A stretch of DNA of 64,000 nucleotides from an uncultured Gammaproteobacteria bacterium (GTDB lineage: Bacteria > Patescibacteriota > Microgenomatia > UBA1406 > GWC2-37-13): contig CAZLSE010000001.1 in the NCBI GenBank assembly GCA_964562055.1, positions 28,062 to 92,061 on the forward strand. Reading direction: 5' to 3'. Positions 1 through 64,000 of the stretch are shown one piece after another (positions within the stretch are counted from its first letter, which is position 1; each line of letters starts with the position of its first letter). The translations under genes and the position numbers were made by a program. Under the pieces are notes generated by a model. That model was not told where the DNA came from and made no database searches. It saw only the letters and a program-made list of their open reading frames with translations.

Positions 1-1448
1 GTCGCATCTTCGGAATATGACTTACCCTCTATAGTTGGCATGAGACTTTTACCAATAATAAATGATGCGGTAAGCTCACGTCCAACTGCTTTATCGATTG
101 AGATACCCAACAAGCTCGCAAGACCCGATGAGATAACGGCCTGTCCTGAAGGTAGTGCAGAAAAGGCTAGCTTATCTGTTGATGGTTTTGTAGTTGCCGA
201 TGCTGATGACTGTAACATAACCATCTCAATTCCTGATGAATCGCTTGATACGACTACAGCGTCATATAACGATGGAGTTTCTTCAATTTCGGCACTCTCC
301 GTTGCCTCACCAAGCACGCTTGCTTGAACTGTGCGAAGCACTGGCGACAATTGTAAGTCCTTTTCCTGTACACACCCGCTTTTCCATAAATGGACTCCGT
401 TTTCGTTTAAAATAGGATCATATCCTGACTCTGTATTTTGCTGGTATAACGGAAATGCAGCGTTTGCCCATTTGCCTAAGTAGATATTTCGCACACTATC
501 ATATCCTGCTTTTCCGTACTCATCAAAAGGACTATACTGTGATCCCCATATGGTTTTTCCCCGTGTGCCACCTTCAAATCGAGTGGTATATCCTAGCACC
601 TTACTCCCCACATCGCATGATTCCCATACGGGAATATGTTTCTTGGGTAGAATTGAAATATCAAATGCAAAATCGGATCGTTGTGTCCCCAATGTGCCCG
701 ACTCGATTTGTGTTGATATGCCTGCTACCGTGCCTGTTGTATGTATGTGTGATTTGGTTTTATCAAACGATTGGTTATCGTCATACAACTTACCACGGAT
801 AACTCGGGTATTTAAGGTGTTCAGATAATCCCGAGGAGCAGCATACACCAGCACATCGGTCGATGCTTTGTTAATGGTAATTTTTCCTACAGTAGATACC
901 AATGGAATTACCTTTTCTACTGCAGAAAAATTGGCAATTTTTCCATATGCAATTCGATCAAGTCGTAATGCCGTATTTTCACTTGATGACACATCTACCA
1001 TTCGAAGTTCGTTTAATGATGCGATACGAGAAATGACTAGCCGCTCAATACCATACCCCAGTGATAAAAGGAGTACGATAATCCCGATACCTACAGACAT
1101 GCCCAATATGGTAATAAACGAACGTGTTTTTTTTGAGAGTAGATTTTTAAACGCCAACCTAATGAGATAGCTTCGTTTCACTTCAGAGGTACGCATATTA
1201 TCAAGCTTGAGGCTTAATAACCCTTCATAATGCATAATAGTCTTACCCGTCGGGAAGTTAAGTTTAAGCAGAATATTGCCGAGTACCGGAATAAATAATA
1301 CTTTTGAAAGTAATTTTCCCGTAATGAATACGATGAGTAAGACAAAAAAAGTAGAAAAAAGGTATATTGATCTACCCATAGTTACCCAGAGGTCTTTTGA
1401 GAAGATCCGTTTTCCCACGTGGATAATAAATTGAATTATTTTCTGCAT
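1..1448 (-). CDS. ABC transporter permease, FtsX/MacB-like with large extracytoplasmic domain (partial, runs off left edge)
   Basis: Absent from the ORF track because no stop lies in the window. My reverse translation from the ATG at 1448 was checked stop-free down to about base 361 (not re-checked for bases 1-360): MQKIIQF...MRTSEVKRSYLIRLAFKNLLSKKTRSFITILGMSVGIGIIVLLLSLGYG.... This is the typical FtsX/MacB N-terminal TM1 signature. It starts 4 nt after the stop of the ATPase gene. Confidence 0.75.
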   Translation of the reverse strand, partial: MQKIIQFIIHVGKRIFSKDLWVTMGRSIYLFSTFFVLLIVFITGKLLSKVLFIPVLGNILLKLNFPTGKTIMHYEGLLSLKLDNMRTSEVKRSYLIRLAFKNLLSKKTRSFITILGMSVGIGIIVLLLSLGYGIERLVISRIASLNELRMVDVSSSENTALRLDRIAYGKIANFSAVEKVIPLVSTVGKITINKASTDVLVYAAPRDYLNTLNTRVIRGKLYDDNQSFDKTKSHIHTTGTVAGISTQIESGTLGTQRSDFAFDISILPKKHIPVWESCDVGSKVLGYTTRFEGGTRGKTIWGSQYSPFDEYGKAGYDSVRNIYLGKWANAAFPLYQQNTESGYDPILNENGVHLWKSGCVQEKDLQLSPVLRTVQASVLGEATESAEIEETPSLYDAVVVSSDSSGIEMVMLQSSASATTKPSTDKLAFSALPSGQAVISSGLASLLGISIDKAVGRELTASFIIGKSLMPTIEGKSYSEDA

Positions 1449-1451
1449 AGA

Positions 1452-2249
1452 TTACAACTGTAACTTCTCCAAAAAATGAGGGTCACGTACGTTTGCGGCG
1501 TCTTGACCTCCAATTGACTTTTTTCCCCCTTGCATATTGCTGTCTTTTAGTTTTTTCTTGGGTTCATACTCTTCTACTACAAGACCATCAACCATATGAA
1601 AAATTTTTGTCGCATATTTCAGATACTCAAGGTCGTGAGTAACCATGATCACTGTCTTACCCTTTTCAACGAGCCCCATAAATGTATTGAGCAGATCCTG
1701 TCCCGATATGGTATCAAGGTTTCCCGTCGGCTCATCTGCAACAATCATGAGAGGATCAAGCATGAGTGCACGTGCAAGACTGATTTTTTGCTGCTGACCT
1801 GAACTTAAGGTTGTTGGGACATACTCCGCCCAGTGCTCCATCCCTACATGCTGTAAAACCTCATGAGCTTTTTTGTCAATCTCTTCATCCGGCATATCAA
1901 GTAGATGAAGAGGAAATTTGACATTTTCTATAACATTGAGTGCCGATACCCACAATGGCTGCTGATAAATAATACTTACATTGTGTCTCCGATACAGTGA
2001 CCGCTGATCTTCGGTAAGTGAATAAATGTCTTGTCCTTCCATTTTTACTAGTCCTGAAGTAGGTTGTTCAAGCCCAAGAAGACAATGGAGCAATGTCGAT
2101 TTACCACATCCCGAAGGTCCAAATATAATACCAAACTCACCCTGGTCCACCCGAATGTTTATCCCCTTTAGTACTTCAACCACTCCATCACCAACAGGAA
2201 AAGACTTTTTAAGATTCTCAATTTCTAATAGTCGTTTATTTTCTGCCAT
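1452..2249 (-). CDS. ABC transporter ATP-binding protein (MacB/LolD-like)
   Basis: Walker A GPSGCGKST, ABC signature LSSGQQQKISLARAL, Walker B IVADEPTGNLD, H-loop VTHD. Its start lies 1 nt after the stop of the giant upstream ORF. Confidence 0.9.
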   Translation of the reverse strand: MAENKRLLEIENLKKSFPVGDGVVEVLKGINIRVDQGEFGIIFGPSGCGKSTLLHCLLGLEQPTSGLVKMEGQDIYSLTEDQRSLYRRHNVSIIYQQPLWVSALNVIENVKFPLHLLDMPDEEIDKKAHEVLQHVGMEHWAEYVPTTLSSGQQQKISLARALMLDPLMIVADEPTGNLDTISGQDLLNTFMGLVEKGKTVIMVTHDLEYLKYATKIFHMVDGLVVEEYEPKKKLKDSNMQGGKKSIGGQDAANVRDPHFLEKLQL

Positions 2250-2250
2250 A

Positions 2251-5200
2251 TCATCTCAGTATAGTGGCTCCCTTCAGAAAGCCAAATGTTTTTGATAAGT
2301 TTTCAATAACTAGATTTAGTGCATCTTTAGTTGATTTCGGTGTAATAATAACGGTATCGAGTGACTGGCCAAGGTTATTCGCCTTATCTTTTGATAATGC
2401 GCGCAGATGATAAATTTTTGATGGACTGAGCCCGGTAATGGTAACGGTGTGGTTGGTGGTTTTATTCGTATCTTCTTGAGTTGTTTGATTATATGTAGAC
2501 CCTGTTCCCTGTCCGTATTCCACCTGTGTTGTTGCAGGCTCATCGGTGTCCCATGTTACTACTATCTGCGCACGTGCACCTTCCCCAACTCCAATAATAG
2601 TTGACTCTACATTAAGATTTTGTATTTCCGGCGGACGTACATCATTTGCTGTTTTTAACGTGCGCGTCTCCATCTTTGCTTCATTACCAACCGCATCTTT
2701 TCCTTTGATCAATATTGTGTAGTCCATTTCATCTGCGAGATTATTAAGTATTACCTCATGATTCCGCTTAAGCACAAGACTAATGTTGTCGGTTGCAAGT
2801 TGAGGCGTGTTGGTGGGATAGTACGTCACAATTGAGTTAATTGGTGTATTGGAAGTCCATAATAACCGAATGATGGCTGTCGGCATGCCCACCACCTGCT
2901 GCACCCGAATATTGGTTAATTTTGGAATGGGTAATGTTTCAAACGTGTAGTCATCGCTGTAATATACGTTAGACTCATCGTCCTCACCTGCAATACGCAT
3001 GTGATAGAGTGTGCCTTCTGTTAGATTTGTAATTTCAACGGTATATGCTGTTTCAGTTTTTGAAGTGGAGATACTTTCAACGCTCCCATAACTAATTGTT
3101 TTTCCATATTGCACCGATGCCTTAATAGCGCTTTTGATAGTAAATGTAATCTGAGCTGAGTTTATATTTACCCGTGAAAACTTTACATTCGATACAAATG
3201 GTGCCGCATTTGTCGTGAAGCTTAATTCTTCTGATTCTCCTGTATTACCATCTTCATCTGTCCACAATACCTTGTAGTAATAAGTCGCACCTGGATCAAG
3301 ACTGTTTAGTGATATGCTATGTGCAACTACCTGATCGGATGAACCTGCTTCATTGTTGTAATCGCCTGATGTTTTCCCATACTTAACAAACGAGTTACTT
3401 GTTCTGTCAGTTGACCATTCGATTACTGCTGATTTGGTTTTTACTGTAGCAGACACACTAGATACGAGGGTAGGTGCAATTTCCCACTTTCCATCTGGCA
3501 ACATGTGTACAGTAGTTGAAACTGTAGAACACTGATTAGTAATGTTGCATGCTTTTACACAATAATAGTTTTCAACTTGTGTAAGGTTGGTATGAACAAA
3601 CGATGTAAGTCTGGTTTCGGCAACTTTTGTAAACGATTCAAAACCAGTGGTACAGCTCGCATCAGCGGTTGTGGTATGGTATACGTTGTAATACGATACA
3701 CCCGCTGAACCGCTTGAGGCAGGCTGATCCCATGAAACTACCAATCTCCATTTTTCTTCATCTTTAACAGACAGATCTGCAATATCCATATTGGTAGGCA
3801 CTCCAGGAGCCGATGTGTTTGCATAGAAATTTACCGACGTATAGGCGTTATACGATATATTCCCCACCTCATCTTTTGCCACTACATACATGGTGTTTTC
3901 ATCCACCTGTGTCGCATACGTACCTAATGGTAAATACGTTTGTGAACCGACAAGGGTTACATTCTGTGCAGTGGGAAGTGCGTTTACTGAATAGTAATAC
4001 CGTAATCCGGCCTGTGTACCTCCAAAATATGCCGGAGGATCCCACGTGAATGAAAATTCACCGTTAGTACTATTTACCGGGTTCACCTCAAGATTTTGAG
4101 GGGCGCTTGGAGCGGTTTCTAATAGTTTATATACGACTGTAGCATAGGTTGACGCATAATTACCTGCAATATCTTTTGCCCGAAGATAGAATATATTGTT
4201 ACCTTCCTGATATGCAGATATACTTGCAACTGAGGTATCATTTGTGCATTGTTCAACTGAACCAATCGCTCCTGTTTTATAACAATAGCTTACATCGGGT
4301 GTTCCTCCACTCCAGGCAAATGTGTATGAGTTAATATTTGATGGACCAGGTGGATCGACAGTGAGAGTGGTAGGATTGTCGGGTCGCTGATCGTTAAATT
4401 TATAGATAAATGCATCATAATCAGTCGTACTTATGTTACCTGCCTCATCCTTTGTGCGGACTTTAAGATAATATGTTTGACCAGCGGTAAGCCCTGATGC
4501 AGTATAGGTATTACCTGACTGATACACACCCTCGTTCACAACGTCAGCACTTGCTGATGCACCAAAATATACATAATATCCATCTATACCAGAGCCATTT
4601 GCGCTATCAGTTGCACCGTTAACCGCCCCTTCTAGTGGCCAGGCAAAATGGGGAGATGGATAGTTATACCACGTATTTGTGGTAAGCGTTGCAGCCATTG
4701 TGGATGTTGTATATCCGGTTACTTGCGAGGGGTTGAGTGGTGGATCTGCGTCTTGATAATAGGACACGCTAAAGTCATTAATAGTTGGAGAATAGATATT
4801 ATCCGAAGAAGATAATACAATTTTAACTTGAATATATCTTTTTGGTGTTGAGCTTATTTTATACGAACGTGAAGTTCCAACGGTTTTTTCTGAAACCGTC
4901 TGTTGCCATTCATCCCATGTTGAACCATTATCTGAACTACGCGTATACGACGTAATTACGGTTCCGGTTGGGACATTGGCAGTTACATGAAGACGGGCAA
5001 ATCGATATACCGAACTTAAATCAAACGTTGATGATATAAATTCACCGGTACTTTCAAATGATGTATTTGCTGTTTGCATGATGTAGGAATACAAACCGTT
5101 TCCAAATGTGTTTGTACCTGCTCCTGCAATTACAAACATTTTGTCTGTACCATTTGAAGCTCCGGCACCTCCGGACGTTATTTGAGCTGGAACATTTGCA

Positions 5201-8200
5201 ATTGTTGACCACGTATTTCCTGATAGTGAATACTGGAGTGCTGCATTGGTATTTATACCGCGAGTAGCATAGATACTGTCTCCCCCATCAACCAAAAATC
5301 CGCTATTCCCGATAGTCGATCCGGAAGGTAAATCAGCTACTACCGCATCGTTCCATGAGGCGGATCCAGAAAGGGGTCCGTATCGGTAAAATCCAAGTTG
5401 TGTATTACCTCGAGATGCATACAGGTAATCATCTTTAATAATCATGTCAGACCCATATTGTGCGGTTGCGGGTATATTGCTGAGAGCTGTACTCCATTTG
5501 GATCCTGCACTTCCCAGTCTGTTAAACCGGTAAAAACTTTGAGTCGATGCTCCTCTTAACCAATATATGTACTGGGAACCATCATAAGCAAGCGAACTCC
5601 CCTCACCTACATCAAGTGGCGGAGGATCGCTCACCTCTTCAGACCAGACGTCGGTTGCGATGTCATAAACATACAACCTTCTATTGTAACTATTTGCAGT
5701 AGCATAAATTTTATTTACGTCCGGGAGATATACTAATTCTGCTCCGATATAAAAACCGGATGGCGCATCGGCAAGTTTAGTCGTTTCACCCGATGTGGCG
5801 TTATAACGAACAAAAATATTGTCAAAATTTCCTCGAGTAATATAAAAGTTATTTCCATCTCCTTTTACAATATCTGCTCCAAGACTAAAATTGCGTGAAT
5901 CAGCTCCTCTAAACCAGCCGCCAAATAATCCAACCGTTGGTATGACCCATGAATTTTTTGCAATATTAAATTTGTAGAATTGTGTGTTGCCTCCCCCTCT
6001 TAATACATAGAGAGTCCCATTCACATTTTTTAAAGTTGAACCATTTCCAATTGAAGCTGGCGCATCTGGAAGGGTGCTCCATGTCTCGGAATCAATGTCG
6101 TATTTATAGAAATCCACTTTTCCGTTTCCACCCAGTAAATAAATTGCATTTGTTGTTGCATCATACTCAATGCGAGCACCACCGTTAGCGAGTATGGGAA
6201 GATTGGGTAATGGAGTCCATGTATTTGTAGCGGTGTCGTATTCAGCAAACCCCGAACGTGCGTTACCCTGTATTGCGTACACCTTATCATTCCCCTTGAT
6301 TGCAAGATCGCCTCCATTATAAATTAAATTATTAATCTGATTGTCAGGAGTACCAAAATCAACATTTGCAAGTACCTCCCACGAATCGGCCTGCGTGTCA
6401 TACCGCATAAAGGTGTCATCAGAGTTACCTTTTAATGCATAGATATATTGTGAACCGTCAAACACGCTTGCCCCACCATAAAACACATTTTGCGGCGCAT
6501 CAACTACCGCCCCGTCTGACCATGTATTTGCACTTATGTTATAACTCCAAAAAGCTGTTGTGTTTTGCCCGCGCAGTGCATATAAATATCCCGATGGACC
6601 TTCTACTACGTCACCTCCTATATACCCAACAGCTGGCATAGTTGCTTTTGCAGTCCATACGTCCGTTGCAATATTGTATTCATAAAACGTATTTGTGTTA
6701 CCTGGAAACATGTAGAGTTTATTGTCCGAACTGCTATATGCAAGGTCTGAACCATAATTTTTAGCAACCGGAGAAAGTGCGACCCGCTCTTGTTGCCAAA
6801 AACCTGCTTTTGACTCTAGCCGAATTGAATCGTTGGTAACGTTTACCGTGTCTGTCGTTCCTGTTCCAAATTCTGCACTAGTCGTTTGAGTAACGGTTTG
6901 AGGAGGGGATACTCCAATATAGGTATAAATAAAACCGGTAGTAGGAGATGATGTGTTACCTGAAGCGTCTTTAACTTGCAATCTCAAATAGTACGTTTGC
7001 CCCTGCGCCATATCTGCAGTGGTAGTATATGTGGACGTTGTTTGAAATGAGCCCTCTGATTCTGGATTTGCACCACTATCTGTACCATAATACACATAAT
7101 AACCTGACACAGCGCTTTCCGCATCGGCTGCCCCGGTCCAACTAAAATACGGTGACTGATACCGATAACTTTGACCGGAACTTATACTCACACCTCCGGC
7201 TGCCTGCGAAAGTCCGGAAAAACCTGTGGGGTTAGAGGGGTTGCCTTCATCACCAACATAATTTATTACAATCGACTGAAGTGTGGGGGTTTGTGTCCTG
7301 TCTGCTGTGGCAGACAGTGTTGCTCTAATCTGAATGTATTTTTTTACCGGTGAGGCTATTACACTACTTGCAACCGCTTCCCATGACGACCATGTAATTC
7401 TGTCTGCGCTTGTGCGCGTTTCAAACGTAATAGCTGAATCATTAGGGGTAGAAACTGTAGAGGTAAGCGAAGTCCAACTTGTGACATAGGTGAGGTCTAT
7501 TGTTTCACTTGTCCATGTGCCCGTTATTGGATAGTTATATGCGGTAGGAGTGTACTGATACATGTGGAGTATACTCTGCCCAGATAACGAGTATGCAATA
7601 CCCGTTGTTGAATCAATCTCAAGTGAACCACCGTTATACGGACCGAGGTCATTTGGCCCATATGTTTGGATATTGTCAAGCTGTCTCCATGTATTGGTTG
7701 CTATTGTATACTCGTAAAATCCATTTTTATAATATCCTGCCTGAAAAAAAAGTTTTCCTGAATAATAACTCACGTCTGTTCCATAGTATGGAGCAAATGG
7801 GAGATTTGATATTTCAGACCAAGTATCTGTACCAATCGCATATTTCATAAGCTTGCTCATACCGTTACCTGGTATGGCGTATATATCAGTTCCATCAGAA
7901 ATGAGGCGCGATCCAACCGCCGCATCTGCATTATCAGGAAGGTCGGCAACTGCTACATCGCTCCAGGTATTTGTTGAAATTTGATAGCGATAAAAACTTC
8001 GAGTAGTTAAACCGCGTGTGGCATAAATAAAATCACCCGTTCCCGGGTAGGCAAGAGTTCCACCTGCACCGATAGTTGCTGGTGCAACAGCAAGTGTGCT
8101 CCATGATCCGCCAACAGTATTATAACTGTAAAACGTTGTCGTGCCTCCTCCGCGCATATAATAAATAATGTCACCGGCTCGTACTCCTTTTATGTCGTCA

Positions 8201-9405
8201 TTAAATGCTCCTGTGGTACTGGTAAGGGCAGACCATGTGCCAGTTGAAATGTGATAGCGGTAATAATGTACCTGATTTCCCCCTCGGCTAAAGTACAGAT
8301 ACCCATTATGATAAATGAGGTCGGATCCCGTACCCGGCGTAGCATTGCTTGCTGGAAGATCTGTCGGGCCTACAAATGAATTTAAATCTGTATTATATTT
8401 CCAGAATTCATAAGAATTGTTACCACGAAATACATATATATAGCCATCTCCAGAATGATATACGCTACCAACATATCGCGTTGTTTGAGGTGTATTGGTA
8501 AGCGTCAACCAAGTGTTTGTGCTTATCTTATAGCGATAAAAGCTTTGAGTGCCCTGATCACGTGTTACAAATATTTCATCATTTTTTATAGTGATTGTGT
8601 GATCTTCATTCATTGCTCCGGGTGCCACAGCGAGAGCGGGGCCAAGGGTTGATGTGGTGTGCCAGGTATTCGCAGCTATGTTATACCGATACATTGTGGT
8701 CGTATTCGCGCCACGCAGTGCATATAAATTACCTGAGTAATACACTAGACCGGCGCCCACGCCGATTGTTAGTGCAGGACTAGATAACGTTGACCACGTA
8801 TTCGTACCGGGAGTATATTTCCAAAAATCCGAAGTTGTTGTTCCTCGCAAGCAATAGATGGCTGACAAATCTGTCGCACATGATGTGCCCCCATACACTA
8901 AATCAGGCATACTCGATCTGTTTTCCCACGTATTAGTCTCAATGTTGTAGCGCGCAAAATCTTTTTGATACCCTCCAAACTCTGCATATATATAGCCATC
9001 AAGATACACTAATTGCGCCCCGGGATATGAATATCGAGGCGCTATGGCAAGGGTCTTCCAGGTATTATTTACCGGATCATAACGGATAAAGAGATTGTCA
9101 GCATTGAGAAGGAGATAGATAAACGTTCCATCTGATGCAATTCCCACCTGATCACCAAGCAGTATATTAGGTGTCCGCCAGGCCCGTGCACCCCATGATC
9201 CATCTGCTTTTAACTTTATTTCACCCTCTTTAGTGGTCGCTTCAACACCAATTCCTTGCCCATTAGTAAAGTCAACCGATGAAGTAAGTGTTCTGCTTGC
9301 CGCTTGAACCGATGTAGGAAGTAAAGAAAAAATTTGTGTATATGCTCCAAATAAACTAACAGAGTGTAAGCATAAAATAAGCAACGAAACAATTCTTTTC
9401 CGCAT
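2251..9405 (-). CDS. Giant secreted surface protein (2384 aa): two Kelch-like beta-propeller arrays, jelly-roll-like modules, multiple FN3 domains
   Basis: N-terminal signal peptide MRKRIVSLLILCLHSVSLFGAYT. More than 20 blades end in Y/W-x-Y-x4-5-W (YRYNIETNTWE, WKYTPGTNTWS, YEYNIATDVWT and others). FN3-like units are present (SGYYVYYG...TYYLRLQVKDASGN, DGYYVYFG...TYYLKVRTKDEAGN). The C-terminus has tandem FN3 units of the IEWSTDRTSNSFVKYG...ATYYYKV type. Confidence 0.85.
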   Translation of the reverse strand: MRKRIVSLLILCLHSVSLFGAYTQIFSLLPTSVQAASRTLTSSVDFTNGQGIGVEATTKEGEIKLKADGSWGARAWRTPNILLGDQVGIASDGTFIYLLLNADNLFIRYDPVNNTWKTLAIAPRYSYPGAQLVYLDGYIYAEFGGYQKDFARYNIETNTWENRSSMPDLVYGGTSCATDLSAIYCLRGTTTSDFWKYTPGTNTWSTLSSPALTIGVGAGLVYYSGNLYALRGANTTTMYRYNIAANTWHTTSTLGPALAVAPGAMNEDHTITIKNDEIFVTRDQGTQSFYRYKISTNTWLTLTNTPQTTRYVGSVYHSGDGYIYVFRGNNSYEFWKYNTDLNSFVGPTDLPASNATPGTGSDLIYHNGYLYFSRGGNQVHYYRYHISTGTWSALTSTTGAFNDDIKGVRAGDIIYYMRGGGTTTFYSYNTVGGSWSTLAVAPATIGAGGTLAYPGTGDFIYATRGLTTRSFYRYQISTNTWSDVAVADLPDNADAAVGSRLISDGTDIYAIPGNGMSKLMKYAIGTDTWSEISNLPFAPYYGTDVSYYSGKLFFQAGYYKNGFYEYTIATNTWRQLDNIQTYGPNDLGPYNGGSLEIDSTTGIAYSLSGQSILHMYQYTPTAYNYPITGTWTSETIDLTYVTSWTSLTSTVSTPNDSAITFETRTSADRITWSSWEAVASSVIASPVKKYIQIRATLSATADRTQTPTLQSIVINYVGDEGNPSNPTGFSGLSQAAGGVSISSGQSYRYQSPYFSWTGAADAESAVSGYYVYYGTDSGANPESEGSFQTTSTYTTTADMAQGQTYYLRLQVKDASGNTSSPTTGFIYTYIGVSPPQTVTQTTSAEFGTGTTDTVNVTNDSIRLESKAGFWQQERVALSPVAKNYGSDLAYSSSDNKLYMFPGNTNTFYEYNIATDVWTAKATMPAVGYIGGDVVEGPSGYLYALRGQNTTAFWSYNISANTWSDGAVVDAPQNVFYGGASVFDGSQYIYALKGNSDDTFMRYDTQADSWEVLANVDFGTPDNQINNLIYNGGDLAIKGNDKVYAIQGNARSGFAEYDTATNTWTPLPNLPILANGGARIEYDATTNAIYLLGGNGKVDFYKYDIDSETWSTLPDAPASIGNGSTLKNVNGTLYVLRGGGNTQFYKFNIAKNSWVIPTVGLFGGWFRGADSRNFSLGADIVKGDGNNFYITRGNFDNIFVRYNATSGETTKLADAPSGFYIGAELVYLPDVNKIYATANSYNRRLYVYDIATDVWSEEVSDPPPLDVGEGSSLAYDGSQYIYWLRGASTQSFYRFNRLGSAGSKWSTALSNIPATAQYGSDMIIKDDYLYASRGNTQLGFYRYGPLSGSASWNDAVVADLPSGSTIGNSGFLVDGGDSIYATRGINTNAALQYSLSGNTWSTIANVPAQITSGGAGASNGTDKMFVIAGAGTNTFGNGLYSYIMQTANTSFESTGEFISSTFDLSSVYRFARLHVTANVPTGTVITSYTRSSDNGSTWDEWQQTVSEKTVGTSRSYKISSTPKRYIQVKIVLSSSDNIYSPTINDFSVSYYQDADPPLNPSQVTGYTTSTMAATLTTNTWYNYPSPHFAWPLEGAVNGATDSANGSGIDGYYVYFGASASADVVNEGVYQSGNTYTASGLTAGQTYYLKVRTKDEAGNISTTDYDAFIYKFNDQRPDNPTTLTVDPPGPSNINSYTFAWSGGTPDVSYCYKTGAIGSVEQCTNDTSVASISAYQEGNNIFYLRAKDIAGNYASTYATVVYKLLETAPSAPQNLEVNPVNSTNGEFSFTWDPPAYFGGTQAGLRYYYSVNALPTAQNVTLVGSQTYLPLGTYATQVDENTMYVVAKDEVGNISYNAYTSVNFYANTSAPGVPTNMDIADLSVKDEEKWRLVVSWDQPASSGSAGVSYYNVYHTTTADASCTTGFESFTKVAETRLTSFVHTNLTQVENYYCVKACNITNQCSTVSTTVHMLPDGKWEIAPTLVSSVSATVKTKSAVIEWSTDRTSNSFVKYGKTSGDYNNEAGSSDQVVAHSISLNSLDPGATYYYKVLWTDEDGNTGESEELSFTTNAAPFVSNVKFSRVNINSAQITFTIKSAIKASVQYGKTISYGSVESISTSKTETAYTVEITNLTEGTLYHMRIAGEDDESNVYYSDDYTFETLPIPKLTNIRVQQVVGMPTAIIRLLWTSNTPINSIVTYYPTNTPQLATDNISLVLKRNHEVILNNLADEMDYTILIKGKDAVGNEAKMETRTLKTANDVRPPEIQNLNVESTIIGVGEGARAQIVVTWDTDEPATTQVEYGQGTGSTYNQTTQEDTNKTTNHTVTITGLSPSKIYHLRALSKDKANNLGQSLDTVIITPKSTKDALNLVIENLSKTFGFLKGATILR

Positions 9406-9411
9406 TATTTT

Positions 9412-9440
9412 AAACTATCAGATTTTGAGGCTGTGGTCAA
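9412..9440 (-). promoter_or_regulatory. Candidate sigma70-type promoter of the giant gene, -10 box 6 nt from the ATG
   Basis: The minus strand reads TTGACC-17 nt-TAGTTT with TG at the extended -10 position. Six nt (AAAATA) then precede the ATG at 9405. No Shine-Dalgarno sequence is present. Confidence 0.35.
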
Positions 9441-9560
9441 TTGTATATTATAGATAGTTCTTTAGCCTATTCCAACGGTCTACCCGATATTCATGTAGCT
9501 TTGTAAAGCCAAAAAACGATATTCTTGCATTTTTTTCAATCGCTCCCTATACTTCGTTGC

Positions 9561-10530
9561 ATGAAACAGTATTTGGTTGGTGGATTACTGATTCTTTTTG
9601 GAGTTGGTATTGGCTAGAGCATTGCACTTCGCACCTATTCTCAAAACTCAAAACATTCTGTACAAATTTCATGTTCAAAGCACAGCCGTCTCACTGATCC
9701 ACTCATCGACTGTGAACTATACAGTCCACACTCACTCATACCTGCAACAACAGTTCGAAAAAAAATTGATCCGATTGTGGCACAATTCGACACACCTAGT
9801 TCCGAAATAGCAATTTACTTCCGTGATCTTAAAAACGGTCCACGGTTTGGTATTAACAAACGTGCACAATTTGCACCAGTTAGCCTCCTTAAGGTACCCA
9901 TACTTATTGCCTATCTTAAAAAAAGCCGAACAAAATCACCTACTCCTTACACAAGAGTTAGAGCTTGACGGAGACGTCGCGGTTGATAATACAAACAGCA
10001 TTGATCCGAGATTCCGCTTGGAAAAAGGAAAAAAATATACAGTTGACGCATTACTTAAAAATATGCTTTCTGTTTCGGACAATGCATCGTTTCAATTATT
10101 GGTTAAACACATTGAGCCAAGTTATATTCAACAAATTCATAAAGAATTAGACATACCCTACCCAGATGAAAACTCGCCTAACGATTATATTTCCGTCCGT
10201 AGTTATGCAGGTTTGTTTCGAGTGTTATACAACGCAACTTACCTCTCTCGAGAGACGTCTGAAAAAGCATTGACATATCTTCTCGATTCAAAATTTACTC
10301 AAGGAATTATCGCCGGAGTACCTAAGAACACACAAACAGCAATGAAATTTGGTATCTATCAAGAACAAAATAATGAAAGCAAAACTCAGCTCCATGAATG
10401 TGGAATTGTGTACGCAAAAGATCTTCCCTATGTTTTGTGCATTATGAGTAAGGGTTTGGGATTAAAAAATTCTATCGACTTACTCAAGCAAGTGTCACAG
10501 GAAGTGCATGATGGTGTAACCGGTAAATAA
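9561..10530 (+). pseudogene. Class A beta-lactamase-like serine hydrolase, disrupted by an in-frame TAG and a +1 frameshift in an A7 run
   Basis: One frame reads MKQYLVGGLLILFGVGIG-TAG(9615-9617)-SIALRTY...[18 protein letters not shown], containing the SxxK motif. After the A7 run at 9918-9924 the next frame continues AEQNHLLL...[13 protein letters not shown] (SDN motif)...AMKFGIY. Confidence 0.6.
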
Positions 10531-10538
10531 TACGTGGT

Positions 10539-11807
10539 TTAACCTAAGGAAAAATCACGACTTTCAAACGGTCCAATCATTGCACCATTCAATGTTTTTG
10601 AAACAAACAATTCTTTTGCAAGGTCTACAACTTCATTTTTTTGCACCTTCATAATGTGCTCAATTACACGTGAAGGATTGGCCACTTCTTTTTCAAGAAC
10701 AAATTTTGTTCCAAACATTGTAGCGATATTCATTGAGTCTTCAAGACTAAGTGCAAACCGACCCTTAACCAATTCTTTTGCGTCGGAAAGCTCTTTTTCA
10801 GTTATGTCTCCAGCTGCAATTTTCATGTGTTCATCGATTATGACATGAATTGCTTCTTGAATTTTATCTTTATCGTTTCGAATACCTGCTTGAGTGACGA
10901 TTGTGCCGGAATCGCTATATAACTCACGCCCGGTAGAGATGTAGTAGCATAATCCTCTTCTTTCACGCACCTGCATAAAAAGTCGAGATGACATGCCTCC
11001 GCCTAAAATTGCGGCTAGAAGTTGAAGTGCAAATTTGCGTTTGTCGCTAAATGAGAATGCGCGATACCCAAGTGAAATATGAACTTGTTCGGTTTTTTTG
11101 TTTTTTGCATAAAATTCAGGTTTGGTTTGTTTGTGAGTAAATAGTATTGGCTTGGGTGTTTCTTTATTAATCCATGTTCCGAATTTTTTCTCGATGTACG
11201 CGACATATTCTTCCTGTTTTCCCTGCAATCCACCTGCAAGAACAACTGTTGCATTGCTTGGGGCATAAAGCGCTTCCATATAGCTTGTAAAGGTTTCGCG
11301 ATTAAACGATGTTACTGTTTCTTTTGTGCCTGCAATATCATAGCCAAGTGGATTTCCCTTATAGACAACCTCTTCAAAAATATCTCCAACCTTACGCGCA
11401 GGCATATCCTCGTACATGTTTATCTCCTCAACTATAACCCCTTTCTCGCGCTCAATCTCTTCGGGATCAAGAAGCGATGCAAGAAGCATATCGGATAATA
11501 CATCGATTAGTTTGGTTGTATGGTCGTTTGTTGCTTTTATCCAGTACCCGGTATGATCCTTTGATGTAAACGCATTAAATATTCCACCAATTCCTTCTAT
11601 AGCGGATGATATGGCATATGAGCTTGGAAATTGCTTTGAACCCTTAAATGCCATATGTTCAAAAAAGTGAGCAATTCCGTTATTTTTTTTATTTTCATAC
11701 CTGCTTCCTGCTCCAACCATGACTAGTGCAGTAAGTGTTGGGAATGACTGTGTATCAACTAAAATGACTTGAAGCCCGTTTGAAAGTGTGCGTGATGTTG
11801 TTTGCAT
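10539..11807 (-). CDS. M16 (pitrilysin/insulinase) family zinc peptidase
   Basis: Inverted zinc motif HFFEHMAFKGS (HxxEH). The length and two-domain layout are typical of the M16B family. Confidence 0.9.
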   Translation of the reverse strand: MQTTSRTLSNGLQVILVDTQSFPTLTALVMVGAGSRYENKKNNGIAHFFEHMAFKGSKQFPSSYAISSAIEGIGGIFNAFTSKDHTGYWIKATNDHTTKLIDVLSDMLLASLLDPEEIEREKGVIVEEINMYEDMPARKVGDIFEEVVYKGNPLGYDIAGTKETVTSFNRETFTSYMEALYAPSNATVVLAGGLQGKQEEYVAYIEKKFGTWINKETPKPILFTHKQTKPEFYAKNKKTEQVHISLGYRAFSFSDKRKFALQLLAAILGGGMSSRLFMQVRERRGLCYYISTGRELYSDSGTIVTQAGIRNDKDKIQEAIHVIIDEHMKIAAGDITEKELSDAKELVKGRFALSLEDSMNIATMFGTKFVLEKEVANPSRVIEHIMKVQKNEVVDLAKELFVSKTLNGAMIGPFESRDFSLG

Positions 11808-11827
11808 AGGAAAAAATTATACAAGAT

Positions 11828-12613
11828 TTATCCCACACTTGTATACGAACGGAGAGCAAATTTCCAAAACATACGCGAAAGGATAAAAAGTATCATCGCA
11901 CTCACACAGAGAATAATGATATACCCCGCATTTATTTCACCAAGCAGTACCTTTACGGGCACCGCAACCACCAACATAAGTGGAATAAGCAAATAGAGAA
12001 GTAAATTTCCCGTTCGGAGTATCATTTCCACAGGATAGCGCGCAAATCCGTTAAACGTATACAAAAAATCAGAAAGATTATTTAAGTTCGGATACCAAAT
12101 TAATAACGAAGAAAAGAAAAACCAAAACGAAAAAATGACCACTATCCCGACTAACGCCAAAAGTAAAAACATACACACACCTTCAAGTGTTACCGGAAGC
12201 TGCCGATACTGTATCCACCAAATCATCGATCCAAGCCCGAGTGTGATGCGTACAAGGTTAGTGATCCGAATGCGGAGTGTTGAAACAAAAAATTGTGTAT
12301 CAATGGGTCGGAGAAGATAGGCATCAAGCCCGCCTCTATTCACCACATAGGAAAAATCCTCAAACCCGCGTGAAAAAAACAGATGAAATATGCCAATTAC
12401 AAGCACATATCCCATGGCCAGAAGCACAAGTTCGTCGCGGCTCCATCCATATACATGATGCACACGATCCGTGAGCATAAAAATCCAAGCAAGTTGAAAT
12501 ACACCCCATCCAGTTGAAGCAAGAGCTCCATTAATTGCGCTCACTCGATAGGCAAGCATATGCGCCACATTCATGTGAATAATAGCTTTATACACTCGAA
12601 TATATTTTTCCAT
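11828..12613 (-). CDS. ABC-2 type transporter permease (COG3694/COG4587-like)
   Basis: Polytopic membrane protein directly downstream of a paralogous permease and an ABC ATPase. The ATG at 12613 is 1 nt after the upstream TAA, so it is preferred over the longer track ORF. Confidence 0.65.
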   Translation of the reverse strand: MEKYIRVYKAIIHMNVAHMLAYRVSAINGALASTGWGVFQLAWIFMLTDRVHHVYGWSRDELVLLAMGYVLVIGIFHLFFSRGFEDFSYVVNRGGLDAYLLRPIDTQFFVSTLRIRITNLVRITLGLGSMIWWIQYRQLPVTLEGVCMFLLLALVGIVVIFSFWFFFSSLLIWYPNLNNLSDFLYTFNGFARYPVEMILRTGNLLLYLLIPLMLVVAVPVKVLLGEINAGYIIILCVSAMILFILSRMFWKFALRSYTSVG

Positions 12614-12614
12614 A

Positions 12615-13403
12615 TTATTGACCAACGGCCGTAAACTGACGTAATCCAAAAAACCACATTATTCTATTTACGATTACTATTCCCCCATACCATATAAGTT
12701 GCATGCCTAAAATATGAAACAGCTCCTCTGCATTGTAGATTCCCTGAACACTGGTTACGGGAAAATATCCCACATAAATAAATGGAAGTGAATGGGCGAT
12801 ATTTTTTAAGACTTCAGGGTAAAGCGGAATAGGTAATAGTCCTCCTGAAAAAATGATGGAGACTATCATAAACAACTCAGTGATTCCTCCAATTTCTTTA
12901 ATCCAAAAAGCTAAAAAAGCCAGACTTAACTTAATGGTATAGGAAAGTAAGTATCCCATGATAAAAATACATAGAGTAATCGGTATTGTTTCCGGACGTA
13001 TATTAATTGTAAGATTGCTTTTTGTAACTAACGCTATATACCCAACAATTAGCAGTGCATATGTGGCCTGGAGAACTCGATGAGGCAACTCTTCGAATAG
13101 TTGCATCCAGTAGTATGAAACTGGTTTAAGAAGATAGTTAATGAGCCCTCCTCGTTTAATATGAAGCTCGGAGACTTCGTATTCCACATGTGAACTTAAA
13201 AACAGTCCGCAGATGGTCATAAGAAAATAGTAAGTCGTAAGCGAAGATAACTGAGTTTGTTCTCCTTTTTGAAAAACCGCTCCTGTCCAAAATAAAATGA
13301 GCGTTAAATTGTTCATTATAGGCATAAGCAGCCATATGAATGACTTAAGTTTATACTCTAAAATTTCTTCGAATTGAAGACCAATTATTCGCAGCCATCT
13401 CAT
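12615..13403 (-). CDS. ABC-2 type transporter permease
   Basis: Six or more hydrophobic segments. Its start overlaps the stop of the ATPase gene by 4 nt (ATGA). Confidence 0.65.
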   Translation of the reverse strand: MRWLRIIGLQFEEILEYKLKSFIWLLMPIMNNLTLILFWTGAVFQKGEQTQLSSLTTYYFLMTICGLFLSSHVEYEVSELHIKRGGLINYLLKPVSYYWMQLFEELPHRVLQATYALLIVGYIALVTKSNLTINIRPETIPITLCIFIMGYLLSYTIKLSLAFLAFWIKEIGGITELFMIVSIIFSGGLLPIPLYPEVLKNIAHSLPFIYVGYFPVTSVQGIYNAEELFHILGMQLIWYGGIVIVNRIMWFFGLRQFTAVGQ

Positions 13404-14379
13404 ACCGTTTCGTTTTTAAATATTGTTCCAATGATTTCTTCTATTTGGGGCTCCTCAATAGTCAAATCACTAATCTGGTAATGCGACAGAAGATGATTGG
13501 TAAGGGATGCCGTTTTATCTTTTGGCACCTCAAACACAACTTGTTCATCTGTATACGAAACTATACGTGCAACATGTTCTAATTTTGCACGTTCAATGGG
13601 GTGCTCAAACATTACTGATATTTTTTTAAGTTGCGTATGTTTGCTTACAATATCGCTTAAACTGCCATCATATAAGAGCTTGCCATGGTTAATAATAATT
13701 ACTCGTTTGCATAGTTCTTTTACATCGTTCATGTAATGGCTTGTAAGTAGTATTGTAGAGGTGTGTTTTTTGTTATATTCCTTAATAAACGTCCGCATAC
13801 GTTGTTGTACCACAAGATCAAGTCCAATGGTAGGTTCATCAAGAAATAAAATTTTTGGTTTATGGAGAAGCTGAGCTGCTAGCTCACATTTCATTCGCTG
13901 TCCAAGCGATAACTTACGTACTTGAACGGTAAGAATGTCGTGCAGATCCATAAGATCTGATAAATCTGATACAGTCTTTTTAAAATCATTATCGCTTATG
14001 TCGTATATCTCTTTATAAAGAAGAAATGAATCAAGTGCTGGCAAATCCCACCACAGTTGATTTTTTTGACCCATGACGAGTGCGATTTGTTTGAGAAATG
14101 AATGATCTCTCTGAAAAGGAGTATGGCTTAGCACTTCCACGTTACCGCCTGAAGGGTAAATTAATCCCGAGAGACACTTAAGCGTTGTAGTTTTCCCTGC
14201 ACCGTTTGGACCAATAAAGCCAACCAATTCCCCTGCTCAATTGAAAAAGAGATATCATCAACTGCTTTTGAGAGTTCATACTCACGCTTAAAAAAGGATC
14301 GAACTGATCCAATAAGTCCCGGCGTCTTTTTATATATGCGAAAGTGTTTGGATAAATGTGAGACTTTTATAGTGTGCAT
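13400..14379 (-). pseudogene. ABC transporter ATP-binding protein (COG4586-like) split by a frameshift in a 4-nt G run (C4 at 14230-14233 on the + strand)
   Basis: The upstream frame reads MHTIKVSHLSKHF...ISFSIEQG. The downstream frame reads [22 protein letters not shown] (Walker A), LSLGQRMKCELA and LFLDEPTIGLD. A G5 run instead of G4 would restore [17 protein letters not shown]. Confidence 0.65.
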
Positions 14380-14387
14380 ACGAAGTG

Positions 14388-14460
14388 TGAGCCCACTGGG
14401 ACTCGAACCCAGAACCAACAGCTTAAAAGGCTGCTGCTCTACCAATTGAGCTATGGACCC
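14388..14460 (-). tRNA. tRNA-Lys (anticodon UUU)
   Basis: Hand-folded cloverleaf: GGGTCCA acceptor, GCTC/GAGC D stem, anticodon stem GCAGC/GCTGT with loop CTTTTAA, T arm CTGGG-TTCGAGT-CCCAG. 73 nt, no encoded CCA. Confidence 0.85.
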
Positions 14461-14513
14461 TATTCCCGTTATTGTACCAATTTAGGCTTCGTTATTCAAA
14501 CTCTTGTTACCTT

Positions 14514-16370
14514 TCAAACAGACTCTTGCTGACTTTCTCGTATCTGACGCATACGCCTGTCGCTTACCCTTCGCATAGTTGACTGAAGGATGCGTTTTCG
14601 CATACGCAGTGAGATAGGTGTTATTTCCAACAGTTCATCATCGTTGATAAAATCAAGGCTTTGTTCCAGAGTAAGTCGCGTTGCAGGAACTATACCCACC
14701 GATACTCCTTCACCTGCTGAACGGTTATTGGTAAGCTGTTTTTCTTTACAGACGTTAACTTCAATATCATCCATTTTATTTGCAACCCCCACCACCATAC
14801 CTTCGTATACCACGTCTCCGTGCGCAACAAAAAGTATACCGCGTGCCTGAACTTTGCCAATTGCATAGTTGGCAGCTTCACCGCTTTTTACCGCCACAAG
14901 GCTTCCGTTTCGTGTGTCGTCCATACGCTGACCCTTAGGGAAATACCCTAAGAAAAATGAATGAAGCGTAGCAGTGCCCCTCGTTTTGGTAAGAAGTGAG
15001 TTACGAATACCGAGTAAATTTTGACTTGCAATGCGATAGACAATTCTCGTTCGACTGCCACCTTCTTTTTTCATATCTAACATACTTGCTTTGCGTTTTC
15101 CCATTTCTTCAGTAATAATGCCAAAATACTCTTCATCTACTTCAATTGTTACTTCTTCATATGGTTCACAAATTTCACCATCGATTGTTTTGTAGATAAC
15201 TTGAGGTTTTGAAACCTCCATTTCATATCCTTCACGTCGCATCTCTTCAAGAAGCACTGCAAGGTGAAGTTCGCCTCTACCTGAAACGATAAATCCCACA
15301 CCTTCTTTATCGTCTTCTACACGTAGACCAAGATTGGTCTCAATTTCTTTGTATAAACGTTCACGAAGTTTACGTGATGTACTAAATTTACCCTCTTTGC
15401 CTCCAAACGGACTCGTGTTTGGACCAACGCTTATTTTAATTGTTGGATCTTCAACCGCAATATGCGGCATACTCTGTGGAAATTCTGGATCACATACCGT
15501 TTGGCCAATTGTCAGCTCTGGAATTCCGGCAAGAGTGGCAATATCACCTGATGTAGCCTCGTCCACTTCTACTCTGTCTAGACCCGCAGTAGTAAATAAC
15601 TTAGCAATTTTATATGTGCCGAGTGTTTTATCGTGTTCGCCAACTACCGCAACCGTTTGATCTTTTTTGAGAGTACCTTGTGAAATTTTTCCAATACAAA
15701 GCCTTCCTACATAATTATCATAGTCAAGGGTACTTATCTGCATCTGAAGTGGTTTATCTGCATTTATGTTTACATTGGGAAATTCTTTAAGTATCGTTTC
15801 AAAAAGTGGAGTAAGATCACCCGGTTTAGTTGCGTCGTATTTTTCTGGAAGGGTATAAAATGCTTTACCATCTCGACCAACGGAAAAAAGAGTGGTGAAT
15901 TCAAGTGATGAATCGTCTTCCGCAAGATCTAAAAACAGTGTTTCAATTTCTGAGATTATTTCGAGTGGTCGTGCATCACGTTTATCAATTTTATTGATAA
16001 CAAGAATAATTTTAAGTCCCGCCTGAAGCGCTTTTTTTAACACAAATTTTGTTTGTGGTAAAGGACCTTCTGCAGCATCAACTAAAAGGATAGCTCCGGA
16101 CGCCATTGTAATTGTGCGCTCAACTTCTCCAGCAAAGTCAGCGTGTCCAGGTGTATCGATAATATTTATCTTTGTATTTTTATAAAATACAGACGTGTTT
16201 TTTGCAAGAATAGTGATACCTCGTTCACGCTCTAAGTCATTACTGTCCATAATGAGCGTTTCCAACATCTCTTTCTGATTATCGCGGAATGTTTTTGTCT
16301 GTTTCAAAAGCGCGTCCACAAGCGTAGTTTTTCCATGGTCTACGTGCGCAATAATGACGATATTTCGCAT
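14514..16370 (-). CDS. typA: Translational GTPase TypA/BipA
   Basis: MRNIVIIAHVDHGKTTLVDALL (G1), DTPGHADF (G3), NKIDK (G4), with EF-G-like domains. The start is set at the Met preceding the G1 motif; the track ORF extends to 16400 from a GTG. Confidence 0.9.
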   Translation of the reverse strand: MRNIVIIAHVDHGKTTLVDALLKQTKTFRDNQKEMLETLIMDSNDLERERGITILAKNTSVFYKNTKINIIDTPGHADFAGEVERTITMASGAILLVDAAEGPLPQTKFVLKKALQAGLKIILVINKIDKRDARPLEIISEIETLFLDLAEDDSSLEFTTLFSVGRDGKAFYTLPEKYDATKPGDLTPLFETILKEFPNVNINADKPLQMQISTLDYDNYVGRLCIGKISQGTLKKDQTVAVVGEHDKTLGTYKIAKLFTTAGLDRVEVDEATSGDIATLAGIPELTIGQTVCDPEFPQSMPHIAVEDPTIKISVGPNTSPFGGKEGKFSTSRKLRERLYKEIETNLGLRVEDDKEGVGFIVSGRGELHLAVLLEEMRREGYEMEVSKPQVIYKTIDGEICEPYEEVTIEVDEEYFGIITEEMGKRKASMLDMKKEGGSRTRIVYRIASQNLLGIRNSLLTKTRGTATLHSFFLGYFPKGQRMDDTRNGSLVAVKSGEAANYAIGKVQARGILFVAHGDVVYEGMVVGVANKMDDIEVNVCKEKQLTNNRSAGEGVSVGIVPATRLTLEQSLDFINDDELLEITPISLRMRKRILQSTMRRVSDRRMRQIRESQQESV

Positions 16371-16489
16371 TTCCATACTGATTATTTGTATGAGAGGCAC
16401 TTATGCTACCTAAACGGAGGCTAAAAAGGTCCGATCTCATGAGACTATTAACGTAAGCAGTAATTATACACTACTTTTGGTAAATAGTG

Positions 16490-16560
16490 TTGCCCAGCCT
16501 GGATTTGAACCAGGATAATCAGATCCAGAGTCTGATGTCCTACCGTTAGACGACCGGGCA
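16490..16560 (-). tRNA. tRNA-Gln (anticodon CUG)
   Basis: Hand-folded: acceptor TGCCCGG/CTGGGCA with the U1-A72 pair typical of bacterial tRNA-Gln, anticodon stem TCAGA/TCTGA, loop CTCTGGA, T arm CCTGG-TTCAAAT-CCAGG. Confidence 0.75.
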
Positions 16561-16564
16561 AGCC

Positions 16565-19500
16565 CTATGATTTTACCACAAAGTTAGCTATCTTCCCTTT
16601 TACATAAATAAGTTTGTATTGCTTACCCTCAAGATATTTTTTCAAGCCAACATCGGATTGTACTGTTTTTTCAACCATATCTTGTGTCGGCTCTCCCTGG
16701 ATGGTTATTGTTCCTCTGAATTTGCCATTTATCTGAATCGGAACAGTTACTGACGTCTGTTTTATATCAACTTTTGTTTGGGTTGGCCATTGTGAACTAT
16801 GAATCGACGATGTTTCTCCATACATTCTCCATATTTTCTCAGTCACAAACGGTGCAAATGGTGCTAATATTTGAAGAAATTTCTTTGCTTCATCCCATGA
16901 AAGACTTTCGACCTTCGACTTTTGACTTTCGACTACAGACTCATATTCATTCAGAAATTCCATCATGGCGGCTATTGCGGTATTAAATTTGGTCTGTGCA
17001 ATATCATCTCCCACTTTTTGAATAGTCTTGTTGAGCTTGGCAACCAGTTCAGAATCGGACTTTTGACTTTCGACCTTGGACTTTTGACTTGTATAGAGAT
17101 TCCACACTCTTTTTATAAATCGGTGTGCACCCTGAAGAGCAGATGTTGACCACGCAATTTCCATATTAAAAGGGGCCATAAACATCTCATAGATTCTAAG
17201 CGTATCCGCTCCATATTGGGCAACCACATCATCGGGATTAATGGTGTTTCCCCACGACTTACTCATTTTTCGGTGATCTTCAGCAAGCACCATGCCGACA
17301 TTCCTAAGTCGTAAAAATGGTTCTGGAAAGGTAAGGAGCCCCAAATCCTGAAGAGCCTTCACCCAAAACCGCGCGTACAATAAATGGAGCACAGCATGTT
17401 CTGCTCCACCCAAATACCAGTCAACCGGTAACCAACCAGCGTCCTTCGAGCTCCTAGAGTTTTGACTAGCAAGCCACTCATTTTTCAAATTTTGATATTT
17501 GATTTTTGATTTTTGATTTTTTACTCCAATTTGCATCACAAATTGGAGAAAGTACCAACAACTTCCCGCCCAGTTAGGCATGGTGTCTGTTTCACGCGAT
17601 GCCTTACCGCCACACAGTGGACACGACACTTCTTTAAATCCGCTTATTGCCGTTAATGGCGACTCACCTGTGTCGGTTGGCTCGTACGATTTTGTATAAG
17701 GAAGTTCAAGGGGTAGTTCCGACTCATCAATCATGGTCCATCCCTTTACTGAGCGTACCTCAATAAACCGCAGTAACTCAAATTGTTCTTTGCTGTCTTT
17801 TGTCCCCGCACTAAAATGAGCTTTCCCTGGAACTACATGTACATTTTCCGCTCCAAATATCTGTTCTGCAAACGGTCTCATTTCTTTGGGAAGATATGGG
17901 TCGTTTTCGCCAAACACAACTGTAATTTTTCGCACATTCTTCTTAATCTTTTCCCAATCGATGGCATGATTGTTATAAAGTGTATCGAGTGCGTCGCCTG
18001 TTTTTTGATCAAACGCATTAACTAAGATGGGTTTATATGCGGAATCCACATAAAGCACCGGAGCAACCAAAACAAGCTGATCTATTTTGTTTTCTTGTGC
18101 AATGTGTAGTGCGGTACCCGCTCCGCTTGAATGACCAATAATTATTGATGACGGCCGTGTATATTGTGAGTAGTTTGAGCGTAAAAATGCCATTCTCTCC
18201 TCAAATTTTGGAAGCTTGGCATCCGGTAGAGTTGGCGACACTGCCTCAACTCCACTTAATTTCAGATGATTTACCAGCCATGGAAACCAATTTCCATTCC
18301 CATTACCCCAAGTGCCGTGAATAATGAGTGCGTTCGTATCTTGTCTGTTCTTTTCGCATACATCACAATGAACCATTGGGATAGGTTCACCCCAGTATCG
18401 TTGTCGTGAAAATATCCAGTCACGAAGATGATAGGTTACCGTACGCTTACCCCATCCTTTATCTTCAAGATAGTCCATTACTTTCTGAGTTGCTTCGTGA
18501 ATGTCTAGTCCATTTAAAAATTCAGAGTTAATCATTGTGCCCTCTTCCTCTTGTACCTGTTCTTTTTTGGTGATAAGGCCAGTATCGCCATCTTTTCCTT
18601 TAACAACGCGCAATACATCAATTCCAAACTCTGTAGCAAATTCAAAGTCACGAAGATCATGACCCGGAACGCCCACAACAGCACCAGTCCCAAATCCAGC
18701 CAATACAAAGTCAGAAATCCAAATAGGCATTTCACGTCCGTTTAAGTTATTGATAGCATAAAATCCGGTAAACACACCTGTTTTTTTTCTCCCCTCTGCA
18801 GATCGCTCCATTTCATTTTTTGCTTTAGCTTTCTCAATATAATCTTTAATCTCTTTTAAGTGTGTACCTTCCGCCTTTAATTCTGAACTCAGTAGTTTAC
18901 CTACGAATGGGTGTTCGGGAGCTATAACAATAAACGTTGCCCCAAAATTAGTATCTGGCCGAGTGGTAAAGCAGATAATTGTCTCTGTTGAATCCTTAAT
19001 TGTATACTCAATATTTATCCCCTCTTTCTTGCCAATCCAGTTCCGTTGCATTTCCAATATCCCTCGTGGCCAGTCAAGCAAGTCAAGATCCTTGAGAAGT
19101 CTATCTGCATACGCAGTTATTCTAAAAATCCATTGAGGAAGTTCTTTTTTAGTTATTTCCGACCCACACCGCTCGTGAGTACCATTTGCAAGCACTTCCT
19201 CCTCGGCAAGACCTGTTTTACACTTCGGACAGAAATTTATAGGCGTATTGCGTTTGTACAACAGTCCCATCTTAAAAAACTGCATAAAAAGCCACTGTGT
19301 CCATTTGTAGTAGCTTGGATCGGTGGTAGAAAACTCTCGACTCCAGTCATACGAATACCCAAGCATGTTCATCTGTCTTTTAAAGTTTGCAATATTACCC
19401 GGTACCATATCCATGGGATTTTTTTTCGCTTTAATTGCGGCATTCTCTGCCGGCAACCCAAATGCGTCCCAACCCATAGGATGTAACACATCTTTTCCCG

Positions 19501-19711
19501 TCATTTTAAAATAGCGGGCCAATACATCTGTGCCTGTATATATACGAACGTGACCAACATGAAGTCCAGCTCCTGAGGGATACGGAAACATTGATAGACA
19601 ATATGATTTATTTTCCTGACTTTCGACTGTCGAATAAACCTTTTCCTTCTCCCATAGCTCCAGCATTTTAGCTTCAAATTCTGTTGGGTTATATTTTTCT
19701 GATTCGTCCAT
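16565..19711 (-). CDS. leuS: Leucyl-tRNA synthetase with an inserted alpha/beta-hydrolase domain and several repeat-derived loops
   Basis: HIGH motif (HVGHVRIY), CP1 editing motifs (TTRPDT, GTGAVVGVPGHDLRDFEFA), KMSKS (RKMSKSWGN). The start is set at MDESEKYNPTEFEAKMLELW, which matches the canonical LeuRS N-terminus. Confidence 0.9.
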   Translation of the reverse strand: MDESEKYNPTEFEAKMLELWEKEKVYSTVESQENKSYCLSMFPYPSGAGLHVGHVRIYTGTDVLARYFKMTGKDVLHPMGWDAFGLPAENAAIKAKKNPMDMVPGNIANFKRQMNMLGYSYDWSREFSTTDPSYYKWTQWLFMQFFKMGLLYKRNTPINFCPKCKTGLAEEEVLANGTHERCGSEITKKELPQWIFRITAYADRLLKDLDLLDWPRGILEMQRNWIGKKEGINIEYTIKDSTETIICFTTRPDTNFGATFIVIAPEHPFVGKLLSSELKAEGTHLKEIKDYIEKAKAKNEMERSAEGRKKTGVFTGFYAINNLNGREMPIWISDFVLAGFGTGAVVGVPGHDLRDFEFATEFGIDVLRVVKGKDGDTGLITKKEQVQEEEGTMINSEFLNGLDIHEATQKVMDYLEDKGWGKRTVTYHLRDWIFSRQRYWGEPIPMVHCDVCEKNRQDTNALIIHGTWGNGNGNWFPWLVNHLKLSGVEAVSPTLPDAKLPKFEERMAFLRSNYSQYTRPSSIIIGHSSGAGTALHIAQENKIDQLVLVAPVLYVDSAYKPILVNAFDQKTGDALDTLYNNHAIDWEKIKKNVRKITVVFGENDPYLPKEMRPFAEQIFGAENVHVVPGKAHFSAGTKDSKEQFELLRFIEVRSVKGWTMIDESELPLELPYTKSYEPTDTGESPLTAISGFKEVSCPLCGGKASRETDTMPNWAGSCWYFLQFVMQIGVKNQKSKIKYQNLKNEWLASQNSRSSKDAGWLPVDWYLGGAEHAVLHLLYARFWVKALQDLGLLTFPEPFLRLRNVGMVLAEDHRKMSKSWGNTINPDDVVAQYGADTLRIYEMFMAPFNMEIAWSTSALQGAHRFIKRVWNLYTSQKSKVESQKSDSELVAKLNKTIQKVGDDIAQTKFNTAIAAMMEFLNEYESVVESQKSKVESLSWDEAKKFLQILAPFAPFVTEKIWRMYGETSSIHSSQWPTQTKVDIKQTSVTVPIQINGKFRGTITIQGEPTQDMVEKTVQSDVGLKKYLEGKQYKLIYVKGKIANFVVKS
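16906..16940. repeat. Heptamer micro-array, TTTCGAC family, 5 units, inside leuS
   Basis: TTTCGAC CTTCGAC TTTTGAC TTTCGAC TACAGAC on the + strand. Encodes VVESQKSKVESLS on the minus strand. Confidence 0.8.
17054..17088. repeat. Heptamer micro-array, TTTCGAC family, 5 units, inside leuS
   Basis: ATCGGAC TTTTGAC TTTCGAC CTTGGAC TTTTGAC. Encodes TSQKSKVESQKSDSE. Confidence 0.8.
17484..17525. repeat. Heptamer micro-array, TTTGATT variant, 6 units, inside leuS
   Basis: TTCAAAT TTTGATA TTTGATT TTTGATT TTTGATT TTTTACT. Encodes KNQKSKIKYQNLKNE. Confidence 0.75.
19614..19634. repeat. Heptamer micro-array, TTTCGAC family, 3 units, inside the leuS 5' region
   Basis: TCCTGAC TTTCGAC TGTCGAA. Encodes STVESQE. 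Confidence 0.6.
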
Positions 19712-19772
19712 ATATATCAATTTTGGTATAAAATTGTAAATTTTTATGTACTTAATAAATGAATATAATTCA

Positions 19773-20792
19773 TTATTCAAATAGCTTTAGTAGATTATAC
19801 ACCTTCTCTTTTACTTTTTCTGTCACCTCAATTGCCACAATCCCTCTGTCCCTCATACCATACATCACTCGTGTCCCGAGCGGAGATATAAGTACAACGG
19901 GTAGAACCAATAAGTCTTCTTCTCCATCAATAATGAGTTGTTTTATGGCTCTTTTATGCTCTAAACTAATTAATTTGAAAAGTGCTTTAATTGAATCTTG
20001 TGAAATTGTTCCTTTTTCATTTAGAGCATATAGACAATCTTTTTGTATAATTTTCTCAAGATATTCTTTGTTTAGGGCTTTTCGGAGAGTTTTTTTATCT
20101 ATTACCGAAAAAGTGGGGGAAAAACCTCTTTTTACAAATTCATGTGTCACTACATCGCCTACAGTTATCCACATTGTGTCCCCCAGAGTTGTGGCTAAAT
20201 TGTGTAACGATGCAGTTTTTGTGAATAAATACTCCTCAATAGTCCGAAAAGAGTGGCCCAGTGGCATTCTTAAAGCTGGTATAAGTGATTTTGGCAGATG
20301 ATGTACTTTTCTGCTAAATAATAGGCTTCTGTATGATGTTCCATGCCTATTTATGTATCCCTGCCTGATGCGTGTTGATGATATTACCACATTATCATTA
20401 CCTTTTTTTAGGTCTATAAAAACCACTGAAAGGGGCTTCATGCCGAGCTCAACGCGTTTTTTATTGATAAGATTTGCCCCTTTTTCTGTATCTTGTGTAA
20501 TAACAATTGCATCGATAGAACGCTCTAAAATGGTTGGACCATAGATATCATTAATCCTTACAATAGTGAATTGTCTATTAAAAACCTGTGCATAGGTGCT
20601 TACATTTTTTCTGCGCGTAACCCACGAATCATGACATTCACGTTTGAGTTTTTGGAGAGCCATTTTTTGTGAAGTTATGCCGATAGTAACTTTTTGCCCG
20701 ACTTTAAAGCACTTTCGTATCAACTGTTTATGACCTTCATGAAACGTATCAAACGTGCCTCCGCATACAACATGGGAAAACATAGAGCACAA
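19773..20792 (-). CDS. Fusion of archaeal-type phosphopantetheine adenylyltransferase (cytidylyltransferase fold) and DUF359-type GTP-dependent dephospho-CoA kinase
   Basis: The N-terminal half has CGGTFDTFHEGHKQL (nucleotidyltransferase HxGH) and ISSTRIR. The C-terminal half has GDVVTHEF...SVIDKKTLRK...IDGEEDLLVLPVVLISPLGTRVMYGMRDRGIV, matching the DUF359/COG1909 pattern as I remember it. Confidence 0.65.
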   Translation of the reverse strand: MCSMFSHVVCGGTFDTFHEGHKQLIRKCFKVGQKVTIGITSQKMALQKLKRECHDSWVTRRKNVSTYAQVFNRQFTIVRINDIYGPTILERSIDAIVITQDTEKGANLINKKRVELGMKPLSVVFIDLKKGNDNVVISSTRIRQGYINRHGTSYRSLLFSRKVHHLPKSLIPALRMPLGHSFRTIEEYLFTKTASLHNLATTLGDTMWITVGDVVTHEFVKRGFSPTFSVIDKKTLRKALNKEYLEKIIQKDCLYALNEKGTISQDSIKALFKLISLEHKRAIKQLIIDGEEDLLVLPVVLISPLGTRVMYGMRDRGIVAIEVTEKVKEKVYNLLKLFE

Positions 20793-20811
20793 TTATAACC
20801 CTTTTTATATT

Positions 20812-20837
20812 TTGATATATACTATTGATATATACTA
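20812..20837 (+). repeat. Perfect tandem duplication of a 13-nt promoter-like element, TTGATATATACTA x2
   Basis: Bases 20812-20824 are identical to 20825-20837. Each copy carries TGATATA/TATACT, and the second -10 (20831-20836) lies 6 nt from the ATG at 20843. Confidence 0.8.
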
Positions 20838-20842
20838 AATAT

Positions 20843-21946
20843 ATGCTTATGCTTCGACTGCGTATTGTGATTGCTATGTTGCTTGCGATTGGTATTAGTG
20901 CCTTTGTGATGAATTATGCTCAGGAAGATGCAGAAATTCAGACATTGGGAGATGTCTATCAGGCGCCGCATGTAGACCTTAGTAAAATGGCAAATGATTT
21001 AAAAAGTAACTCAAATTCACTAACCAACTCAATCACCTCGTCTCTCCTCGCAATACAACTCCCACAGATTGTGCCGCCACAACAAGACGAAGTTATTACT
21101 CCTGAACCTGAAGAGCCTGTCGTTTCAGAACCAGATCCTGTTACATTTGATTCCGAAGATCATCCGACAGTTCCAGACTCACCTCCAACCTCAACTCCAG
21201 CGCAATTGCCCACCACTATTCCCTTAGATACTCCTATTCCCGTTTCCACTACCCGTCCTATAAGCCCTCCCGTAACAAATCCTCCTCAACCAACCAATAC
21301 ACCAAAGCCTACCAAAGTGCCTAAGCCAACCGTGGCAACATACCAGACTATAACATCCGATAAACGCCCTGGAAGCAACCTTGCAGAAATTTTTGCTGAG
21401 GTAGAAAAACGGGCATGTGTCCCTGCTGCTTTAATGATGGCCATAAAATCAACCGAAACGGGAGAACGATTTAAAAATGATTCTGCAAAGACGATAGAAA
21501 TTTATAACACATACGGATGATGGAAAACAGGCACTGGAGACCCATGTTATGGTTTTGGATATCATACGCAGATCGGTATTGTACCTCAGGATAGTGTGCA
21601 GGCAGGCACTAAATGCAGTAGTGCGGTTGGCAACCCAACCGATATTAAAATAATGGGTCTTTTACAGGTTTCGGAATGGGAGCAGCAAGTCACGAGAAAA
21701 AGTACCATTGCTCATGTTCCGGGTAATTTTGATAGACGAGTACTTTTTGATAATGCGCTTATTTTTGCGTACGCCACCAAAGGTCGTGTTGCCAAATCAC
21801 CCCAACCCAGTTGTTCTGATTGGCCACAAGAGACAATAAAACTGGCTGCAGAAAAACACCACGGGGTATGTAAATATGACTATGGCACAGGAAATGCGGG
21901 AGACTACTGCAAAAAAATTTGGGATCTCTATCGGTCGTTTAAATAA
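20843..21946 (+). pseudogene. Membrane-anchored, proline-rich, lysozyme/transglycosylase-like protein interrupted by one in-frame TGA
   Basis: The ORFs at 20825-21520 and 21596-21946 are in the same frame, and TGA at 21518-21520 is the only stop between them (...EIYNTYG-TGA-WKTGTGDPCYGFGYHTQ...). It has an N-terminal TM segment, a P/T-rich linker and an AIKSTETGE segment. Confidence 0.5.
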
Positions 21947-23065
21947 TTACCTCGTCACCTGATAACTCTTGACAGTCTCCAGAAGTTTTTTTGCTTCCTC
22001 ATTTTTTTCAAAATGCGCATGCACTGGACAAAGTAACCGGTCAAGATAGTCTGATACTGCAGTTTTTAAGTCCATTGGGTGAAGCTTTTTTTCTGCAAAA
22101 GCAGTTTCAAGCTCGGCATAGGTTGCAAAGCGGAGTGTGCCCCCCCATTTTTCGGGCCGTTCGATAACAAACTCAGTAATACCAAGACGATCAAATGACT
22201 CAAAGATAATATATTTACAATACTCAAGCACAGGATTTTCCTTTATATCACCTTCGAGGCAGTACGCTTTATTTATTTTACGCTTAATATCTTCTGTGGT
22301 ATCGGTCATAAAAATTGCACTGTCCGGCATTGATTTTGACATTTTCCTCTCTATTGTTTCCTGAATTTTTGCATTTTGCATTTCACTTTCGACTTCCGAC
22401 TTTAGACTTTTGACTTTTTGTAGTCCCATTAGCATGTGGTGACTTACAACAACCGGCTTCCAATACCCAAGTTGCGGCCCCACTTCGCGCGCGAGCATAT
22501 TTACTTTTCGTTGATCCATTCCCAGTTGTGTAATCTTTGCGCCAAGCATAAAAATATCTGCAACCTGCATACACGAATAGATAATATGCGCGCCCGTAAG
22601 TTTTTCAAGCGACTCCTCACGCCCCATCATCTCTGCAGTACGAACAAATCGTTTTAGAGCGTTTGACTTTCCCACTTGTAAAACCAACTTCCAATAATCA
22701 GGATTTTTAGCCATATCAGATGCCCACATAAATTCAACGTGGTCAAGATCCATTCCTGACGCACGCCACACCTCAATAAAATAACGTCCGACTGTTTTTA
22801 TCTTTTCAAGATCACCGCCCATTTTATTATTCGCCATCGCATGCCAGTCTGCAACCCACATGCGGAACTTCACACCCGCTTTAATCATCTTGTTTACATT
22901 TATTGCACGAAGAAGACCTTGGGCGATATGAATCTGTCCCGATGGTTCAAATCCATCATACGCAATTAGTTCTTCTCCACTTTCTAGGTAGTTTTTTAAC
23001 TCATCACTTCCAATAATCTCTTCACCAACTTGATTGATAAGATTGAATTTGTCTTGTGTATTCAT
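21947..23065 (-). CDS. tyrS: Tyrosyl-tRNA synthetase, archaeal/eukaryote-like type
   Basis: YDGFEPSGQIHIAQGL (HIGH-equivalent), VADWHAMANNKMGGDLEKIKTVGRYFIEVW, GMDQRKVNMLARE and KMSKS closely parallel the plant-type TyrRS as I recall it. The start is set at MNTQDKF. Confidence 0.85.
   Translation of the reverse strand: MNTQDKFNLINQVGEEIIGSDELKNYLESGEELIAYDGFEPSGQIHIAQGLLRAINVNKMIKAGVKFRMWVADWHAMANNKMGGDLEKIKTVGRYFIEVWRASGMDLDHVEFMWASDMAKNPDYWKLVLQVGKSNALKRFVRTAEMMGREESLEKLTGAHIIYSCMQVADIFMLGAKITQLGMDQRKVNMLAREVGPQLGYWKPVVVSHHMLMGLQKVKSLKSEVESEMQNAKIQETIERKMSKSMPDSAIFMTDTTEDIKRKINKAYCLEGDIKENPVLEYCKYIIFESFDRLGITEFVIERPEKWGGTLRFATYAELETAFAEKKLHPMDLKTAVSDYLDRLLCPVHAHFEKNEEAKKLLETVKSYQVTR
22380..22414. 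repeat. Heptamer micro-array, TTTCGAC family, 5 units, inside tyrS next to KMSKS
   Basis: ATTTCAC TTTCGAC TTCCGAC TTTAGAC TTTTGAC. Encodes KVKSLKSEVESE. Confidence 0.8.
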
Positions 23066-23072
23066 ATGTTTA

Positions 23073-24371
23073 TTATATACCAAGTGCAATTTTTAATGCA
23101 TCCTCTCTCTCCCCCGTAAATGCGTGCACTTTTTCCGCAAACATATCTGCTGGCGTTTTTTTTGCTTTAACTCGCTCATTCAGTATTGAAAAAAACGGAG
23201 CTAAATCCTCACTGTCCATTCCCAATTGGACCAACGCATCGTGAGCACGGCGCACCTCTCGTTCGAGTTCTTCTCCGAACGGAAGAATTCCAACCCGCAT
23301 AGCAAGCGCCCTTCGTTCCCTCACCTCTTGTATCGGCATCAGTTGTTCTTGTGTCATTTTAGACCATTGCAATCTACCAAGGTAAAACAACATAACGGCA
23401 ATATCCTCTTCAACAGTTGGCTGAATAGAAACAGGGCGAAACTCAACCACAGCAGAATTATCGATAATCTTAATTCGGGTATCCTGCCAAAATAGACCTA
23501 TGCCAATACGGAGAGCATTTTGTTCATCATCCAAAATAAACGGATGACTCCCGACCCTTTCAAAATAATCTTCTATTGATGAAAAGTATTCAGTTGGAAG
23601 TCCTATCCGAAGTCCTTTACCGTCTTTTCTCTCTTGATCCGACCGTGTATCGTGGCTGATTTCCCATGCGGTTGCACGAACATCATTAAAAAATGTGTCC
23701 TTTCCTGCAATAAACCGTGCGTTACCCGATAGTGCCACGACCCATGGACCAATCATAAGAGACCTATTGGTTAAGTCAACCGCATCCTCAAGACTTTCCG
23801 CTTCAATATTGCTCTGTAAACTATTAAGGAGTGCCACAACAGCTGCATTGTTTACATCTACGCGCTCCTCCCATATGCCCAGTGTAGTTTCAGTGTGTGT
23901 TCGATGCGCATTATGAAAATCGGGCACTTTCTGGTATTTTGGTTTACTTGTACGCTCTATTTGTTCTAGCGGGATGAGCGGTTGAGTTCCAATACGGAGC
24001 ATACGTGTATCATGATGCGATGCGGCTGTCACCATTTGCATGTCCCGCTCCCTTACCTGCTCAACAAGCTGTGCAAGTCCATCTGGCTCATTTAGCACAA
24101 TAGGGTCTGTGCGCCATTCAATTTGAGCAGCGCCTAACTCTGGATCGGCACTTGGCACTTCGGCACACATCGCGTCACGAATGTGCTCTTGAATGGGTAG
24201 TCCGTTAGTATGAACCACCGAAGCCTCCATCTCAAACCCCACTCGAAGTACTCCTGGTTTTTTAATAAACGTATCAGGCGAATTAACAACGTCCGCAACC
24301 TGACGTCTAAATGCAGCTTGCATCGCTCGTTCGCGTTCGGGACTGTTTCCTATTTCTTGTCTTGTTGTCAT
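23073..24371 (-). CDS. Glutamate-cysteine ligase family 2 (YbdK-like) carboxylate-amine ligase
   Basis: Eye alignment to E. coli YbdK: LRVGFEMEASVV vs TLGIELEMQVV, ELGAAQIEWRTDP, VALSGNARFIAGKDT vs ALSAASPYMQGTDT, FWQDTRI...VEFRPVSIQ vs HWDIRP...VEVRVMDT. Confidence 0.55.
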   Translation of the reverse strand: MTTRQEIGNSPERERAMQAAFRRQVADVVNSPDTFIKKPGVLRVGFEMEASVVHTNGLPIQEHIRDAMCAEVPSADPELGAAQIEWRTDPIVLNEPDGLAQLVEQVRERDMQMVTAASHHDTRMLRIGTQPLIPLEQIERTSKPKYQKVPDFHNAHRTHTETTLGIWEERVDVNNAAVVALLNSLQSNIEAESLEDAVDLTNRSLMIGPWVVALSGNARFIAGKDTFFNDVRATAWEISHDTRSDQERKDGKGLRIGLPTEYFSSIEDYFERVGSHPFILDDEQNALRIGIGLFWQDTRIKIIDNSAVVEFRPVSIQPTVEEDIAVMLFYLGRLQWSKMTQEQLMPIQEVRERRALAMRVGILPFGEELEREVRRAHDALVQLGMDSEDLAPFFSILNERVKAKKTPADMFAEKVHAFTGEREDALKIALGI

Positions 24372-24394
24372 AAAATATTTTTTTAAACTATATA

Positions 24395-24419
24395 AAAGCC
24401 CGCCTCTTCGGCGGGTTTG
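24395..24419. terminator. GC-rich hairpin CCCGCC-TCTTC-GGCGGG flanked by A and T runs (bidirectional terminator-like)
   Basis: Stem 24399-24404/24410-24415, with AAAAG upstream and TTTGT downstream. It lies 24 nt upstream of the start of the ligase gene. Confidence 0.45.
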
Positions 24420-24515
24420 TGTGGTTTATTATTCCCATATTCACATCCGCCGATATCTCAGCTGATAGTGATAGTACGATACTTGTCGCATTATGAGTTT
24501 TTTATCCATAAACGC

Positions 24516-24543
24516 AAAGACCCGCCTCTTCGGCGGGTTTTTT
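24516..24543 (+). terminator. Intrinsic terminator-like hairpin, identical stem-loop to 24399-24415, followed by T6 on the + strand
   Basis: CCCGCC-TCTTC-GGCGGG at 24521-24537, then TTTTTT at 24538-24543. Both flanking genes are on the minus strand. Confidence 0.5.
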
Positions 24544-24553
24544 ACACAAAAAC

Positions 24554-24577
24554 ACATCCCGCCTTATGGCTGGATGT
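24554..24577. other. 10-bp hairpin ACATCCCGCC-TTAT-GGCTGGATGT (one mismatch)
   Basis: Seen directly. It lies 33 nt downstream of the stop of the 24610-24933 ORF on the minus strand. Confidence 0.4.
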
Positions 24578-24609
24578 AATAATATGTTTTGTGTAACTCC
24601 ATAGGGTTA

Positions 24610-24933
24610 TTATAACATACGTGGCTGTTTGTATTCTTTTGGAATTTTACGCACCAAGCCATCTTGCGGATTTGCAAAAGCAAACAGTTTTGTTTCAGGT
24701 TCGTAGATTACCTGGTGATTATCGTGTTGGGGAAACATAACAGTAAATGCTGTCATCGCCAAAAATAATTTCATACCCTTACTCCTATCTAATGAGAGTT
24801 CCCGCGGAACAGGCGCGAGATTTGTTAGATCTGAAACTACGGTTGCCCACACATACATATGAGGGTGCGTCTTCATTTCAACGCGAATGCGGGCCCCTTT
24901 CAGCATTTGGTGTGTTGCAACCCGTTCGGGCAT
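24610..24933 (-). CDS. Hypothetical protein (107 aa)
   Basis: An ORF 10 nt downstream of the acetyl-CoA synthetase gene on the same strand. I recognise no motif in it. Confidence 0.4.
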   Translation of the reverse strand: MPERVATHQMLKGARIRVEMKTHPHMYVWATVVSDLTNLAPVPRELSLDRSKGMKLFLAMTAFTVMFPQHDNHQVIYEPETKLFAFANPQDGLVRKIPKEYKQPRML

Positions 24934-24942
24934 ACGCGCTCA

Positions 24943-27012
24943 TTATACTGTATGTTTTTGCGTGTCAAGAAGTATCCGCCCGTCCACAACATGAAGTTTG
25001 CCATTGTCCACAAGAACGGGATTTAAATCAATTTCCCGAATAGAGGACTCGTTATACATAAGATAACCAATACGTGATAATACATTGTAAATATCGTCTT
25101 GTGATACCGCCTTAGCCCCTCTAAATCCATATATAATCTTTTCAACATGCGTGCCATGTAATTTTCCATTCATTTCGGCTTTACTAAACGGATAGATATA
25201 TGTCACAAATGATTTCATAAGCTCAGCCATAACACCTCCGACTCCAACCATTACCACTACCCCAAAAGTCACATCGCGTTTTGCCCCAACAATAAGCTCG
25301 TATCCTCTTTTCATTTCTTGAATATATACACCATGTACGTCTGTAATATTTTTCATACGAATAAATTCCTGTTTTACATCTTCTGCAGTTGTGATATTAG
25401 TTACAACACCTTTCACGTCAGTTTTGTGAGTAATGGTTTCTGAGGCTATTTTCATAACCACCGGGTATTGTATGTTGGCAAGCACTGTGTTTAGTTCATC
25501 TTCTTGTTGAACAAGTCTAAGAGGAACAGTATCGATTCCTACTTGCCGAAAAACTTCATTCGTTTCTACAGGATTTAATAATGTCTTTCGCGGTAACGCA
25601 ATTGGGTTTATTGAATTTGCAAGACTATCACCACTACCCTTAAACGTTGATTGGAGATATTCCTTATATTTAATTATTTTTGCGAGTGCAACAGGTACAA
25701 AGTCGTAGGTAAAAAAGCTTGCAATTTTCTCCTTTTCAAACCGTTCGTGCGAATTACCCACCGATTTTTCTCCCATAAAGATGGGGTAAATCGGTTTATT
25801 ATTAAATGCTTTTTGCGCCTCAATTATTGCCTGAGTAGTTTCTTCAACCTCAGTATTGGCCTGCGGTGTAAGCAGAATTGCTACTGCGCCAACTTCTTTC
25901 TGTGTAAGAGTGGTGGCAATAGCCTGTCGATAATGAAACGCACTTGCATCTCCGAGAAGATCGATAGGATTATGAATGGTTACTTTATCGCTTCCAATTG
26001 TTTGCTTAATCTCTTCTTTAAGATCTTCAGGAATGGTAACGAGAGATAGTTTGTTTTTAATAAGTTCGTCCGTTAATAATACCCCAACTCCCCCTGCGTT
26101 TGAAAGTACCAATGTGTCTCTTGATGTGGGAGTGCGTTCAAAGCTAAACATTTTGAGTATTGTCATAAACTCAAAAAACTGTGTCGCGCGAATTGCTCCG
26201 CATTGTTCAAATACGGTAGAAAAAACCGCATCATCACCCACCATGCTTCCTGTATGAGAGCCTGCCGCTTTTGAGCCTTCTGCAGTTGACCCTGATTTGA
26301 GCACTACTACTGGTTTTTCCGCTGTTGTCTCCCGAAGCGCCTTTTTAAATTCCTTGCCACGTTTTACGTCTTCAAGATACATGCCGATAACTCTGGTGTC
26401 GGGGTCGTCTTTAAGAAATCGGAGCACATCCACCTCATCAACCATCATTTTATTCCCAAGACTAATAAAATAGGAAAATCCAAAATTTGCATGACCAACT
26501 AAATAATCTACCATGAGGCTCCCCAATGCGCCAGATTGAGAAAGAAACCCAATATTTCCTTTGGGCGCAGAGTGTTTTAAAAATGTGAGGTTTGCCCCGT
26601 TAATTGTGTTTACATATCCAATACAGTTTGGACCAAGAATAGTCATACCATACTCTTCTGCCTTAATACGAAGGTTTTGTTCTTTTACTGCCCCTTCTGT
26701 ATTGACCTCTTTAAATCCCGCGGCGTATAACACGATATTCTTGATTCCAACTTCGTGTAATTCGTCAAGGAGAGTTATTGCAACATCGGCAGGCACTGCA
26801 AGCACTGCAAGATCAACTGGTTTACCAATATCTTTTACCGATTTATAGAGTTTTCTCCCAAATAATTCCTCGCGTTTTGGATTAACGAGATACAAATCAC
26901 CCTGAAAGCCCTGTGCGAGCAGTTTTTCTGTTACCAAATACCCAACTTTTTTAGGGTTCTCCGAAACTCCAATGATGACAATTGATTTGGGCTGAAAAAG
27001 AGATTGGATCAT
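24943..27012 (-). CDS. Acetate-CoA ligase (ADP-forming), fused alpha/beta subunits
   Basis: N-terminal CoA-binding domain (PKSIVIIGVSENPKKVGY), succinyl-CoA-synthetase-like ligase domain (GPNCIGY, SQSGALG, phosphohistidine segment GSHTGSM) and a C-terminal ATP-grasp domain. Confidence 0.85.
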   Translation of the reverse strand: MIQSLFQPKSIVIIGVSENPKKVGYLVTEKLLAQGFQGDLYLVNPKREELFGRKLYKSVKDIGKPVDLAVLAVPADVAITLLDELHEVGIKNIVLYAAGFKEVNTEGAVKEQNLRIKAEEYGMTILGPNCIGYVNTINGANLTFLKHSAPKGNIGFLSQSGALGSLMVDYLVGHANFGFSYFISLGNKMMVDEVDVLRFLKDDPDTRVIGMYLEDVKRGKEFKKALRETTAEKPVVVLKSGSTAEGSKAAGSHTGSMVGDDAVFSTVFEQCGAIRATQFFEFMTILKMFSFERTPTSRDTLVLSNAGGVGVLLTDELIKNKLSLVTIPEDLKEEIKQTIGSDKVTIHNPIDLLGDASAFHYRQAIATTLTQKEVGAVAILLTPQANTEVEETTQAIIEAQKAFNNKPIYPIFMGEKSVGNSHERFEKEKIASFFTYDFVPVALAKIIKYKEYLQSTFKGSGDSLANSINPIALPRKTLLNPVETNEVFRQVGIDTVPLRLVQQEDELNTVLANIQYPVVMKIASETITHKTDVKGVVTNITTAEDVKQEFIRMKNITDVHGVYIQEMKRGYELIVGAKRDVTFGVVVMVGVGGVMAELMKSFVTYIYPFSKAEMNGKLHGTHVEKIIYGFRGAKAVSQDDIYNVLSRIGYLMYNESSIREIDLNPVLVDNGKLHVVDGRILLDTQKHTV

Positions 27013-27015
27013 ACT

Positions 27016-29008
27016 CTAGTGTATCATTGTTAACATCATGATTCGCATATACTTTTCAATAATCTGTTGTGTGTCCGCTTCTGTGAGTGCTCTAGGCATA
27101 TGCATTTTATTAGAAGCTTTTAATATAACGTTTACCATGCGTTCAGGATCAAAAAATTTCAGTGTTTGACCATCAAGAAATGAATTAAACAGCCGCGGTA
27201 CACGCTCAATCCTTCGTTTTCCTCTTAAAAATAATGAATATAACTGCTCTTTGGAAATTGCTGAATTTGTTTGTCTAATGCTGTCTATATCGATATTTAA
27301 TAAGGAGTCGATAAAGTGTCCCACAGGCACATTAAAGTCTTCTATGATGATATCTGTTAGAAGTTTCTCATAAAAGTCTTGCTCATTTAGTTTGAGAATT
27401 GATTTAAATACAGATCGCCCATCTCTCAACTCTGGATTTTGATCAGTTAAATTTATGGGTGACCATGTATTTGCAATAGGCACGGCGAATCGTCTATCAC
27501 CAAGGGTAAGATCTAACGAATGAATTTCAGATAACTTATCAATGGTGTTTGGGGATAGTTCTTGACCTGTTCTTATACCAACCGCAAAGGTACCACCAAA
27601 TCGTCCCACGATGATCTTCTCTCTGTCACCAGGTTCTAGACAAGATTGAATTTTATTCCATAATTTTTTAATAGAGATATCAGAGTCAGCGTATGTTGCT
27701 TTTTCATTAATTTCCTTAATAAATTTCAAATCGAAGGTTGCAACCATACTAAACTCATCATCTCGAAAATAGGATTGAAACTGGTCACGAGAATATATTG
27801 CTTCACCAATAAGTCGATCAAATAATGAATTTTCAACTGTTTCAAGTAAAACTTGTCGGCGGGCAATAGCGCCATTGTCAGCGTGGGGATCTGTTTCATC
27901 TAATAATTGTGCAAGGTCAAAGTAAAATGCAAGTTCGGGGTGTTGGGTCTGAATATATTCAATTTTCTTCTGTAGTGTGTTTACTTCGGGGGGGATAGTT
28001 AGATGATGTTAACGGATAATCTTTACGGTACATCTCAATGTCAAATTTTCCGTTTTTTGAATATTTATTCACAACCTTTTGAAACTCTTCTTTTGTTAAT
28101 AGAAGTCCACGTTCAGGATATTCTTTAAAGACTAGTCGTTGATCAACCAATGTCTCATCTCCACTTTGGGGAAACTCAATTTCTTCAACAACACTACCGT
28201 TTGAGCTTGACTTAAGTTGAATTGGTTCTCGCTTTATTACTGCTTCTCCATCAGCCAGTGTGTATTGATAATAGGAATTGTTTTCTGGAAGTGCTAGTTG
28301 TCGCTGAATTTCTTCATATAATTTTCGCTTTTCTTCCGGTGAAAAAGATCCAAAAAGACCAACCACAAATTCGTCTCCCCCATACCTTCCAATTTCCCAA
28401 GACTTATTTATTCTTTTACTCTCATCGGAGGTGTAATGAAGTGAATCAAACGCATTTCGAATTGCTCTTGCAGCTTTATTGATCAATACATCGGCGGGTT
28501 TATCTTCTTGATTGGGTAGTTCAAAATCAGCACCACGAAGGTTATGAATATCAATCAAACCTATAGAAACTCCATAATCCTGCCCCTTTAACGCTAGCAA
28601 ATTTTGAACGCGATGTTCCTGTAAAACTCGAGTAATAAAGGCAGATCGAGTAAGTATGGGCACCGAACCCGCCTCAAAAGGCTCTTGAACATTTGGTATT
28701 TCACATTTTCGATATTTGCTCGTACCACTATCAAACACTCCATCAAATAAACTTTCAAAAATATTTGTTACGCCTTGTTCGCTGTTAGTTTCTGGTATCG
28801 TAAGCATTGCCAGTTCATATCCAAATAACCGTCTTAGCGCATTTTGCTTTTCCTGACTTATTAATGATGCCTTCGAGACTGCTCTTTCAACCGTTCTCTT
28901 TTGAAACTCTGGATTTGCTAATACCGATCCTTTACGCTGGCCACCCAATACGTCGAGAATTTTGAGTAAGCGATTGGTTATATCACCAATTGTGCTTTCT
29001 ACAACCAT
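27016..29008 (-). pseudogene. GGDEF-domain-like protein with an uncharacterised C-terminal domain, split by a frameshift in a C7 run (G7 at 27988-27994 on the + strand)
   Basis: The upstream ORF contains IGLIDIHNLRGAD...EIGRYGGDEFVVGLFG. The frame of the downstream ORF (27016-27747) stays open upstream to the homopolymer. Removing one C gives ...NYPPEVNTLQKKIEYIQTQHPELAFYFD...SMVATFDLKF, one ORF of about 664 aa. Confidence 0.55.
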
Positions 29009-29050
29009 ATAAACTTCATTATACTGTTAAATCTGCTACACTCTGAGGAT

Positions 29051-31000
29051 ATGACAAACATCACCGACCTACAAACACTTGCCAAGCGTGTGCGAAAAAA
29101 TATTGTTACCTCTACAACTGCAGCGGGAACAGGACATCCTTCTTCATCTCTTTCTGCTGTTGAGCTTACTGTTCCGCTCTTTTTTGACGGGTACTTCAAG
29201 CAGGATACTACGCATCCGGAATATATTTCAAACGACCGTTTTGTTTTATCGAAGGGGCATGCTGCGCCCCTCTTATTTTCACTCTACGAGGCGGCGGGTG
29301 TGATTACCGAAAAAGAACTTCTTACTCTTCGTAAGTTTGATTCACGACTCCAAGGCCACCCAACCCCCGAGTTCCCTTATGCAGATGTTACAACGGGCAG
29401 TTTAGGGCAAGGGCTTTCGGTGGCAGTTGGTATGGCGATGGGAATACTAAAAAAATTTCAAATTTTAAATTCTAAATTTCAAATTCCGCGGGTTTATGTT
29501 CTTCTGGGTGATTCAGAGTTTGCAGAGGGACAAAATTATGAAGCACTCCAGCTTGCCGGACACTATTCGCTTTCCAACCTTATTGCCGTACTTGATGTGA
29601 ATCGGCTTGGACAACGCGGGGAAACTCAGCTCGGATGGGACGTGAAGACATATAAAAAACGTTTAGAGTCGTTTGGATGGGATGTAGTAGTAATAGAGAA
29701 TGGGAATTCTCTGGAGGAAGTATCTGCAGTGTATAGGTCTCATCTCACCGCACAAAGATCAAAACCGCTCATGCTAATTGCTAAAACAAAAAAAGGTGCG
29801 GGCGTGCAGTTTATGGAAGATAAAGACGGATGGCATGGTAAACCTATTCCGGGGAATCAACTTGAAGAAGCTTTGCGTGTTATTGGAGATTTTGACACTA
29901 CTATTGTGGGAACCATTACGAAACCATCAATTACAAATGACAAATTACAAATAACAAATCAATCCTCAAATGCCAATGACCAAACGTTACACGTTACACG
30001 TTACACGCTACACGACAAAGTAGCCACCCGTGAGGCGTATGGTCAAGCGCTTGCAGACTTGACACAAAAAAACAAGGATGTAATTGCACTTGATGCTGAA
30101 ACATCCAACTCCACCTATGCAGAGTTTGTTAAAAAAGAAACGCCCGAGCAATTTATTGAAACATATATTGCTGAACAAAATATGGTCTCGATGGGCTTGG
30201 GTATGTCTAAGGTGGGCTGGATACCGTTTGTGTCGAGCTTTGCCGCATTCCTCACCCGTGCATTTGACCAGATCCGTATGGCTCAGTATTCAAAACCCAA
30301 TATGACTGTGGTTGGCTCACATGCTGGTTGTTCCATTGGACCGGACGGGGCTTCACAAATGGCACTTGAAGATATTGCCATGATGCGAAGCGTACGTGAA
30401 AGTGTTGTGCTCTATCCATCAGACGCAGTCTCTACCTATGTTCTAATTCATCAGGTTGCAGGTCTTACTGGTCTTCACTATATTCGTACCACACGTGAAA
30501 AAACCCCGGTACTATATGGACCCGACGAGCTGTTTCCTGTTGGAGGACTCAAAATACACTATGCGTCTCGTGTAACGCACAACGTAAATCGTGAAGCGTC
30601 TGGACAAAGAGATAATACGTTACACGCTACACGCTACACGACCGACGCGGTAATTATAGGCGCGGGTATAACGCTCCATGAGGCGCTCAAGGCGCAAAAA
30701 ATACTCAGTGAAAAGAAAGTTAATACTGTCGTAGTAGATTTATACTCGGTAAAACCACTTGACGGCAACACTATTGCAAAACTTGCTCAAAACACAAAAA
30801 AACTAATAGTTGTTGAGGACCACCACGCCGCTGGCGGCATTGGTGAAGCCGTGCTATCTGAACTTTCGACTTTCGACCTTCGACTTTCGACTCAATTTAT
30901 CCATTTATGTGTCCGCAAAGAACCCCGCTCAGGAACGCCTGAGGAGCTTATGCGGTATGAGGAGATTGATGCCGAGGCTATAATAAAAAAAGTAATATAG
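29051..31000 (+). CDS. tkt: Transketolase, N- and C-terminal halves fused, with repeat-derived insertions
   Basis: TPP-binding half (GHPSSSLS, GSLGQGLSVAVGMA, LLGDSEFAEGQNYEA) and pyrimidine-binding/C-terminal half (KVATREAYGQAL, YIAEQNMVSMGLGM, GPDGASQMALEDIAMMR). Confidence 0.9.
   Translation: MTNITDLQTLAKRVRKNIVTSTTAAGTGHPSSSLSAVELTVPLFFDGYFKQDTTHPEYISNDRFVLSKGHAAPLLFSLYEAAGVITEKELLTLRKFDSRLQGHPTPEFPYADVTTGSLGQGLSVAVGMAMGILKKFQILNSKFQIPRVYVLLGDSEFAEGQNYEALQLAGHYSLSNLIAVLDVNRLGQRGETQLGWDVKTYKKRLESFGWDVVVIENGNSLEEVSAVYRSHLTAQRSKPLMLIAKTKKGAGVQFMEDKDGWHGKPIPGNQLEEALRVIGDFDTTIVGTITKPSITNDKLQITNQSSNANDQTLHVTRYTLHDKVATREAYGQALADLTQKNKDVIALDAETSNSTYAEFVKKETPEQFIETYIAEQNMVSMGLGMSKVGWIPFVSSFAAFLTRAFDQIRMAQYSKPNMTVVGSHAGCSIGPDGASQMALEDIAMMRSVRESVVLYPSDAVSTYVLIHQVAGLTGLHYIRTTREKTPVLYGPDELFPVGGLKIHYASRVTHNVNREASGQRDNTLHATRYTTDAVIIGAGITLHEALKAQKILSEKKVNTVVVDLYSVKPLDGNTIAKLAQNTKKLIVVEDHHAAGGIGEAVLSELSTFDLRLSTQFIHLCVRKEPRSGTPEELMRYEEIDAEAIIKKVI
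29454..29488. repeat. Heptamer micro-array, AATTTYA family, 5 units, inside tkt
   Basis: AATTTCA AATTTTA AATTCTA AATTTCA AATTCCG. Encodes KKFQILNSKFQIP. Confidence 0.75.
29930..30016. repeat. Two abutting heptamer arrays (ATNACAA x5-7, then ACGYTAC x4.7) forming the inter-domain linker of tkt
   Basis: ATTACAA ATGACAA ATTACAA ATAACAA ATCAATC CTCAAAT..., then ACGTTAC ACGTTAC ACGTTAC ACGCTAC ACGAC (29984-30016). Encodes ITNDKLQITNQSSNANDQTLHVTRYTLHD. Confidence 0.8.
30617..30642. repeat. Heptamer micro-array, ACGYTAC family, 3.7 units, inside tkt
   Basis: ACGTTAC ACGCTAC ACGCTAC ACGAC. Encodes TLHATRYTT. An inverted copy CGTGTAACG lies at 30569-30577. Confidence 0.8.
30864..30891. repeat. Heptamer micro-array, TTTCGAC family, 4 units, inside tkt
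   Basis: TTTCGAC TTTCGAC CTTCGAC TTTCGAC. Here it is read in the sense orientation and encodes LSTFDLRLST. Confidence 0.85.
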
Positions 31001-31019
31001 AATCAGGCTAACTACACTC

Positions 31020-33683
31020 TTATGCTTTTATAGAAAAAAGTCGAGTTTCCAATTTCTTAAGTTTTACTCCTATTTCGTGTACTTGACTCTTAAATCTATC
31101 ATGATCTAGTTCTACAGCTAAAGTAGTCAAAATTCGTAATCTATTATAGTCGTGTACATTTTGAGGTGATGCTTGTATTTTTAACTCTCCAAGAACAGTT
31201 GCAAAACGTACATCAATACTCGTTATCCATTGATCAAGTGACTTACTAATGGTGTCAGCCAGCGCTTCCTTTTCATCTTTATTAAATGCACCTGCTAAGA
31301 GTGAAAGATTTAAATAATTTGTGATAGTTTCTATATCCTTACTTTCTACTGCGGCTGTTCCTATAGGACTAATTCTTGTAATATATTCTCCTGCGATATT
31401 TTTTATATGTGGGAGTACTTGCCCTAGTACTGTTTCACCTAAATACTTTGAGTGTGGAAGTTGTCTGCGTAAATTAAATATCCATACCGGCAATATTTCT
31501 GTATAAATGAGCGGATCACCAGAAGCGCCTGAAACAGCAAAAATCTGCTGTAATCTATCTCCAAGTATCTGAGATACAACTTCGTCTCCACATGACTCCA
31601 CCAACATTTCCATTGACTCATATGCTCTCAAGGCGTATTCATCGCTGGTTAATAAACGTCTTGCGTTCGTTTTATCCGTTGGTAAGTTTGAGTTGATTAT
31701 TTTTCTAACAAGTGTATGACGTAGTTGTGTCAATGCATTAATTATTGTACTCGATGTTAATTTATCTAAATTGCCCAACATAGTTGGCGCCCACTTAATT
31801 GCATTAGACAAGTCAGCAAGTGCAATATAGCCAAATAATTTGTTTTGCTCCATACTTTTAAGTATGGTCTCACCCACATCACTGTGTAGCCCTTTAGAAC
31901 CTTCACTCTCATACGTTGTTTCTTGTGATAAATTGTATGCAAAGCTATACAGCTGGAGGAGAGAAACTTGTACTGACGGTCGGTTTATTCTGTCTAATCC
32001 TCCAATAGGTATTGAACGCTGATAATCTCTGCCTAACTCTTGAATATTTTCTTGCGTCCACATCGCACCACGTAGCGTATCATTATTAAACGCAACTGTT
32101 GCATCCTGGGTTGCTCGAACGGAAGGATGTATAAATAATCCACTCGTTGCCATGTTCATACTCCTCTGTCCAAAATGTACTCCATCATCCTCTTTTCCAG
32201 GGGTCAAACCAGCTCCAAGAGCAAGCATCGATACAGACGGAAACAATATAGACAAACCTGCGACGGGATCTTTTTCCTTAAGACTTTTTACCAGACCGGT
32301 AGTTCCCTCGTTTACGAGTGAAAGTGTTTCTACGTCAAGCGTAGAAAACAGCTCGAATGCTTTTGGTATAAGGTGCTGAACGCTCGTTTTTGAGTTTGCG
32401 CTCTTAGCGTTATACAACCATCCTAACATTTCTGTATGCATTAAAAATGCACTCAAATCCTTTAGACGTGTTGGAGTAAGTTTACGTAAATTCTCAATAC
32501 TCTCGTCTGAGCGATTTTTGAAGTTTATTACTGCCCGAGCAACCTCATCAGTTATTCCAAGACTTTTATAAAACGTGCTTCTCACGGCAGTATTTTGTAA
32601 TACTTCTTTACTACTTAATAACTGTCGCAATCTTTGTTGATAATGCAACGAATCCACTAAAATTGTGAGTACATTCCTCCACCCACTCGATTTGATTTTA
32701 TCACTTTTAATGATTTTAATAAGATCAGTAATTGTTGCAAAGTATCTTTTATGATGGGCAATTCTAATCAATCCAACCAGACCAAAACCAAGCAGTGCAA
32801 GCGGAATACTTGTCCACCCACCTTCAAGAAAGTTTGCTGGATTAGCTTCGAAACTTATTGTTTTTTCTGCCTTTGATGTTAATCCGGATACTGCTGCGCC
32901 TGCTGCGGTAGTTAACAAACCGCCCCCAATTACAACACCTTTGCGTATTGATGAATCACTTGCAGCCCTACTCATTACAAAAGAGGGGATAAATCCAAGC
33001 GCCCCAACACATCCGCCCTTCAAAACATCTTCAACATAATCCGGATTTAGAACTTCCTGTTGAGTTGGAGGAATAATATTTAATATGCCAATATCAACAC
33101 CAACCAATGCCAGTGCCGCTGCGGTACCTAACAGTGCATCCTTCACATATTGAAACTTCTGAGCTTCTTTTGGAATTCCATCGTGTTCAAATAAAGAGTT
33201 TGGATCTATGTCGCCCTTAATAGGTAGTCCATTTCCAATAACCTGATCATTTAACATATCTAACAGTGCAGGTCCTAATTTTGATCGGGCTTTTAAAAAC
33301 CGCTCGTACTGTACCGTGCCGTTTTCATCCACTAAACCGTTCAGCGTGTCCAAAAAGATACTTCGCCGTATATCTTTATATGCGCCTTCGTTTACAATTT
33401 GCAGCCACATATCAATCAGACCAGTAAGTCCGAGTGTCATATTTTCATGGAAATTGATGTTTACAGTCAGGTTTCCATCTGATGTTTCCTTAAGTGAGCG
33501 ATAAAATCCGTGGATTGGACCATTGCTGCCAATGATGGGTATGTTGCGTAGCGCTCCATACCTCAAGGCAAGGCCACCTGCGGGAGTACTCACTGTTTTA
33601 ACGGCAAGCTGTGCGAGAGTATGTGTTTTTTGACCAAGCATTGCCAAGCCTTCTTTTAGTTTATTAGATTTTTTTTCTGCCAT
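31020..33683 (-). CDS. Large polytopic membrane protein (887 aa), unknown function
   Basis: About four Gly/Ala-rich TM segments (ALLGTAAALALVGVDIGILNII, GGCVGALGFIPSFVM, VVIGGGLLTTAAGAAVSGL, SIPLALLGFGLVGLIRIA) lie between two soluble regions. Last gene of a same-strand trio. Confidence 0.6.
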   Translation of the reverse strand: MAEKKSNKLKEGLAMLGQKTHTLAQLAVKTVSTPAGGLALRYGALRNIPIIGSNGPIHGFYRSLKETSDGNLTVNINFHENMTLGLTGLIDMWLQIVNEGAYKDIRRSIFLDTLNGLVDENGTVQYERFLKARSKLGPALLDMLNDQVIGNGLPIKGDIDPNSLFEHDGIPKEAQKFQYVKDALLGTAAALALVGVDIGILNIIPPTQQEVLNPDYVEDVLKGGCVGALGFIPSFVMSRAASDSSIRKGVVIGGGLLTTAAGAAVSGLTSKAEKTISFEANPANFLEGGWTSIPLALLGFGLVGLIRIAHHKRYFATITDLIKIIKSDKIKSSGWRNVLTILVDSLHYQQRLRQLLSSKEVLQNTAVRSTFYKSLGITDEVARAVINFKNRSDESIENLRKLTPTRLKDLSAFLMHTEMLGWLYNAKSANSKTSVQHLIPKAFELFSTLDVETLSLVNEGTTGLVKSLKEKDPVAGLSILFPSVSMLALGAGLTPGKEDDGVHFGQRSMNMATSGLFIHPSVRATQDATVAFNNDTLRGAMWTQENIQELGRDYQRSIPIGGLDRINRPSVQVSLLQLYSFAYNLSQETTYESEGSKGLHSDVGETILKSMEQNKLFGYIALADLSNAIKWAPTMLGNLDKLTSSTIINALTQLRHTLVRKIINSNLPTDKTNARRLLTSDEYALRAYESMEMLVESCGDEVVSQILGDRLQQIFAVSGASGDPLIYTEILPVWIFNLRRQLPHSKYLGETVLGQVLPHIKNIAGEYITRISPIGTAAVESKDIETITNYLNLSLLAGAFNKDEKEALADTISKSLDQWITSIDVRFATVLGELKIQASPQNVHDYNRLRILTTLAVELDHDRFKSQVHEIGVKLKKLETRLFSIKA

Positions 33684-33697
33684 ATAGATTTAGTGTG

Positions 33698-34813
33698 TTA
33701 ATCCGTTAACAACTTAAGACTATTCACAACAGCGCGGCTCATTCCTAATTCGATTGCAGGAAGCATCGGATGAGTGGTGGCTCCCCCTACTTCACTCATA
33801 TATTCAAGGTCAAGAAATTTTGCATTTTGATAGGCAGTAGCTGCCTTCCATTCTGAAGTGAGTGTCCTTAGTGTTATAACATAAAGCGGAGTAGTTCGTT
33901 CTTTCATTGTTCCAATAACATTTTGCATTGATAATACTGCATCTTCAGGGGGTCTCTCATCGGTTATCGCTACCAACAAATCGGCTTGTTGTCTTTGTGT
34001 GGTAGTATCTTGAGTAAATGTACCAAGTGCTCTTAAGTATTGAACAAGTTGGAAAATTTTATCACTTTCGCCATATTTTTCATAATATGCGATCATCCTT
34101 CCGATTTGAGGCAGAAGTTGATCACCTGGCCCAAGAATACCGGCTATCGCGGCAAGAGCCTCTGGTATCGACTCTCCTTCGTTGGCACCTCCATTTTTTG
34201 AAGGTGAATAATCAGTAATCGCCCTCAACATTTTTCGAGCCTTTGTTTCTAATTCATCAGACGAATCCGTTAGCTTTACTGTTGTTTTTGATACTAATAT
34301 ATCAATGGGAGGGTCATCTATTAAAGATTTTTTTTTATCTGGCAATGCATCATTTTGTAACCTACTATCACCGGTAGCCGCTATAGTTACAATAAGTTGA
34401 ATTCCGTCCCGCATTAGCTTGCCGCCTTCTCCTAAGCTCAACTGTCCGCTCAATCCTTCTAATAAGGCAGCTTGTGCTGTGCGTAATGTTGATATAGCTG
34501 TTTGAACAAGAGTAGTTACCAGCCACGGTGCGACATTTTCGCGCACATCCTTCGCATCATTATGCATTGAGCCAGTGGCATCTGCCACTATTCCTACCTT
34601 AAAAGTAGGCTGTAATCTCATCAGTCTTTCAATTGCCGCCTCACGTTCAAGACCTGCAGACCTACCAAATCCAAATCCTGCTGGTCCACCATCTAGTGTC
34701 ATGTGGCTAATTGTGTCGGCTGGTATTATGCTTTTCGCAATATCACGTACAGCGATAGCTAATCCAGGTTTCGCACTTGGAGATTCGTTGTGTGAAAAAG
34801 GTGTTGTAGTCAT
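33698..34813 (-). CDS. von Willebrand factor A (vWA) domain protein, no signal peptide
   Basis: MIDAS-like VGIVADATGSMHND (DxTGS), later GESIPEAL and LLVAITDERP. No N-terminal hydrophobic segment. Confidence 0.6.
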   Translation of the reverse strand: MTTTPFSHNESPSAKPGLAIAVRDIAKSIIPADTISHMTLDGGPAGFGFGRSAGLEREAAIERLMRLQPTFKVGIVADATGSMHNDAKDVRENVAPWLVTTLVQTAISTLRTAQAALLEGLSGQLSLGEGGKLMRDGIQLIVTIAATGDSRLQNDALPDKKKSLIDDPPIDILVSKTTVKLTDSSDELETKARKMLRAITDYSPSKNGGANEGESIPEALAAIAGILGPGDQLLPQIGRMIAYYEKYGESDKIFQLVQYLRALGTFTQDTTTQRQQADLLVAITDERPPEDAVLSMQNVIGTMKERTTPLYVITLRTLTSEWKAATAYQNAKFLDLEYMSEVGGATTHPMLPAIELGMSRAVVNSLKLLTD

Positions 34814-34868
34814 AACTTATATTTAATACTATAGTATTATATCATAAATCCTATAATAATTCAAGTTA

Positions 34869-37800
34869 TCAAAAATCCCCTACAAATTGTGATACAGGTT
34901 CAAGCTTTAGGGCGTTAACCGCACTATCGTATCCAGCTAGACCACCTTGAACTAGAGTGGCAAATACATTATGTATTGCAAGCTCTGCAAGCTTTTCACG
35001 CTCCATATCTCTGCTTAGAGGTATTGGTTTTATTGCGTCAGAACGTATTACTGAAGAATTTTTCATCATTGATCGCAACCATGCAATTACCGGCATCGTC
35101 CAGTTGTATTGTAAATTAGCAGCTGATATCTCATAGAATGTAATGATATTATCATTTTCTGTAGTTTTTTCGCCACTTGAAACCCGCTGTAAATATGCTG
35201 AAAGTCGTATCAAGTGCTTCTGTAGTGTAGTTGCAATAGGGGTAATGTCGCCAATACTTAAAGCTTTTTCTATTGCTTCCCGCTTTACACCTACATAGTG
35301 AAATATGGCCGTAGGATAGGCATTAAGTGTGGTAAATTCATACCATTTTTCTACTGCTTTTAGTGCAGTTTTAAATGATAATTTATTGTGCAATACCAAC
35401 TTAAGCACTTCTGAGGCTATTCTACTTTGGGTTTGTTCGGGAAATGGAAACACGCCAAGATTGGGCCAGTGTGGAAGCAAATTAAGCTTCCAAAACATGA
35501 ACTCTTTGTGATTTTGAAGAAGACCATTAATATCAACTCCCTGAGTAAAATCATAAACCGAAGACTGTATTATTTTTTGTGCAGCCTGTGCATTTTCAAC
35601 CTGCAATAGATCTACTATTTTTTTTACATGAGGAGTCCAACACCCATCAAAAAATAATCTTCTTAATCCACTCGCAAGAGAGGGTATTTTTCCATCTACT
35701 GATTCTAAAAGATATGATACGCCAACAAAATTACTCCACTGTGCATTTAGTGTAATCATTTGGCCTAGTTCACTTTCATCACCCTTTTTAAATACATCCG
35801 GACGCATCTTTTCAAGCAATCCTCTTCTTCCGGATGCAATGACATAGGCTAATTCTTTTACTCGTTGCTCTATTTCAAATTTCTTTTCAAAACGAATCGC
35901 ATTCCACCAGGTTGAATTTTGTAAGCCTTGCAGATATGCATAAAATGATAATATCTTCGTCCCCATATCTGGGGTAAGCCCCACAACTGATTTTGATGCA
36001 AAAAATGGTTCAACATCAGTGTTTATCATGGTTACCGCATCTTCTACTGTCTGTACGAACGTTTCATTTAATGGGAGAGAATTGTCAACCTTCACAAGTG
36101 AATCGAATGATCTTATCATCGTTACATAGTCATGATTACGTCGAGACACTTCAAGATTAAGAAGTGCTGACAACTCCTCAAGAAGTTTTTTTGGCAGACG
36201 CATGTCCTGTAAATATTTTCGGAGTAATTTCTTTTGTCTATCTTTTGAGGCTAAATCGTCTGAATCACACTGCCTAAGTTCACTTATAAACTCCGAACGT
36301 ATTGCATTTACTGTTCTCTTGAGTACAGAACGCATATAAGACTTACTTTTTTCGTTTTTAACATGTTTTATTATGTCGCTTGCAATAACAATATTATTCC
36401 AGTTAATAAGCGAGTTAAAGATATGAGTCATATTTTTTTCATCTCTACTCCGACTTGAAAATTCTTTAGCATTGAATAACTCTTCTGCAGAGTTAACAGA
36501 GCGGGCACGTGTTACAATTTCAAATTCAGAAATCAAATTTAAGAGTCGAATTCGAATATCTTCTCGCACTTTGTGGAATCCCTTTTCAGTTGACATGCTC
36601 TTTATCAAATGCTTCATTTGCTTAATTCGATGACTTGAAAGAGTTTGTGTGTATCGATTTTCTGATATTTCTTCAAACTCCTTTGTGACCTTTGATAATA
36701 GGAGGGTAATCATTTCATATTTAAGTCGCTCAAGCGATGGATAGCCGAACGGATCTATACACCTTAGCTTAATAATCGCACCATATATATCGCCTTTCTT
36801 ATATTCATAATTCCAAACTTTCTCAATAAGGTCATATGCTTGTCTTTCGGTTTTAGAAAGTCTATGAGGAGCCTTTTCTTTTTCACGTAGGATTTTGCTT
36901 TTTGCAAGTGATGCTACCCTGTCAATGGGACGAGGGGTGTCGTGTTGTTCGAGAAAACTTGCAAGGGGTTTTCGGCGTACAACCACATCTTCAATATATT
37001 GATCAACTCGTTTCGAACGCTTAGCTTCTTGTCGACGTCGATGTATTAAGCCTCCCGTTAAACCTGAGGCGGCCACCATCGATGCATATGCGAGTCCAGT
37101 GCTAATTACATACCACATCATGAGTGAAGAACTTGCTTCTGGTATCTGCATCTGAAAAGTCTCCTTCGACTGCCATGACTCTCCACCAGCAGCTTCACCG
37201 CGTAACGTAAACTGAAACGTACCAACAGGTGTAAGTGGCTTACAGGTTATATCGATGTGTTGTGCATCAACTACTGGATCAGCACAAAAAACTTTGTTAA
37301 ACAGTGGTAGAGAATCCAAAATAACGTTTCCAGATTTTTGATTACTTTCAACTTCGATGTTTTCCGACGGGAAATTGTTACCCGTGGTATTTACTTCAAC
37401 ACGAAATTTCACCGTACCACTGCCATCGACTTGAATCATCTCTACTCGCGTGGGGAATGGATTATAAGTAAGAGTGTGTTCAGTGGATGTTTTATTTCCG
37501 GAAAAATCTTGCGCACTTGCAGTAATGGTTGAATCACCTACTTGTGCTTTTTCATTAAATGTAACAACTCCGTTTGGAGATGTGATCGATACATTTTCTC
37601 CGTTAATTGCAACTAGTCCGCCAAGTGGGAGTAATTCTTGCCAATTATCGCTTACTTGATACGTGAGTACACGTTTACCTTCTATAACTCGTTCTTGAAG
37701 GAGGGTGAGTGTTGGAGGTATAGAATCTTGCAGTGTGTCTGCAAATGTGTCATTTGCGCAATTATTTACCACATCACAGATTTCTACCTGAAGATGTTGT

Positions 37801-38405
37801 AGTGTGTTTCGATCAAAGTCAAAAAGCAATGTTGCTCTTCCATCCCCAGCAAATTGAGCTGTTTGGGTTCCGCTTCGTATTTTGCCACCAAAATGAGCGT
37901 TGTTATCTACTAATTTATAATTAACTTGTATTTTGCCATCAGCCATAACTGCTAAACTCTCTACTTGAGCTCCTGGCGGAGTAAAGTCGGAAATAATTGT
38001 AGCTTGATAAAAAGCCTCTGGACTACAGTGATATCCAAATTCTTTACTTGTTTCACAGTGTTTTGCACTAATTGTGAGGGTGTGCGCTCCTTCGGTGCCC
38101 ACATTGACATAAGCAACATTTCCCTCTCCGTCCAAATTCGGCAATATAACAGGCTTTCCTCCGTTCACTCTTACATCAACTACAGCGCCAGGATCACTTA
38201 CTGAATACGTTACGGGAACCACGTCAATTATCTGATTACTTACTATCGAAGGAGGTGCATTACCAATAATCGCGATGGATGGTTTTTGTGCATCAACGCC
38301 CCTTTGCCACGCTTGTTGAGCTTGTTGATCAACTTCTTGGGGAGAGCACGCGGCAAGAGCAGTTGCTATAGTCAAAATACTTGCATACGTTGCTTCTCGC
38401 TTCAT
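34869..38405 (-). CDS. Lipoprotein-type membrane protein: extracellular Ig-like repeats, one TM, about 720-aa helical cytoplasmic domain
   Basis: MKREATYASILTIATALAAC (lipobox LAAC); beta-rich region of about 400 aa; TM LMMWYVISTGLAYASMVAASGLTGGLI followed by RRRQEAKRSKR. The ATG at 38405 is preferred over the TTG at 38441 because a TGGTATAAT box lies between them. Confidence 0.6.
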   Translation of the reverse strand: MKREATYASILTIATALAACSPQEVDQQAQQAWQRGVDAQKPSIAIIGNAPPSIVSNQIIDVVPVTYSVSDPGAVVDVRVNGGKPVILPNLDGEGNVAYVNVGTEGAHTLTISAKHCETSKEFGYHCSPEAFYQATIISDFTPPGAQVESLAVMADGKIQVNYKLVDNNAHFGGKIRSGTQTAQFAGDGRATLLFDFDRNTLQHLQVEICDVVNNCANDTFADTLQDSIPPTLTLLQERVIEGKRVLTYQVSDNWQELLPLGGLVAINGENVSITSPNGVVTFNEKAQVGDSTITASAQDFSGNKTSTEHTLTYNPFPTRVEMIQVDGSGTVKFRVEVNTTGNNFPSENIEVESNQKSGNVILDSLPLFNKVFCADPVVDAQHIDITCKPLTPVGTFQFTLRGEAAGGESWQSKETFQMQIPEASSSLMMWYVISTGLAYASMVAASGLTGGLIHRRRQEAKRSKRVDQYIEDVVVRRKPLASFLEQHDTPRPIDRVASLAKSKILREKEKAPHRLSKTERQAYDLIEKVWNYEYKKGDIYGAIIKLRCIDPFGYPSLERLKYEMITLLLSKVTKEFEEISENRYTQTLSSHRIKQMKHLIKSMSTEKGFHKVREDIRIRLLNLISEFEIVTRARSVNSAEELFNAKEFSSRSRDEKNMTHIFNSLINWNNIVIASDIIKHVKNEKSKSYMRSVLKRTVNAIRSEFISELRQCDSDDLASKDRQKKLLRKYLQDMRLPKKLLEELSALLNLEVSRRNHDYVTMIRSFDSLVKVDNSLPLNETFVQTVEDAVTMINTDVEPFFASKSVVGLTPDMGTKILSFYAYLQGLQNSTWWNAIRFEKKFEIEQRVKELAYVIASGRRGLLEKMRPDVFKKGDESELGQMITLNAQWSNFVGVSYLLESVDGKIPSLASGLRRLFFDGCWTPHVKKIVDLLQVENAQAAQKIIQSSVYDFTQGVDINGLLQNHKEFMFWKLNLLPHWPNLGVFPFPEQTQSRIASEVLKLVLHNKLSFKTALKAVEKWYEFTTLNAYPTAIFHYVGVKREAIEKALSIGDITPIATTLQKHLIRLSAYLQRVSSGEKTTENDNIITFYEISAANLQYNWTMPVIAWLRSMMKNSSVIRSDAIKPIPLSRDMEREKLAELAIHNVFATLVQGGLAGYDSAVNALKLEPVSQFVGDF

Positions 38406-38421
38406 GGGGCAAATTATACCA
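38406..38421 (-). promoter_or_regulatory. Extended -10 box (TGGTATAAT) 7 nt upstream of the ATG
   Basis: The minus strand reads TGGTATAAT-TTGCCCC-ATG. No Shine-Dalgarno sequence is present. Confidence 0.4.
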
Positions 38422-38549
38422 TATACTATGGGTTTTAACAAGATCTTAGAGTATATGACTTATTACCCTATCAAAGTAGTTTAAAAGTTATTTTATTATG
38501 TAAATACACTTTTGCTATAAGATTTAATTCAGAGCTAGTACATTATGCA

Positions 38550-41087
38550 TTAGATATGTATAAATCTCCGTACTCCACGCATGGCAATAAAGGAAATGAG
38601 CGATAGTCCGACAAATGCCCAATAGTGCCCCATCGACACAGTTGGCACACTAAACATATTTGCAATAGCCGGGATTCGCAATATGAGAAGCTGTGTTAGA
38701 TAGGGGAACAAAAATGCTGCTAGGAATATGGGATGAAACATATGTTTTATATGTGTTGCCATAGTTCTATTTCCAAACCATAAATCAAACAGTACAAATT
38801 GCTGAATAAAGGTAAGCCCCGAAAATACTGCGGCCTGGGCAAGAGGCATATTGGCATATATTGTATAGAGATAGTACATGGCAAGCATCCCAATTGCTGA
38901 AATAATACCCATTACAAAAATATATGTCTTTTCACGTTTCTCAAGAAGTTCTACACCCCTATGAGGGGGTTCCTTCATAATTCTGCTGCTGCGAGGTGCA
39001 AAGGCAAATACAAGCGCAGGCGGGCCGTGAGTGACTAAGTTTACATAAAGAAGCTGAATAGGATAGAAAATATGATTTACACCTGCAAGTAATCCCACAA
39101 TAAGTGCCAATACTTCCGATACGTTACACGGGAGGAGATACTGAATAGATTTTTTAATATTTACAATAATTCCCCTTCCTTCTTCTATGGCAACAACAAT
39201 AGAGGCAAAATTATCATCCGTAATTACCATATCGGCAGTTTCACGCGCTACGTCAGTGCCAACAAGACCCATTGCTACACCAACATCTGCCTGTTTGAGT
39301 GCAATCGCGTCGTTTACTCCGTCGCCGGTAACGGCTACTACATGTCCTAATTTTTGATACAGTGATACAATGCGGTGCTTATGAAAAGGCGACGTACGTG
39401 CAAAAATTGCGGTATTTGGGAGCACCTGCATAAGTTGTTCATCTGAATATTCTTCAAGCTGTTTACCGGTGAGAATATTGTCGTTTTCTTTGACTATACC
39501 TGCGGTAACACCAATTGCTTCTGCAGTGCGCTCATTGTCTCCGGTGATCATCACTACCCTTATTCCCGCCTCGTTTGCGCGCATTACCGCCCCACGCACT
39601 TCGGGACGCGGAGCGTCATGGATAGCAACCATGCCAAGAAATATTTCATTTCCCCATTTCACATTTCCAATTTTAAATTGTGAATCATTCTCATGAGTTG
39701 AATAGCTAAACGCAAGAACACGTAGCCCTTTTCGTGCCCAACTTTCCATCTGACGTTCGATTTTTTTCCGCTCCTCTAATGTGAGTGGATGTACTTGATT
39801 GCCTTTTTGTATCGATCCTGAAATCTCAAGAATTGACTCAGGTGCCCCTTTCGTGTAAAGATTTATAATTTTCGACTTATGACTTTCGACCAATACGCTC
39901 ATTCGTTTTGTGGTACTATCAAAAGGAAGTTCATCTGTGATTTTTAACTCCTCTCTCGTCTGTTTAATATCAAGTCCCAAGTCTTGAGCCATATAGAGTA
40001 GCGCCCCTTCGGTTGGATCTCCAAGCACATCGTATGTTCCATGATCATGCTTATAAACGAGTGATGCAGTGGAGCACACAACACCGTTTTGCACCATGTG
40101 AAGAAATGGATGATTTTCACTATGTGGCAAGGCTGAATCGTACAGTTTTTCATCTACAAATACTTCCTTAACTCTCATTTTGTTGGTCGTTAAGGTGCCT
40201 GTTTTGTCTGTGGCAATAAGCGTAACGCTTCCAAGCGCTTCGATAGCAGAAAGTTTACGGACGATTGATTTTTTCTTCGCCATTTCACGGACTCCTATAG
40301 CTAATGTAATTGTCATAATAGCCGGAAACCCTTCCGGCACAACTGCTACTGCAAGCGATACGGCAAGAAGAAATGCGGGGAAATATGCCTGTCCTTGAGC
40401 AAGCGATATCACAAAAACAAATACCGCCGCAAAAATTCCTGCAATTCCAATCACGCGTGTTAGATCATTCAGCTTTCGCTGTAGCGGTGTTTCTTTATCT
40501 TGAATATCTAAAAGATTGTCAGCAATCTGACCAAATTTTGTCTGCATCCCTGTTTTGGTGATCTGAATAATACCTCTTCCTTTTGCCACTATGGTTCCTG
40601 CATATACTTCTTCGTTTATTTTTTTTACGACCGGGAGCGATTCACCCGTTAAAACAGATTCATTTATTTCCATATTCATACCGTTGATCACTATTCCATC
40701 CGCGGGGATTTTGACTCCTTCTTCTACTATGCATATATCACCGGGAACAATAACATTACTCGTGATTTCCTGTTCGGCACCATCACGTAAAACACGAATT
40801 TTTGCAACCGACATTTTTTTCAGCGCCGCTATTGATTCTTCGGCTTTTGCTTCTTGATAGATGCCAAACAAGGCATTTAAAACAACGATCGCCACAATTA
40901 AAATACCATCAACATACTCACCTATAACAAATGAAATGCCAGAAGCGCTCAGAAGTAAAAATGTGAGAACATTATTAAATTGTTCAATAAATTTTTCAAG
41001 TAATGTCTTTTTCTTGCGGTCCGATATTACATTTTCACCATATTGTGACAAAAGTTGGTTTACTTGATGAGTTGTTAATCCTTTCAT
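38550..41087 (-). CDS. P-type cation-transporting ATPase (P2, Ca2+-ATPase-like)
   Basis: DKTGTLT phosphorylation site, TGES, PEGFPAIMT, MITGDN, VAVTGDGVNDAIALKQADVGVAMG. Confidence 0.9.
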   Translation of the reverse strand: MKGLTTHQVNQLLSQYGENVISDRKKKTLLEKFIEQFNNVLTFLLLSASGISFVIGEYVDGILIVAIVVLNALFGIYQEAKAEESIAALKKMSVAKIRVLRDGAEQEITSNVIVPGDICIVEEGVKIPADGIVINGMNMEINESVLTGESLPVVKKINEEVYAGTIVAKGRGIIQITKTGMQTKFGQIADNLLDIQDKETPLQRKLNDLTRVIGIAGIFAAVFVFVISLAQGQAYFPAFLLAVSLAVAVVPEGFPAIMTITLAIGVREMAKKKSIVRKLSAIEALGSVTLIATDKTGTLTTNKMRVKEVFVDEKLYDSALPHSENHPFLHMVQNGVVCSTASLVYKHDHGTYDVLGDPTEGALLYMAQDLGLDIKQTREELKITDELPFDSTTKRMSVLVESHKSKIINLYTKGAPESILEISGSIQKGNQVHPLTLEERKKIERQMESWARKGLRVLAFSYSTHENDSQFKIGNVKWGNEIFLGMVAIHDAPRPEVRGAVMRANEAGIRVVMITGDNERTAEAIGVTAGIVKENDNILTGKQLEEYSDEQLMQVLPNTAIFARTSPFHKHRIVSLYQKLGHVVAVTGDGVNDAIALKQADVGVAMGLVGTDVARETADMVITDDNFASIVVAIEEGRGIIVNIKKSIQYLLPCNVSEVLALIVGLLAGVNHIFYPIQLLYVNLVTHGPPALVFAFAPRSSRIMKEPPHRGVELLEKREKTYIFVMGIISAIGMLAMYYLYTIYANMPLAQAAVFSGLTFIQQFVLFDLWFGNRTMATHIKHMFHPIFLAAFLFPYLTQLLILRIPAIANMFSVPTVSMGHYWAFVGLSLISFIAMRGVRRFIHI
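39870..39890. repeat. Heptamer micro-array, TTTCGAC family, 3 units, inside the P-type ATPase
   Basis: TTTCGAC TTATGAC TTTCGAC. Encodes VESHKSK in the N-domain loop before KGAPE. Confidence 0.7.
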
Positions 41088-41108
41088 AGTCTATATACAA
41101 ACAGTGCA

Positions 41109-41164
41109 AATTTGAAATTTTTAATTTTGAATTTTTATTCAATTCTAAATATTAAATTACAAAT
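41109..41164. repeat. Intergenic heptamer array, AATTTKN family, about 8 units
   Basis: AATTTGA AATTTTT AATTTTG AATTTTT ATTCAAT TCTAAAT ATTAAAT TACAAAT, between the ATPase start and the stop of the next gene. Confidence 0.65.
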
Positions 41165-41195
41165 CGGATAAATAATGAAAATTATAAATTAAATT

Positions 41196-41735
41196 TTAGT
41201 TAATACTGAGGGCTTTCAGTTTATGCATTACCTTCATTTGTCCGAGAGCAGCATAAGCTACTTCCATAGTTTCGATTATGTCGGACACAGTATTATTTGC
41301 TTCATCAAATGTTACCGCCCGTACATTGTGGGGAAAGTAATGAAAAATTTCATTTCTCCCCAATTTCCACGTTTTCCAAATTCTATCAGCAAGTTCACGA
41401 GAACCGCCCAATCTAATTTTTTCAAATAGCGACCTATCTCCCAATTTTGCAACTAAATGAGGCGACAGCAACTTACCAAGACGCAAATGGTCAGAAATAT
41501 AGTCAAGATGCGAAATAAACCCTACGTCTTTAAAAAGCTGTTTTAAGAATCCCTCATACGCTTTGGCGAAGGGGAAAATAAGAAATGAATAATCCTTAAA
41601 ATGGTATGCATGATCTTGAATTACCTCATTCATGAGATATTGTCCCTCATTAATCAGATCTTTTTGAGTCTGTGAAAGATAGGTCCAAAGCATGCCTTTT
41701 TGTGAAAGTCCGTTATGCTGTGAATACGCCTCCAT
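41196..41735 (-). CDS. Hypothetical protein with a HEPN-like Rx4H motif
   Basis: The ORF is well delimited. The motif is C-terminal (LGRNEIFH, R-x4-H). I cannot make a confident family assignment. Confidence 0.4.
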   Translation of the reverse strand: MEAYSQHNGLSQKGMLWTYLSQTQKDLINEGQYLMNEVIQDHAYHFKDYSFLIFPFAKAYEGFLKQLFKDVGFISHLDYISDHLRLGKLLSPHLVAKLGDRSLFEKIRLGGSRELADRIWKTWKLGRNEIFHYFPHNVRAVTFDEANNTVSDIIETMEVAYAALGQMKVMHKLKALSIN

Positions 41736-41779
41736 ACATTAAATGTACCATATATATATCTAAACTTCAGCCTCAAATC

Positions 41780-41808
41780 TTGCACAAACCTATAGTATTT
41801 GATATACT
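41780..41808 (+). promoter_or_regulatory. Sigma70-type promoter TTGCAC-17-TATACT with extended TG, -10 box 5 nt from the ATG
   Basis: TTGCAC at 41780-41785, TGATATACT at 41800-41808, ATG at 41814. The track ORF start (TTG at 41799) lies inside the -10 region. Confidence 0.5.
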
Positions 41809-41813
41809 GTCAC

Positions 41814-42899
41814 ATGGCCGCACCTGCTGAATTACTTTCACAATCTCTGAATCAACGAATAATTCGCTGGGCAGACTATGCATCACAGTCTGTTACTGAT
41901 GGATCACGTTCTCTCGTACGAAACGAAATTATTAATCACCTCCGACCAAAAGCACGAATATTAAGAAAAACACAAGACCAGCGCAACCCGCATAATACAT
42001 TTAGAGTCCTGTGGGGTGACGATGCATTAACCCCAAACTATATTCGAGGACTCCTTGAGAAAACAGTAACCGATCTAACAGCGGCGTATCCTATTGAAAA
42101 TCTCAGTCCTGCACAGAGAGAGATTCTTGCATTATACGCGCTAACCGTACACCCTACTGAGTCACATCCAGAACAATATAAACCACACATTCAATTTCAT
42201 AAGTTTGTAAACAGACTACACAATTCACATGAATACCAGACGCATGAGGATTGGCTTGAAAGTGCAGCAATGGTGGTACAAGTCTAAGGCGTTTCAATAC
42301 AAGATATTCTTAAAAACGAAGCAAAACGAAAAATTGATCAATATCTTGCCCGGAGTGTTGTTGATGCGATAGGAAAGCGAATTCCACCCAGTTTTGATAT
42401 CGACTTTCCAGTGATTTCGAAAATAGTTATTGATACTATGTATGTGGGCAATAATAGAAAAAGACTATTCCAAAAACATCCCACATTTTATGACTTCGAT
42501 AAACTTATTGCACCACATCTTTTGACAGCTCCAAAGTTTATTCAGGAACACTTTCCCTTTTCCGACCATGATAATGCACGACGTGAAAAAACAACGCGTT
42601 ATTTTTTTGAGAATCAATATCCTAAACTATTTTATGGCATACACAAAATGCCACAGTTACTCGCTGAAACATTTGCGATATATATGACCATTCATCCCAT
42701 GACGGACGGGAATGGAACCGTGATACATTCGTTAATTGACCATGCGCTTCTTGCACATGGATGCAAACCCATACCTGCGTGGAATAAAGCAAAAATTGGA
42801 AAACCACTCACCGAACTGAGAGAATGGATACAGGGTAATGTGCTCCCACTCGAGCGGTGGTTTGAAAGACGGTTATCCATAGCAAATTCTCCGTTTTAA
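41814..42899 (+). pseudogene. Fic/DOC-family protein interrupted by one in-frame TAA
   Basis: The ORFs at 41799-42287 and 42411-42899 share a frame, and TAA at 42285-42287 is the only stop between them. The Fic-like motif HPMTDGNGTVIHSL is a degenerate form of HxFxDGNGRxxR. Confidence 0.55.
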
Positions 42900-42976
42900 A
42901 TCTTATTAGTAGTAACTTCTACTACTTATAGTATATACTATTGACTTTTTGTATCTACTTGATATACTCTTGATAG

Positions 42977-43780
42977 TTGCAGCTCATACAACTATCTATG
43001 AATACATCAGTGCTCGAATCGATTGGACTTACTCAAAATGAGGCGATGGTTTATTTGACATTCCAAAAAAATGGAAATAAAACCGCAGCCGAAATTGCAC
43101 GCATCCTGCATATAGACAAGTCGTCCTGCTACCGTGCGGTTGAATCATTGGTAAAACATGGACTTCTCATCTCAAATCCGAAAAAAAGAGGAGCAACTCA
43201 TACAGCAGTATCACCGGACGTGCTAAAAGACATCTATCACCAGAAGGTCCGAGATCTTAAACACCAAGAGTCTCAACTTGATGATTTTATCCAAAAGCTT
43301 ATACATCAATCGGAAAAACAAAGATCTACCTATATAACCGTGCAAACAGGGCTCGATGCAATTCGTGAAGGAATGGAAGAAAATTTAATAGCTGCCTTAC
43401 ATTCAACAAAAATGATAAAGGAAATATATCGCCTGTCATTCCCCTATTTTAATGATGACTATCATGTCAAGTGGGTGAACGGTTTTGCAAAACGAAGAAT
43501 AGCAGCTGAAGTATCAATACAACAAGTTGTCGATTTTGCACAAAACGATGTGTTTTCCCCCATAATGAAGTCTGACGTGAAATTATTAAAAGAAATTAGG
43601 CTTATGCCCAAAGAAATGAAGGGGTTATATGGACTCCGAATATCTGGAGACATTTCCCATATTATTAGCTTCGATGAAAAGCAAGATTATATTGATATTA
43701 CAATTAAAGACCGATTTGTTACTCAGTTATTGGAATCACTTTTCAACTTTGTTTGGCTCCATAGTAAAAAATACAAATGA
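42977..43780 (+). CDS. TrmB-family transcriptional regulator
   Basis: N-terminal winged HTH LESIGLTQNEAMVYLTFQKNGNKTAAEIARILHIDKSSCYRAVESLVKHGLL. The true start may be the ATG at 42998. A TTGACT-16-TGATATACT promoter lies at 42941-42968. Confidence 0.7.
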   Translation: MQLIQLSMNTSVLESIGLTQNEAMVYLTFQKNGNKTAAEIARILHIDKSSCYRAVESLVKHGLLISNPKKRGATHTAVSPDVLKDIYHQKVRDLKHQESQLDDFIQKLIHQSEKQRSTYITVQTGLDAIREGMEENLIAALHSTKMIKEIYRLSFPYFNDDYHVKWVNGFAKRRIAAEVSIQQVVDFAQNDVFSPIMKSDVKLLKEIRLMPKEMKGLYGLRISGDISHIISFDEKQDYIDITIKDRFVTQLLESLFNFVWLHSKKYK

Positions 43781-44635
43781 ACTGGATTATTTCAAGTATT
43801 CTAATGTCTTGTTCTTCAATTCTTTACTACCTTCTGATTCGTTACGGTCAAAAACGTGGGGTAGCGGAAAAGGCAGTTGCAGAGCACGCACAACAGGCAG
43901 GAGTTCCCACATACACAACCTTGGCGATAGATGATTCAAAAACTCATTTCCCATTTGACTATATGATCATATCGCGAGAACCGGGCAATAATATGAAAAA
44001 TAGCGGTCCTTACGACGCTACTACAGACAAAGTACTTATAGAAGACACCGGCAGACTACTCGCACTCACCCATTCAGTAAAAACACGCAATTTTGGTTTT
44101 TTTAATAATGATGTAGCTAAAAAAAACAGGCAAACTCGAATGGATACATCCCACGTGGAGTGATCATATGTTTGCCTCGCTTAACGACAACCTCGCCTAC
44201 CTTGAATCTCGGTCGTCAATAACACAAAAAGAACGTAAGAATATCGAACGTATATTTTCAGAGAATACACACATAATTGTGTGTGACAGTCCCCGACTTA
44301 TTCATAATGATCTTGCAGACTGGAACGAGCTTACCGATGGCAAAAAAATTACTGCATTTGTTGATTGGGATGAGACATTTTCAGGTGATCCAGTGTGCGA
44401 CTTTGCAGCATACTCCGTATTTTTTAACGATAAGCGGCTTGAAAACCTTAAACGAGGAGATGAAACTGTAACAAAACTTCCGCCCGATTTTGAAGCAAAA
44501 TTTCATATGTATCGACTCCGCTATATCATCTCAAAGATGACGCTTCGCACGAAACGGTCTGTGTTTGATAACAGTGAGCTTGTTCAGACACTCCTTGCCT
44601 ATTCACATACGCTGTTACAACAAGAGTTTGAGTAG
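43777..44635 (+). pseudogene. Aminoglycoside/choline-kinase-type phosphotransferase (APH family), frameshifted in an A8 run and N-terminally truncated
   Basis: Catalytic loop LIHNDLADWN (HxDxxxxN) and FVDWDETFSGDPVCDFA. The frame switch must occur between 44117 and 44126, which is the A8 run at 44119-44126. The repaired reading is FFNNDVAKKTGKLEWIHPTWSDHMFASL. Confidence 0.6.
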
Positions 44636-44636
44636 T

Positions 44637-45630
44637 ATGAAAAAAACAGCTAATCAAAAAAGGGTGGCCCTCGGAACATTTCCCCTTGCGGGAATGTTTA
44701 ACCCCGTAACAAAAGAGGGGGCAACAGACGTGATTAATACATTTCTTGACCAGGGTGGATATTATATTGATACAGCTCCGATGTATGGATTTGGATATGT
44801 TGAGCACCTTTTAGGAGAAGTATTATGTTCAAAAGCACGTGACAGCTACTATCTCATTACAAAATGTGGCAAACATATTGATGAGGTAAAACAAACATGG
44901 ACACCCCAAGCAACTTATGCCGATGTGATAGCTCAATGTGAAGAGAGTCTAACACAATTAAATACAGATTACATCGATCTTTACCTCATACACGAGGCGG
45001 ACATAATTACACCGTTTGAAGAAACAATCCGGGCGCTTATTGATCTTCGCACACAGGGAAAAATACGAGAGATTGGCATCTCAAACGTTACACTCCAGCA
45101 ACTTAAAGAATACAGAAAATTTGCAGACGTAAGATATATTCAAAACAAGCTTAGTTTTATCAATCGAAGTATTGAACCAGATTTCAATCGGTTATTTATC
45201 AAAAAATGATATCCTGTTTATTCCCTATCATATATTGGAGATTACACAACTTACCGGAACTGTGTTAGAAGAAAAAAATCTTGGGAAAAAAGATTTTCGA
45301 AATACGCACGCCTATTTTCAAGATGATAAACTTAATACAATCCGAATGTGGGTAAAGGAGTACATTAAACCATTAGCGCAAAAACAGAGATATACCATTG
45401 GTCAGCTTATGATAGTCTGGACACTTATGCAAGAGCATATCACCTATGCGCTTGTGGGAACAATAAAGCCTGAGTACGTGCGGATAAATATGAAAGCTAA
45501 CTTAATCCAACTATCAGATGAAATAGTTTTACTACTTAAACGGGCATACAGCAATCTTGAAGATCATGTATTGCGCACGTATAACAAATCTATGAGAGAG
45601 TTCAGAGGATTACACTCATGTTATTTTTAA
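44637..45630 (+). pseudogene. Aldo-keto reductase, split by a +1 frameshift
   Basis: YIDTAPMYGFG, DYIDLYLIHEAD, GKIREIGISN, then QNKLSFINRSIEPD, followed in the next frame by IGYLSKNDILFIPYHILE..QLTG. The break lies within 45172-45209. Confidence 0.6.
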
Positions 45631-45633
45631 ACT

Positions 45634-46236
45634 ATGATACACCCATTAAACACATACCTATCAGCCCATCCAAAAAAAACGATTATTTTTGATCTTGACA
45701 GAACTCTTATTGAACTTCGTATTGATTGGTCGGGCGTATATGACAATCTATGCAACACAGCGCATATGCTCTTTCCTAATATTCGGATAGCTAAACCCCA
45801 GTCATCCCTAGAATTTTATTCGCTGTACTCAGATTTGGTAACACAAGGTAATGCGCTGATAAAACAAAAGCTTGATATGGCTATTGAATCGTACGAAGTA
45901 TCTCATTATCATGGATACACCCCTAATCCGGTGCTTCTTGCATTTATACGCACCAATACCTCTCGGTATACTTATGCACTTTGGACCTCAAATACACGAG
46001 GTGCGATAGAAGATTTTATTGTTAAGGAGTCTTTTGGGAACGTATTTAAAACGATCGTCACTTTAAATGATGTACAGCTGGCAAAACCAAACCCCGAAGG
46101 CTTTTCAATCATTTATGATGGTAAATCAGATAAAAATACGTACGTAATGGTTGGTGATAGATCAATTGATCATAAGGCTGCGACCTTTGCGGGAATAGAT
46201 TATTTTCAAGAAGAATATTTTAATAATCTTGCATAA
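45634..46236 (+). CDS. HAD-superfamily hydrolase
   Basis: Motif I IIFDLDRTLIE (DxDxT), motif II WTSN, motif IV VMVGDRSIDHKAA. Confidence 0.75.
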   Translation: MIHPLNTYLSAHPKKTIIFDLDRTLIELRIDWSGVYDNLCNTAHMLFPNIRIAKPQSSLEFYSLYSDLVTQGNALIKQKLDMAIESYEVSHYHGYTPNPVLLAFIRTNTSRYTYALWTSNTRGAIEDFIVKESFGNVFKTIVTLNDVQLAKPNPEGFSIIYDGKSDKNTYVMVGDRSIDHKAATFAGIDYFQEEYFNNLA

Positions 46237-46305
46237 TACTCTTCGTGTTGACAAACTACAGTATGTCGGTCTACAATACTTAATTGTTACATACGCTCGT
46301 ATCTG

Positions 46306-46977
46306 ATGAAGAGAATATTTGAACTCATAAATAAAAATTTTGAGTCAGCAAACCTATTTCGGTCTTCCTCGTCGCAAAAAAACACTCATCCTATTATTAC
46401 CATATCGCGTGAAAAAGGATCTGCAGGCCGTCCAATTGCATATTTACTCGCTAAAAAACTCGGTGATCCCTGGCGGGTGTACCATCGTGAAATAATTGAG
46501 GAAATTGCAAAAGAAACCGAACTAGAACAAGATCTTATTGACGAGATAGATGAAGGAAGAGTACCACTTATTAAACAACTTGTAAGTAGTTTGCTTGGTC
46601 AAAAACAGTTAAGTCTTAACGCTTATTACAAACATCTGCTTCATATTCTTGCAACGATCGGTGCCCGTGGACATGCCATTATTGTTGGTCGAGGAGCTAA
46701 TTTTTTATTCCCCCATGCCCTAAAGGTACGCATCATTGCGGAACGCAAGACCCGTATTGACTGGATTATGAAATACGAAAAAATTACGTATAAAGAGGCA
46801 GTAAAACGCATCGACGACTCTGATAATCAACGGGATGAGTTTGTCCAAACGCTTTTTCAACACTCACAACGCAAAGCTCACCACTACGATATCGTTATCC
46901 GCACTGGCCCAGATATTGATGTTGAAGAGGCGACAGACCTCATTGTCTATCTTGCGAAAAAAAAGTTTAAGCTCTAA
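46306..46977 (+). CDS. Cytidylate kinase-like family protein
   Basis: ITISREKGSAGRPIAYLLAKKLG P-loop-like segment. The length and layout match the cytidylate-kinase-like (AAA_18/Cytidylate_kin2) family. Confidence 0.65.
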   Translation: MKRIFELINKNFESANLFRSSSSQKNTHPIITISREKGSAGRPIAYLLAKKLGDPWRVYHREIIEEIAKETELEQDLIDEIDEGRVPLIKQLVSSLLGQKQLSLNAYYKHLLHILATIGARGHAIIVGRGANFLFPHALKVRIIAERKTRIDWIMKYEKITYKEAVKRIDDSDNQRDEFVQTLFQHSQRKAHHYDIVIRTGPDIDVEEATDLIVYLAKKKFKL

Positions 46978-47025
46978 TACAACAACATATCATTTTGAGC
47001 TACATGTTTTGAGGCGCGATTTGAT

Positions 47026-47796
47026 TTACTCTTCTATCTCTATCTCAACCGATGGGCCCATTGAGGAAGCTACAAACACGTTTTTAATGTTTGCTTTACC
47101 CACCGCGTTAATAAGAGCTTGCGCATTTTCGGTAAGTTTTGCCGTGTCATAGCTTAGTTTTCCTACCATTTGGTGCAGAATAGGAAATTTTGGCTCTGTC
47201 TTCCATCGAAGAGTTCCCTTCATGAATTTTTTTGCGACTTCTTCAGGATTGGATGAAATGGTGCCGGCTTTTGGATTTGGCATCAAACCTTTTGGACCCA
47301 AGAGTTTCGCAAACCGAGCCAACTTAGGCATAAATGATGGGTGTGTAATAAGAATATCAAACTCAATTTTGTTTTCTGCAAGTTGGTCAAGTACCTTGTC
47401 GTTTACAATTGCGACTCGTACGAACTTACCTGTTGAATGAGGTAGTTCAACTTCACCTCTGAGACCGGTTTTAACCACATTCATGTGTACATCAACAGAT
47501 TCGTCAAATGATGCCCATTTTACTTTTTTCAAAAGTTCAATAGCTTCGGTAAGCTTTAGTTTTGTTATTTTTGCAACTGCTTTTTTTGCAGTAAGATACT
47601 TTTTACCACGTACACGAGCAGTTGATGACTTCTTTTGTTCTTTAACCTCTTCTTTTTTTACCTCTCCTCCTTTTCCTTCGACTGAATCGATTTGTGTTTT
47701 TTCAGCCGATTTTTCTGCTGAACGTTTTTTCTGTTCGTCTTTTTGTTGTTTTTCAATATCTTCTAAACCTAATAGTCTCGTTCGAATTTTTCCCAT
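47026..47796 (-). CDS. rplA: 50S ribosomal protein L1 with a roughly 55-aa K/E-rich N-terminal extension
   Basis: The core RVRGKKYLTAKKAV...FDESVDVHMNV...ELPHSTGK...LLGPKGLMPNPKAGT aligns to bacterial L1. It sits in the canonical position after rplK. Confidence 0.9.
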   Translation of the reverse strand: MGKIRTRLLGLEDIEKQQKDEQKKRSAEKSAEKTQIDSVEGKGGEVKKEEVKEQKKSSTARVRGKKYLTAKKAVAKITKLKLTEAIELLKKVKWASFDESVDVHMNVVKTGLRGEVELPHSTGKFVRVAIVNDKVLDQLAENKIEFDILITHPSFMPKLARFAKLLGPKGLMPNPKAGTISSNPEEVAKKFMKGTLRWKTEPKFPILHQMVGKLSYDTAKLTENAQALINAVGKANIKNVFVASSMGPSVEIEIEE

Positions 47797-47819
47797 ATAA
47801 TCAATGAAATAAATAACAA

Positions 47820-48242
47820 TTACTCTGTTTCAACACCCATAGAGCGTGCAGCTCCCGCTACAACTTTTTTAGCTGCTTCAATATCGTTTACATTCATGTC
47901 TGGCATTTTTTCTTTTGCGATCTCTTCAAGTTGAGCCTGAGTAAGTTTTCCTACTTTTTCGGTGTTTGGTTTACCTGATGCGACCTGAAGTCCGAGTTTT
48001 TTCTTAATCATTGCCGAAACTGGAGGTAGCTTTGTGATGAACGTGAATGATCTGTCTTCAAAAACGGTAATAACTGCAGGAATAACATTACCCTTTAACT
48101 TTACGGTTCGAGCGTTATACTCCTTGATAAAATCCATAATTGGCACGCCGTGCTGACCAAGAGCTGGTCCAACTGGTGGCGCTGGTGTTGCTTCACCTGC
48201 CGCAAGATTGAGCTTTAATATTGTCTTTACTTTTTTAGCCAT
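47820..48242 (-). CDS. rplK: 50S ribosomal protein L11
   Basis: [24 protein letters not shown]...MDFIKEYN. An AAGG Shine-Dalgarno-like sequence lies 6 nt upstream of the start. Confidence 0.95.
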
Positions 48243-48255
48243 AATACCTTACAAA

Positions 48256-48843
48256 TTATAATTTGTTGACCTGGAGGAAGTCGAGTTCCACCGGAGTCTC
48301 ACGATCAAAAATTGATACGAGTACGCGAACCTTGCCCCGTTCGTCGTCCACTGCCTCAATCGTTCCAAGAAAGTCAGCAAATGGACCCTCGGTAATTTTG
48401 ACTGCTTCACCAGCCGTGAATTTTGTTTTAAATTTAGGTTGTTCTTGTTGCACAAACTTCATAATCGCCTGTACTTCTTTATCGGTGATGGGAGTGGGTT
48501 TTAGACCGGCACCCACAAAACCGGTAACACCTTCTGTGGTGCGCACTACTAACCATGAATCATCGTTGAGAATCATTTTTACCAAAATATATCCTGGAAA
48601 GACTTTTTCTGTGGCTTTTGCTTTTTTACCTTTTTTAATTACCACCACATCACGCATGGGAATAACAATTTCGAAAATCTTATCTTCTACCCCCAAGCTT
48701 TTAATACGCTGTTCGAGCGCTTGCTTTACTTTGTTTTCATATCCGGTTTGAATATGAATAACATACCATTTCGCATCGTTGCCCATGGCAACTGCGGTTT
48801 TAGCAGCTTCTTTTTGTTCTTGTTGGACCTGTGATCCGTCCAT
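48256..48843 (-). CDS. nusG: Transcription termination/antitermination factor NusG
   Basis: KWYVIHIQTGYENKV NGN domain and a C-terminal KOW domain (GEAVKITEGPFADFLGTIEAVD). Confidence 0.9.
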   Translation of the reverse strand: MDGSQVQQEQKEAAKTAVAMGNDAKWYVIHIQTGYENKVKQALEQRIKSLGVEDKIFEIVIPMRDVVVIKKGKKAKATEKVFPGYILVKMILNDDSWLVVRTTEGVTGFVGAGLKPTPITDKEVQAIMKFVQQEQPKFKTKFTAGEAVKITEGPFADFLGTIEAVDDERGKVRVLVSIFDRETPVELDFLQVNKL

Positions 48844-48886
48844 AGCCTAAAAAAATGTATATAGTAACAAACAAAAGTTAAGGGAA

Positions 48887-49093
48887 TTATCGGGTTTTAG
48901 CCAACATCTCCAAACCTTTGGTCAATAAAACATCAATTATACCTATATACAATCCAATAATCAAGGATATCCCCAGTACAATTGTGGTGAGACGAATTGT
49001 ATTTTTGCGAGTAGGCCATGTTACCTTTTTTAATTCCTCCATTATCCCATTTGCAAACTGAGGTCGAAATGATGGTTTTGACATGAATACCAT
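48887..49093 (-). CDS. secE: Preprotein translocase subunit SecE
   Basis: Small single-TM protein (EELKKVTWPTRKNTIRLTTIVLGISLIIGLYIGIID) directly upstream of nusG. Confidence 0.8.
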   Translation of the reverse strand: MVFMSKPSFRPQFANGIMEELKKVTWPTRKNTIRLTTIVLGISLIIGLYIGIIDVLLTKGLEMLAKTR

Positions 49094-49127
49094 TGTAGCA
49101 TATTTTTTTCATTATAATGAGTAATAT

Positions 49128-49760
49128 ATGACCAAAGAATTACTTCATGCCGTGCTCCTAGTATTAAGCATTGCATTAATGTTTATATTCCCCCAAACAC
49201 CACTTCGAACATATGAACTTGAGATTGCCGCATTGCTTCTTATTGTATTATTTGCAGTTCGTAAATTATCTTTATTTTCTAAAAAAACAAGATTGTTTGA
49301 ATCGGTGGTATTTACCCTCATTATTATGGGTATTGTAAATACCTCTGGTGGAATTGCCTCCCCCTATTTTTTTCTCATTTACTTTCTCCTTTTTGCCCTC
49401 ACACTCCTGCTTGAACCGATCATTTCAATTATTACGACCGTTACATTAATGATATTTTACGTGTTTACTATTTCTGGTACTGCAACGATATCACAGCTTA
49501 TTCCAATATTCTCACTTGCCCTCATGACCCCTTTTGCACTTATCATGGGCAACGAATATGAAGAAACAAAACGATTAAGAAAAACAATGTCGAGACAAAC
49601 AGAGAATACATTTCTTTTCTTATCGCTTCTGATGAAAAACCACATAAAGTCTATTCAGGAGCAACTAGACAACTTTGTTGGCGATCATCAACTCCAGTCC
49701 ATTCAAAAATCAATTCATTCCATGCGAAAACAGATTGATATGTTTGAGAAGCAACAGTAA
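49128..49760 (+). CDS. Polytopic membrane protein with a C-terminal helical tail, unknown function
   Basis: Five hydrophobic segments followed by a charged helical region. I found no catalytic motif. Confidence 0.45.
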   Translation: MTKELLHAVLLVLSIALMFIFPQTPLRTYELEIAALLLIVLFAVRKLSLFSKKTRLFESVVFTLIIMGIVNTSGGIASPYFFLIYFLLFALTLLLEPIISIITTVTLMIFYVFTISGTATISQLIPIFSLALMTPFALIMGNEYEETKRLRKTMSRQTENTFLFLSLLMKNHIKSIQEQLDNFVGDHQLQSIQKSIHSMRKQIDMFEKQQ

Positions 49761-49763
49761 TGA

Positions 49764-49938
49764 GTTTATAAAGTTCATAACGTTTATAAAGTTTGTAAAG
49801 TCTGAATGACGAAAGGCAAAAACTACAAGTTACAAGCTATAATGCAACAAAATATTTACAGCGCACTAAAGCGATACAGTTTAGCGTATGTGTTGTCGTT
49901 TGGGCTATTGGTTTTGAGCTTTCAGCTTTTAGCTATTC
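49764..49938. repeat. Composite micro-array leader A: 9-mer GTTTATAAA x4-5, heptamer GYTACAA x4, spacer, heptamer GCTTTNA x5
   Basis: GTTTATAAA GTTCATAAC GTTTATAAA GTTTGTAAA GTCTGAATG (49764-49808). ACTACAA GTTACAA GCTATAA TGCAACA (49822-49849). GCTATTG GTTTTGA GCTTTCA GCTTTTA GCTATTC (49904-49938). Confidence 0.75.
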
Positions 49939-50686
49939 CCCTGTACGCAGTCAACATGGACTCAAATGAATATCGCATCCAATTTGGAACAATCGGTACT
50001 GGAGGTGGAAAAATGGAAGACAATGTTGATAATACCTATACCCTTACCTCAACTCTCGGGCAGGCAGCTTCAAAAGAATTTCAGTCTAATGGATTTATTG
50101 TAAAGGCGGGTTTTCAATATATCTATTCACGCACACCGTTTACATTTTCACTTTCTACGTTACAGATGGATTTTGGTACGCTCATACCCAATACGCCAGC
50201 CACACTCCCCCTCACCTTATCTGTTTCGTTTGGTGGAACGGGTCAGTATGTGGTAACTGCACGAGCCGATAGCCCTCTTACACGTCGTGCTGGTTTACAA
50301 ACAATACCGTTTACCTCTGTAATGGCGGTGTAGATACCTGCACTATTTCTGCCGCAAAAACATGGACGTCTGCTTCTGCGTATGGATTCGGATATTCCAT
50401 GGCAGGCGAAGATATCCCGGCCGACTTTACGAGTGGCAATCACTTTCGTCCGTTTGCCAATCTTCTCGCAACAGAACCCCCTCAAATTGTTATGTCGGGC
50501 GTCAACGTAACCGACAATATCACGCCTACTCCCAATCCCTCCTATTCACCCGCGCCTCAGTTGACAGGAGTTGAGCGTGACACAGTACATGAATCTATCA
50601 TGACCATGAAAGTAAACGTGTCCGCTATCCAACCCGCAGGAAGTTATACGTCCGTTATACGTTTCCTTGCAACTCCATCGTTTTAA
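49806..50686 (+). pseudogene. Secreted surface protein (paralogue of the C-terminal part of 55014-56540), frameshifted
   Basis: Signal peptide KRYSLAYVLSFGLLVLSFQLLAIPLYA. The second frame is open from 50273 and reads CNGGVDTCTISAAKTWTSASAYGFGYSMAGEDIPADF...PAGSYTSVIRFLATPSF, paralleling CDGASCTESTSGDWASATNNGLGYSL...PAGYYYNKVKYTASAIF. Confidence 0.5.
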
Positions 50687-50687
50687 A

Positions 50688-51767
50688 ATGAAAAGTTATG
50701 TAGTTATACAGTTTTTAAAGTTTGTAAAGTCTATAAAGTTTATAAAGCTACAAGCTACAAGTTACAAGACACAAGTTGTAAGTTGCGGTTTAGTGCAGTT
50801 GATATCATTTGGATTTTTAGCTTTGTGCTTTCAGCTTTCAGCTAATACCATATATGCTCAACAGGTGCGATTATCAATCGATCCTCCCATTGTACAGTCA
50901 AAAATAAAACCCGGAAAATCGATACTGGTTGCCTATACCGTAGAAAATGGGGGCGACCCTGTAGCTGTGCAGTTTGTTATCTATGCATTTCAACCAGTTG
51001 GCCGTACAGGCGGTGTTGAACTCATTGAACTTGACGGACCCATTGAGTTTACACTTGAGAATGCCGATGTTTCCCTCAAAACTCCTTTTTTCTTTAATTC
51101 CAAGGAACGAAAACAAGCACTGGTTCGTATTTCTATTCCTTCAACAGCACCTGAGGGAGATTATTATTACATGATCGTTGCGGAAACAGTGCCACATGCA
51201 CCGTCCGAAGGAAGATCACAATCTCAAACTAGCGCGCAAATAGGCGCACCACTCCTCATATCGGTTACCGAGTCGGGACTTACAGAGGTGCAGGCCCGCA
51301 TAGCAGAATTTAGCGTATCCAATACATTTGATATTACGATTGCGAACAAAAAAATGAAATTCATCGATTCATCTCAAATGGTGCCTGTAACACTTGTTAT
51401 TGAAAACCAAGGCAATAACGTCATTCAGCCAAAAGGCACAATAACCGTTCGTTATGGGAAAACTACCAAAACAATAAACTTGCTCGAACAAAACATTTTA
51501 AAAAAATCTCAACGAATAATTTATACGAGACCGTCAACCAATGCGCCCGCACATGTGAGTGCTATGCTATCTGGATTTGGTATTGGGAAACATACGGTAA
51601 CCTCCCAGGTATCATATGGCGCATTTACCCCAGTTCAGTTTGCTCATGTGGAACTGTACGCAGTTCCCATCCGAATGATAGGACTGGGAATTATTACCCT
51701 TCTTTTCAGCAGTAGTATTGTCTTATACTCCCATAAAAAGAAACGAACCAATAAGGTATCCAATTAG
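50688..51767 (+). CDS. Cell-surface protein with two Ig-like domains and a C-terminal TM anchor (DUF916/DUF3324-like architecture)
   Basis: Signal peptide, RLSIDPPIVQSKIKPGKSILVAYTVENGG, YYYMIVAE, APLLISV, VTLVIENQGNNVIQPKGTITV, and C-terminal TM IGLGIITLLFSSSIVLY followed by KKKR. The start is 1 nt after the upstream TAA. Confidence 0.55.
   Translation: MKSYVVIQFLKFVKSIKFIKLQATSYKTQVVSCGLVQLISFGFLALCFQLSANTIYAQQVRLSIDPPIVQSKIKPGKSILVAYTVENGGDPVAVQFVIYAFQPVGRTGGVELIELDGPIEFTLENADVSLKTPFFFNSKERKQALVRISIPSTAPEGDYYYMIVAETVPHAPSEGRSQSQTSAQIGAPLLISVTESGLTEVQARIAEFSVSNTFDITIANKKMKFIDSSQMVPVTLVIENQGNNVIQPKGTITVRYGKTTKTINLLEQNILKKSQRIIYTRPSTNAPAHVSAMLSGFGIGKHTVTSQVSYGAFTPVQFAHVELYAVPIRMIGLGIITLLFSSSIVLYSHKKKRTNKVSN
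50702..50847. repeat. Composite micro-array leader B, with the same module order as leader A
   Basis: AGTTATACA GTTTTTAAA GTTTGTAAA GTCTATAAA GTTTATAAA (50702-50746). GCTACAA GCTACAA GTTACAA GACACAA GTTGTAA GTTGCGG (50747-50788). GCTTTGT GCTTTCA GCTTTCA GCTAATA (50820-50847). Confidence 0.75.
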
Positions 51768-51850
51768 CCTGATCCAATAGGTTAATGTGAGTGAAATGTG
51801 GTTTATAAACCATTGCAGGTTCACAGTAACACTTCATACAGTAACCTTAT

Positions 51851-52543
51851 ATGGATGGTTTTTTATCTTCATGCAAGCCGCTCGTTACACGAATAATTGA
51901 ATCGCGATTTAAATGGGAAATTGTACTTATGTGTATAAGCGGCATCACAATCGTGACAACTCTTTTTATATATTTTCAAGTTCCAAATCCGTCAATAGAA
52001 AAACAGTCGGATTTTACCGTTGGAAATGAATTTCCAACACCAACAACACCTGTAGTACAAAAATTCGTTTATGTTGATGTTTCCGGCGCAGTTAATAATC
52101 CTGACGTGTATAAATTGAGATATGGAGCTCGTCTGTATGATGCAGTTGAAAAGGCGGGCGGACTGTCTACATATGCAGATGAAGCGTTTATTAAACGCAA
52201 TATTAATTTTGCGCGAATACTTTCAGATCAAGAAAAAGTGTATATTCCAACCTTTGATGATGTTCAGTTTAGACATGTTGATGAATATGTGCGTGTATTT
52301 AACGAGACATTTATCCCGCCCACCATAAACCTAAACAACAATCAAGAACAATCTCTCCGCATTAACATTAACTCAAGCCCCGTCGAGGAACTGGACAGCT
52401 TGCCCGGTATTGGTCCGGTATTAGGACAAAAAATTATTGATGGGCGTCCTTATGAATCTATAGACCATTTGCTTCAAAAAAAGATTGTCAGTGAGTCAGT
52501 TTTTGAAAAAATTAAACACGCTATTACTGTTTCGGATGAGTGA
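51851..52543 (+). CDS. comEA: Competence protein ComEA (SLBB plus helix-hairpin-helix DNA-binding)
   Basis: N-terminal TM, VDVSGAVNNPDVYKLRYGARLYDAVEKAGG, and a C-terminal HhH (ININSSPVEELDSLPGIGPVLGQKIIDGRPY). Confidence 0.8.
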   Translation: MDGFLSSCKPLVTRIIESRFKWEIVLMCISGITIVTTLFIYFQVPNPSIEKQSDFTVGNEFPTPTTPVVQKFVYVDVSGAVNNPDVYKLRYGARLYDAVEKAGGLSTYADEAFIKRNINFARILSDQEKVYIPTFDDVQFRHVDEYVRVFNETFIPPTINLNNNQEQSLRININSSPVEELDSLPGIGPVLGQKIIDGRPYESIDHLLQKKIVSESVFEKIKHAITVSDE

Positions 52544-54127
52544 TGCGCTTACTACAATTCAACACATTACTCGCCTGTATATTCCTGAACCATATGCATC
52601 TATTCTAATGGGTGTAACCTATGGTGTTGATATACGCATATCACGAGATATAACTGATCAGATTGTACGAAGTGGTTTGACACATCTAATCGTTTTATCG
52701 GGCGCTAATATTACAGCTCTTTTATTCCTTGTTGAAGGGTTGTATAAGCACATCGGCAAACATGGAGGACTCATTTTATACTTTTTATTTCTCATCTTTT
52801 TTATTTCTATCGTGGGGCTTGAACCACCTCTATTTCGGGCTCTCATAATGTTTATCAGTGTAAGCATATGTACTCTTACCGGACGTCCTAGCTATGCGAT
52901 TTGGAATCTATGGTTATCTGTTTGTGTAATTGCATTACTCAAGCCGACATTTATAAATTCACGTTCGCTTCATCTGTCAGTAGTTGCAACAATGGGATTA
53001 ATTATTGGGAATAGAATTATCCAAAACAAATGTGCAATACAACATTATTTCGTCCGTGATTTTTTAATATCATTATCGGTGTTTATAACCACACTTCCAC
53101 TTACTGCCTGGTACTTTCGCACAATTTCTCTGATAAGTCCACTTGCAACTGTTGTTGCGGGATTACTTATATCTCCCCTGATGATTTGTGGGATTTTATT
53201 GCCGGTTGCACATGGTATATTTCCACCGCTTGCATATCTCATTGCTGTACCAGCGCAGGTACTCTTAATCGCACTGATGTCGATTATTCAGTTCGCATCA
53301 TCAGTTCCCCATTCATTTATCCAGTGGTAATACGATTGCTCTATATATTCCTCATTGGTGTATCAACCCTAGCGATTATGCACCGTTTGAATTCGCAGAA
53401 TGTGATTTTTTGCGACGTTGGTCAAGGAAGTGCGACGCTTGTTCAAGTTGGCTATACCCAATTACTCATCGACACAGGTCCTAATAGATCGGTGCTTGCA
53501 TGTTTAGGAAGACATATGCCACTTTTTGATACAACAATTGAATATATCGTAATAAGCCATCCTCAAAAAGACCATGATGGTGCATTATCTGCAATAGCAG
53601 ATATGTATTTAATTTCACACTTAATCTCACATAAAAAATATAAACACCCTTCAATACAAAAACAAATACATGACAGTGTACGTAGTTTTCGTATACCTCC
53701 AATTCACGTCGCCGTGAGTCGGGCAGCTTTCAAAACACAATCGGTAAACGAGTCGGCCTTAGTGGTAACGCTACGAAGCACATATGATGTAATTTTTCTC
53801 AGTTCAGATATATCAGGTACGCAGCTTAAAAGCTTAATTCCACGAGATGTTACTATTTTTACCGTTCCTCACCATGGTTCAAAAACTGGCATGTATGAAA
53901 ACTCACTCCAAAATATTTCACCTCAACTTGCGATAATTAGTGTTGGAAAGTCAAATAGATACGGTCATCCCCATCAGAATATACTTGATTATTTGTGTGA
54001 GTACAAAATTCCAGTTTGGAGAACAGATCTCCAAGGTGAATTAACGATTGATTTACGAAAGAAGAATTCCTCGTATCTCTTTAAAAATATTGATTGCTTC
54101 AAACCCAATCCAACTTTCTCCCACTAA
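52536..54127 (+). pseudogene. comEC: ComEC/Rec2 DNA internalisation channel (competence domain plus metallo-beta-lactamase domain), split by a frameshift
   Basis: The first frame carries the polytopic competence domain (GLTHLIVLSGANI). The second frame carries FCDVGQGSATLV, LLIDTGP, ISHPQKDHDGAL, VPHHGSKTG and YGHPH. The overlap/break window is 53186-53330. The ATG at 52536 overlaps the comEA stop. Confidence 0.65.
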
Positions 54128-54808
54128 CTCTTTTGGCAATCCTGGATCATCTCGTAGCACTGTGACATATTCCTTTGCTACCTGTGCAAACTTGTCTGAT
54201 TTTTCTCCGTCTGCAGAAAGTATTGCATGCCATTTTCTAAAAAGTTCTCGATATTTTTTATCAAGTGCAGATTTGCCCCAAACTTTTTCAATGAGTGTCT
54301 CGCGGTCTCCAAATGTATGGTCGGATTCGAATGCCTGAATATATTTTTCTTCTTCTTTTCCATCAACCAATTCCTTTAATGATTTGATAATCGGATGTGG
54401 AGTTACCCAAAAAGAACGATGCCATGGCCCAAGTCCCCAACCCTGCATTTCTCGTCTTAATCTGTCGCGAAGTTCGCGTTTGGATTCGGGGATTTCATAT
54501 GAAATAATTCTCCATTTATTATCCCACTCGTCACGTAAAAACCTAAAAAAGGGGAACTCGAGTGCAAGTTCGCGAAGACCATGTTCGGTAAGCGCATATG
54601 ATGGAACTTCATCAACGGCTTCTGCCTTTTCAATACTCCCCTCTTTGACAAGGGATGCAAGCGTTCCTTTTGTTTTTTGATTTAAAGTGAAATCAAAAAC
54701 ACGTTGGGCAGTTTCGGTAAGAAAAACTCCTGATAGTTGACCGTCAGACAAAAGATATAACGCAAGTAATATTTTCGTTCGTCTTTCTTTTATTCCCATA
54801 TATGGCAT
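54053..54808 (-). CDS. PaaX-like transcriptional regulator (wHTH plus Cas2-like ferredoxin-fold middle domain)
   Basis: WRIISYEIPESKRELRDRLRREMQGWGLGPWHRSFWVTPHP, preceded by a wHTH-like region. The start is set at MPYMGIKERR; the track ORF extends to 54904. Confidence 0.45.
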   Translation of the reverse strand: MPYMGIKERRTKILLALYLLSDGQLSGVFLTETAQRVFDFTLNQKTKGTLASLVKEGSIEKAEAVDEVPSYALTEHGLRELALEFPFFRFLRDEWDNKWRIISYEIPESKRELRDRLRREMQGWGLGPWHRSFWVTPHPIIKSLKELVDGKEEEKYIQAFESDHTFGDRETLIEKVWGKSALDKKYRELFRKWHAILSADGEKSDKFAQVAKEYVTVLRDDPGLPKELVGESWIGFEAINIFKEIRGILLS

Positions 54809-55013
54809 CAATATAACAGACGAAAAAATACATGTCAAGACATAAATTGTTCGACATATACAAAATAGAAATCGGTTGCTTCGGAAAGAATTAAACTTAT
54901 ACATTGCGTGTTACCCGCAACACGTCCCTTTAGGTAAAAAACTAGCAATAATACCATTGACATATCCTGGCAAATATAATTTAATGAATCTAATACATGA
55001 TTTTTTGTACACT

Positions 55014-56540
55014 ATGTATAAGCAAACAAGAAGAAGCTTTGCAGTTTTCATACTAACCACCTTTATAGCAATTCAACTCGTACCGTTTGTACAGAAGCGG
55101 GTTTCATTACCAGGTAGCATTGCTCAGCTGTCAAAACTATCGTTTGTTCGCCCCATTGAGCTGGATGCGGCAGGACTGTCATCAGCTTCTGCAACACTAT
55201 CCAATCCTCGTCTTTCCTACCAAGCGGGTGTTAGTACAACTATTTCTGCCGGCAATACGGTTATAACAATTGCGGGTAGCTCGAATGCAGATAATAATAC
55301 TAATCATTTATTTCCTAATGATAGAGTTACCGTGGGCCCTAATCTTGGTCTAACCGTTTCTTCGATTGTTGACACAACAACGTTTATTCTTACAAGTGGC
55401 TTAGGAACTGGCGTTACGAACACCGATAAAGTGTATTCCACTCAGTCGGGCACTCTCACCGTTAATTTTTATACAGGAAGCGCAATTCCGGTTGGCGGAA
55501 GTATACGTGTTGAGGTGCCAGCGTCAGCTGGATCTGTTTCTGGAAGTCCAAATGACGGCGCTCCAGACACTGCAACACTTGCCAATAATGGATTTGACCT
55601 CAACTTTATCACAACTTCGAACATCACCTGTCCTAATATGTTTACCGCAGGAACGCTTACGGCTGGAACTGGTGGACCTTCAAATCCACATGTCATAACA
55701 TGTAACTGGAACGGAGCATCACCACTTGCATCTGGTGCAAATTTAACGGTAGTGATTGGAGATGGCTCACGTGGAATTGTAAACCCTGCCCCTGAATCAA
55801 GTCATACTCAAGGTGTTGCTGATTCATATACCATTAACGCCTATACAAAAACTGGTACAAATGGTGGAGGTACAACAATTGAAGATGTTGGCACAAAAGT
55901 TGCCCCTGTTGAAGGAGTTTTCGTTTCGGTGACTATCGATGAGACACTTAATTTTACCGTTGCAGGTGTGGCTTCGGGAAATATTAATTCTGTGTGTGGG
56001 TTGACACCCGCAGGTAACCTAGTTACCTCAACCGCAATGGCGGTGCCATTTGGTACTGGAGTTACCGCAAACACCTTTTACAATGCGGCACAGCAACTAA
56101 CAGTATCAACCAATGCACCAGGCGGTTATTCAGTAAAAGTAGAAGAAAATGATCAGATGGGTAAAGAAGGCAAAGTATGTACAGGCGCAGCTGCAGGAGA
56201 GACAGACAATTGTATTAAAGACACTACCTGTGACGGTGCTTCCTGTACAGAAAGCACTTCAGGCGACTGGGCTAGCGCAACAAATAATGGACTTGGTTAC
56301 TCGTTATCAAATGTGTCAGGAACAGATGCGAGTTTCCTATATAACGAATCTTCGAGAGCTTTTTCTGCAAAACAATTTGCCGACCAGGAAGTACCAGAGA
56401 CAAAGCAAAATGTTATGTCAAATGCAGGTGTAGTAAATGGTAGTTCAGCATGTGTGTTATATCGATTGTCTGTGTCAGGTACACAGCCAGCTGGATATTA
56501 CTACAACAAAGTTAAATATACAGCAAGCGCAATATTTTAA
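55014..56540 (+). CDS. Large secreted surface protein with a Cys-rich segment and a conserved C-terminal beta-strand motif
   Basis: Signal peptide MYKQTRRSFAVFILTTFIAIQLVPF; Gly/Thr/Ser-rich beta-rich body; C-terminus PAGYYYNKVKYTASAIF shared with the 49806-50686 product. Confidence 0.55.
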   Translation: MYKQTRRSFAVFILTTFIAIQLVPFVQKRVSLPGSIAQLSKLSFVRPIELDAAGLSSASATLSNPRLSYQAGVSTTISAGNTVITIAGSSNADNNTNHLFPNDRVTVGPNLGLTVSSIVDTTTFILTSGLGTGVTNTDKVYSTQSGTLTVNFYTGSAIPVGGSIRVEVPASAGSVSGSPNDGAPDTATLANNGFDLNFITTSNITCPNMFTAGTLTAGTGGPSNPHVITCNWNGASPLASGANLTVVIGDGSRGIVNPAPESSHTQGVADSYTINAYTKTGTNGGGTTIEDVGTKVAPVEGVFVSVTIDETLNFTVAGVASGNINSVCGLTPAGNLVTSTAMAVPFGTGVTANTFYNAAQQLTVSTNAPGGYSVKVEENDQMGKEGKVCTGAAAGETDNCIKDTTCDGASCTESTSGDWASATNNGLGYSLSNVSGTDASFLYNESSRAFSAKQFADQEVPETKQNVMSNAGVVNGSSACVLYRLSVSGTQPAGYYYNKVKYTASAIF

Positions 56541-56545
56541 TTTGT

Positions 56546-57553
56546 ATGAAATCTTTACTCTTCGGATCAAAACAATTTGGGGTGCTTAGTATGGCCGTAC
56601 TCATGAGTTTTGTATTTGGAGGCTCTGTGATGGCTCAAAGTGCCATGCCTTTAACGGTGGGACCAGCGCGCCAACAGATCTCTCTTAATCCCGGAGAAGA
56701 AGCACAAATTGCAGTTAAGTTTTACAACCAAAGTGAAATGCCACTTTCGGGTTTTGTAAAAGTAAATGACTTTGTTGTTGAAGATGATGCGGGTACACCG
56801 CGTATTGTCGAAGACACTTCGCAAGTATCTCCAAAATATTCCGCATCCATGTGGATGACATTACCGTTTGATCGAATGACCATTGCCTCAAATGATCGTA
56901 CTATTGTTCAGGCAACCATTAAGGTACCACAAGATGCACGTCCGGGTGGTAGGTATGTTGCACTTTATTTTGAACCAACCACCGCACTTGCCGAACCAGT
57001 TACAGAAGCCGGCACAAGTATAACTCCACGCATCGCATCACTCTTATATATTCGCGTACAGGGCCCTATTTCTGAAAACGCATACATATCTCGCCTATTT
57101 GCCCAGTCGTTTAGTGAGTACGGACCAATTAATATTACAGCTCAGGTAACAAATAAAGGCGACTATCACATTCGCCCACGTGGCATATTTACTTTAAGTA
57201 ATTTTCTAGGAACCGTTGAACAGGTTAACATGAAAGAGGCAAATATATTCCCAGACGCCCTACGCACATTTACCACATCACTTGGTTCAAAATGGATGTT
57301 TGGAAAATATACCATTCATTTAGCGACGGTCTACGGCGAAAAACAGTTAAATACTGAAAAAAGTATAACGGTATGGGTATTTCCATGGAGAGCAACATTA
57401 GTTGTATTACTCTCGATCTTTATTGTCTACCTCATTGGAAAGTCCGTCTTCAAGACGTTTATTCAACGAGAAGCTTCACTTGAGGAAGAACTCGCAAAAG
57501 AACGTCAGGAAATTGAAAAACTAAAGCAGGAATTGCACAAACGTGATAGATGA
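56546..57553 (+). CDS. Cell-surface protein, paralogue of 50688-51767 (DUF916/DUF3324-like), with C-terminal TM and coiled coil
   Basis: PLTVGPARQQISLNPGEEAQIAVKFYNQS, GGRYVALYFEP, IASLLYIRV, ITAQVTNKGDYHIRPRGIFTL, TM LVVLLSIFIVYLIG, then EEELAKERQEIEKLKQEL. Confidence 0.55.
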   Translation: MKSLLFGSKQFGVLSMAVLMSFVFGGSVMAQSAMPLTVGPARQQISLNPGEEAQIAVKFYNQSEMPLSGFVKVNDFVVEDDAGTPRIVEDTSQVSPKYSASMWMTLPFDRMTIASNDRTIVQATIKVPQDARPGGRYVALYFEPTTALAEPVTEAGTSITPRIASLLYIRVQGPISENAYISRLFAQSFSEYGPINITAQVTNKGDYHIRPRGIFTLSNFLGTVEQVNMKEANIFPDALRTFTTSLGSKWMFGKYTIHLATVYGEKQLNTEKSITVWVFPWRATLVVLLSIFIVYLIGKSVFKTFIQREASLEEELAKERQEIEKLKQELHKRDR

Positions 57554-58545
57554 ACACATTAGTTCGCTGTATTGTTTTTGGATTCTTCATAACTGTCTTT
57601 CCTCTGTCTACTCACGGTGCCACAATCCAGTCTGTTGACTCTGAAGCCGCAACCGTGTCTGTTGGTGTTGGAAATGTAAAGATTACAACCACCCCCACCC
57701 CTGGTTTAGAGGATGGACGCCGTTTTACCTTATTTGGGTATACATCTCCACAAGCGCGTGTTGTAATTCAAAATCCCGGCATACATAGTGAAGAATATGC
57801 CAATGAAAAAGGTTATTTTGTTTTTGAGTATTTGTTTCTATCGTTATTTAGAGAAGATATTTGTATTGTTGCTCACGATACGAACCGAGTATCAACCCCA
57901 CCCATCTGTATACCCCCACCTGAAGGTGAAGCAGCCTCTCGTTCTATTGGACCGGTACTCCTGCCACCCTCTGCCCAAATCAGCAGTGGAAATGCCTATG
58001 TTGGCGATACAGTTACCTTTGTTGGGCAGACCATACCAAATGTAGACATAAAACTATCGATGTTTACCGATGAAATGCAAAGCGGTAAGAAACTATCACT
58101 TGTACCAGGCGCTTATGCGTATACACTTCCCCAACTTGATCTCCAATCAAATAAGAAGGGTGAATACTCACTTGCTCTCCCTACTGCCAGTTCTCAATAT
58201 ATGCGTATGTTTACCCGCTCAATTTTCGAAGGAAACTCATCACCCAAAAGCACTACGCTCATACTTGATATTTTTCCCGTATGGATGCTACTTTTTAGAT
58301 TCTTTGCAAACATTTTTACACTTATTAAAGAGCGTTTCCTTGAGATTCTTCTCTTATTGCAGATGTATGGTTTGCTTATGTACTTTCTTAAGAAGTACTT
58401 CTCTGCTCATGCTATACGCATGCATCGACGTCGTGCTTTAACTATACGACACAGTGAGTTGACGGTGAGCAGTCACGAACTAGTTGTCTCGGTTCAAAAA
58501 TCACTCATGATACGAAGTAATTCTCTATTACTCCTGCGCGAATGA
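57550..58545 (+). CDS. Secreted Ig-like repeat protein with C-terminal TM segments
   Basis: Signal peptide CIVFGFFITVFPLSTHG. Two units of the FTLFGYTSPQARVVI...GYFVF and VTFVGQTIPNVDIKL...GEYSLAL type. Its start overlaps the upstream stop (ATGA). Confidence 0.5.
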   Translation: MNTLVRCIVFGFFITVFPLSTHGATIQSVDSEAATVSVGVGNVKITTTPTPGLEDGRRFTLFGYTSPQARVVIQNPGIHSEEYANEKGYFVFEYLFLSLFREDICIVAHDTNRVSTPPICIPPPEGEAASRSIGPVLLPPSAQISSGNAYVGDTVTFVGQTIPNVDIKLSMFTDEMQSGKKLSLVPGAYAYTLPQLDLQSNKKGEYSLALPTASSQYMRMFTRSIFEGNSSPKSTTLILDIFPVWMLLFRFFANIFTLIKERFLEILLLLQMYGLLMYFLKKYFSAHAIRMHRRRALTIRHSELTVSSHELVVSVQKSLMIRSNSLLLLRE

Positions 58546-58947
58546 AAGTCTTACTTTTTGAGGTAGCGTAATGTTGTCAACGGTAACCTCAAGGTAATAT
58601 TCTCCCGGTATAGTAGACGTATAGTCAAACATTGCCTTTCCTGTTGGGTCTGTTGACGGCTGTACAGGGTCTACCACAAGTTGCGACTGAGGAGTAAGGG
58701 TAACTTTTTTACCAAACACCCCCATGCCCTGAGAGTTAAGTATAAAAACACTTACACGTATCTTTTCTTTACCGTCTGATAAAGCTCGTAACGGATTACT
58801 AAAAACGTATGAATTATCAGCTGATATATCAATACGAGTAACACTTGCTCTACTTCCAAAAAAACGCGCCTCGTAGAGAAAAAAGAAAAACGAGAATGCA
58901 ATTAATACGAGGAAAAACAAAATGGCGGAAAGTAAAAAACGCTGCAT
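58528..58947 (-). CDS. Small membrane-anchored bacterial Ig-like domain protein
   Basis: N-terminal TM LLSAILFFLVLIAFSFFFFLY, then one Big-like domain (KIRVSVFILNSQGMGVFGKKVTLTP...GEYYLEVTV). Confidence 0.45.
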   Translation of the reverse strand: MQRFLLSAILFFLVLIAFSFFFFLYEARFFGSRASVTRIDISADNSYVFSNPLRALSDGKEKIRVSVFILNSQGMGVFGKKVTLTPQSQLVVDPVQPSTDPTGKAMFDYTSTIPGEYYLEVTVDNITLPQKVRLSFAQE

Positions 58948-59241
58948 ATAGTATCAGTATACCAATATCCTACAAGTAATATGCAATAGTAAACAAAAAG
59001 TGGCTCAGTAATGCGATATAGATAGTTTTACTATGCTATTCGTAATGAAAAATAGCAGTCTTTTAAACTTGTTTAAACTTTAAATTTTAGTAAATAGTTA
59101 CAAAAAGCAACAGATAACCATAAAGTATCATTGCTATAGGTTTTATGATCTACTTTTATCTATTTAGGTAAGCAAATATTTTATTCGGTAATTGGTTTAA
59201 TTTTGATTAAACTGTAAATTTATTATTATTGTCCACTCAAA

Positions 59242-59267
59242 ATTTGATATATCCAACCATATCAAAT
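59242..59267. promoter_or_regulatory. 9-bp inverted repeat ATTTGATAT-N8-ATATCAAAT, candidate operator
   Basis: A perfect inverted repeat 17 nt upstream of a TTGACA hexamer (59284-59289), in the 360-nt AT-rich spacer preceding 59309-59779. Confidence 0.35.
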
Positions 59268-59308
59268 GGTATTAAAACTAGTCTTGACATTCTTATTATT
59301 ATTGTTTT

Positions 59309-59779
59309 ATGCTGAATGATATGGGAAATAGGTATAATTTTTTACATTTTGAGGCTGAATACCGCATTTATCTTGGTGCGTTAAATACAAAACCCGTAAC
59401 CATAAAAAATTACCTTTCAGACTTGCGTTATTTTTTTTCATGGCTAAAATCTCACTTTCAGGTTGACGGAGCAAGCTACGATGAGTTGTCATCTCTTCTT
59501 TCAAAAAGTGCTATTGCACAATTTTATACGCATATCGAACGAGAAAAGACAAATGAGTCAACTGTTAAACGGCGCATATCAACAATCCGAAGCTTTGTCT
59601 CTTTCTGTGTGAAACAGCGATGGCTTACCGAAAATACAGCAAAGCTTATTGATACTGATAAAGATATTACATATAAGCAGCAGGTTATTCATGAATACGT
59701 TTCATATATGCGCGCCCACGACCATAAACAGGATATAGACAGTATCAAAGCTCTAATTAGTAATTTTATTATGTATTAA
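59309..59779 (+). CDS. Stand-alone phage-integrase N-terminal SAM-like (core-binding) domain protein, no catalytic domain
   Basis: FEAEYRIYLGALNTKPVTIKNYLSDLRYFFSWL and TVKRRISTIRSFVSFCVKQRWLTEN fit the Phage_int_SAM pattern. At 156 aa it lacks the R..HxxR..Y catalytic domain. Confidence 0.55.
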   Translation: MLNDMGNRYNFLHFEAEYRIYLGALNTKPVTIKNYLSDLRYFFSWLKSHFQVDGASYDELSSLLSKSAIAQFYTHIEREKTNESTVKRRISTIRSFVSFCVKQRWLTENTAKLIDTDKDITYKQQVIHEYVSYMRAHDHKQDIDSIKALISNFIMY

Positions 59780-60098
59780 TTATTTACTATAAGTATGAAA
59801 TACATATCATTTTCTTATCATTTTAGTATTATTCAAGGGGCATACAGACGCCTTAAAGAATGTTTTGATCCCGCTGTAGAGGGTACTCCCTATGAGGCTA
59901 AATCATCGTATTTTCAGCCTTATCAAGCTAGACGAGGTCTTTTATTAAAAAAACGAGTAATTGTGCGTTTTTAATTACTATGACTACCTACCTGTCGTTT
60001 GCGAAGTCTTATGAGGTGTTTTTGAATAGAATTAGCAAAGTAAGGACTAGAGTGATAATATTAGTATAATTTATATATAGAGCGCCACAACAGTCTAA

Positions 60099-63000
60099 AT
60101 GACTAATAAAATAATTACCAAGGCAGCTGTCGATAGGTTTTTTCATACACTCTCTTCTGAGCATATTTCATTAGAAAACAAGGTTAACAGACTAAAAACG
60201 ATACTTACCTTCATTACATGGCTAAAAACAACGAAAAAGATAACCGAACAAGAGTTTGTACTGTATTCAAGCCCCCTTAAATCACATTTGGCGCATTTAG
60301 CCTCAAACCGTATAAAAAACTCGTTTATTGCCCGGTATTCGGCCAACCTTGCAGTTAAATATGTCGGGTTTGTGCTTGGGGTTATTAGTCTTGCTCTTTT
60401 AGCCTCAGGGCTTTATATGCGTTTTTTTATTAACACGCGCTCACCTCTTGCCTACTCAAGCGCGCCAGTTCAGGCTGGAAGGACCATTTCGTTTCAAGGT
60501 AGGCTTACTGACACGCTTGGCAACCCTATTAATGCCCCTATCAACATGACATATAACTTTTATACTCAGCCAACCGGCGGTTCCCCCATTTCTGGGTCCA
60601 CTCGGGTGTGTACAGCAAATCCGGATCAAGACGGCATATTTTCTAACTTAATCGGCAACGACATAGGACCCTCGTGTAACACAGAATTACCAAACTCTGT
60701 TTTTACTGAAAATCCCACTGTATACCTTGGTGTCACCGTGGGAAGTGAACTAGCCGAAATGAGCCCAAGACAACAAATTGCGAACGTGGGCTATGCTATT
60801 AATGCGGAAACACTTCAGGGCATGCCTCCAGGCCAGTTAGCATCAACGGTACCCTATATCAATAAGGATGGTAATTTGCTAATTGCCACGTCTAACCCTG
60901 GTATCAGATCGACTTATGCAAGCTCAAACTTTACCATCTCGAGTGCACAGGCAGTTACTATACAATCTGCAGGGAGTGGAGACATTACACTCAGCGCAAG
61001 TGAAGGTGGAGCGCTTCGTTTTAATACATATAACGGCACCCTCCTTGAACGATTAACTGTATTAAATAACGGAAATGTGGGTATAAGTAACACAAATCCT
61101 TCTGAACGATTTGATGTTACGGGGAATGCAACTGTTTCTGGAAATATTACAGCCGGTGGACAGGTGCAGATAGGACGATTTGCATATGAACCCATTGCAG
61201 CGGGAATTGGTTCCATTTATTTTAATACCGCAGATAATACTCCTTATTACTTTAATGGCAGTGCATGGACTGCGTTTTCGTCTGGCTTATCGGGTAGTTT
61301 TTGGGATCAGGCGGATGGAGCTCTATTTACTGCAAACAATACAGTAGATGTGCTTATTGGTAGCTTGGCATCAGAATCAGCAAAATTTGCGTTCCTTAAT
61401 GTAAATTCCGGTATACCTACCGCCTCGGTGGCTGGTTCACTCGCAAATGTTGCAACGTATCTGAAAGGAGATGGCAACCTTGCTACAACCAATCGCCAAA
61501 GCCTAATTCTAGGTAATTCAACACTGAGCGATACTACTGGAAACATATTATTCAATCCGAATGGAACAGGTAATGTTGGAATTGGCACATCTAGTCCGAG
61601 GAGTAGGTTAGACCTATCGGGCAGCATAAATGAAGCTATTACTATCGGGAGCACGGCTTGGCAACTTCGCTCTCAAAGCGGAAATTTTGCAATTCAAGAA
61701 GGCGTGGGAGGCACATGGCAAATGACAATATTGGCAGGGGGCAATGTTGGTATTGGTGATACCACACCCGACCACAAACTCGATGTGGCCGGAAATATTG
61801 GCCTTGATGCATCGGGATATATTAACTGGGGAGATACCGATGGAACATCCGGATATGGGCTTCGAGACAACGCAGGAGTTGTTGAATTTAAAAATAATGC
61901 CGGAGCTTGGTCGCCCATTGGCGGAAGCAGCACAGGTTACTGGACACTATCAAGTGGGGCACTTTACCCTGTTAACTCAACTCTTGACGCACTTATTGGC
62001 GGTACGGCTTCCAGCTCAGCTAAGTTTGCATTTCTTAATGTAAATAGTGGAACACCCGTTGCATCTATATCGGGTAATTTAGCAAACGTGGCAACCTATC
62101 TGACAGGAGACGGAACACTGGGAACAACCAATAAGAGAAGCCTTACGCTTGGAAATTCAACTACCTACAATACAACGGGTGATCTTTTTATTCATCCCAA
62201 CGGCACAGGAAACGTTGCCATAGGCACGCCAACTATAAACTCATCGTATAAATTAAATGTAAATGGAGACATTTTAGCGAATGCATTGTACGACACCACT
62301 TCACCTGGTAGCTATTATGTAAATCCTGCAGGGGTTTCAACTTTTGGAACGGGTCTTGTTGTTGAGGGTTATATTGGCGTCAATACAGCAGGCCCCGATC
62401 GTAAACTTGAAGTTCTCGATACCGCAAATCCGCAACTACGCCTCACCTATACTGATAATGCAACGTATGCAGATTTTCAAATGACAAGCGGAGGCGATTT
62501 GGTAACAAATGTTGACGGAGTTACCAATCAACTCGTTCTTGATAATGGAGGATCAATCGGAGTAGGTACAGCAACCCCTCGTAATAATCTTGAAGTGGGT
62601 AACACTTCATCAAATCAGAGTGTTCGTATTGGAGGTATATATCGTGGTCCGGGTTCGGGATATACTGGCCTAGAACAGGAAACAACTCGCCATCAACTCG
62701 TATTTTCAAGCTGGCGCGATGTGCAAACAGATACCGTAGGTGCAAAAATTGCCGCAATTAACAAGACTGCCGGTACAGGACCAAGTTGGGACCTCACCCA
62801 ACACACCGACCTTGCCTTTTTCACACTTGGCACCACCCCAGGCAGCACCGATGCTACTACTGAAAAAATGCGTATTACATCTTCAGGAAATGTTGGAATT
62901 GGGGTAACTGCCCCATCTGCATTCTTAGATCTTGCCGCATCTACCACATCGAAAGCGTCGCTTAACCTCACATCGTCTGCAGGCACTAACCCCTCAGCTC

Positions 63001-64000
63001 CTGTATCTGGCGATTTGTGGTGGAATGGAACAAGTCTCAACTTTTATACTGGCGCATCTACCGTCGACATAATTGCAGGTGCGGGGCTTTGGACAGATAT
63101 GGGAACCTATATTTATCCAACTGCGGGAGAAACAATTGGCAACAGTGCAAGCGGGGGTGCAAATAAAATATCTGGTTTATATTTGGCGACCGCCGCACCA
63201 TTAACATTCGGTAATACAAATGATGTATCTTTCTCATTTGATAGCTCCACACTTAGTACAGTGCTTGGTACAAATGCATGGAACATTGGAAATGGACTAC
63301 TCCACCTCAAGGCTTCAACAAATCAAATTGGTATTGGAACTATAAATCCACTCGCTACACTCGACGTACGTGCACTTTCCGGCACAACACCAGTTGCTTC
63401 GTTTTCTGGTTCAACATCATACGCAACCATGATAGTTGATCAGTCTGGTGTTGGTGATATTTTTACTGCATCACGCTCCGGTCAAACACAGTTTGTTATT
63501 ACAAAAGATGGATATGTGGGTATTGGTGTGGCAAATCCCACAAGTCGACTATCAGTTGCAGGATCAACATCTACCCTTTCAAATAGTTTTGGAGACATTA
63601 TTATTGATGCCGCGTCAAATTTTATCAATTTTTCAGGCGATGCGCTCACCAATGTGGGTGATATTGCATCAATTGGACAAATCCAGGTTGGTGGATTTGG
63701 ATCACCGCCCACTGCTCTTGGTAATGGTGCTATGTACTATGACAATAACAGCAACCGTATTTTTTATTGGGATGGCTCTATTTGGAGCGAGATGGGTTCC
63801 AAGTATTGGCAACGAACACTTGGGAGCCTTGCTCCACAATATATAACAGACGATATAAATATTGGAGCAATAGCAACAGGGAGCGCTTTAGTTCATCTGC
63901 CAGGCACCTCAAACTCAAATGCATTTTTTAATTTGGGAACAGGGAGTTTAGGTGTGGGAACAACTTCGCCAAACTCAAGCTACAAGCTTCACGTAAATGG
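60099..64000 (+). CDS. Giant tail-fibre-like surface protein (partial, runs off right edge)
   Basis: Absent from the track because it has no stop in the window. My translation from the ATG at 60099 is open to the edge. It has an N-terminal cytoplasmic helical segment, TM VGFVLGVISLALLASGLYM, then nine or more repeats of GNVGIGTxxPxxxLDVxG type (GNVGIGTSSPRSRLDLSG, GNVGIGDTTPDHKLDVAG, GYVGIGVANPTSRLSVAG, and others). Confidence 0.75.
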   Translation, partial: MTNKIITKAAVDRFFHTLSSEHISLENKVNRLKTILTFITWLKTTKKITEQEFVLYSSPLKSHLAHLASNRIKNSFIARYSANLAVKYVGFVLGVISLALLASGLYMRFFINTRSPLAYSSAPVQAGRTISFQGRLTDTLGNPINAPINMTYNFYTQPTGGSPISGSTRVCTANPDQDGIFSNLIGNDIGPSCNTELPNSVFTENPTVYLGVTVGSELAEMSPRQQIANVGYAINAETLQGMPPGQLASTVPYINKDGNLLIATSNPGIRSTYASSNFTISSAQAVTIQSAGSGDITLSASEGGALRFNTYNGTLLERLTVLNNGNVGISNTNPSERFDVTGNATVSGNITAGGQVQIGRFAYEPIAAGIGSIYFNTADNTPYYFNGSAWTAFSSGLSGSFWDQADGALFTANNTVDVLIGSLASESAKFAFLNVNSGIPTASVAGSLANVATYLKGDGNLATTNRQSLILGNSTLSDTTGNILFNPNGTGNVGIGTSSPRSRLDLSGSINEAITIGSTAWQLRSQSGNFAIQEGVGGTWQMTILAGGNVGIGDTTPDHKLDVAGNIGLDASGYINWGDTDGTSGYGLRDNAGVVEFKNNAGAWSPIGGSSTGYWTLSSGALYPVNSTLDALIGGTASSSAKFAFLNVNSGTPVASISGNLANVATYLTGDGTLGTTNKRSLTLGNSTTYNTTGDLFIHPNGTGNVAIGTPTINSSYKLNVNGDILANALYDTTSPGSYYVNPAGVSTFGTGLVVEGYIGVNTAGPDRKLEVLDTANPQLRLTYTDNATYADFQMTSGGDLVTNVDGVTNQLVLDNGGSIGVGTATPRNNLEVGNTSSNQSVRIGGIYRGPGSGYTGLEQETTRHQLVFSSWRDVQTDTVGAKIAAINKTAGTGPSWDLTQHTDLAFFTLGTTPGSTDATTEKMRITSSGNVGIGVTAPSAFLDLAASTTSKASLNLTSSAGTNPSAPVSGDLWWNGTSLNFYTGASTVDIIAGAGLWTDMGTYIYPTAGETIGNSASGGANKISGLYLATAAPLTFGNTNDVSFSFDSSTLSTVLGTNAWNIGNGLLHLKASTNQIGIGTINPLATLDVRALSGTTPVASFSGSTSYATMIVDQSGVGDIFTASRSGQTQFVITKDGYVGIGVANPTSRLSVAGSTSTLSNSFGDIIIDAASNFINFSGDALTNVGDIASIGQIQVGGFGSPPTALGNGAMYYDNNSNRIFYWDGSIWSEMGSKYWQRTLGSLAPQYITDDINIGAIATGSALVHLPGTSNSNAFFNLGTGSLGVGTTSPNSSYKLHVN

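Follow-up and report, generated by a model that had tools for sequence, protein, structure and literature searches.

Probable recent mutational decay of accessory genes in a Candidatus Roizmanbacteria lineage

Early genome erosion is known from recently host-restricted bacteria, such as Mycobacterium leprae, Sodalis and Serratia symbiotica. The genome considered here, labelled G000, comes from an uncultured member of Candidatus Roizmanbacteria (CPR/Patescibacteria; Microgenomates) and shares with these bacteria the presence of non-core pseudogenes, the accumulation of several lesions per dead gene, the joint death of neighbouring genes and the loss or inactivation of a recombination-repair gene (recR). 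It differs from them in its much smaller scale, in a genome which is already small (~1.2 Mb), and in the absence of IS or repeat expansion, as no repeat of at least 200 bp at 85% identity or more was found in G000. Another known source of disrupted reading frames is represented by phase-variable contingency loci with simple-sequence repeats, described in Neisseria, Haemophilus and Campylobacter. Such loci resemble the present case in the mononucleotide-run frameshifts within accessory or surface genes, but the lesions of G000 are mostly non-repeat, include many substitutions, occur several per gene, and do not involve longer runs. In the CPR bacteria, a survey of Parcubacteria metagenome-assembled genomes by Pseudofinder flagged ~5-10% of the coding genes as pseudogenes, which was read as the ongoing loss of dispensable functions (PMC11188291). 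The load in G000 is alike, with ~9% of the genes in common with the closest species compared being broken. However, the survey relied on database comparison to count pseudogenes in different habitats, whereas each lesion of G000 was polarised against three sisters, and the load is specific to one lineage, a Roizmanbacterium (Microgenomates) rather than a Parcubacterium. The kind of gene decay seen in G000 is thus ordinary and already described in bacteria, and the novelty is modest, because pseudogene fractions of 5-10% have been published for CPR genomes.

The window, which is the whole analysed stretch of 64,000 nucleotides, belongs to a bin which consists of 138 contigs and has scaffold gaps filled with N. 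The stated bin size of 1.77 Mb is misleading, because approximately a quarter to a third of it (~0.45-0.58 Mb, co-binned phage-like contigs) looks like phage DNA. With these contigs set aside, the bacterial part of ~1.2 Mb is similar to the sisters, and therefore the "reductive genome" of the initial annotation is only a loosely apt description. The reading frames are more fragmented in G000, with an ORF coverage of 84.6% and a median of 232 aa, compared to 90-94% and 278-289 aa in the sisters. As to the base composition of homopolymers, the genus has a sharp shortage of runs of at least 9 bases, and G/C runs of 7 are scarce (16-17 of each per assembly).

The lesions were verified against intact orthologues in sisters at ~90%, ~78% or ~70% nucleotide identity. 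The sister at ~90% is represented by the Logan contigs L151 and L152; the other two are G012, the closest species compared, and G008, a third species. The genome-wide count of breakage covers G012 genes of at least 200 aa, with one pipeline run in all directions. The term "accessory" is used as an operational class, which describes genes absent from, or of low identity in, one third genome.

Ten disrupted ORFs had been proposed for the window, and nine of these disruptions are confirmed by intact sister orthologues: three in-frame stops and six frameshifts, distributed over eight genes (Table 1). Homopolymers of at least 7 bases host no more than three or four of these nine lesions. Six of the eight broken genes fall on L151 and L152, where the copies have their full length, except that the ABC ATPase frame is open but cut off by the contig end; the remaining two lie outside these contigs.

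Table 1. Features of the window, with coordinates, strand and the observation on which each is based.
Feature	Position	Strand	Basis
Giant surface-type ORF, 2384 aa, intact	2251-9405	-	ORF list
Beta-lactamase-like pseudogene (class A-type serine hydrolase, Pfam Beta-lactamase2)	9561-10530	+	Pfam matches on two frames
ABC transporter ATPase pseudogene (or very recent lesion)	13400-14379	-	Pfam ABC_tran match starts at profile position 14
leuS, leucyl-tRNA synthetase with inserted hydrolase-like segment, intact	16565-19780	-	ORF and homopolymer lists
"Lysozyme-like" gene, no Pfam family	20825-21946	+	In-frame TGA at 21518-21520
Two-domain GGDEF-like gene	27016-29008	-	Frameshift in C7 run 27988-27994 (G7 on + strand)
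"Fic-like" gene, motif HPMTDGNG	41799-42899	+	In-frame TAA at 42285-42287
HAD-APH fusion kinase remnant	43777-44635	+	Pfam APH matches on two frames
Aldo-keto reductase pseudogene	44637-45630	+	Pfam Aldo_ket_red split at profile positions 171/176
Surface or secreted protein gene, family unassigned	49806-50686	+	One base lost at 50315-50316, outside homopolymers
Competence-domain membrane protein and metallo-beta-lactamase-domain protein	52540-53330 and ~53378-54127	+	Separate frames

Three of the broken genes carry in-frame stops. The beta-lactamase-like gene has a TAG at 9615-9617 and, in addition, a +1 frameshift in the A7 run 9918-9924, at which L151 has A6; its A8 run 9758-9765 stays in frame. 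By tblastn, the intact 322-aa homologue P0002 aligns to it as two pieces, one in frame +3 and the other in frame +1, and the stop is at codon 19. In the lysozyme-like gene, the 368-aa G012 orthologue can be aligned from end to end in a single frame and has Trp at residue 227 opposite the TGA; the pieces and the intact G012 orthologue alike match no Pfam family. The stop of the Fic-like gene lies at codon 161, opposite Glu in the 364-aa G012 orthologue, and the intact L152 copy of 360 aa reads GAA at this codon. Membership of this gene in Fic/Doc was rejected, since both of its pieces and the intact G012 orthologue match no Pfam family at E <= 0.01, and the resemblance is limited to the motif.

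The other lesions are frameshifts. The ABC ATPase has lost one base in a G run (G4 on the coding strand, 14230-14233; G5 with an open frame in L151), directly ahead of the Walker A motif, and the 345-aa G012 orthologue aligns across two frames. Two ABC-2 permease genes downstream of it (11828-13403) are intact. For the GGDEF-like gene, the syntenic G008 orthologue is a single ORF of 616 aa, which by tblastn matches the window in two frames joining at the C7 run; the Pfam GGDEF match of this protein is weak and under the curated cut-off. The aldo-keto reductase contains, according to nucleotide alignments, one extra base near 45189, outside homopolymers, and its orthologues in G012 and L152 are intact (330 aa). 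The surface protein matches in two frames the intact orthologues of G012 (286 aa), G008 (307 aa) and L152 (289 aa). The APH remnant has a +1 frameshift, with one extra A in the A8 run 44119-44126 (A7 in L152). Its intact counterparts are HAD+APH fusions of 559 aa in G012 and 580 aa in L152, and just residues 298-556 of the G012 protein align to G000. A deletion of ~1.7 kb, with the junction at ~43780-43864, removed an EamA gene together with the 5′ HAD half of the fusion; this is a further lesion beyond the ten of the initial annotation.

The tenth proposed disruption, a broken comEC, was rejected, because relatives of the family keep the Competence and metallo-beta-lactamase domains in separate frames. 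The Pfam Competence and Lactamase_B matches lie on distinct frames in G000 and G012, and the two halves are two ORFs also in G008. Of 40 family genera searched, 28 gave a match, and in all of these the metallo-beta-lactamase part occupies an open frame of 211-342 aa, which is short of a fused length. The two genes are thus a conserved arrangement. The window pair corresponds to the two parts of canonical ComEC. As in split ComEC arrangements, a Lactamase_B protein comes after a Competence (PF03772) protein, and ComEA is adjacent. The canonical ComEC is a single polypeptide, whereas all matching genomes of the family have the second part in a frame of its own. Annotation of this pair as broken is therefore unwarranted.

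The long ORFs described earlier as essential and intact are indeed intact in the ORF list, but "essential" is a loose term for them: the 1190-, 887- and 1300-aa ORFs of the window match no Pfam family, and the 2384-aa ORF has, through its L151 counterpart, just faint or weak Pfam matches to Kelch and fibronectin type III. Some of these intact ORFs are lineage-specific and not demonstrably essential. G008 encodes an orthologue of the 2384-aa ORF with 2396 aa and L151 one with 2384 aa, and leuS is 88% identical to its G012 orthologue along the whole length. Of the in-frame 8-nt runs listed before, the A8 at 7744-7751 in the 2384-aa ORF and the T8 at 18781-18788 in leuS are present as given, and the second T8 of leuS is located at 19419-19426, not 19429-19436.

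Across the genome, 46 of 510 G012 genes (~9%) are broken in G000, with 63 stops and 43 frameshifts, and the identical pipeline finds 8 of 411 G008 genes broken in G000. In the four control directions 0-0.7% of genes are broken. The load of G000 is 10-40 times that of the two sisters, and the lesions are derived in the G000 lineage relative to three sisters. They are not equally frequent in all genes. Among the genes which also occur in G008, 6 of 348 are broken (1.7%), compared to 40 of 162 without a G008 counterpart (24.7%; Fisher p = 5e-16). The density of lesions is 0.017 per kb in conserved genes and 0.592 per kb in poorly conserved ones, a 35-fold bias. The broken genes belong to peripheral Pfam classes: HAD hydrolases, trypsin-like peptidases, MFS, EamA, Nramp and CNNM transporters, short-chain dehydrogenase, AKR, APH, lipases, glycosyltransferase, a laminin-G giant protein and a type IV coupling protein. 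None of the broken genes, by Pfam class genome-wide, is a core translation, transcription or replication gene. The dN/dS values of 0.097 versus 0.076 (p = 0.056) give a weak trend, because the G000-G012 dS is saturated (~2), and with the same saturated dS the ratio climbs with lesion count from 0.068 to 0.138.

These observations are best explained by ordinary mutational decay, through which accessory genes have recently been lost in the G000 lineage after its split from the ~90%-identity sister; we give this reading a probability of about four in five. It holds because random miscalling cannot yield the observed pattern of lesions. The corresponding rival, assembly or sequencing noise, proposes homopolymer miscalls, low coverage or a mixed-strain consensus in a fragmented bin. 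The number of contigs, the N-filled gaps and the co-binned phage contigs are compatible with such an origin, and so are four of the six window frameshifts, which are one-base run changes relative to the ~90%-identity sister or lie within the C7 run. Genome-wide, however, substitution stops exceed frameshifts, and just 8 of the 43 frameshifts occur at runs of at least 7 bases. Errors should moreover scale with length, yet the conserved genes hold 7 lesions in 408 kb and the accessory genes 99 in 167 kb; runs of at least 7 bases are hit in 1 of 724 cases in the former and 7 of 275 in the latter (p = 7e-4). The bias persists in genes with a single lesion, of which 5 are conserved and 20 accessory, against an expected conserved share of 71% (p = 2e-7). 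The lesions also heap up: 106 of them are concentrated in 46 genes, while random placement by length gives 94 +/- 3, many broken genes have 3-14 lesions each, and 11 adjacent pairs of broken genes are observed versus 3.6 expected. Finally, intact conserved and broken accessory genes interleave on one contig. Noise is thus very unlikely as the explanation, and the preference of the initial annotation for gene decay over assembly noise is borne out. Some of the single-lesion, short-run frameshifts could still be consensus errors or within-population polymorphisms. The frameshifts open to either reading are those of the ABC ATPase, where G5 became G4, the beta-lactamase-like gene, where A6 became A7, the APH remnant, where A7 became A8, the GGDEF-like gene with its C7 run, and the type IV coupling protein, where A7 became A6 in a gene which shares 96% identity with its G012 counterpart.

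The other possibility raised at that time, that hypermutable simple repeats switch these genes on and off through reversible frameshifts, is very unlikely. A few lesions do fall in runs, a surface protein is counted among the broken genes, and the C7 run of the GGDEF-like gene is the best candidate for phase variation, given how scarce G/C runs of 7 are. Nevertheless, nonsense substitutions account for three of the nine window lesions and indels that lie outside runs for another three, several genes have a second, irreversible lesion (as in the beta-lactamase-like and APH genes), stops make up 63 of the 106 lesions genome-wide, with multiple lesions in many genes, and hundreds of in-frame runs elsewhere are at least as long as those involved here (A6-A8, G4-G5). 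Slippage rescue of poly(A)-tract genes is reported for endosymbionts, and it is hardly credible here that transcriptional or ribosomal slippage restores some full-length product from frameshifted yet expressed genes: two window frameshifts lie in A7 and A8 runs, and the genus-wide deficit of long runs would fit selection against slippage-prone tracts, but both poly(A) genes are otherwise inactivated, one by the TAG stop and the other by the 5′ deletion, and the majority of lesions lie outside runs.

Under the preferred reading of mutational decay, selection would first be relaxed on peripheral metabolism, transport, surface and defence-type genes. Stop-creating point mutations would then become fixed, as would larger deletions and indels of a single base, which lie mostly outside short runs but sometimes within them. 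A dead gene would acquire further lesions and the neighbours in its unit would die too, while purifying selection would keep the conserved genes intact, whatever their homopolymers. The loss of recR may contribute to this process. The lesions are probably fixed in the population rather than being consensus errors, and either relaxed selection or a bottleneck is the presumable cause. A stronger version, in which the erosion has been fresh and fast since the split from the ~90%-identity sister, with a quarter of the non-core genes dead, recR inactivated and a bottleneck or a shift in host or habitat as the possible trigger, is tentative and rather doubtful.

For the annotation of this bin, the broken frames should be labelled pseudogenes rather than corrected as if they were sequencing errors. 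Decay can be told from noise without reads by a simple test which combines three measures: how dense the lesions are in each conservation class, how stops compare in number with frameshifts, and how strongly the lesions cluster. In CPR bacteria, genome reduction is mostly deduced from its end states, and G000 is a concrete case for the tempo and targets of gene loss, because its load exceeds that of its sisters so strongly and a sister at ~90% identity is available for polarising the lesions. If the erosion is truly fresh and fast, the lineage would represent a natural CPR case of reductive evolution in progress.

The bacterium from which the window was taken (bin G000, Candidatus Roizmanbacteria) carries far more broken genes than its sisters of the same genus. 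This was measured by aligning the ORFs of G000, of G012 (the closest species compared, about 78% nucleotide identity, nearly the whole genome used) and of G008 (a sister in 3 contigs that looks complete) with each of the other two genomes in tblastn, and by counting in-frame stops and shifts of the frame. The N-terminal 80 aa or 20% of a query did not count, nor did N gaps, contig ends or shadow ORFs. The first disruption counts were inflated and were replaced under these stricter criteria; the artefacts were false frameshifts at N-filled scaffold gaps, even in genes 94-96% identical, apparent stops that lay just beyond true stop codons or in spurious extensions of an ORF at its N-terminus, and opposite-strand shadow ORFs. 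When G000 is the target, 46 of 510 genes of G012 (9.0%; 63 stops and 43 frameshifts) and 8 of 411 genes of G008 (1.9%) are broken. The four directions without G000 as target give 0-0.7%, so the method yields few false positives and the excess belongs to G000 alone, which also has lower ORF coverage and shorter ORFs than its sisters. The breakage depends on conservation: 6 of the 348 G012 genes also present in G008 are broken versus 40 of the 162 absent from it (p = 5e-16).

The functions of 40 broken genes were read from Pfam matches of their intact G012 orthologues. They comprise hydrolases and peptidases (HAD hydrolases, trypsin-like peptidases, a GDSL lipase, a patatin-like phospholipase, an M15 peptidase), transporters (MFS, EamA, Nramp, CNNM), small-molecule enzymes (methyltransferase, short-chain dehydrogenase, inositol monophosphatase, acyltransferase, aminotransferase) and envelope or transfer genes (a PMT-type glycosyltransferase, a 1549-aa laminin-G protein and a type IV coupling protein). 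The initial annotation called for the breakage to be sorted by functional class, and among these classes there is no core gene of translation, transcription or replication. Another broken gene is recR, of recombination repair, which has lost a short stretch within its Cys4 zinc-finger region and changes frame after it; its orthologues in G012 and G008 are intact. The position of the lesion, at residue 59, caused the strict filter to skip recR. Assembly error is possible at individual single-base changes in runs. The type IV secretion coupling protein (TrwB/VirD4-like, 723 aa, 96% identical to that of G012), with a single-base change from A7 in G012 to A6 in G000, is the best candidate for either a very recent lesion or a consensus error, as no other highly conserved gene is hit.

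Disruptions in the window were examined with an ORF map, Pfam scans and comparison with G012, G008 and two Logan contigs of run SRR27901410 (L151 and L152, about 88-97% identical to the window). The families split over frames were Beta-lactamase2, ABC_tran, APH, Aldo_ket_red and Competence/Lactamase_B. Ten disruptions had been proposed from the sequence alone; checked against intact orthologues, nine of them stand (three nonsense and six frameshift lesions, spread over eight genes), and the one in comEC does not. In G012 the Competence and metallo-beta-lactamase parts of comEC likewise occupy two overlapping frames, and in G008 they are two adjacent ORFs. Among 40 genera of the family searched, 28 gave a match; in all of these the metallo-beta-lactamase part occupies an open frame that is 211-342 aa long, and none of the 28 has a frame of fused length. 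The apparent overlap in G000 arises because the earliest possible start codon was taken, and at the comEA/comEC junction the start and stop codons overlap in the ordinary way. At the APH locus, a deletion of about 1.7 kb removed an EamA gene and the HAD half of a HAD-APH fusion. The names lysozyme and Fic are unsupported by Pfam. The true start of the ABC ATPase is most likely the ATG at 14379 (MHTIKVSHL...). A comparison with sister genomes had been suggested for dating the lesions: each one covered by L151 or L152 is absent from that sister, and these lesions are therefore younger than the split at about 90% identity.

Coordinates of broken genes, long intact ORFs and period-7 arrays in the window, and of two broken genes elsewhere in the bin
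Feature	Position (nt)	State in G000	State in relatives
Beta-lactamase-like gene	start 9561	TAG at 9615-9617; frameshift in A7 run at 9918-9924	sister: A6, intact 322-aa gene
ABC ATPase	14230-14233	one G missing in G run	sister: G5
N-terminal ABC piece	14161-14445	longest ORF, extends into tRNA-Lys (14387-14460)	
leuS	16565-19780	1071 aa	G012 1055 aa; G008 809 aa
Lysozyme-like gene	21518-21520	TGA	Trp codon in G012
GGDEF-like gene	27988-27994	split at C7 run	single 616-aa ORF in G008
Large ORFs	31020-38441	887, 371 and 1190 aa, intact, without Pfam family	no nucleotide match in ~90%-identity sister; other large genes there (L152 1-4860)
Fic-like gene	42285-42287	TAA	sister: GAA
APH gene		A8 run at 44119-44126; 3' remnant of HAD-APH fusion	sister: A7; fusion of 559-580 aa in sisters
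Aldo-keto reductase	near 45189	extra base, outside any run	intact orthologues
Surface protein	50315-50316	one base missing, outside any run	intact orthologues
comEC, Competence frame	53330	stop	alignment of the second part to G008 starts downstream, at 53378
Period-7 arrays, leuS	16903-16934, 17058-17090, 17490-17521		
Period-7 array, class I aminoacyl-tRNA synthetase (tyrS/trpS-like)	22381-22417		
Period-7 arrays, transketolase	29453-29485, 29929-29959, 29984-30014, 30617-30640, 30862-30892		
Period-7 array, P-type ATPase	39868-39891		
Type IV coupling protein	G000:C5:11798-13962	A6 run	G012: A7
recR	G000:C65:5952-6570	deletion, frame change	intact in G012, G008

Slippage at A runs might in principle rescue a full-length product, but both genes with A-run lesions carry a second lesion. 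Phase-variable loci had been offered as an alternative to decay, and as a general account this fails: for the most part the lesions cannot revert or are not in repeats (runs of at least 7 bases hold only three or four of the nine in the window), and dead genes bear several lesions. The C7 run of the GGDEF-like gene is a weak candidate for such switching.

Random miscalling, whether of homopolymers or by substitution, cannot yield the observed pattern. Lesion density is 0.017 per kb in conserved genes versus 0.592 per kb in the remaining ones, and genes with a single lesion are equally skewed (5 conserved versus 20 accessory, p = 2e-7). The 106 lesions fall in only 46 genes, where 94 +/- 3 would be expected by length, and broken genes are neighbours 11 times versus 3.6 expected. 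Only 8 of the 43 frameshifts lie at runs of at least 7 bases; such runs are hit once among 724 in conserved genes versus seven times among 275 in accessory genes (p = 7e-4). The argument that intact genes keep their homopolymers extends from the window to the genome, as does the preference for decay over assembly noise. The dN/dS ratio climbs with the number of lesions per gene, but dS is saturated, which makes it uninformative for relaxed selection.

The long ORFs of the window are intact in the ORF map and contain in-frame homopolymer runs, one of which, a T8 run placed at 19429-19436, actually lies at 19419-19426. They had been described as essential, which is not demonstrable for several of them. 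Three of the long control ORFs have no Pfam family, and the 2384-aa ORF shows faint or weak Kelch and fibronectin-type-III matches, seen on its 2384-aa counterpart in L151. The segment at 31020-38441 is a fast-turnover locus, yet intact. The leuS gene holds a large insert resembling an alpha/beta-hydrolase at about residues 490-650.

Repeats of another kind lie in frame within conserved genes. These are 7-base tandem arrays (about 4.4 copies, about 31 bases; units such as GACTTTC, ACGTTAC, AATTACA) that encode unusual inserts in the protein, for example SQKSKVESQKS. No other tandem-repeat period is as common in G000 (48 arrays) or in G012 (86), and in G008 such arrays are rare (8); about half of the arrays in G000 and a quarter in G012 lie within ORFs. 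In all three genomes, A/T homopolymers become steadily fewer with length up to 8, and at length 9 their number falls sharply, by about 8-13-fold (673 to 79 in G000). A sequencing artefact was rejected as the source of this deficit of runs of at least 9 bases, which is seen in three independent assemblies, one of them of 3 gap-free contigs; the lineage as a whole seems to be limited in run length.

The bin comprises 138 contigs and 1.77 Mb; genome size among relatives in the genus is 1.0-1.3 Mb. Of the contigs, 58-66 (448-580 kb), outside the window and including C3, C8, C11, C12, C15, C20, C28, C37, C38 and about 50 more, hardly match either sister genome (protein homology below 5-15%), and they are slightly lower in G+C (37.8% versus 38.7%). 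Genome expansion or a second strain was rejected, as internal repeats of at least 200 bp are absent, the contigs fall into two modes of homology coverage, and those that lack homology bear T4-like phage genes (for the lysis inhibitor RIIA, a baseplate wedge subunit and phrog_1735). These contigs probably represent at least one large phage binned together with the bacterium, and they inflate the stated genome size; the bacterial part, about 1.2 Mb, matches the relatives. The lesion statistics are unaffected, since only genes with sister orthologues were used.

The window covers positions 28062-92061 of contig C1 of G000. It has a G+C content of about 40% and two tRNA genes, and the named homologues of its TypA belong to Candidatus Roizmanbacteria, of the CPR/Patescibacteria lineage. 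Exact-protein look-ups of its intact proteins returned no other assembly of the same strain. Within Patescibacteria, a Pseudofinder survey put the pseudogenes of two Parcubacteria genomes at about 5% and 10% and read them as genome streamlining (PMC11188291). As such a load has already been published, the gene decay of G000 is not a new kind of phenomenon; it is a new and well-polarised example of a known process.

Follow-up and report, generated by a model that had tools for sequence, protein, structure and literature searches.

Short tandem arrays of 7-nt units sit in frame inside essential enzyme genes of a small CPR genome, and they are probably heptanucleotide simple-sequence repeats (SSRs) that arise from a process at the DNA level and are filtered by selection to three-unit steps, stop-free polar units and permissive loops. 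We analysed a stretch of 64,000 nt (the window), in which an initial annotation had described four such arrays inside the leucyl-tRNA synthetase (LeuRS) gene; the arrays are not peculiar to that gene but genome-wide and clade-wide. A comparison with composition-matched shuffles had been proposed at that stage, and the scan gave 12 period-7 arrays in the window where 0.13 were expected (dinucleotide shuffles). Periods 3-6, 8, 10, 12 and 15 gave no arrays and periods 11 and 13 one each; the other excesses were at period 9 (3 arrays) and period 14 (8 arrays), which is 2 x 7. Codon shuffles gave 0.006 arrays for LeuRS, against 3 observed, and 0 for transketolase, against 5. TRF described the arrays as having period 7, 4.4-4.7 copies and 80-95% matches, in agreement with a separate scan of our own.

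The ORF at 16565..19780 (minus strand) is a leucyl-tRNA synthetase, with the Pfam domains tRNA-synt_1, LeuRS editing domain and Anticodon_1 and a match to PDB 1H3N at E 1e-205. Translation probably starts from the ATG at 19711 (MDESEKY...), because all homologues begin at MDESEKY or the equivalent. Its four arrays are:

16903..16934, minus strand, array A; TRF 4.6 copies, score 50; coil 929-938 of the AlphaFold2 model
17058..17090, minus strand, array B; TRF 4.7 copies, score 45; coil 875-886 of the model
17490..17521, minus strand, array C; TRF 4.6 copies, score 57; model pLDDT below 50, residues 730-737
19614..19634, minus strand, array D; about 2-3 imperfect units, not significant alone

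The TRF calls for A, B and C lie within a few bases of where these arrays had first been placed, and translation agrees with the peptides then given. On the coding strand A reads AGTCGAA AGTCAAA AGTCGAA GGTCGAA AGTC and encodes VVESQKSKVESL (aa 949-960); B reads AAGTCAA AAGTCCA AGGTCGA AAGTCAA AAGTC and encodes TSQKSKVESQKS (aa 897-908); C has the unit AAAAATC (x4.6) and encodes KNQKSKIKYQN (aa 754-764); and D reads AGTCGAA AGTCAGG (aa 49-56). While A, B and C are strong, D is weak by itself; it is a contracted remnant, about two units long, of a full array that close relatives retain: loci L058, L061 and L063 have full 32-nt arrays orthologous to it, and relative to them the window has a deletion of exactly 21 nt (three units).

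All four arrays are in coil between secondary-structure elements of the AlphaFold2 model (two of the four with pLDDT below 50) and within gapped or variable alignment stretches, which upholds their original assignment to variable surface loops. Net insertion does not hold for all of them, since some take the place of equally long loop sequence. The loop with array A is ~24 nt longer than in L002-L004 (codon alignment) and that with array C exceeds Thermus LeuRS by 15+3 aa (alignments); the array B loop is of equal length in relatives (codon alignments), and neither at aa 50 nor at aa 897 is the loop longer than its Thermus LeuRS counterpart. Alignment of orthologues, suggested earlier as a way to find lineage-specific indels, shows that not every segment is a lineage-specific insertion.

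Among the window's 12 arrays five are in transketolase and one is in TrpRS. The sites outside LeuRS are:

22367..22418, minus strand, composite 52-nt array in a Trp/Tyr-type tRNA synthetase ORF (Pfam tRNA-synt_1b)
29453..29485, plus strand, transketolase array 1, AAATTTC x4.7, encoding KFQILNSKFQI
29929-29959, plus strand, transketolase array 2, AATTACA, in the inter-domain linker
29984-30014, plus strand, transketolase array 3, ACGTTAC, in the inter-domain linker
30569..30640, plus strand, transketolase loop 4, with an ACGCTAC array at 30617-30640 (repeat search, codon alignment)
30862..30892, plus strand, transketolase array 5, ACTTTCG x4.4, encoding ELSTFDLRLST
41108..41135, no strand, intergenic array, AAATTTG/AAATTTT x4, 21-48 nt upstream of a P-type ATPase ORF
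49913..50843, plus strand, arrays in two adjacent ORFs without Pfam match

The composite array is made of TTTTGCA x2 followed by ~5 units of the TTTCGAC family and encodes QKVKSLKSEVESEMQNAK. The two adjacent ORFs carry TTTCAGC at 49913-49934 and 50820-50843 and CTACAAG at 50745-50775. At least eight distinct heptamer units occur in the window.

Period-7 arrays were found in many Microgenomates/CPR loci, with a maximum of 11-12 per ~20 kb (L027, L028, L044); the close relatives L002 and L003 had 0 arrays, and archaeal loci almost none. Across the loci 93 of 114 arrays were inside ORFs (minimum length 90 aa), and LeuRS, with 14% of the bases, held 47 of the 114 (p 1e-12). Some nine LeuRS loops recurrently carry arrays across lineages, with units that differ by lineage, and transketolase and TrpRS have arrays in several lineages. 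Pairs of units within one mismatch made up 30% within a genome versus 14% between genomes, and AAATACT predominates among the arrays of L044. Every sequence comes from metagenome-assembled contigs, and an assembly or sequencing artefact could be suspected for that reason; we consider this next to impossible, since samples and assemblers independent of one another (NCBI MAGs, Logan assemblies from several SRR runs, ENA) give matching arrays at matching codons, the reading frame is invariably preserved and divergence is graded among relatives.

The periodicity had been proposed to be a property of the DNA and not a protein repeat, and the use of both orientations, the presence of intergenic arrays and the higher conservation of third positions agree with this, as do the 21-nt indels beside a kept seed, the joint change of units and the copying of arrays with their flanks that are described below. 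LeuRS arrays A and B share their unit family with transketolase array 5, which has it in the opposite coding orientation; the two orientations give unrelated peptides (VESQKSKVES in LeuRS, STFDLRLST in transketolase). Third-position identity is 70-74% inside arrays versus 48-54% outside, and amino-acid identity 61-80% inside versus 82-89% outside; constraint within arrays is not structured by codon position. Intergenic arrays are stop-free in only 2 of 21 cases on one strand and 4 of 21 on the other. The frame is intact across all coding arrays, 53 of 93 of which are 29-34 nt long, compared with 5 of 21 intergenic arrays, whose lengths are broadly spread (Fisher p 0.008).

These data bear directly on the idea that the segments are protein-level repeats, flexible K/S/Q/N-rich loops under selection (for tRNA binding, for example) in which the 7-nt period is a by-product. 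The peptides are indeed polar and probably disordered, ENWKLKIKN and SQKSKV recur in distant lineages, and Lys-rich appendages aid tRNA binding in eukaryotic synthetases. However, a peptide repeat would yield 21-nt rather than 7-nt periodicity, the peptide period of 7 aa extends over only ~1.5 copies, and intergenic DNA has arrays too. The two-orientation peptides and the codon-position identities largely refute a protein-level repeat, and we rate it as very improbable.

Selection might act on the nucleic acid instead, the arrays being cis-acting signals (protein-binding or translation-pausing sites) in housekeeping genes, as has been proposed for the TAACTGA repeats of Beggiatoaceae. Such signals could explain why arrays cluster across lineages in LeuRS and its upstream neighbour as well as in transketolase and TrpRS, why nucleotide conservation exceeds the synonymous background, why 81 of 93 arrays show A>T on the coding strand, irrespective of replication orientation, and why the intergenic array 41108-41135 is just upstream of a start codon. 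Yet the units vary within one gene and, at one loop, by lineage, with no common recognition sequence; unrelated units swap in for whole arrays between relatives that are 89-94% identical; L002 and L003 manage without arrays; and unit homogenisation together with a peptide filter would also yield the conservation and the orientation bias. We think such signals unlikely.

Comparison of close relatives indicates how the arrays change. It had been supposed that three units, or 21 nt, keep the frame, and exact 21-nt indels were found in both LeuRS and transketolase. Besides the deletion in array D, transketolase array 1 is a long allele in the window and exactly 21 nt shorter in L065, which keeps the seed AAATTTCAAATTCC. 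Among close pairs 7-codon indels are confined to arrays. The LeuRS and transketolase alignments contained no single-unit steps, as expected because the hosts are essential ORFs. Between relatives arrays are either almost unaltered or entirely replaced: array B is of an imperfect AGTCAAA type in the window and a perfect ATCAAAG x4.6 in L062, whose gene is 93.5% identical; array A is AGTCCAA x3 in L058; the units of transketolase array 5 are ACTTTCG in the window and AATTTCA in L065; and relatives at 89-91% identity have a wholly different transketolase loop 4. The units of one array change together at constant position and length, that is, they undergo concerted evolution, although the LeuRS loop replacement in L062 could equally be an import by recombination. 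Sequence is also shared between loops. Transketolase array 3 with its flank recurs in loop 4 as the array at 30617-30640 (a 26-nt copy, 96%); L064 has a parallel 35-nt, 97% copy between linker and loop 4. In the window, loop 4 also has a partial inverted copy at 30569-30592.

Such array-plus-flank copies at a second transketolase loop would suit in-frame integration by a small mobile or insertional element, as would the uniform array size of ~31 nt, the occurrence of arrays in both orientations, the greater likeness of units within a genome and the dominance of AAATACT in L044. The initial annotation had named Rickettsia palindromic elements (RPEs) as the closest precedent. RPEs are roughly 100-150 nt long, palindromic and dispersed, with family consensus sequences. 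The arrays resemble them as repeated DNA tolerated in frame in housekeeping ORFs at protein surface positions; they differ in being direct repeats of 24-52 nt (about 31 nt) that change by unit steps. The arrays lack a palindrome, terminal repeats and a target-site duplication; no RPE-type hairpin was found in them, the repeat search giving inverted partners for transketolase loop 4 alone. The units number dozens of unrelated sequences, and across arrays and lineages no shared consensus was found, only unit-level resemblance within a genome. Short alleles keep a seed of ~2 units and differ from long ones by exactly three, and units homogenise in place at constant length. The RPE precedent is a weak one, and a mobile element in general seems to us an improbable source.

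Under the DNA-level reading that we prefer, a genome-wide process in the CPR/Microgenomates lineage would generate and continually reshape the arrays. The likeliest candidate is slipped-strand mispairing where short direct repeats recur every 7 nt, and it may be supplemented by template switching or by gene conversion from one array to another. Selection in essential genes would pass length changes of three units only (seven codons, 21 nt), units free of stops in each of the three frames visited, units read on the coding strand as polar Q/N/S/K-rich peptide, and positions in structurally permissive surface loops. The result would be an 'accordion' between ~2 and ~5 units, repeatedly re-homogenised, and the encoded loops would be near-neutral passengers, not selected functions. 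In the array peptides Q, N, S and K are up ~2-fold and G, A, W, C and M depleted.

Slippage in one step accounts for the loss of three units from a five-unit array, but not for a jump from ~2 to ~5 units or for homogenisation of adjacent units, since steps of +/-3 units equalise only units at a distance of three. In LeuRS, +1 and +2 intermediates would be lethal frameshifts, so the reading has to call on multi-slip events, ectopic templating or misaligned conversion. The very sharp preference for 7 over 5, 6 and 8 nt is a further difficulty. Clustering in LeuRS, transketolase and TrpRS may reflect more than permissiveness, and conservation of the array-derived ENWKLKIKN in distant lineages could be a sign of function. 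It is conceivable, though doubtful, that an active process in CPR/Microgenomates bacteria both writes 7-nt arrays and copies them into surface loops of their essential enzymes. The writer might be a stuttering or template-switching polymerase or a repair pathway with a 7-nt ruler, perhaps enzyme-specific, and would toggle arrays between ~2 and 5 units and move them between loops. If so, streamlined genomes would harbour an unrecognised engine of protein-loop innovation with a built-in frameshift hazard, and the LeuRS, transketolase and TrpRS hotspots would reflect targeting or selection, beyond tolerance.

The classic role of non-triplet coding microsatellites is to switch dispensable genes on and off. 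Extrapolated from the density in the window, there may be roughly 200 arrays per Mb in LeuRS, transketolase, TrpRS and genes like them, in which each single-unit slip should be lethal. If selection filters a DNA-level process as we propose, many lineage-specific loop insertions of CPR enzymes would be shaped by mutation and not by protein-level selection, and the arrays would be a clean case of a frame filter quantising a repeat to three-unit, 21-nt steps. Homogenisation would couple the three codon positions, so that synonymous sites are conserved while the peptide drifts. The patchiness, with array-free close relatives, would offer a comparative handle on the replication or repair gene that sets the 7-nt slippage preference; a preference for 7 nt in prokaryotes has been noted since 2007. 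In practice, the arrays will mislead CPR protein alignments, indel-based phylogenetic markers and domain-boundary calls.

Several known systems invite comparison. Phase-variable contingency loci of pathogens likewise have non-triplet SSRs in ORFs in which +/-1 unit is a frameshift. Those loci are dispensable surface or restriction-modification genes and switching is their function, whereas the hosts here are single-copy essential enzymes with only in-frame alleles seen among relatives; on/off switching by these arrays is implausible. The aaTRs of Borgs are fast-evolving, genome-specific tandem repeats in ORFs that create disordered regions, with unit lengths all divisible by three and often higher copy numbers (PMC9879509). 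Both have an A-rich coding strand, disorder-promoting residues and related proteins that bear repeats at similar places with different DNA units, but a 7-nt unit is read in three frames and only three-unit steps are viable.

Nearer in unit length are the cyanobacterial STRR heptamers, the GGGNATC repeats of Xanthomonas and Nostoc, a 7-nt tandem family (PMC4692102), and the Beggiatoaceae TAACTGA repeats, which lie just upstream of start codons and in forward orientation have stops in all three frames (PMC4679880). All share with our arrays 7-nt tandem units, patchy phylogeny, occasional in-ORF copies at protein peripheries and occasional inverted array pairs. They use one or few fixed units per genome, mostly between genes, as opposed to the diverse stop-free units found here inside conserved enzymes, with 93 of 114 arrays in ORFs. 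TAACTGA and GGGNATC have no match among the window's units, and we know of no STRR heptamer that has one.

The closest known class is the heptanucleotide long simple-sequence repeats (LSSRs) of prokaryotes. As described in PMC4679880 and PMC4692102, heptanucleotide repeats are the commonest LSSR class in prokaryotes, with polymerase slippage as the proposed origin (Mrazek, Guo and Shah 2007), and LSSR5-11 are genome-specific, absent from near relatives and variable in length and sequence among close relatives. According to the same sources they occur mainly in large genomes (Burkholderia, Xanthomonas, cyanobacteria, actinobacteria) and mainly between genes, those inside genes usually having units that are multiples of three. 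Our arrays are likewise head-to-tail 7-nt units, far above chance, patchy by genome and variable among relatives, and their exact 21-nt indels are copy-number steps of whole units. They differ in a copy number quantised at ~4.5, in the many A/T-rich units per genome and in the ~80% of arrays within ORFs. Heptamer SSRs themselves are already known; what is new is their presence in a small CPR genome, mostly inside ORFs, essential synthetases included.

The ORF at 16565..19780 (-) encodes a leucyl-tRNA synthetase (LeuRS) with the class I core, the LeuRS editing domain and the anticodon-binding domain (Pfam); its closest solved structure is Thermus thermophilus LeuRS 1H3N (E 1e-205), and its homologues place the host in the Candidate Phyla Radiation (CPR), Microgenomates/Roizmanbacteria group. 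The mechanical start of this ORF is a TTG at 19780, and the ATG at 19711 (MDESEKY) is the start in all homologues; the 23 codons upstream of the ATG are AT-rich and probably represent a promoter or 5′ UTR, common to the divergently overlapping upstream gene. Tandem Repeats Finder calls and the scans for periodic arrays and RNA genes gave the following features, with LeuRS array residues numbered as in an AlphaFold2 model (mean pLDDT 81; model residue = ORF residue minus 23).

16903-16934, - strand: LeuRS array A (aa ~949 loop of the ORF), period 7, 4.6 copies; model residues 926-937, coil, pLDDT <50 at 932-934
17058-17090, - strand: LeuRS array B (aa ~897 loop), period 7, 4.7 copies; model residues 874-885, coil
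17490-17521, - strand: LeuRS array C (aa ~754 loop), period 7, 4.6 copies; model residues 731-741, coil, pLDDT <50 at 730-737
19614-19634, - strand: LeuRS array D (aa ~50 loop), only 2-3 imperfect units, insufficient standing alone; model residues 26-33, coil
16489-16560: tRNA-Gln(CTG), 5 nt 3′ of the LeuRS stop codon
14387-14460: tRNA-Lys(TTT), after the BipA/TypA-like GTPase gene
22367-22418: composite array of 52 nt in a Trp/Tyr-type tRNA synthetase
29453-29485, 29929-29959, 29984-30014, 30617-30640 (loop 4), 30862-30892: transketolase arrays 1-5
41108-41135: intergenic array
49913-50843: three arrays, spread over two ORFs with no assigned function

For the first three LeuRS arrays the initial annotation had given positions within a few bases of these calls, and the array peptides it quoted match the translation. 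Peptides encoded by arrays include SQKSKVESQK and KFQILNSKFQIPR. The fourth has too few units to stand alone, and comparison with relatives shows that it is nevertheless a true array locus. No RNA gene found by the Rfam and tRNA scans of the window overlaps any array, and no Rfam families beyond the two tRNAs were found there.

The 64-kb window has twelve period-7 arrays where dinucleotide-preserving shuffles give 0.13. No array was found at periods 3-6, 8, 10, 12 and 15, and a single one at each of periods 11 and 13; further excesses were confined to period 9 (three arrays) and period 14, twice 7 (eight arrays). Shuffling codons within genes gave an expectation of 0.006 arrays in LeuRS, where three were observed, and of 0 in transketolase, where there are five. 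The worry that arrays might be no commoner than in shuffled sequence is dispelled by both comparisons.

Two period-9 arrays (49763-49801 and 50704-50747, four to five copies of TTATAAAGT-type units) lie immediately 5′ of, or at the start of, two adjacent ORFs of unknown function. In both cases a CTACAAG heptamer array comes next, and after it a TTTCAGC heptamer array that lies in the hydrophobic N-terminus; the arrangement looks duplicated as a whole.

Relatives were sampled as ~60 related loci retrieved via LeuRS. Period-7 arrays occur frequently in many of these, reaching 11-12 per ~20 kb in each of three loci (L027, L028 and L044), are absent from two fairly close relatives (L002 and L003, LeuRS identity 72-73%), and number at most one in archaeal loci. 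Other periods give 0-2 arrays per locus in most cases, with three in a few loci and five period-9 arrays in L042. Units across loci are diverse and A/T-rich, and arrays are typically 27-34 nt long. LeuRS is a hotspot: with 14% of the bases it has 47 of the 114 arrays (p about 1e-12). Arrays in transketolase, in TrpRS and in the gene that lies upstream of LeuRS are also found in several lineages. The arrays are thus confirmed to be no peculiarity of LeuRS, and the phenomenon is much broader than first described.

In the AlphaFold2 model all four LeuRS arrays fall in coil between helices or strands, in keeping with the surface loops assigned to them by eye. The arrays are not uniformly net insertions. 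Alignment of LeuRS orthologues, proposed earlier as a check for lineage-specific indels, shows net insertions at the aa 754 and aa 949 loops and none at the aa 50 and aa 897 loops, which are not longer than in Thermus or near relatives; against Thermus LeuRS itself the only clear net insertion is at the aa 754 loop (15+3 residues). Transketolase arrays align to gapped or variable stretches of human transketolase. Placed on a single alignment, all 47 LeuRS arrays, from 20 lineages, group in about nine recurrent loops (window residues ~50, 254-267, 294-306, 478, 750-765, 765-779, 896-907, 948-959 and 1025-1034). The same loop holds different units in different lineages; in the N-terminal loop these are GACCGAC, CCAATCC, AGTCGAA, AAACTCA, AAGCCAG and GGCCATC.

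The initial annotation took the periodicity for a DNA-level feature, and several observations uphold this. Units are read in both orientations, the TTTCGAC/GTCGAAA family encoding VESQKSKVES in LeuRS and STFDLRLST in transketolase. Period-7 arrays also occur between genes, where nearly all have stop codons on both strands (stop-free in only 2/21 and 4/21) and lengths are spread over 17-48 nt, while coding arrays peak at 29-34 nt (53/93 versus 5/21 intergenic; Fisher p 0.008). These differences are as a frame filter would predict.

Tolerance in frame through three units of 7 nt, as had been proposed, is seen in exact 21-nt indels between close relatives, whose short alleles retain ~2 units as a seed. 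The window LeuRS reads ACA GTC GAA AGT CAG in the N-terminal loop, and three related loci (L058, L061 and L063) have 21 more bases between AGT and CAG; transketolase array 1 in another (L065) lacks exactly FQILNSK and retains AAATTTCAAATTCC. Seven-codon indels among close LeuRS pairs occur in arrays only. A strict scheme of one seed plus three units does not hold for all arrays, for some perfect coding arrays measure 17-25 nt or 40 nt, and some array indels are of 12, 15 or 51 nt. Steps of 21 nt are the most frequent clean mode and not a rule.

Units also change in concert. In L062, whose LeuRS is 93.5% identical in nucleotides, array B has the position and length seen in the window and is a perfect ATCAAAG x4.6 in place of the window's imperfect AGTCAAA-type units. 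Where array A of the window reads AGTCGAA, AGTCAAA, AGTCGAA, L058 has three AGTCCAA units, and transketolase array 5 has AATTTCA units in L065 against ACTTTCG. At 65% protein identity (L004) the aa 897 loop is still periodic, with yet another unit consensus. Divergence is consequently bimodal, with most arrays nearly unchanged and better conserved than the gene and a few wholly replaced, which rules out uniformly fast evolution. Third-position identity is 70-74% inside arrays versus 48-54% in the rest of the gene (Fisher p 0.01-0.06 per pair), and amino-acid identity is 61-80% versus 82-89%; array substitutions are thus unstructured by codon position. Because 7 is not a multiple of three, a given unit position falls in all three codon positions over successive units, and homogenisation therefore couples synonymous with non-synonymous sites.

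Within the window transketolase, 30617-30642 is a 26-nt, 96% copy of 29991-30016, flank included, and a partial inverted copy lies at 30569-30592. In L064, loop 4 has a copy of the linker array (35 nt, 97%), and in three relatives at 89-91% identity it holds three unrelated arrays (ACGCTAC, AATTACA and AAACTCG). Such copies show that an array can be duplicated into another loop of its own gene. The variant order shared by the LeuRS arrays and transketolase array 5 (CCTTCGAC) was set aside as proof of copying because the variant, a synonymous A/G change, could arise repeatedly.

An orientation linked to replication was first hinted at by a TTWCRNN + strand register in all window arrays and a GC skew that is negative window-wide. 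Among the 114 arrays, orientation follows the coding strand and not the replication strand: the coding strand has A>T in 81 of 93 coding arrays, alike in co-oriented and head-on genes (head-on 16/20), so orientation tracks the gene and not the fork. Among the encoded residues Q, N, S and K are over-represented about two-fold, and G, A, W, C, M and D are under-represented. The 4-bp palindromes that units share (TCGA, ACGT, AATT, GATC) were set aside as a methylation or restriction signal; by our estimate ~44% of heptamer arrays should contain one by chance.

The best-supported reading is that the arrays are heptanucleotide simple-sequence repeats (SSRs). Slipped-strand mispairing at microhomology spaced by 7 nt would give rise to the arrays and remodel them, alongside some template switching or inter-array conversion, and selection would let through 3-unit length changes and stop-free units coding polar peptide and would confine arrays to permissive loops. 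The data show the excess, the 21-nt quantum and its seed, the concerted unit change, a constraint blind to codon position, the ectopic copies and the recurrent loops; we infer both the enzymology of array formation and the neutrality of the loops. A single misalignment accounts for a 5-to-2 unit deletion, not for a 2-to-5 expansion or the homogenisation of adjacent units, and for these one has to assume multi-slip events, ectopic templating or misaligned conversion. A further weak point is the sharp bias towards 7 nt rather than 6 or 8 nt, for which the literature offers no more than the suggestion (Mrazek et al. 2007, as summarised in PMC4679880 and PMC4692102) that the polymerase contacts a stretch of ~7 nt. 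Some array-derived peptides (ENWKLKIKN) are conserved across distant lineages; given such peptides and the unexplained hotspots, the arrays may therefore have a selected role.

LeuRS and its relatives carry other inserts. At 17741-18349 the LeuRS (aa ~478-680) has, between its HCDVC and GW motifs, an inserted serine hydrolase domain that is complete and of the RBBP9/YdeN type (Pfam PF06821; human RBBP9 E 4e-9; aligned GHSSG nucleophile motif). This domain is well folded in the AlphaFold2 model. It occurs only in the eight closest homologues (P0001-P0008); elsewhere the site has short loops or heptamer arrays. As an esterase fused within a synthetase, it could act on aminoacyl esters. Three of these eight proteins (P0003, P0007 and P0008) have a divergent CP1 editing domain, with TTRPDTNFGATF changed to SAYPAWLFADTF and different adjoining segments, and the window LeuRS retains the canonical TTRPDTNFGATF editing motif. 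As P0003 otherwise closely matches P0002, this suggests domain-level recombination. In the L062 LeuRS (10001-13138 of that locus, 93.5% identical), ~120 nt around array C (window 17400-17540) are swapped for an unrelated FLAFSFWNQEKANSKFEIKNLKLNENWKLKIKNFGS, which matches the version in distant Microgenomates (P0030 and P0051); flanked by the highly conserved WAGSCWYF and WLPVDWY, it is probably a loop cassette imported by recombination.

A second kind of in-frame insert is present in LeuRS homologues P0012, P0030 and P0006, in the L012 transketolase and in transketolase loop 4 of L064 and L065; none was seen in the window. Its peptides include DSGQARMT, SGARRGFPRR and SSFANASEDK, and the DNA for the last in L064 has inverted hexamers TCCTCC ... 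GGAGGA. These inserts are more like Rickettsia palindromic elements (RPEs) than the heptamer arrays are. RPEs had been named as the closest precedent for the arrays, a likeness that finds no support: in-frame tolerance is the sole common trait, and size, palindromy and family consensus all fail.

The closest known class is that of prokaryotic heptanucleotide long SSRs. In PMC4679880, heptanucleotides are reported as the most abundant class of prokaryotic long SSRs, chiefly located in large genomes and in intergenic DNA, and SSRs within genes usually have units of multiples of three. The STRR, GGGNATC and TAACTGA families (PMC4692102, PMC4679880) are unlike the arrays here in having one unit per genome and in being intergenic. 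Borg tandem repeats (PMC9879509) resemble them as fast-evolving, A-rich, disorder-promoting inserts, but within ORFs the Borg unit length is always divisible by three. We found no CPR-specific description of heptamer arrays in the literature searched, an absence that is no proof of novelty. On the best-supported reading, the arrays are non-triplet microsatellites held in frame, in quantised form, within loops of essential enzymes that a streamlined genome encodes.

Follow-up and report, generated by a model that had tools for sequence, protein, structure and literature searches.

The tyrosyl-tRNA synthetase gene and its heptanucleotide array

The 64-kb stretch of DNA analysed here (the window) belongs to a Roizmanbacteria (CPR) genome and carries on its minus strand a tyrosyl-tRNA synthetase (TyrRS) gene, tyrS, with a tandem array of 7-nt units in its coding sequence. 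The features of the locus are listed below.

21947..23065, minus strand: TyrRS gene from the ORF list, 372 aa, archaeal/eukaryote-like type; ATG at 23065, stop codon included
22919..22930, minus strand: HIAQ (H46-Q49), the HIGH-equivalent class I signature, from the translation; invariant columns in alignment A1
22346..22420, minus strand: codons Q216-R240 from the translation, the 25-aa segment between HHMLMGL and KMSKS
22380..22417, minus strand: heptanucleotide array of 5.4 imperfect copies, TTTNGAC on the plus strand and GTCNAAA on the coding strand; encodes K217-E228 (KVKSLKSEVESE)
22367..22383, minus strand: adjoining run of 2.4 copies of TTTTGCA (TGCAAAA on the coding strand), found by Tandem Repeats Finder (TRF); encodes MQNAK
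22331..22345, minus strand: codons of the KMSKS motif (K241-S245), from the translation

The product of 21947-23065 matched the Pfam family tRNA-synt_1b (PF00579; 1.9e-47, 162 bits, cut-off 21.1) and the NCBIfam tyrosine--tRNA ligase equivalog NF006330, with 369 bits against a cut-off of 220. A protein with 98% identity (P0001) has the same start and the same length of 372 aa. The AlphaFold model of the window TyrRS (mean pLDDT 77) was matched by Foldseek to the TyrRSs of Phaseolus, Plasmodium, Leishmania, Pyrococcus and Nanoarchaeum (TM 0.76-0.80, probability 1.0), and it superposed on solved TyrRSs over both the Rossmann-fold catalytic domain and the C-terminal domain. HIAQ and KMSKS were both invariant in 30 aligned homologues, and the protein has lost none of the class I motifs and none of the 150+ invariant columns. 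The dN/dS of tyrS was 0.087 between the window and the related locus L081 (96.8% nucleotide identity), the one pair used, as codon pairing with L083 is broken by an indel elsewhere in the gene. Purifying selection (dN/dS 0.09) acts on the gene. Syntenic orthologues were found in 80 genomes, with the reading frame intact in all relatives, and no second tyrS copy was found within the 64-kb window. The gene is thus predicted to be the working TyrRS of the organism, active in tRNA charging and of the type carried by Roizmanbacteria and other Microgenomates.

On the plus strand, positions 22380-22414 read ATTTCAC TTTCGAC TTCCGAC TTTAGAC TTTTGAC. The reverse complement lies in frame within the 372-aa ORF, and the minus-strand translation of 22331-22420 is QKVKSLKSEVESEMQNAKIQETIER followed by KMSKS. 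TRF assigned 22381-22417 a period of 7, 5.4 copies, 83% matches and the consensus TTTCGAC, and 24 of 31 positions matched at lag 7. The array has at least three head-to-tail 7-nt units, beyond chance, which places it among heptanucleotide simple sequence repeats (SSRs). As the unit is 7 nt long, a 7-aa period in the peptide arises only through three units. The neighbouring TTTTGCA run prolongs the period-7 signal after a 1-nt register slip, and at a threshold of 16/21 the whole of 22367-22420 becomes one merged period-7 segment. Its QNAK codons are kept in the related loci L083-L085. The run could be what decay has left of the array's 3′ end, or a coincidence.

No inverted repeats were found in 22300-22480, and the predicted RNA fold at the array was no better than those of shuffled sequences (z-score +0.53). 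These results rule out a hairpin or RNA element, and the lack of inverted repeats in 22300-22480 likewise speaks against an in-frame palindromic mobile element similar to Rickettsia palindromic elements (RPEs) or MITEs. Neither target duplications nor terminal motifs were seen flanking the array.

Length and conservation of the segment before KMSKS

The segment from GL to KMSKS is 25 aa long in the window TyrRS and 5 aa in plant-type TyrRS. In the phmmer alignment with Phaseolus TyrRS (7sc6/8zmi), query residues 218-238 remained unaligned between HHMLPGLQQ and QEKMSKS; they have no counterpart in the plant, kinetoplastid and Plasmodium enzymes. The original prediction of about 20 aa of excess over plant-type TyrRS is therefore correct, but the array does not explain this excess, as the loop is at least 16-17 aa long in all of the ~200 Roizmanbacteria/Microgenomates relatives examined (GKPxxxxxDALQRTIEL). 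A 17-aa segment was found in 60 of the 118 nearest proteins and in most of the 80 genome loci, with DALQRTIEL conserved, and the window loop exceeds the clade minimum by only ~8 aa (24 nt).

The original prediction also took an insertion so close to KMSKS to be unexpected. However, the archaeal TyrRSs of N. equitans (7fg6), P. horikoshii (2cyc) and A. pernix (2cya) have ~20-30 aa before KMSKS, and loop length among 82 diverse family representatives is bimodal, at 3-5 aa or at least 10 aa (the latter in 26 of 82). The three archaeal enzymes resemble the window TyrRS in this distance between the end of the GL strand and KMSKS and in an acidic/amphipathic stretch directly before the motif. They differ in that the segment is not repeat-encoded, as judged from protein sequences, and similarity within it is weak. 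A long pre-KMSKS segment is a normal, variable feature of this TyrRS branch.

Nor does the array lie directly beside KMSKS, as had been supposed: a conserved 12-residue stretch, MQNAKIQETIER, which AlphaFold models as a low-confidence helix, stands between them. In relatives, KMSKS is likewise preceded by a conserved ..A(L/I)QRTIE(L/R) stretch, also written ..A[LIK][QI][RQE]TIE[LR]. In the AlphaFold model, pLDDT falls below 50 at residues 204-245, and a helix is drawn at 226-242 with low confidence.

Among relatives, the loop is hypervariable, ranging from 16 to 65 aa. Close homologues with loops of 25-27 aa lack repeat DNA (L003, L008, L018, L034 and L010; lag-7 score ~0.2), which largely removes the ground for regarding a loop of this length as peculiar to the repeat-bearing gene. 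A length of exactly 25 aa is kept in many lineages in spite of differing unit sequences, and selection on loop length, with some function, could be the cause. Other heptamer arrays occupy the same loop in L005 (AATATCC), L014 (GTCAAAG), L022 (GTTCAAA, four copies), L053 and L061, and L068 has a heptamer array in a second TyrRS loop. At the same site, L010, L011, L013, L015, L020 and L043 carry palindromic inserts that are dispersed copies of an element. We regard the pre-KMSKS connector as a permissive surface spot. When the loop was masked and a neighbour-joining tree built from the rest of TyrRS, loops of the 17-aa, palindromic and heptamer types were interleaved on short, poorly resolved branches, which do not fix the number of independent gains.

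Period-7 arrays in the window and in related genomes

The window contains 11 period-7 arrays at a threshold of at least 17/21 lag-7 matches (11-13 overall), compared with a mean of 0.005 and a maximum of 1 in 200 triplet shuffles. At 18/21, nine arrays were found at period 7 and 0-1 at every other period from 1 to 24. When one mismatch was allowed, TTTNGACTTYNGAC, the pattern of the family, matched the window 17 times, where 0.72 matches were expected. These matches fall in the genes for leucyl-tRNA synthetase (LeuRS), TyrRS, transketolase and a P-type ATPase, which confirms that the arrays belong to the same heptamer family. Sequence, TRF, shuffles and pattern counts thus all bear out the original description of 22380-22414 as a translated run of a heptamer family recurring in the window. 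The other arrays of the family are as follows.

16903..16934, minus strand: LeuRS, heptamer family (GACTTTC on the plus strand); encodes VVESQKSKVES in a variable loop ~8 aa longer than in the nearest relatives
17058..17090, minus strand: LeuRS, heptamer family; encodes SQKSKVESQKS in a variable loop
30862..30892, plus strand: transketolase, heptamer family (TTTCGAC) in opposite sense; encodes LSTFDLRLST in a variable loop
39870..39890, minus strand: P-type ATPase gene, heptamer family, ~3 copies

For every LeuRS and transketolase array of the window, the loop that holds it differs in length from one relative to another. TTTNGAC was on the plus strand in 16 of the 17 pattern matches; these come from only five arrays, which are too few for a claim of a replication-strand effect. 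Three Pfam scans of 25 window ORFs, mostly before ~41 kb, revealed no reverse transcriptase, integrase or similar gene.

The same periodicity was found in 1.29 Mb of related loci, with 143 arrays at period 7 and 0-19 at periods 4-13, in addition to 73 at period 14, the harmonic of 7. Array density ranged from 0 to 0.72 per kb across lineages. Most period-7 arrays (121 of 143, 85%) are inside ORFs, which hold 92% of the bases. In 14 of the 22 intergenic arrays, the unit gives stop codons whichever strand is read, compared with ~14% of random heptamers, as expected from purifying selection against arrays that break ORFs. The units are very diverse, comprising dozens of different heptamers, and similar families of units (GTTACGA, CTACAAG, GTCAAAA) turn up in more than one genome. 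Young arrays typically have ~4.4-4.7 copies. The excess of period 7 over other periods is genome- and lineage-wide; period-7 arrays are a lineage-wide trait and not special to TyrRS.

The TyrRS array has the same sequence in the window and in two independent assemblies (L081 and L082). In L083 (79.5% nucleotide identity) its length is unchanged and point substitutions are present, and a comparison of L084 with L085 shows a length difference of exactly 21 nt, or three units, inside the orthologous array. Whole-unit length variation therefore occurs among relatives (L084/L085), and none was seen within the window's own species. A search of metagenome contigs for length variants of the window's own array, using an exact-flank pattern with a variable gap, gave no matches. 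With L081 and L082 identical and no further variants, there was no sign of ongoing slippage at the TyrRS array. An all-versus-all blastn of 85 loci and the window aligned 78 kb at 80% identity or more, and 0 of 80 indels of at least 5 nt lay in a period-7 context, the pairs being too divergent. The TyrRS array is best read as a partly decayed, old microsatellite that probably changes in 21-nt steps.

Origin of the array and comparison with known repeats

We consider it probable that the TyrRS array is a tolerated, near-neutral, old heptanucleotide microsatellite in a variable loop and not a catalytic innovation; we infer slippage as its generator, neutrality of its peptide and disorder of the loop. 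In this TyrRS branch, an ancestral extension before KMSKS would consist of a variable connector after the ...SHHMLxGL strand and then the conserved stretch modelled as a low-confidence helix. In the window, the connector is filled by 5.4 copies of GTCNAAA, adding ~8 aa that are rich in Lys, Ser, Glu and Val and probably flexible. The contribution of the repeat is small and probably floppy, and so gives no sign of an unusual catalytic mechanism. Many Roizmanbacteria genomes would tend to make period-7 tandem arrays everywhere, the TyrRS array being one product. Intragenic survivors would be those with a net length change that is a multiple of 3 (in practice three units, i.e. 21 nt or 7 aa), with a unit free of stops in all three frames and with a location in a tolerant loop. 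Slippage, in which strands realign out of register, would then turn the arrays over in steps of 21 nt, and point mutations would erode them. The window differs from the 17-aa relatives by 24 nt and not 21, so that a clean three-unit expansion of the baseline is excluded as the origin. Moreover, intermediates of +7 or +14 nt would be frameshifts in an essential gene, and the birth of intragenic arrays therefore needs multi-unit events or some other mechanism that is not obviously supplied by slippage alone.

Alternatively, the insert may serve its lineage as an adaptive module. It would form an arm (charged, flexible or helical) that tunes KMSKS loop dynamics, touches the tRNA acceptor stem or takes part in a protein interaction, with repeat DNA as its origin only. 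The recurrence of the 25-aa loop in many lineages with different DNA agrees with such a module, as do the long pre-KMSKS segments kept by several archaeal TyrRSs and the comparison of the window with P0002, in which the loop (4 changes in 24 aa) is about as well conserved as the remainder of the protein. However, conservation along the TyrRS protein is lowest in the part that the repeat encodes, and this part is absent from the nearest 17-aa relatives, L001 and L002 (84-85% identity). Unrelated sequences fill the same site elsewhere, to total loop lengths of 16-65 aa, the same kind of array is found in unrelated LeuRS, transketolase and ATPase loops and in intergenic DNA, and AlphaFold confidence is very low. 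We regard an adaptive module as unlikely. A further alternative is that arrays arrive in single bursts and not by ordinary replication slippage, through an active mechanism that is mobile or adds sequence (a small mobile cassette, or reiterative synthesis from a template at breaks), with the TyrRS loop as a recurrent landing site. In its favour are the arrays in essential single-copy genes, where +7/+14 intermediates would be lethal. The ~4.4-4.7 copies of young arrays, the similar unit families in different genomes, the sharply lineage-specific density and the occupation of this very TyrRS loop by dispersed palindromic elements in other lineages point in the same direction. Against this, the diversity of the units makes a single template unlikely, the scanned window ORFs and the array flanks gave no trace of mobility genes, target duplications or terminal motifs, and slippage would predict an indel of 21 nt such as that between L084 and L085; we find such an active mechanism quite improbable.

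The original prediction had allowed for a non-functional paralogue, and a decaying tyrS, or a phase-variable (contingency) gene switched by repeat number, would be conceivable as a change by one 7-nt unit would shift the frame. The low dN/dS, the intact class I motifs and invariant columns, the NF006330 score, the syntenic orthologues in 80 genomes and the single copy in the window make both highly improbable. A contingency locus would have a near-perfect tract with frame-shifting polymorphism, whereas here the units are imperfect, the independent assemblies L081 and L082 match the window and frames are intact.

Beyond the microsatellite reading, we tentatively raise the possibility that in many Roizmanbacteria lineages an active, lineage-specific process makes heptanucleotide arrays in multi-unit bursts across the ~1-Mb genomes. 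As 3 × 7 nt gives 7 aa, this process would supply many new loop peptides in a way not described before, essential enzymes such as TyrRS, LeuRS and transketolase included, and the TyrRS pre-KMSKS connector would be a recurrent hotspot, also struck by small palindromic elements. If so, birth in essential genes with lethal single-unit intermediates would imply a mechanism beyond stepwise slippage. Small CPR genomes are usually called streamlined, and here their housekeeping proteins contain the translations of dozens of 7-base microsatellites as well as small palindromic inserts. The translated arrays mark insertion-tolerant loops of these enzymes. They also call for caution by annotators and structure predictors, as such low-complexity segments are DNA-driven, and they provide natural material for studying the preference for period 7 and the way in which repeats that are not triplets settle in essential genes.

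Tandem heptamers of cyanobacteria are known as STRR in the wider literature. PMC4679880 and PMC4692102, each with reference to Mrazek et al. 2007, describe heptanucleotide SSRs as over-represented in some prokaryotes; the proposed explanation is slippage of the polymerase, with a contact length of 7 nt. Tandem heptamers have been reported in the cyanobacterium Calothrix PCC 7601 (PMC4692102). Prokaryotic heptanucleotide SSRs (Mrazek, Guo and Shah 2007; Calothrix PCC 7601; GGGNATC of Xanthomonas and Nostoc) resemble the Roizmanbacteria arrays in their head-to-tail 7-nt units, typically in 2-6 copies, their genome-wide dispersal, their strong lineage specificity and their many unit variants. They have been described mainly from large, often high-GC genomes, as over-represented in non-coding DNA and under-represented in ORFs (PMC4692102). 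In contrast, Roizmanbacteria have small CPR genomes (near-complete contigs of ~1.2 Mb) with ~40% GC, and 85% of their arrays are inside ORFs, including those of aminoacyl-tRNA synthetases. Our literature search found no paper on heptamer repeats in CPR/Patescibacteria. The TAACTGA direct repeats of marine Beggiatoaceae, Cyanobacteria and Bacteroidetes (PMC4679880) share with the window tandem heptamers of 2-6 copies per set, and a few lie in ORFs and give 7-aa peptide repeats (LSVISYQ), as here. They have one dominant unit and are mostly intergenic, just upstream of start codons, with a proposed regulatory role (PMC4679880). The Roizmanbacteria arrays differ in having many units, in being mostly intragenic and in lacking a positional link to gene starts.

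Ogata and colleagues reportedly described, in 2000, RPEs lying in frame inside protein-coding genes. RPEs are palindromic mobile elements of 100-150 bp. Like the TyrRS array, they are selfish or neutral repeat DNA translated as a surface-loop peptide in essential proteins with function kept. The window insert differs in having no inverted repeat, and the palindromic inserts in other Roizmanbacteria TyrRS loops are the closer analogue of RPEs. The tandem repeats of Borg elements (PMC9879509) are similarly lineage-specific, fast-evolving and located in ORFs, where they encode low-complexity/disordered peptide; compared with them, the Roizmanbacteria arrays have a 7-nt unit and are short and decayed.

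The heptamer array and its gene

The array lies within an ORF on the minus strand (21947-23065), whose 372-aa product matches Pfam tRNA-synt_1b and scores 369 bits against the NCBIfam equivalog NF006330 'tyrosine--tRNA ligase' (cut-off 220). Both HIAQ (the HIGH equivalent) and KMSKS are retained. The AlphaFold model (mean pLDDT 77) superposed on the solved TyrRSs of Phaseolus, Plasmodium, Leishmania, Pyrococcus and Nanoarchaeum with TM 0.76-0.80, and the closest entries in protein databases carry the annotation tyrosine--tRNA ligase and come from Candidatus Roizmanbacteria/Patescibacteria. We recovered 80 orthologous TyrRS loci from Roizmanbacteria/Microgenomates genome bins (loci are designated L below). 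Against a relative from an independent assembly (96.8% nucleotide identity), dN/dS was 0.087; the gene is under strong purifying selection. No second TyrRS copy was found within the 64-kb window. The gene is flanked by a cytidylyltransferase-like + DUF359 fusion (19773-20792, minus strand) and a GCS2-family (glutamate-cysteine ligase-like) protein (23073-24371, minus strand); L083 partly keeps the order GCS2-like, TyrRS, DUF359 fusion.

The plus strand at 22380-22414 reads ATTTCAC TTTCGAC TTCCGAC TTTAGAC TTTTGAC. By a slightly looser criterion, the TTTCGAC and TTTTGCA runs fuse into a single period-7 segment (22367-22420) in which the register slips by 1 nt. Translation of 22331-22420 on the minus strand gives QKVKSLKSEVESEMQNAKIQETIER-KMSKS, in which the array encodes K217-E228. 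Tandem Repeats Finder, this in-frame translation and the shuffles described below confirmed the array itself as originally reported. An inverted repeat was sought around it in 22300-22480 and none was found, and the RNA fold of its transcript was no better than that of shuffled sequence (z = +0.53).

Heptamer repeats in the window
16903-16934, LeuRS gene, match to the family pattern
17058-17090, LeuRS gene, match to the family pattern
22367-22383, TyrRS gene, TTTTGCA x2.4 adjoining the main array (Tandem Repeats Finder)
22381-22417, TyrRS gene, period-7 array of 5.4 copies, 83% matches, consensus TTTCGAC (Tandem Repeats Finder)
29051-31000, plus strand, transketolase gene, five separate arrays with units AAATTTC, AATTACA, ACGTTAC, ACGCTAC and TTTCGAC
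30862-30892, transketolase gene, match to the family pattern
39870-39890, P-type ATPase gene, match to the family pattern

The period-7 arrays of the window exceed chance. At a threshold of at least 17 of 21 lag-7 matches there were 11, compared with a mean of 0.005 and a maximum of 1 in 200 shuffles in which triplets were permuted within 3-kb blocks; at 18 of 21, nine arrays were found at period 7 and 0-1 at each other period from 1 to 24. The family pattern TTTNGACTTYNGAC, allowing up to one mismatch, matched 17 times (0.72 expected). Its matches fall in the genes for LeuRS, transketolase, a P-type ATPase and TyrRS itself, which bears out the assignment of the TyrRS array to the same heptamer family. 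LeuRS carries three period-7 arrays and transketolase five, all in loops or linkers of variable length according to alignments with orthologues, and other lineages have low-complexity inserts of other kinds at these positions. The segments bearing the five transketolase arrays differ greatly in length among relatives.

The GTCAAAA heptamer of the array recurs 74 nt further downstream in the gene, in the KMSKS codons (AAAATGTCAAAAT), and the two sites form a direct repeat (22333-22345 and 22407-22419) of 12-13 nt with 85-92% identity. The shared heptamer may be a coincidence or a misalignment seed.

Length of the loop preceding KMSKS

The original prediction described an unexpected insertion of about 20 aa beside the catalytic KMSKS loop. 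Relative to plant-type TyrRS this length is right: the Phaseolus enzyme (7sc6/8zmi) reads HHMLPGLQQ-G-QEKMSKS, and residues 218-238 of the window protein have no counterpart there or in Leishmania TyrRS. Plant-type TyrRS is, however, the wrong baseline, because longer loops are usual among near relatives and also occur in archaeal enzymes and in part of the wider family. Counted from the GL of HHMLMGL to KMSKS, the loop is 17 aa in 60 of the 118 nearest proteins (for example GKPVSNEQDALQRTIEL) and 25 aa, as in the window, in 34; the others have 21, 23, 26, 27, 32 or 40 aa. Across the 80 genome loci it ranges from 16 to 65 aa, the final ~8 residues before KMSKS being conserved as A(L/I)QRTIE(L/R). 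The solved archaeal enzymes of N. equitans (7fg6), P. horikoshii (2cyc) and A. pernix (2cya) have loops of ~20-30 aa, through which the HMMER alignment runs straight. Among the 82 diverse family representatives in which both loop landmarks were found, lengths are bimodal, with 3-5 aa in 56 (eukaryote-like) and 10-100 aa in 26.

The window TyrRS is only ~8 residues (24 nt) longer than its nearest 17-aa relatives (L001, L002 and L004; 82-85% identity), and the conserved stretch MQNAKIQETIER stands between the repeat-encoded peptide and KMSKS. Many close homologues with loops of 25-27 aa lack any period-7 signal (lag-7 score ~0.2), so that an equivalent length also occurs without repeat DNA, an outcome that the original prediction had itself named as refuting it. 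A repeat-encoded insert exists, but as ~8 aa at a spot known to vary and not as an unexpected 20-aa intrusion beside the catalytic loop. In the AlphaFold model, pLDDT is <50 at residues 204-245, which is compatible with a mobile excursion and hints weakly at one; a low-confidence helix (226-242) covers MQNAKIQETIER.

Origin and persistence of the arrays

On sequence comparison, the insertion point before KMSKS appears to be a hotspot. In other lineages, arrays of different heptamers lie at that very point (listed below). In L084 (protein P0097), the unit GTCGACA occurs in three identical copies; within the orthologous array, this relative and L085 (P0109) differ by exactly 21 nt, equal to three units (7 aa). 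Other Roizmanbacteria have palindromic elements in the same loop as in-frame insertions (e.g. GTAGAGACGCAAAATCTTGCGTCTCTAC, ..TTCTAACCTCGGAGGTTAGAA..). A short palindrome, GTAGAGACG...CGTCTCTAC, occurs in L013, L020 and L043, and ...TAACCT(C/A)(C/G)GAGGTTA... in L003, L010, L011 and L015, with longer arms (TTCTAACCTC/GAGGTTAGAA) in the last three. These palindromes are dispersed, other copies being in frame in other genes and some intergenic. L068 keeps the 17-aa baseline and has a perfect array in a second variable TyrRS loop.

Repeats in related loci
L005, loop before KMSKS, AATATCC/AAATCCC units
L014, loop before KMSKS, GTCAAAG
L022, loop before KMSKS, GTTCAAA x4
L053, loop before KMSKS, AATATCA
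L061, loop before KMSKS, AAACTCG
L068:10852-10891, (CTACAAG)x4, in the TyrRS loop PTSYKLQATSF near window-protein residue 290
L013:10658, L020:10661, L043:10661, L010:4517, L011:2405, L015:6697, L003:5546, palindromes in the TyrRS loop
L034:1245, L031:3309, L010:14763, L021:11654, L052:3210, palindrome copies elsewhere

The array of the window is identical base for base in two independent assemblies (L081 and L082), whose gene differs at 36 positions outside it, and L083 (79.5% nucleotide identity) has an array of the same length with a few substitutions. By these comparisons the array is old, fixed and decaying, and is neither an assembly artefact nor a tract that is unstable at present. A scan of metagenome contigs revealed no further population variants.

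In 1.29 Mb (the 80 related loci and the window), 143 period-7 arrays were counted, compared with 0-19 for each period from 4 to 13; period 14, a harmonic, gave 73. Units are very diverse, and density differs by lineage: many bins have no array, and L022 reaches 0.72 per kb. Of the arrays, 121 sit in ORFs of 100 codons or more, which account for 92% of bases. Stop codons occur on both strands in the units of 14 of the 22 intergenic arrays, compared with ~14% of random genomic heptamers, as expected if arrays arise everywhere and frame-breaking ones are purged from genes.

The explanation best supported is that the array is a heptanucleotide microsatellite tolerated in a permissive connector of a TyrRS loop that already existed. 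Out-of-register realignment during replication, the standard explanation for such arrays, would generate them. A 7-nt unit is read through all three frames; its persistence in a gene would therefore require a net length change in multiples of three (most simply 3 units = 21 nt = 7 aa), a cyclic unit free of stops in the sense strand, and a peptide falling in a tolerant place, where it would be neutral. The observations are consistent with all three. Slippage has been proposed for the heptanucleotide excess in some prokaryotes (Mrazek et al. 2007, as relayed in PMC4679880 and PMC4692102). Since growth through +7 and +14 intermediates would shift the frame of essential genes, and young arrays typically have 4.4-4.7 copies, arrays may instead be created in multi-unit bursts or by another mechanism, such as an active sequence-adding or mobile one.

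As a tolerated microsatellite, the array is closest to the heptanucleotide repeats over-represented in certain prokaryotic genomes, with related cases in cyanobacteria, Beggiatoa and Xanthomonas (PMC4679880, PMC4692102). Those are described as mainly intergenic and under-represented in ORFs; the present arrays are mostly intragenic and occur in CPR genomes that are small and low in GC. Borg tandem repeats, whose intragenic units are all divisible by three (PMC9879509), likewise give proteins new low-complexity segments. For CPR/Patescibacteria, our incomplete coverage of the literature yielded no description of heptamer arrays. The in-frame translation of repeated DNA within essential proteins is classically exemplified by Rickettsia palindromic elements, to which the palindromic inserts of other Roizmanbacteria at this loop bear a closer resemblance than the array of the window. 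A better lead than the TyrRS insert is the abundance, across the lineage, of small palindromes and translated heptamer arrays in housekeeping genes of CPR.

Other observations in the window

The LeuRS gene (16565-19780, minus strand) encodes an inserted alpha/beta-hydrolase domain (Pfam Ser_hydrolase, Abhydrolase_6) after the editing domain, at aa 485-657. The LeuRSs of L002 and L004 align over their full length and apparently share it; in most other relatives the first HSP aligns only to ~residue 480. Two ORFs without Pfam match (49806-50333 and 50667-51767) each have the 9-nt tandem repeat AGTTTATAA x4-5 before or overlapping the 5' end (49763-49801 and 50704-50747), followed by CTACAAG-type and GCTTTCA heptamers (49913-49934, 50745-50777 and 50815-50843), the latter encoding a hydrophobic N-terminal segment (LSFQLLA...). 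An ORF of 2384 aa (2251-9405, minus strand), rich in Kelch repeats and fibronectin type III domains, likely encodes a giant surface protein.

Follow-up and report, generated by a model that had tools for sequence, protein, structure and literature searches.

Two adjacent genes of a Microgenomates-type CPR bacterium begin with the same series of short tandem repeats, in part within the sequence for their signal peptides. Do these repeats switch the two genes on and off, or do they belong to something wider? The leader, we find, is not a switch dedicated to the two surface-protein genes. Throughout, the window is the whole 64-kb stretch of DNA that we analysed, in which arrays were sought with Tandem Repeats Finder (TRF) and with mismatch-tolerant pattern searches.

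Two adjacent surface-protein genes and their leaders

The locus opens with a conserved gene for a hydrophobic protein of 210 aa (49128-49760, + strand), the first of its block by the ORF list and by synteny. A sigma-70-like promoter match precedes it at 49078-49106, and its product has no Pfam or NCBIfam match. The order 210-aa gene, gene A, gene B, comEA is kept in 12 of 12 related loci. Gene A (49806-50686, + strand) appears to encode a Pam-like pilin with a PamT-like N-terminal part and a Pam-pilin-C-like C-terminus. Its orthologues reach 36-46 bits against the NCBIfam model PamT (E 6e-9 to 5e-12), short of the cut-off of 240, and 18-23 bits against Pam_pilin_C, short of the cut-off of 55; at best, gene A would be a distant relative of the Pam pilins. 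In the window, a 1-nt deletion near 50317 splits the gene into frame 0, open to 50333, and frame 2, open from 50273. It is unbroken in every relative (254-289 aa).

Gene B (50688-51767, + strand; 359 aa, homologues 316-360 aa) has a long signal peptide, two Ig-like β-sandwich domains and a C-terminal membrane helix plus KKKR, which is predicted to anchor the protein. The model of its orthologue P0002 (pLDDT 87.8) contains two β-sandwiches and the C-terminal helix. Searched against the PDB with Foldseek, the orthologue retrieved WxLIP and RbmA and then the chaperones CsuC, CfaA, Caf1M and FimC, at E 1e-8 to 1e-5 and TM-scores of only 0.3-0.55. In its modeled fold, the gene B product thus resembles chaperone-, WxLIP- or RbmA-like proteins. 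A PDB sequence search returned no match for gene A or gene B, and the cleavage motif ..YA/QQ is conserved among gene B homologues. The below-threshold Pam matches of gene A, together with the predicted Ig sandwiches and membrane helix of gene B, agree with the earlier view that both genes encode secreted or surface proteins.

The Pam pilus system of CPR bacteria has a signal peptide on every component, and Pam pilins occur in Microgenomatia (bioRxiv 10.64898/2026.03.03.709456). Our locus resembles it in its N-terminal signal peptides, in a pilin with PamT-like and Pam-pilin-C-like regions, and in a protein predicted to combine two Ig domains with a C-terminal membrane helix, possibly similar to PamC/D or PamR. 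It differs in its scores, which lie far under the NCBIfam cut-offs, and in its composition of two such genes plus the 210-aa membrane protein, with no adjacent PamA/PamB-type major pilin seen.

Aligned with each other, the two leaders (49740-49960 and 50680-50870) are 79% identical across about 190 nt, with a single 30-nt indel, and are therefore homologous copies and not arrays of independent origin. The duplicated composite leader of the original prediction is real, with the same arrays in both copies. TRF calls three arrays in each leader, all of 3-6 imperfect units with 81-94% matches. When mismatches were allowed, matches to the three array patterns in the window were confined to the two leaders; the counts expected by chance are 0.00 for the nonamer, 0.81 for GYTACAA and 0.08 for GCTTTNA. 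None of the leader arrays is expected by chance.

In leader A, a AGTTTATAA-type nonamer array of 4.3 units (49763-49801, + strand) begins 3 nt past the stop codon of the upstream gene (49758-49760) and fills the 45-nt spacer before ATG 49806. It is followed by a heptamer remnant (CTACAAG TTACAAG CTATAAT; 49823-49843, + strand), which reads ..NYKLQAIM.. if ATG 49806 is the start, and by a GCTTTNA array of 3.1 units (TRF unit TTTCAGC; 49913-49934, + strand) that the pattern search also recovers. Leader B contains a AGTTTATAA-type nonamer array of 4.9 units called by TRF (50704-50747, + strand), an in-frame heptamer array of six units and 42 nt (50745-50786, + strand) and a GCTTTNA array of 4.1 units found by both methods (same TRF unit; 50815-50843, + strand). 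The six heptamer units read GCTACAA GCTACAA GTTACAA GACACAA GTTGTAA GTTGCGG; TRF calls AAGCTAC x3.4 at 50745-50768, and the six units extend to 50786.

Several details of the original prediction change at this level. The GYTACAA remnant in leader A, at about 2-3 units, is far shorter than claimed. The first two arrays had been placed in the 5' UTR or the extreme N-terminus. In gene A the nonamer array occupies the spacer; in gene B both arrays belong to the ORF and follow a start codon that matches the orthologues' start in the alignment. The last array does encode the hydrophobic cores, or h-regions, of the signal peptides: on translation, LLVLSFQLLAI in gene A and FLALCFQLSAN in gene B. A promoter and terminator scan found no site within the leader arrays, and Rfam covariance models gave no relevant match at E<=1 over 49000-52000. 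The sole Rfam match there, a sub-threshold one to CRISPR-DR37, lies at 51663-51697 (23.4 bits, gathering score 40).

Turnover of the leaders between strains and species

We compared the leaders across 12 orthologous loci, with the window and strains L130-132 forming a set of four strains; the window and L130 share about 91% DNA identity. Judged from these alignments, the leader arrays are lineage-specific. In gene B, the cassette is an in-frame insertion of 93 nt relative to L001, L003 and L006 (50699-50791, + strand, edges approximate to a few nt), restricted to the window and the strains L130-132, which are 96% identical. It carries the nonamer and GYTACAA arrays and is read as a Lys-rich extension of 31 residues (..FLKFVKSIKFIKLQATSYKTQVV..) in the signal-peptide n-region, so that the protein has 359 aa with the insertion versus 328 aa in the orthologues. 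Strains L130 and L132 lack exactly one nonamer unit of array B (AGTCTATAA, residues KSI), with the frame kept. The unit-number polymorphism that had been anticipated among metagenome strains is therefore present, in two of four, and this 9-nt unit is the sole length variant of leader B among them. The 42-nt heptamer block has equal length in all four strains and differs by substitutions only.

In gene B, the GCTTTNA block is identical in L130-132 and L001, and a species with 70% identity in its gene B protein still has it unchanged. A motif S/CFQL(L/S)A recurs in the leaders of gene A and gene B homologues. By sequence conservation, the GCTTTNA array is the older part, a conserved h-region of a signal-peptide type common to both gene families.

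Leader A varies more widely. Its nonamer array has a degenerate 3-unit form in L001 and L002 and is absent from L003, L006 and L130-132. In L003 and L006 the signal peptides are short and plain and the arrays are missing; in both, the start of gene A overlaps the upstream stop (ATGA) and gene B starts within about 20 nt of the gene A stop. In L130-132, leader A is wholly replaced by a different leader with a heptamer array of its own. Away from the locus, a 55-nt cassette with CTTGTAA units lies between cmk and rplA in L130 only. A metagenome scan with a pattern anchored in gene A found one contig, already known, and no further strains; exact look-ups of the window's own proteins matched no contigs. 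As strains and species diverge, arrays come and go, are replaced by others and are copied to non-homologous sites nearby.

The original prediction had also allowed for an RNA-structural role. The GYTACAA array is the inverted complement of the GCTTTNA array; this is clear in another species and only marginal in the window. In leader B, the array at 50745-50786 provides the 5' arm and 50815-50838 the 3' arm of an imperfect inverted repeat (24-nt arms, 71% complementary, 47 nt apart) that 6 of 100 shuffles equal. Folding z-scores of the window leaders (-0.03 and -0.27 in full, -0.68 and -1.05 for sub-regions) are no better than those of shuffles. In the other species (L141), each of the two adjacent leaders likewise has one array on its 5' side, then a spacer, then an array of the GCTTTNA type on its 3' side, with arms 76-84% complementary and z-scores of -2.85 and -1.95; there, AAAGCTT x7.7 encodes KAKSLKLKAQSLRLKAK and CTTTCAG x3.3 encodes FSFQLSA. 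A structural aspect of the leaders, in RNA or DNA, is weakly supported by the inverted arrays, but not by the folding of the window's own leaders.

Heptamer and nonamer arrays beyond the two genes

The leaders are far from the only arrays in the window. Period-7 arrays with at least three copies number 14 there, whereas 20 shuffles average 0.1 and 50 kb of E. coli contain 1. For period 9 there are three, compared with 0.05 and 0 respectively, and the other periods show no enrichment. Unit families recur, with the GTCGAAA type at four sites, the GYTACAM type at four, GCTTTNA at two and the nonamer at two, and are also present in other strains and species. The idea that the module is special to surface genes fails on this census: 13 of the 18 window arrays lie inside ORFs of all kinds, among them a leucyl-tRNA synthetase (LeuRS), a class-Ib aminoacyl-tRNA synthetase, a transketolase and a P-type ATPase.

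Three heptamer arrays in the LeuRS ORF (16903-16934, 17058-17090 and 17490-17521, - strand) translate as ..ESQKSKVES.., ..SQKSKVESQKS.. and ..KNQKSKIKYQN.., and an alignment to T. thermophilus LeuRS places the third within a 15-residue insertion. The class-Ib synthetase ORF has a TTTCGAC-type array of 5.4 units (22367-22417, - strand), identical in strain L140. Five heptamer arrays occupy the transketolase ORF (at 29453, 29929, 29984, 30617 and 30862, spanning 29453-30892, + strand), including ACGTTAC/ACGCTAC arrays akin to the GYTACAA units of the leaders. In a transketolase loop at about 30560-30650, three strains have three different cassettes, one of them a copy of a cassette 600 nt upstream in the same gene; in L139, linker and loop share one cassette. 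The arrays in housekeeping enzymes are length-stable between strains.

Cyanobacterial STRR heptamers and the prokaryotic "long simple sequence repeats", with units of 5-11 nt, are dispersed arrays of patchy phylogenetic distribution. Mazel reportedly described the former, short tandemly repeated repetitive heptamers, in 1990, and Mrazek is said to have described the latter in 2007 (cited in PMC4679880). The window is STRR-like in its many dispersed heptamer arrays, its few recurring unit families and its strong preference for period 7. Unlike STRR sequences, which are mainly intergenic, most window arrays are coding and in frame, including in essential enzymes and signal peptides; the host is a Microgenomates-type CPR bacterium, and a nonamer family accompanies the heptamers.

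A further parallel is the intergenic TAACTGA heptamer direct repeats of Beggiatoaceae, Cyanobacteria and Bacteroidetes, whose arrays have between 2 and 43 copies (MacGregor 2015, PMC4679880). There, as here, one unit occurs in distant phyla, indels between close strains are single-unit steps, further heptamer arrays occur alongside, neighbouring genes form no functional pattern, and arrays often sit just 5' of start codons where the genome has few ribosome-binding sites. The units here are different (GTTYRTAAA, GYTACAA, GTCGAAA and others). The BOGUAY TAACTGA sets are mostly intergenic and point to the start codon, whereas many arrays here are coding. Our literature search found no paper on heptamer repeats in CPR bacteria, and searching with the repeat sequences returned chance primer matches only. 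Heptamer arrays have gone unexplained for decades in cyanobacteria, Beggiatoaceae and some Bacteroidetes; the same kind is now found in a CPR genome, where the repeat population invades coding sequence in frame, essential enzymes and pilus signal peptides included, and turns over between strains.

The nonamer reaches further still. We defined its family as at least three tandem 9-mers GT[CT]N[AG]TAA[AC], with TA, TG and CA variants mixed, a definition that both window arrays fit. A genome-collection scan with this permissive pattern, its count standing without a control pattern, gave at least 120 loci from many phyla; the window's own genome is not among the matches listed. In the loci among the matches listed, 153 of 194 period-9 arrays belong to the family. 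Position 4, left free in the pattern, is nearly always T or C in these matches, and variation is confined to the Y and R positions, with variants mixed within arrays. Also among the matches listed, identical units occur in Bacteroidota, Ignavibacteria, Patescibacteria, Gammaproteobacteria, Firestonebacteria and a cyanobacterium, often as several arrays per genome and at contig ends. The GTTYRTAAA nonamer is thus a cross-phylum array motif newly exposed here.

Among the matches listed, 131 nonamer arrays have no orientation bias relative to flanking ORFs, as judged by crude ORF calls, and no functional class of neighbours, which are unrelated housekeeping genes. Inverted partner arrays accompany about 10-15% by eye and 9 of the 131 by a strict pattern test, and Rfam finds only tRNAs in ten loci with nonamer arrays. 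Several leads were dropped. An apparent concentration of array starts at ORF ends is, at least in part, an artefact, because the 5' boundary TAGTTGAAAGTTTGTAA has stops in three frames and the ORF caller extends to it. Read in the F-(I/V)-K frame, the Y/R variants give synonymous or conservative changes, but we did not adopt a coding role because the opposite strand behaves alike and most arrays are intergenic. A phage link was set aside with only 5 matches in 2.9 million viral contigs. Palindromes of 4 nt are nominally enriched in the heptamer units of the window (10 of 14, P=0.015), but 178 arrays from other loci have no such enrichment, and we dropped the idea as a general rule.

Switch, signal or passenger

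Slipped-strand phase variation, the mechanism put forward originally, would have heptamer gain or loss shift the frame and switch the pilin and its partner on and off, in the style of a contingency locus. The classic case is Neisseria opa, with CTCTT coding repeats in the signal-peptide region, and here too non-triplet tandem repeats encode the hydrophobic signal-peptide part of a surface protein. What speaks for it is that the repeats sit at the start of the gene B coding sequence and in the opening codons of gene A, that both genes specify surface structures, that unit number differs between strains and that gene A is frameshifted in the window. That frameshift, however, is a single-base deletion outside any repeat, and the only length change seen is the 9-nt unit that keeps the frame. 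The opa repeats are perfect and numerous, and single-unit variation within populations switches their frame, whereas the arrays here have 3-6 imperfect units, with heptamer blocks of constant length across strains and, for GCTTTNA, across species. Like arrays are length-stable in essential genes; since the same heptamer families occur in LeuRS, the class-Ib synthetase and the transketolase, frequent 7-nt slippage would be lethal. We found no frame-changing variation among the four strains, no long near-perfect tract and no restriction to dispensable genes, and we consider phase variation very unlikely. Finding repeats where a surface gene begins is, on its own, no evidence for it.

A cis-regulatory element acting on the polycistronic mRNA or the DNA of the two pilus genes is easier to entertain, although we still judge it unlikely. 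The A/U-rich arrays could bind ribosomal protein S1, cold-shock proteins or a nucleoid protein, or a hairpin between 5' and 3' arrays could tune translation re-initiation or mRNA stability. A comparable proposal exists for the TAACTGA repeats (PMC4679880). Shine-Dalgarno sequences are rare in the host (1 of 42 genes), the arrays lie directly past stop codons and before or at starts, the nonamer is conserved over phyla with degenerate positions, and the inverted GYTACAA/GCTTTNA layout recurs in L141 with significant folding. Yet close orthologues express the same genes without arrays, strains that share 91% of their DNA sequence carry a completely different leader A, and the window leaders fold like shuffles. 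Many arrays are within coding sequence, and the 131 nonamer arrays among the matches listed, on crude ORF calls, prefer neither an orientation nor a class of neighbour. Less probable again, in our view, is a dedicated mobile micro-element, in which a trans-acting nuclease, recombinase or reverse transcriptase copies cassettes that spread horizontally between phyla. It would account for one cassette at non-homologous sites (leaders A and B; transketolase linker and loop in L139), for the presence/absence polymorphism of the cmk-rplA cassette, and, among the matches listed, for identical nonamer units in many phyla and for inverted partner arrays. But we found neither target-site duplications nor defined termini nor an associated gene, the neighbours are unrelated housekeeping genes, viral contigs hardly contain the pattern, and short-range copying is equally explained by template switching or gene conversion; the cross-phylum listing, moreover, lacks a control pattern.

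The explanation that we favor, and think reasonably probable, is that STRR-like repeat cassettes colonise insertion-tolerant sequence, mostly as neutral passengers and not as a switch. Leaders A and B would be local copies of one cassette, in which a GYTACAA heptamer array comes after a GTTYRTAAA nonamer array, and which is itself part of a genome-wide, lineage-specific population of 7- and 9-nt micro-arrays. Such arrays would build up wherever extra sequence is tolerated: in intergenic spacers, in surface loops and linkers of enzymes, and in cleavable signal peptides. In other species, too, the signal-peptide n-regions of homologues contain heptamer-derived peptides, such as FKISNLKF and KAKSLKLKAQSLRLKAK. 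The arrays probably originate and spread through replication slippage and template switching, and would make imperfect foldbacks with an A-rich arm that codes for Lys-rich and a T-rich arm that codes for Phe/Leu-rich peptide. The two leaders may be alike because gene conversion or template switching copied one of them ectopically, with the shared signal-peptide sequence as anchor. The n-region extension of gene B would be cleaved off with the signal peptide, and the mature protein would therefore be unaffected. The arrays may still have a modulatory effect on translation or export.

Repeat DNA in frame within protein genes is familiar from Rickettsia palindromic elements and Borg tandem repeats. 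These likewise involve tolerated new peptide segments and quick turnover between close relatives. The Rickettsia elements, however, are dispersed palindromes of 100-150 nt, and Borg repeats are perfect, with units in genes that are multiples of three; the arrays here are built of 7-9-nt units, and the 7-nt ones keep the frame through blocks of three or six units.

Some observations sit less easily with passenger cassettes. The array architecture recurs at both L141 genes, hinting at selection or a directed process. The nonamer is alike in many phyla, with variation limited to Y and R and variants mixed within arrays, which is more suggestive of a recognised motif than of simple slippage. The gene B insertion has stayed open and in frame in four of four strains.

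A bolder and tentative proposal, to which we give little weight at present, is that the cassettes are a separate class of foldback tandem-repeat elements, each a heptamer or nonamer array with an inverted partner, actively copied within genomes, spread across phyla and able to create or replace Sec signal peptides. One arm, rich in A, would be translated into a Lys-rich n-region and the other, its T-rich reverse complement, into a Phe/Leu-rich h-region, and repeat dynamics would drive leader swapping at pilus genes. If this were true, repeat dynamics would generate protein sequence, export signals included, in tiny genomes.

Arrays in the leaders of two adjacent surface-protein genes

Gene A (a Pam-like pilin, 49806-50686, plus strand) and gene B (a membrane-anchored protein with two Ig domains, 50688-51767, plus strand) each begin in a 5' region bearing three short tandem arrays (leader A, 49740-49960; leader B, 50680-50870). 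Sequence and Tandem Repeats Finder (TRF) both bear out this predicted layout. TRF places a nonamer array, AGTTTATAA, at 49763-49801 in leader A (4.3 copies) and 50704-50747 in leader B (4.9 copies), and a TTTCAGC heptamer array at 49913-49934 (3.1 copies) and 50815-50843 (4.1 copies). The size predicted for the GYTACAA array holds for leader B, where TRF reports AAGCTAC units at 50745-50768 (six when read on to 50786), but not for leader A, where 49823-49843 contains two to three units only. A mismatch-tolerant search of the 64-kb window matched the three motifs at both leaders and nowhere else (chance expectations 0.00, 0.81 and 0.08). The two leaders, 79% identical in an alignment with a single 30-nt indel, are therefore homologous copies. 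The last array does encode the hydrophobic core of each signal peptide, translating as LLVLSFQLLAI in gene A and FLALCFQLSAN in gene B.

The neighboring minus-strand genes are secE, nusG, rplK and rplA, followed on the plus strand by a gene for a 210-aa hydrophobic protein, gene A, gene B, comEA and comEC. Transketolase homologues place the host among Microgenomates/Roizmanbacteria. The "surface-protein" label proved right, since gene A matches the NCBIfam CPR pilus models PamT and Pam_pilin_C, with scores far under their cut-offs, and the predicted structure of a gene B orthologue (pLDDT 87.8) consists of two Ig-like sandwiches and a C-terminal membrane helix. The Pam system was described in a 2026 preprint (bioRxiv 10.64898/2026.03.03.709456). 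Gene B had no family match in the searches run; the best Foldseek matches of the orthologue model were WxLIP, RbmA and chaperone-usher chaperones (E ~1e-8, modest TM-scores). In the window, a 1-nt deletion near 50317 (TTTACC-TCTG versus TTTACCATCTG in related loci L130-132 and L001), outside any repeat or homopolymer, breaks gene A into two frames (50273-50333). Gene A is intact in all relatives; the frameshift means either that it has become a pseudogene in this MAG or that the assembly is wrong here. The 210-aa protein (49128-49760), which has no family match, is encoded directly 5' of gene A in the window and all related loci, its stop overlapping the gene A start (ATGA) in L003, L006, L130-132 and L141; the protein is possibly a third member of the Pam-like locus.

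Leader evolution and possible foldback structure

We recovered 13 related loci (L001-L008, L129-L132 and L141), 12 of them distinct, as L129 shares a contig with L002. Six of the 12 span the whole block (L005, L007 and L008 are short contigs), and gene order is kept in every locus across the stretch covered. L003 and L006 have short, plain signal peptides on both genes; the start of gene A overlaps the preceding stop codon, and gene B starts at most ~20 nt from the gene A stop. In L001 and L002 (gene B 70% identical), leader B lacks a nonamer array and leader A has a degenerate one of three units. Arrays inside gene B occur only in the window and strains L130-132 (gene B 96% identical; L130 shares 91% DNA identity with the window across 19.6 kb). 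In these loci the arrays amount to 93 nt inserted in frame after ATGAAAA and before the h-region, giving signal peptides of 54-57 residues versus 25-40 in most homologues. Unit-number polymorphism, a suggested check, did appear across these four strains: two are short by exactly one nonamer unit, with the frame kept (356 versus 359 aa). The 42-nt heptamer block varies by substitutions only, and the GCTTTNA block is invariant, in L001 too. Leader A of L130-132 is wholly unlike that of the window, with a heptamer array of its own (GTTATAT GTTATAC GCTACAC GTTACAC). Homologues of both genes in other species also carry heptamer-derived peptides in signal-peptide n-regions. Mosaic, fast-evolving leaders thus precede conserved mature proteins.

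The full-length window leaders have no folding advantage over shuffled sequence (z -0.03 and -0.27). In leader B, the GYTACAA and GCTTTNA arrays are inverted complements, with 24-nt arms that are separated by 47 nt and 71% complementary, a match equalled by 6 of 100 shuffles. Both adjacent leaders of L141, from a different species, contain a 5' heptamer array (AAAGCTT, 7.7 copies; AGCTCAA, 4.1 copies), a spacer and a 3' array (CTTTCAG; CTTTTAG). Their arms are 76-84% complementary, which no shuffle reached, and folding z-scores are -2.85 and -1.95. Leaders lacking 5' arrays had no such arm complementarity. Translated, the A-rich arm gives an n-region rich in Lys, and the T-rich arm an h-region rich in Phe and Leu.

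Arrays across the window and in other genomes

The arrays are not private to the two surface genes. With at least three copies required, TRF found 14 period-7 and 3 period-9 arrays in the whole window, versus 0.1 and 0.05 in dinucleotide shuffles, and no enrichment of other periods; a 50-kb E. coli stretch had one and zero. Thirteen of 18 window arrays lie in frame within ORFs, including three in LeuRS, one in a class-Ib aminoacyl-tRNA synthetase and five in transketolase. Unit families recur, with GTCGAAA-type and GYTACAC/GYTACAA-type arrays elsewhere of the same kinds as the leaders'. Across homologues, the transketolase peptides encoded by arrays correspond to indels, located in loops and in the linker between domains. 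At one loop, three strains (~90% protein identity) each have a different cassette, and one of these cassettes is a copy of another 600 nt upstream in the same gene. Other arrays are equal in length between strains. Comparison of the window with L130 gave 23 indels; leaving aside two large insertions and a variable gene at the end of the alignment, these cluster at micro-arrays. A 55-nt cassette (..GGCTTTTAGCTTGTAATTTGTATCTTGTAACTTC..) between a cmk-like gene and rplA is present in L130 (about 6294-6397) and absent from the window (about 46977); reverse-complementing its units gives the leader heptamers.

A three-unit degenerate pattern of the nonamer (GTTYRTAAA), scanned in one genome per species, matched at least 120 loci in Bacteroidota, Ignavibacteria, many Patescibacteria, Gammaproteobacteria, Firestonebacteria and one cyanobacterium. 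Viral contigs gave only five matches, and Rfam had no matching family; the cross-phylum enrichment is suggestive. Among the matches listed, the longest arrays have 13 units, variants GTTTATAAA, GTTTGTAAA and GTTCATAAA mix inside single arrays, the free position is nearly always a pyrimidine, and the family makes up 153 of 194 period-9 arrays. Heptamer arrays in these listed loci are as dense as in the window (26 of them are no more than 50 nt from a nonamer array), several nonamer arrays have an inverted partner nearby, neighbors are ordinary housekeeping genes, and no orientation preference was seen.

In other phyla (L009-L128, e.g., L017, L038, L041, L101; L028; L040; L036), the nonamer arrays are often followed by unrelated heptamer or octamer arrays such as CATCCAG (eight copies), GAGAGTG and TCACCAGT. 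Inverted arrays sometimes flank the nonamers, which in L098 and L099 enclose GC-rich terminator-like hairpins. Several arrays sit at the ends of contigs, which implies that a genome carries many of them. In L071, a Saccharibacteria MAG, an array near 73-98 stands 13 nt upstream of a type-IV-pilin-like gene whose product (..RGFSLVEILVA..) has an unusually long N-terminal extension.

Origin of the leader arrays

Dispersed heptamer arrays are known in cyanobacteria, Beggiatoaceae and Bacteroidetes. We think it probable that the leaders hold copies of cassettes resembling cyanobacterial short tandemly repeated repetitive sequences (STRR). Such cassettes would settle in insertion-tolerant sequence, a cleavable signal peptide being one such site, and would be copied from one site to others nearby. 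Slipped-strand phase variation, proposed originally, is unsupported because the heptamer tracts, short and imperfect, are constant in length, the only length variant preserves frame, and the same repeats occur within essential genes. A cis-regulatory role for the leader arrays gains plausibility from the near-absence of Shine-Dalgarno motifs (one of 42 genes, counted as long ORFs across the window) and the precedent of TAACTGA repeats (PMC4679880); we nevertheless consider it unlikely, and a dedicated mechanism for copying the cassettes more doubtful still. What goes beyond the heptamer arrays already known is, first, the host, a CPR bacterium; second, how massively arrays occupy coding sequence and signal peptides in frame, their cassettes swapped between strains; and third, the widespread nonamer family together with the foldback arrangement.

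Many of the 42 long ORFs have a TATAAT-like hexamer 7-15 nt upstream of the start; with the scarcity of Shine-Dalgarno motifs, this sequence pattern suggests that leaderless or very-short-leader mRNAs are widespread in this genome. LeuRS (16565-19780, minus strand) contains a ~207-residue insertion (17735-18355), absent from T. thermophilus LeuRS, that matches Pfam Ser_hydrolase and alpha/beta-hydrolase families (E 2e-10). At about 43851-43863, L130 has ~1.7 kb (1018 + 658 nt) missing from the window, and a very large ORF of ~2385 aa occupies 2250-9405 on the minus strand.
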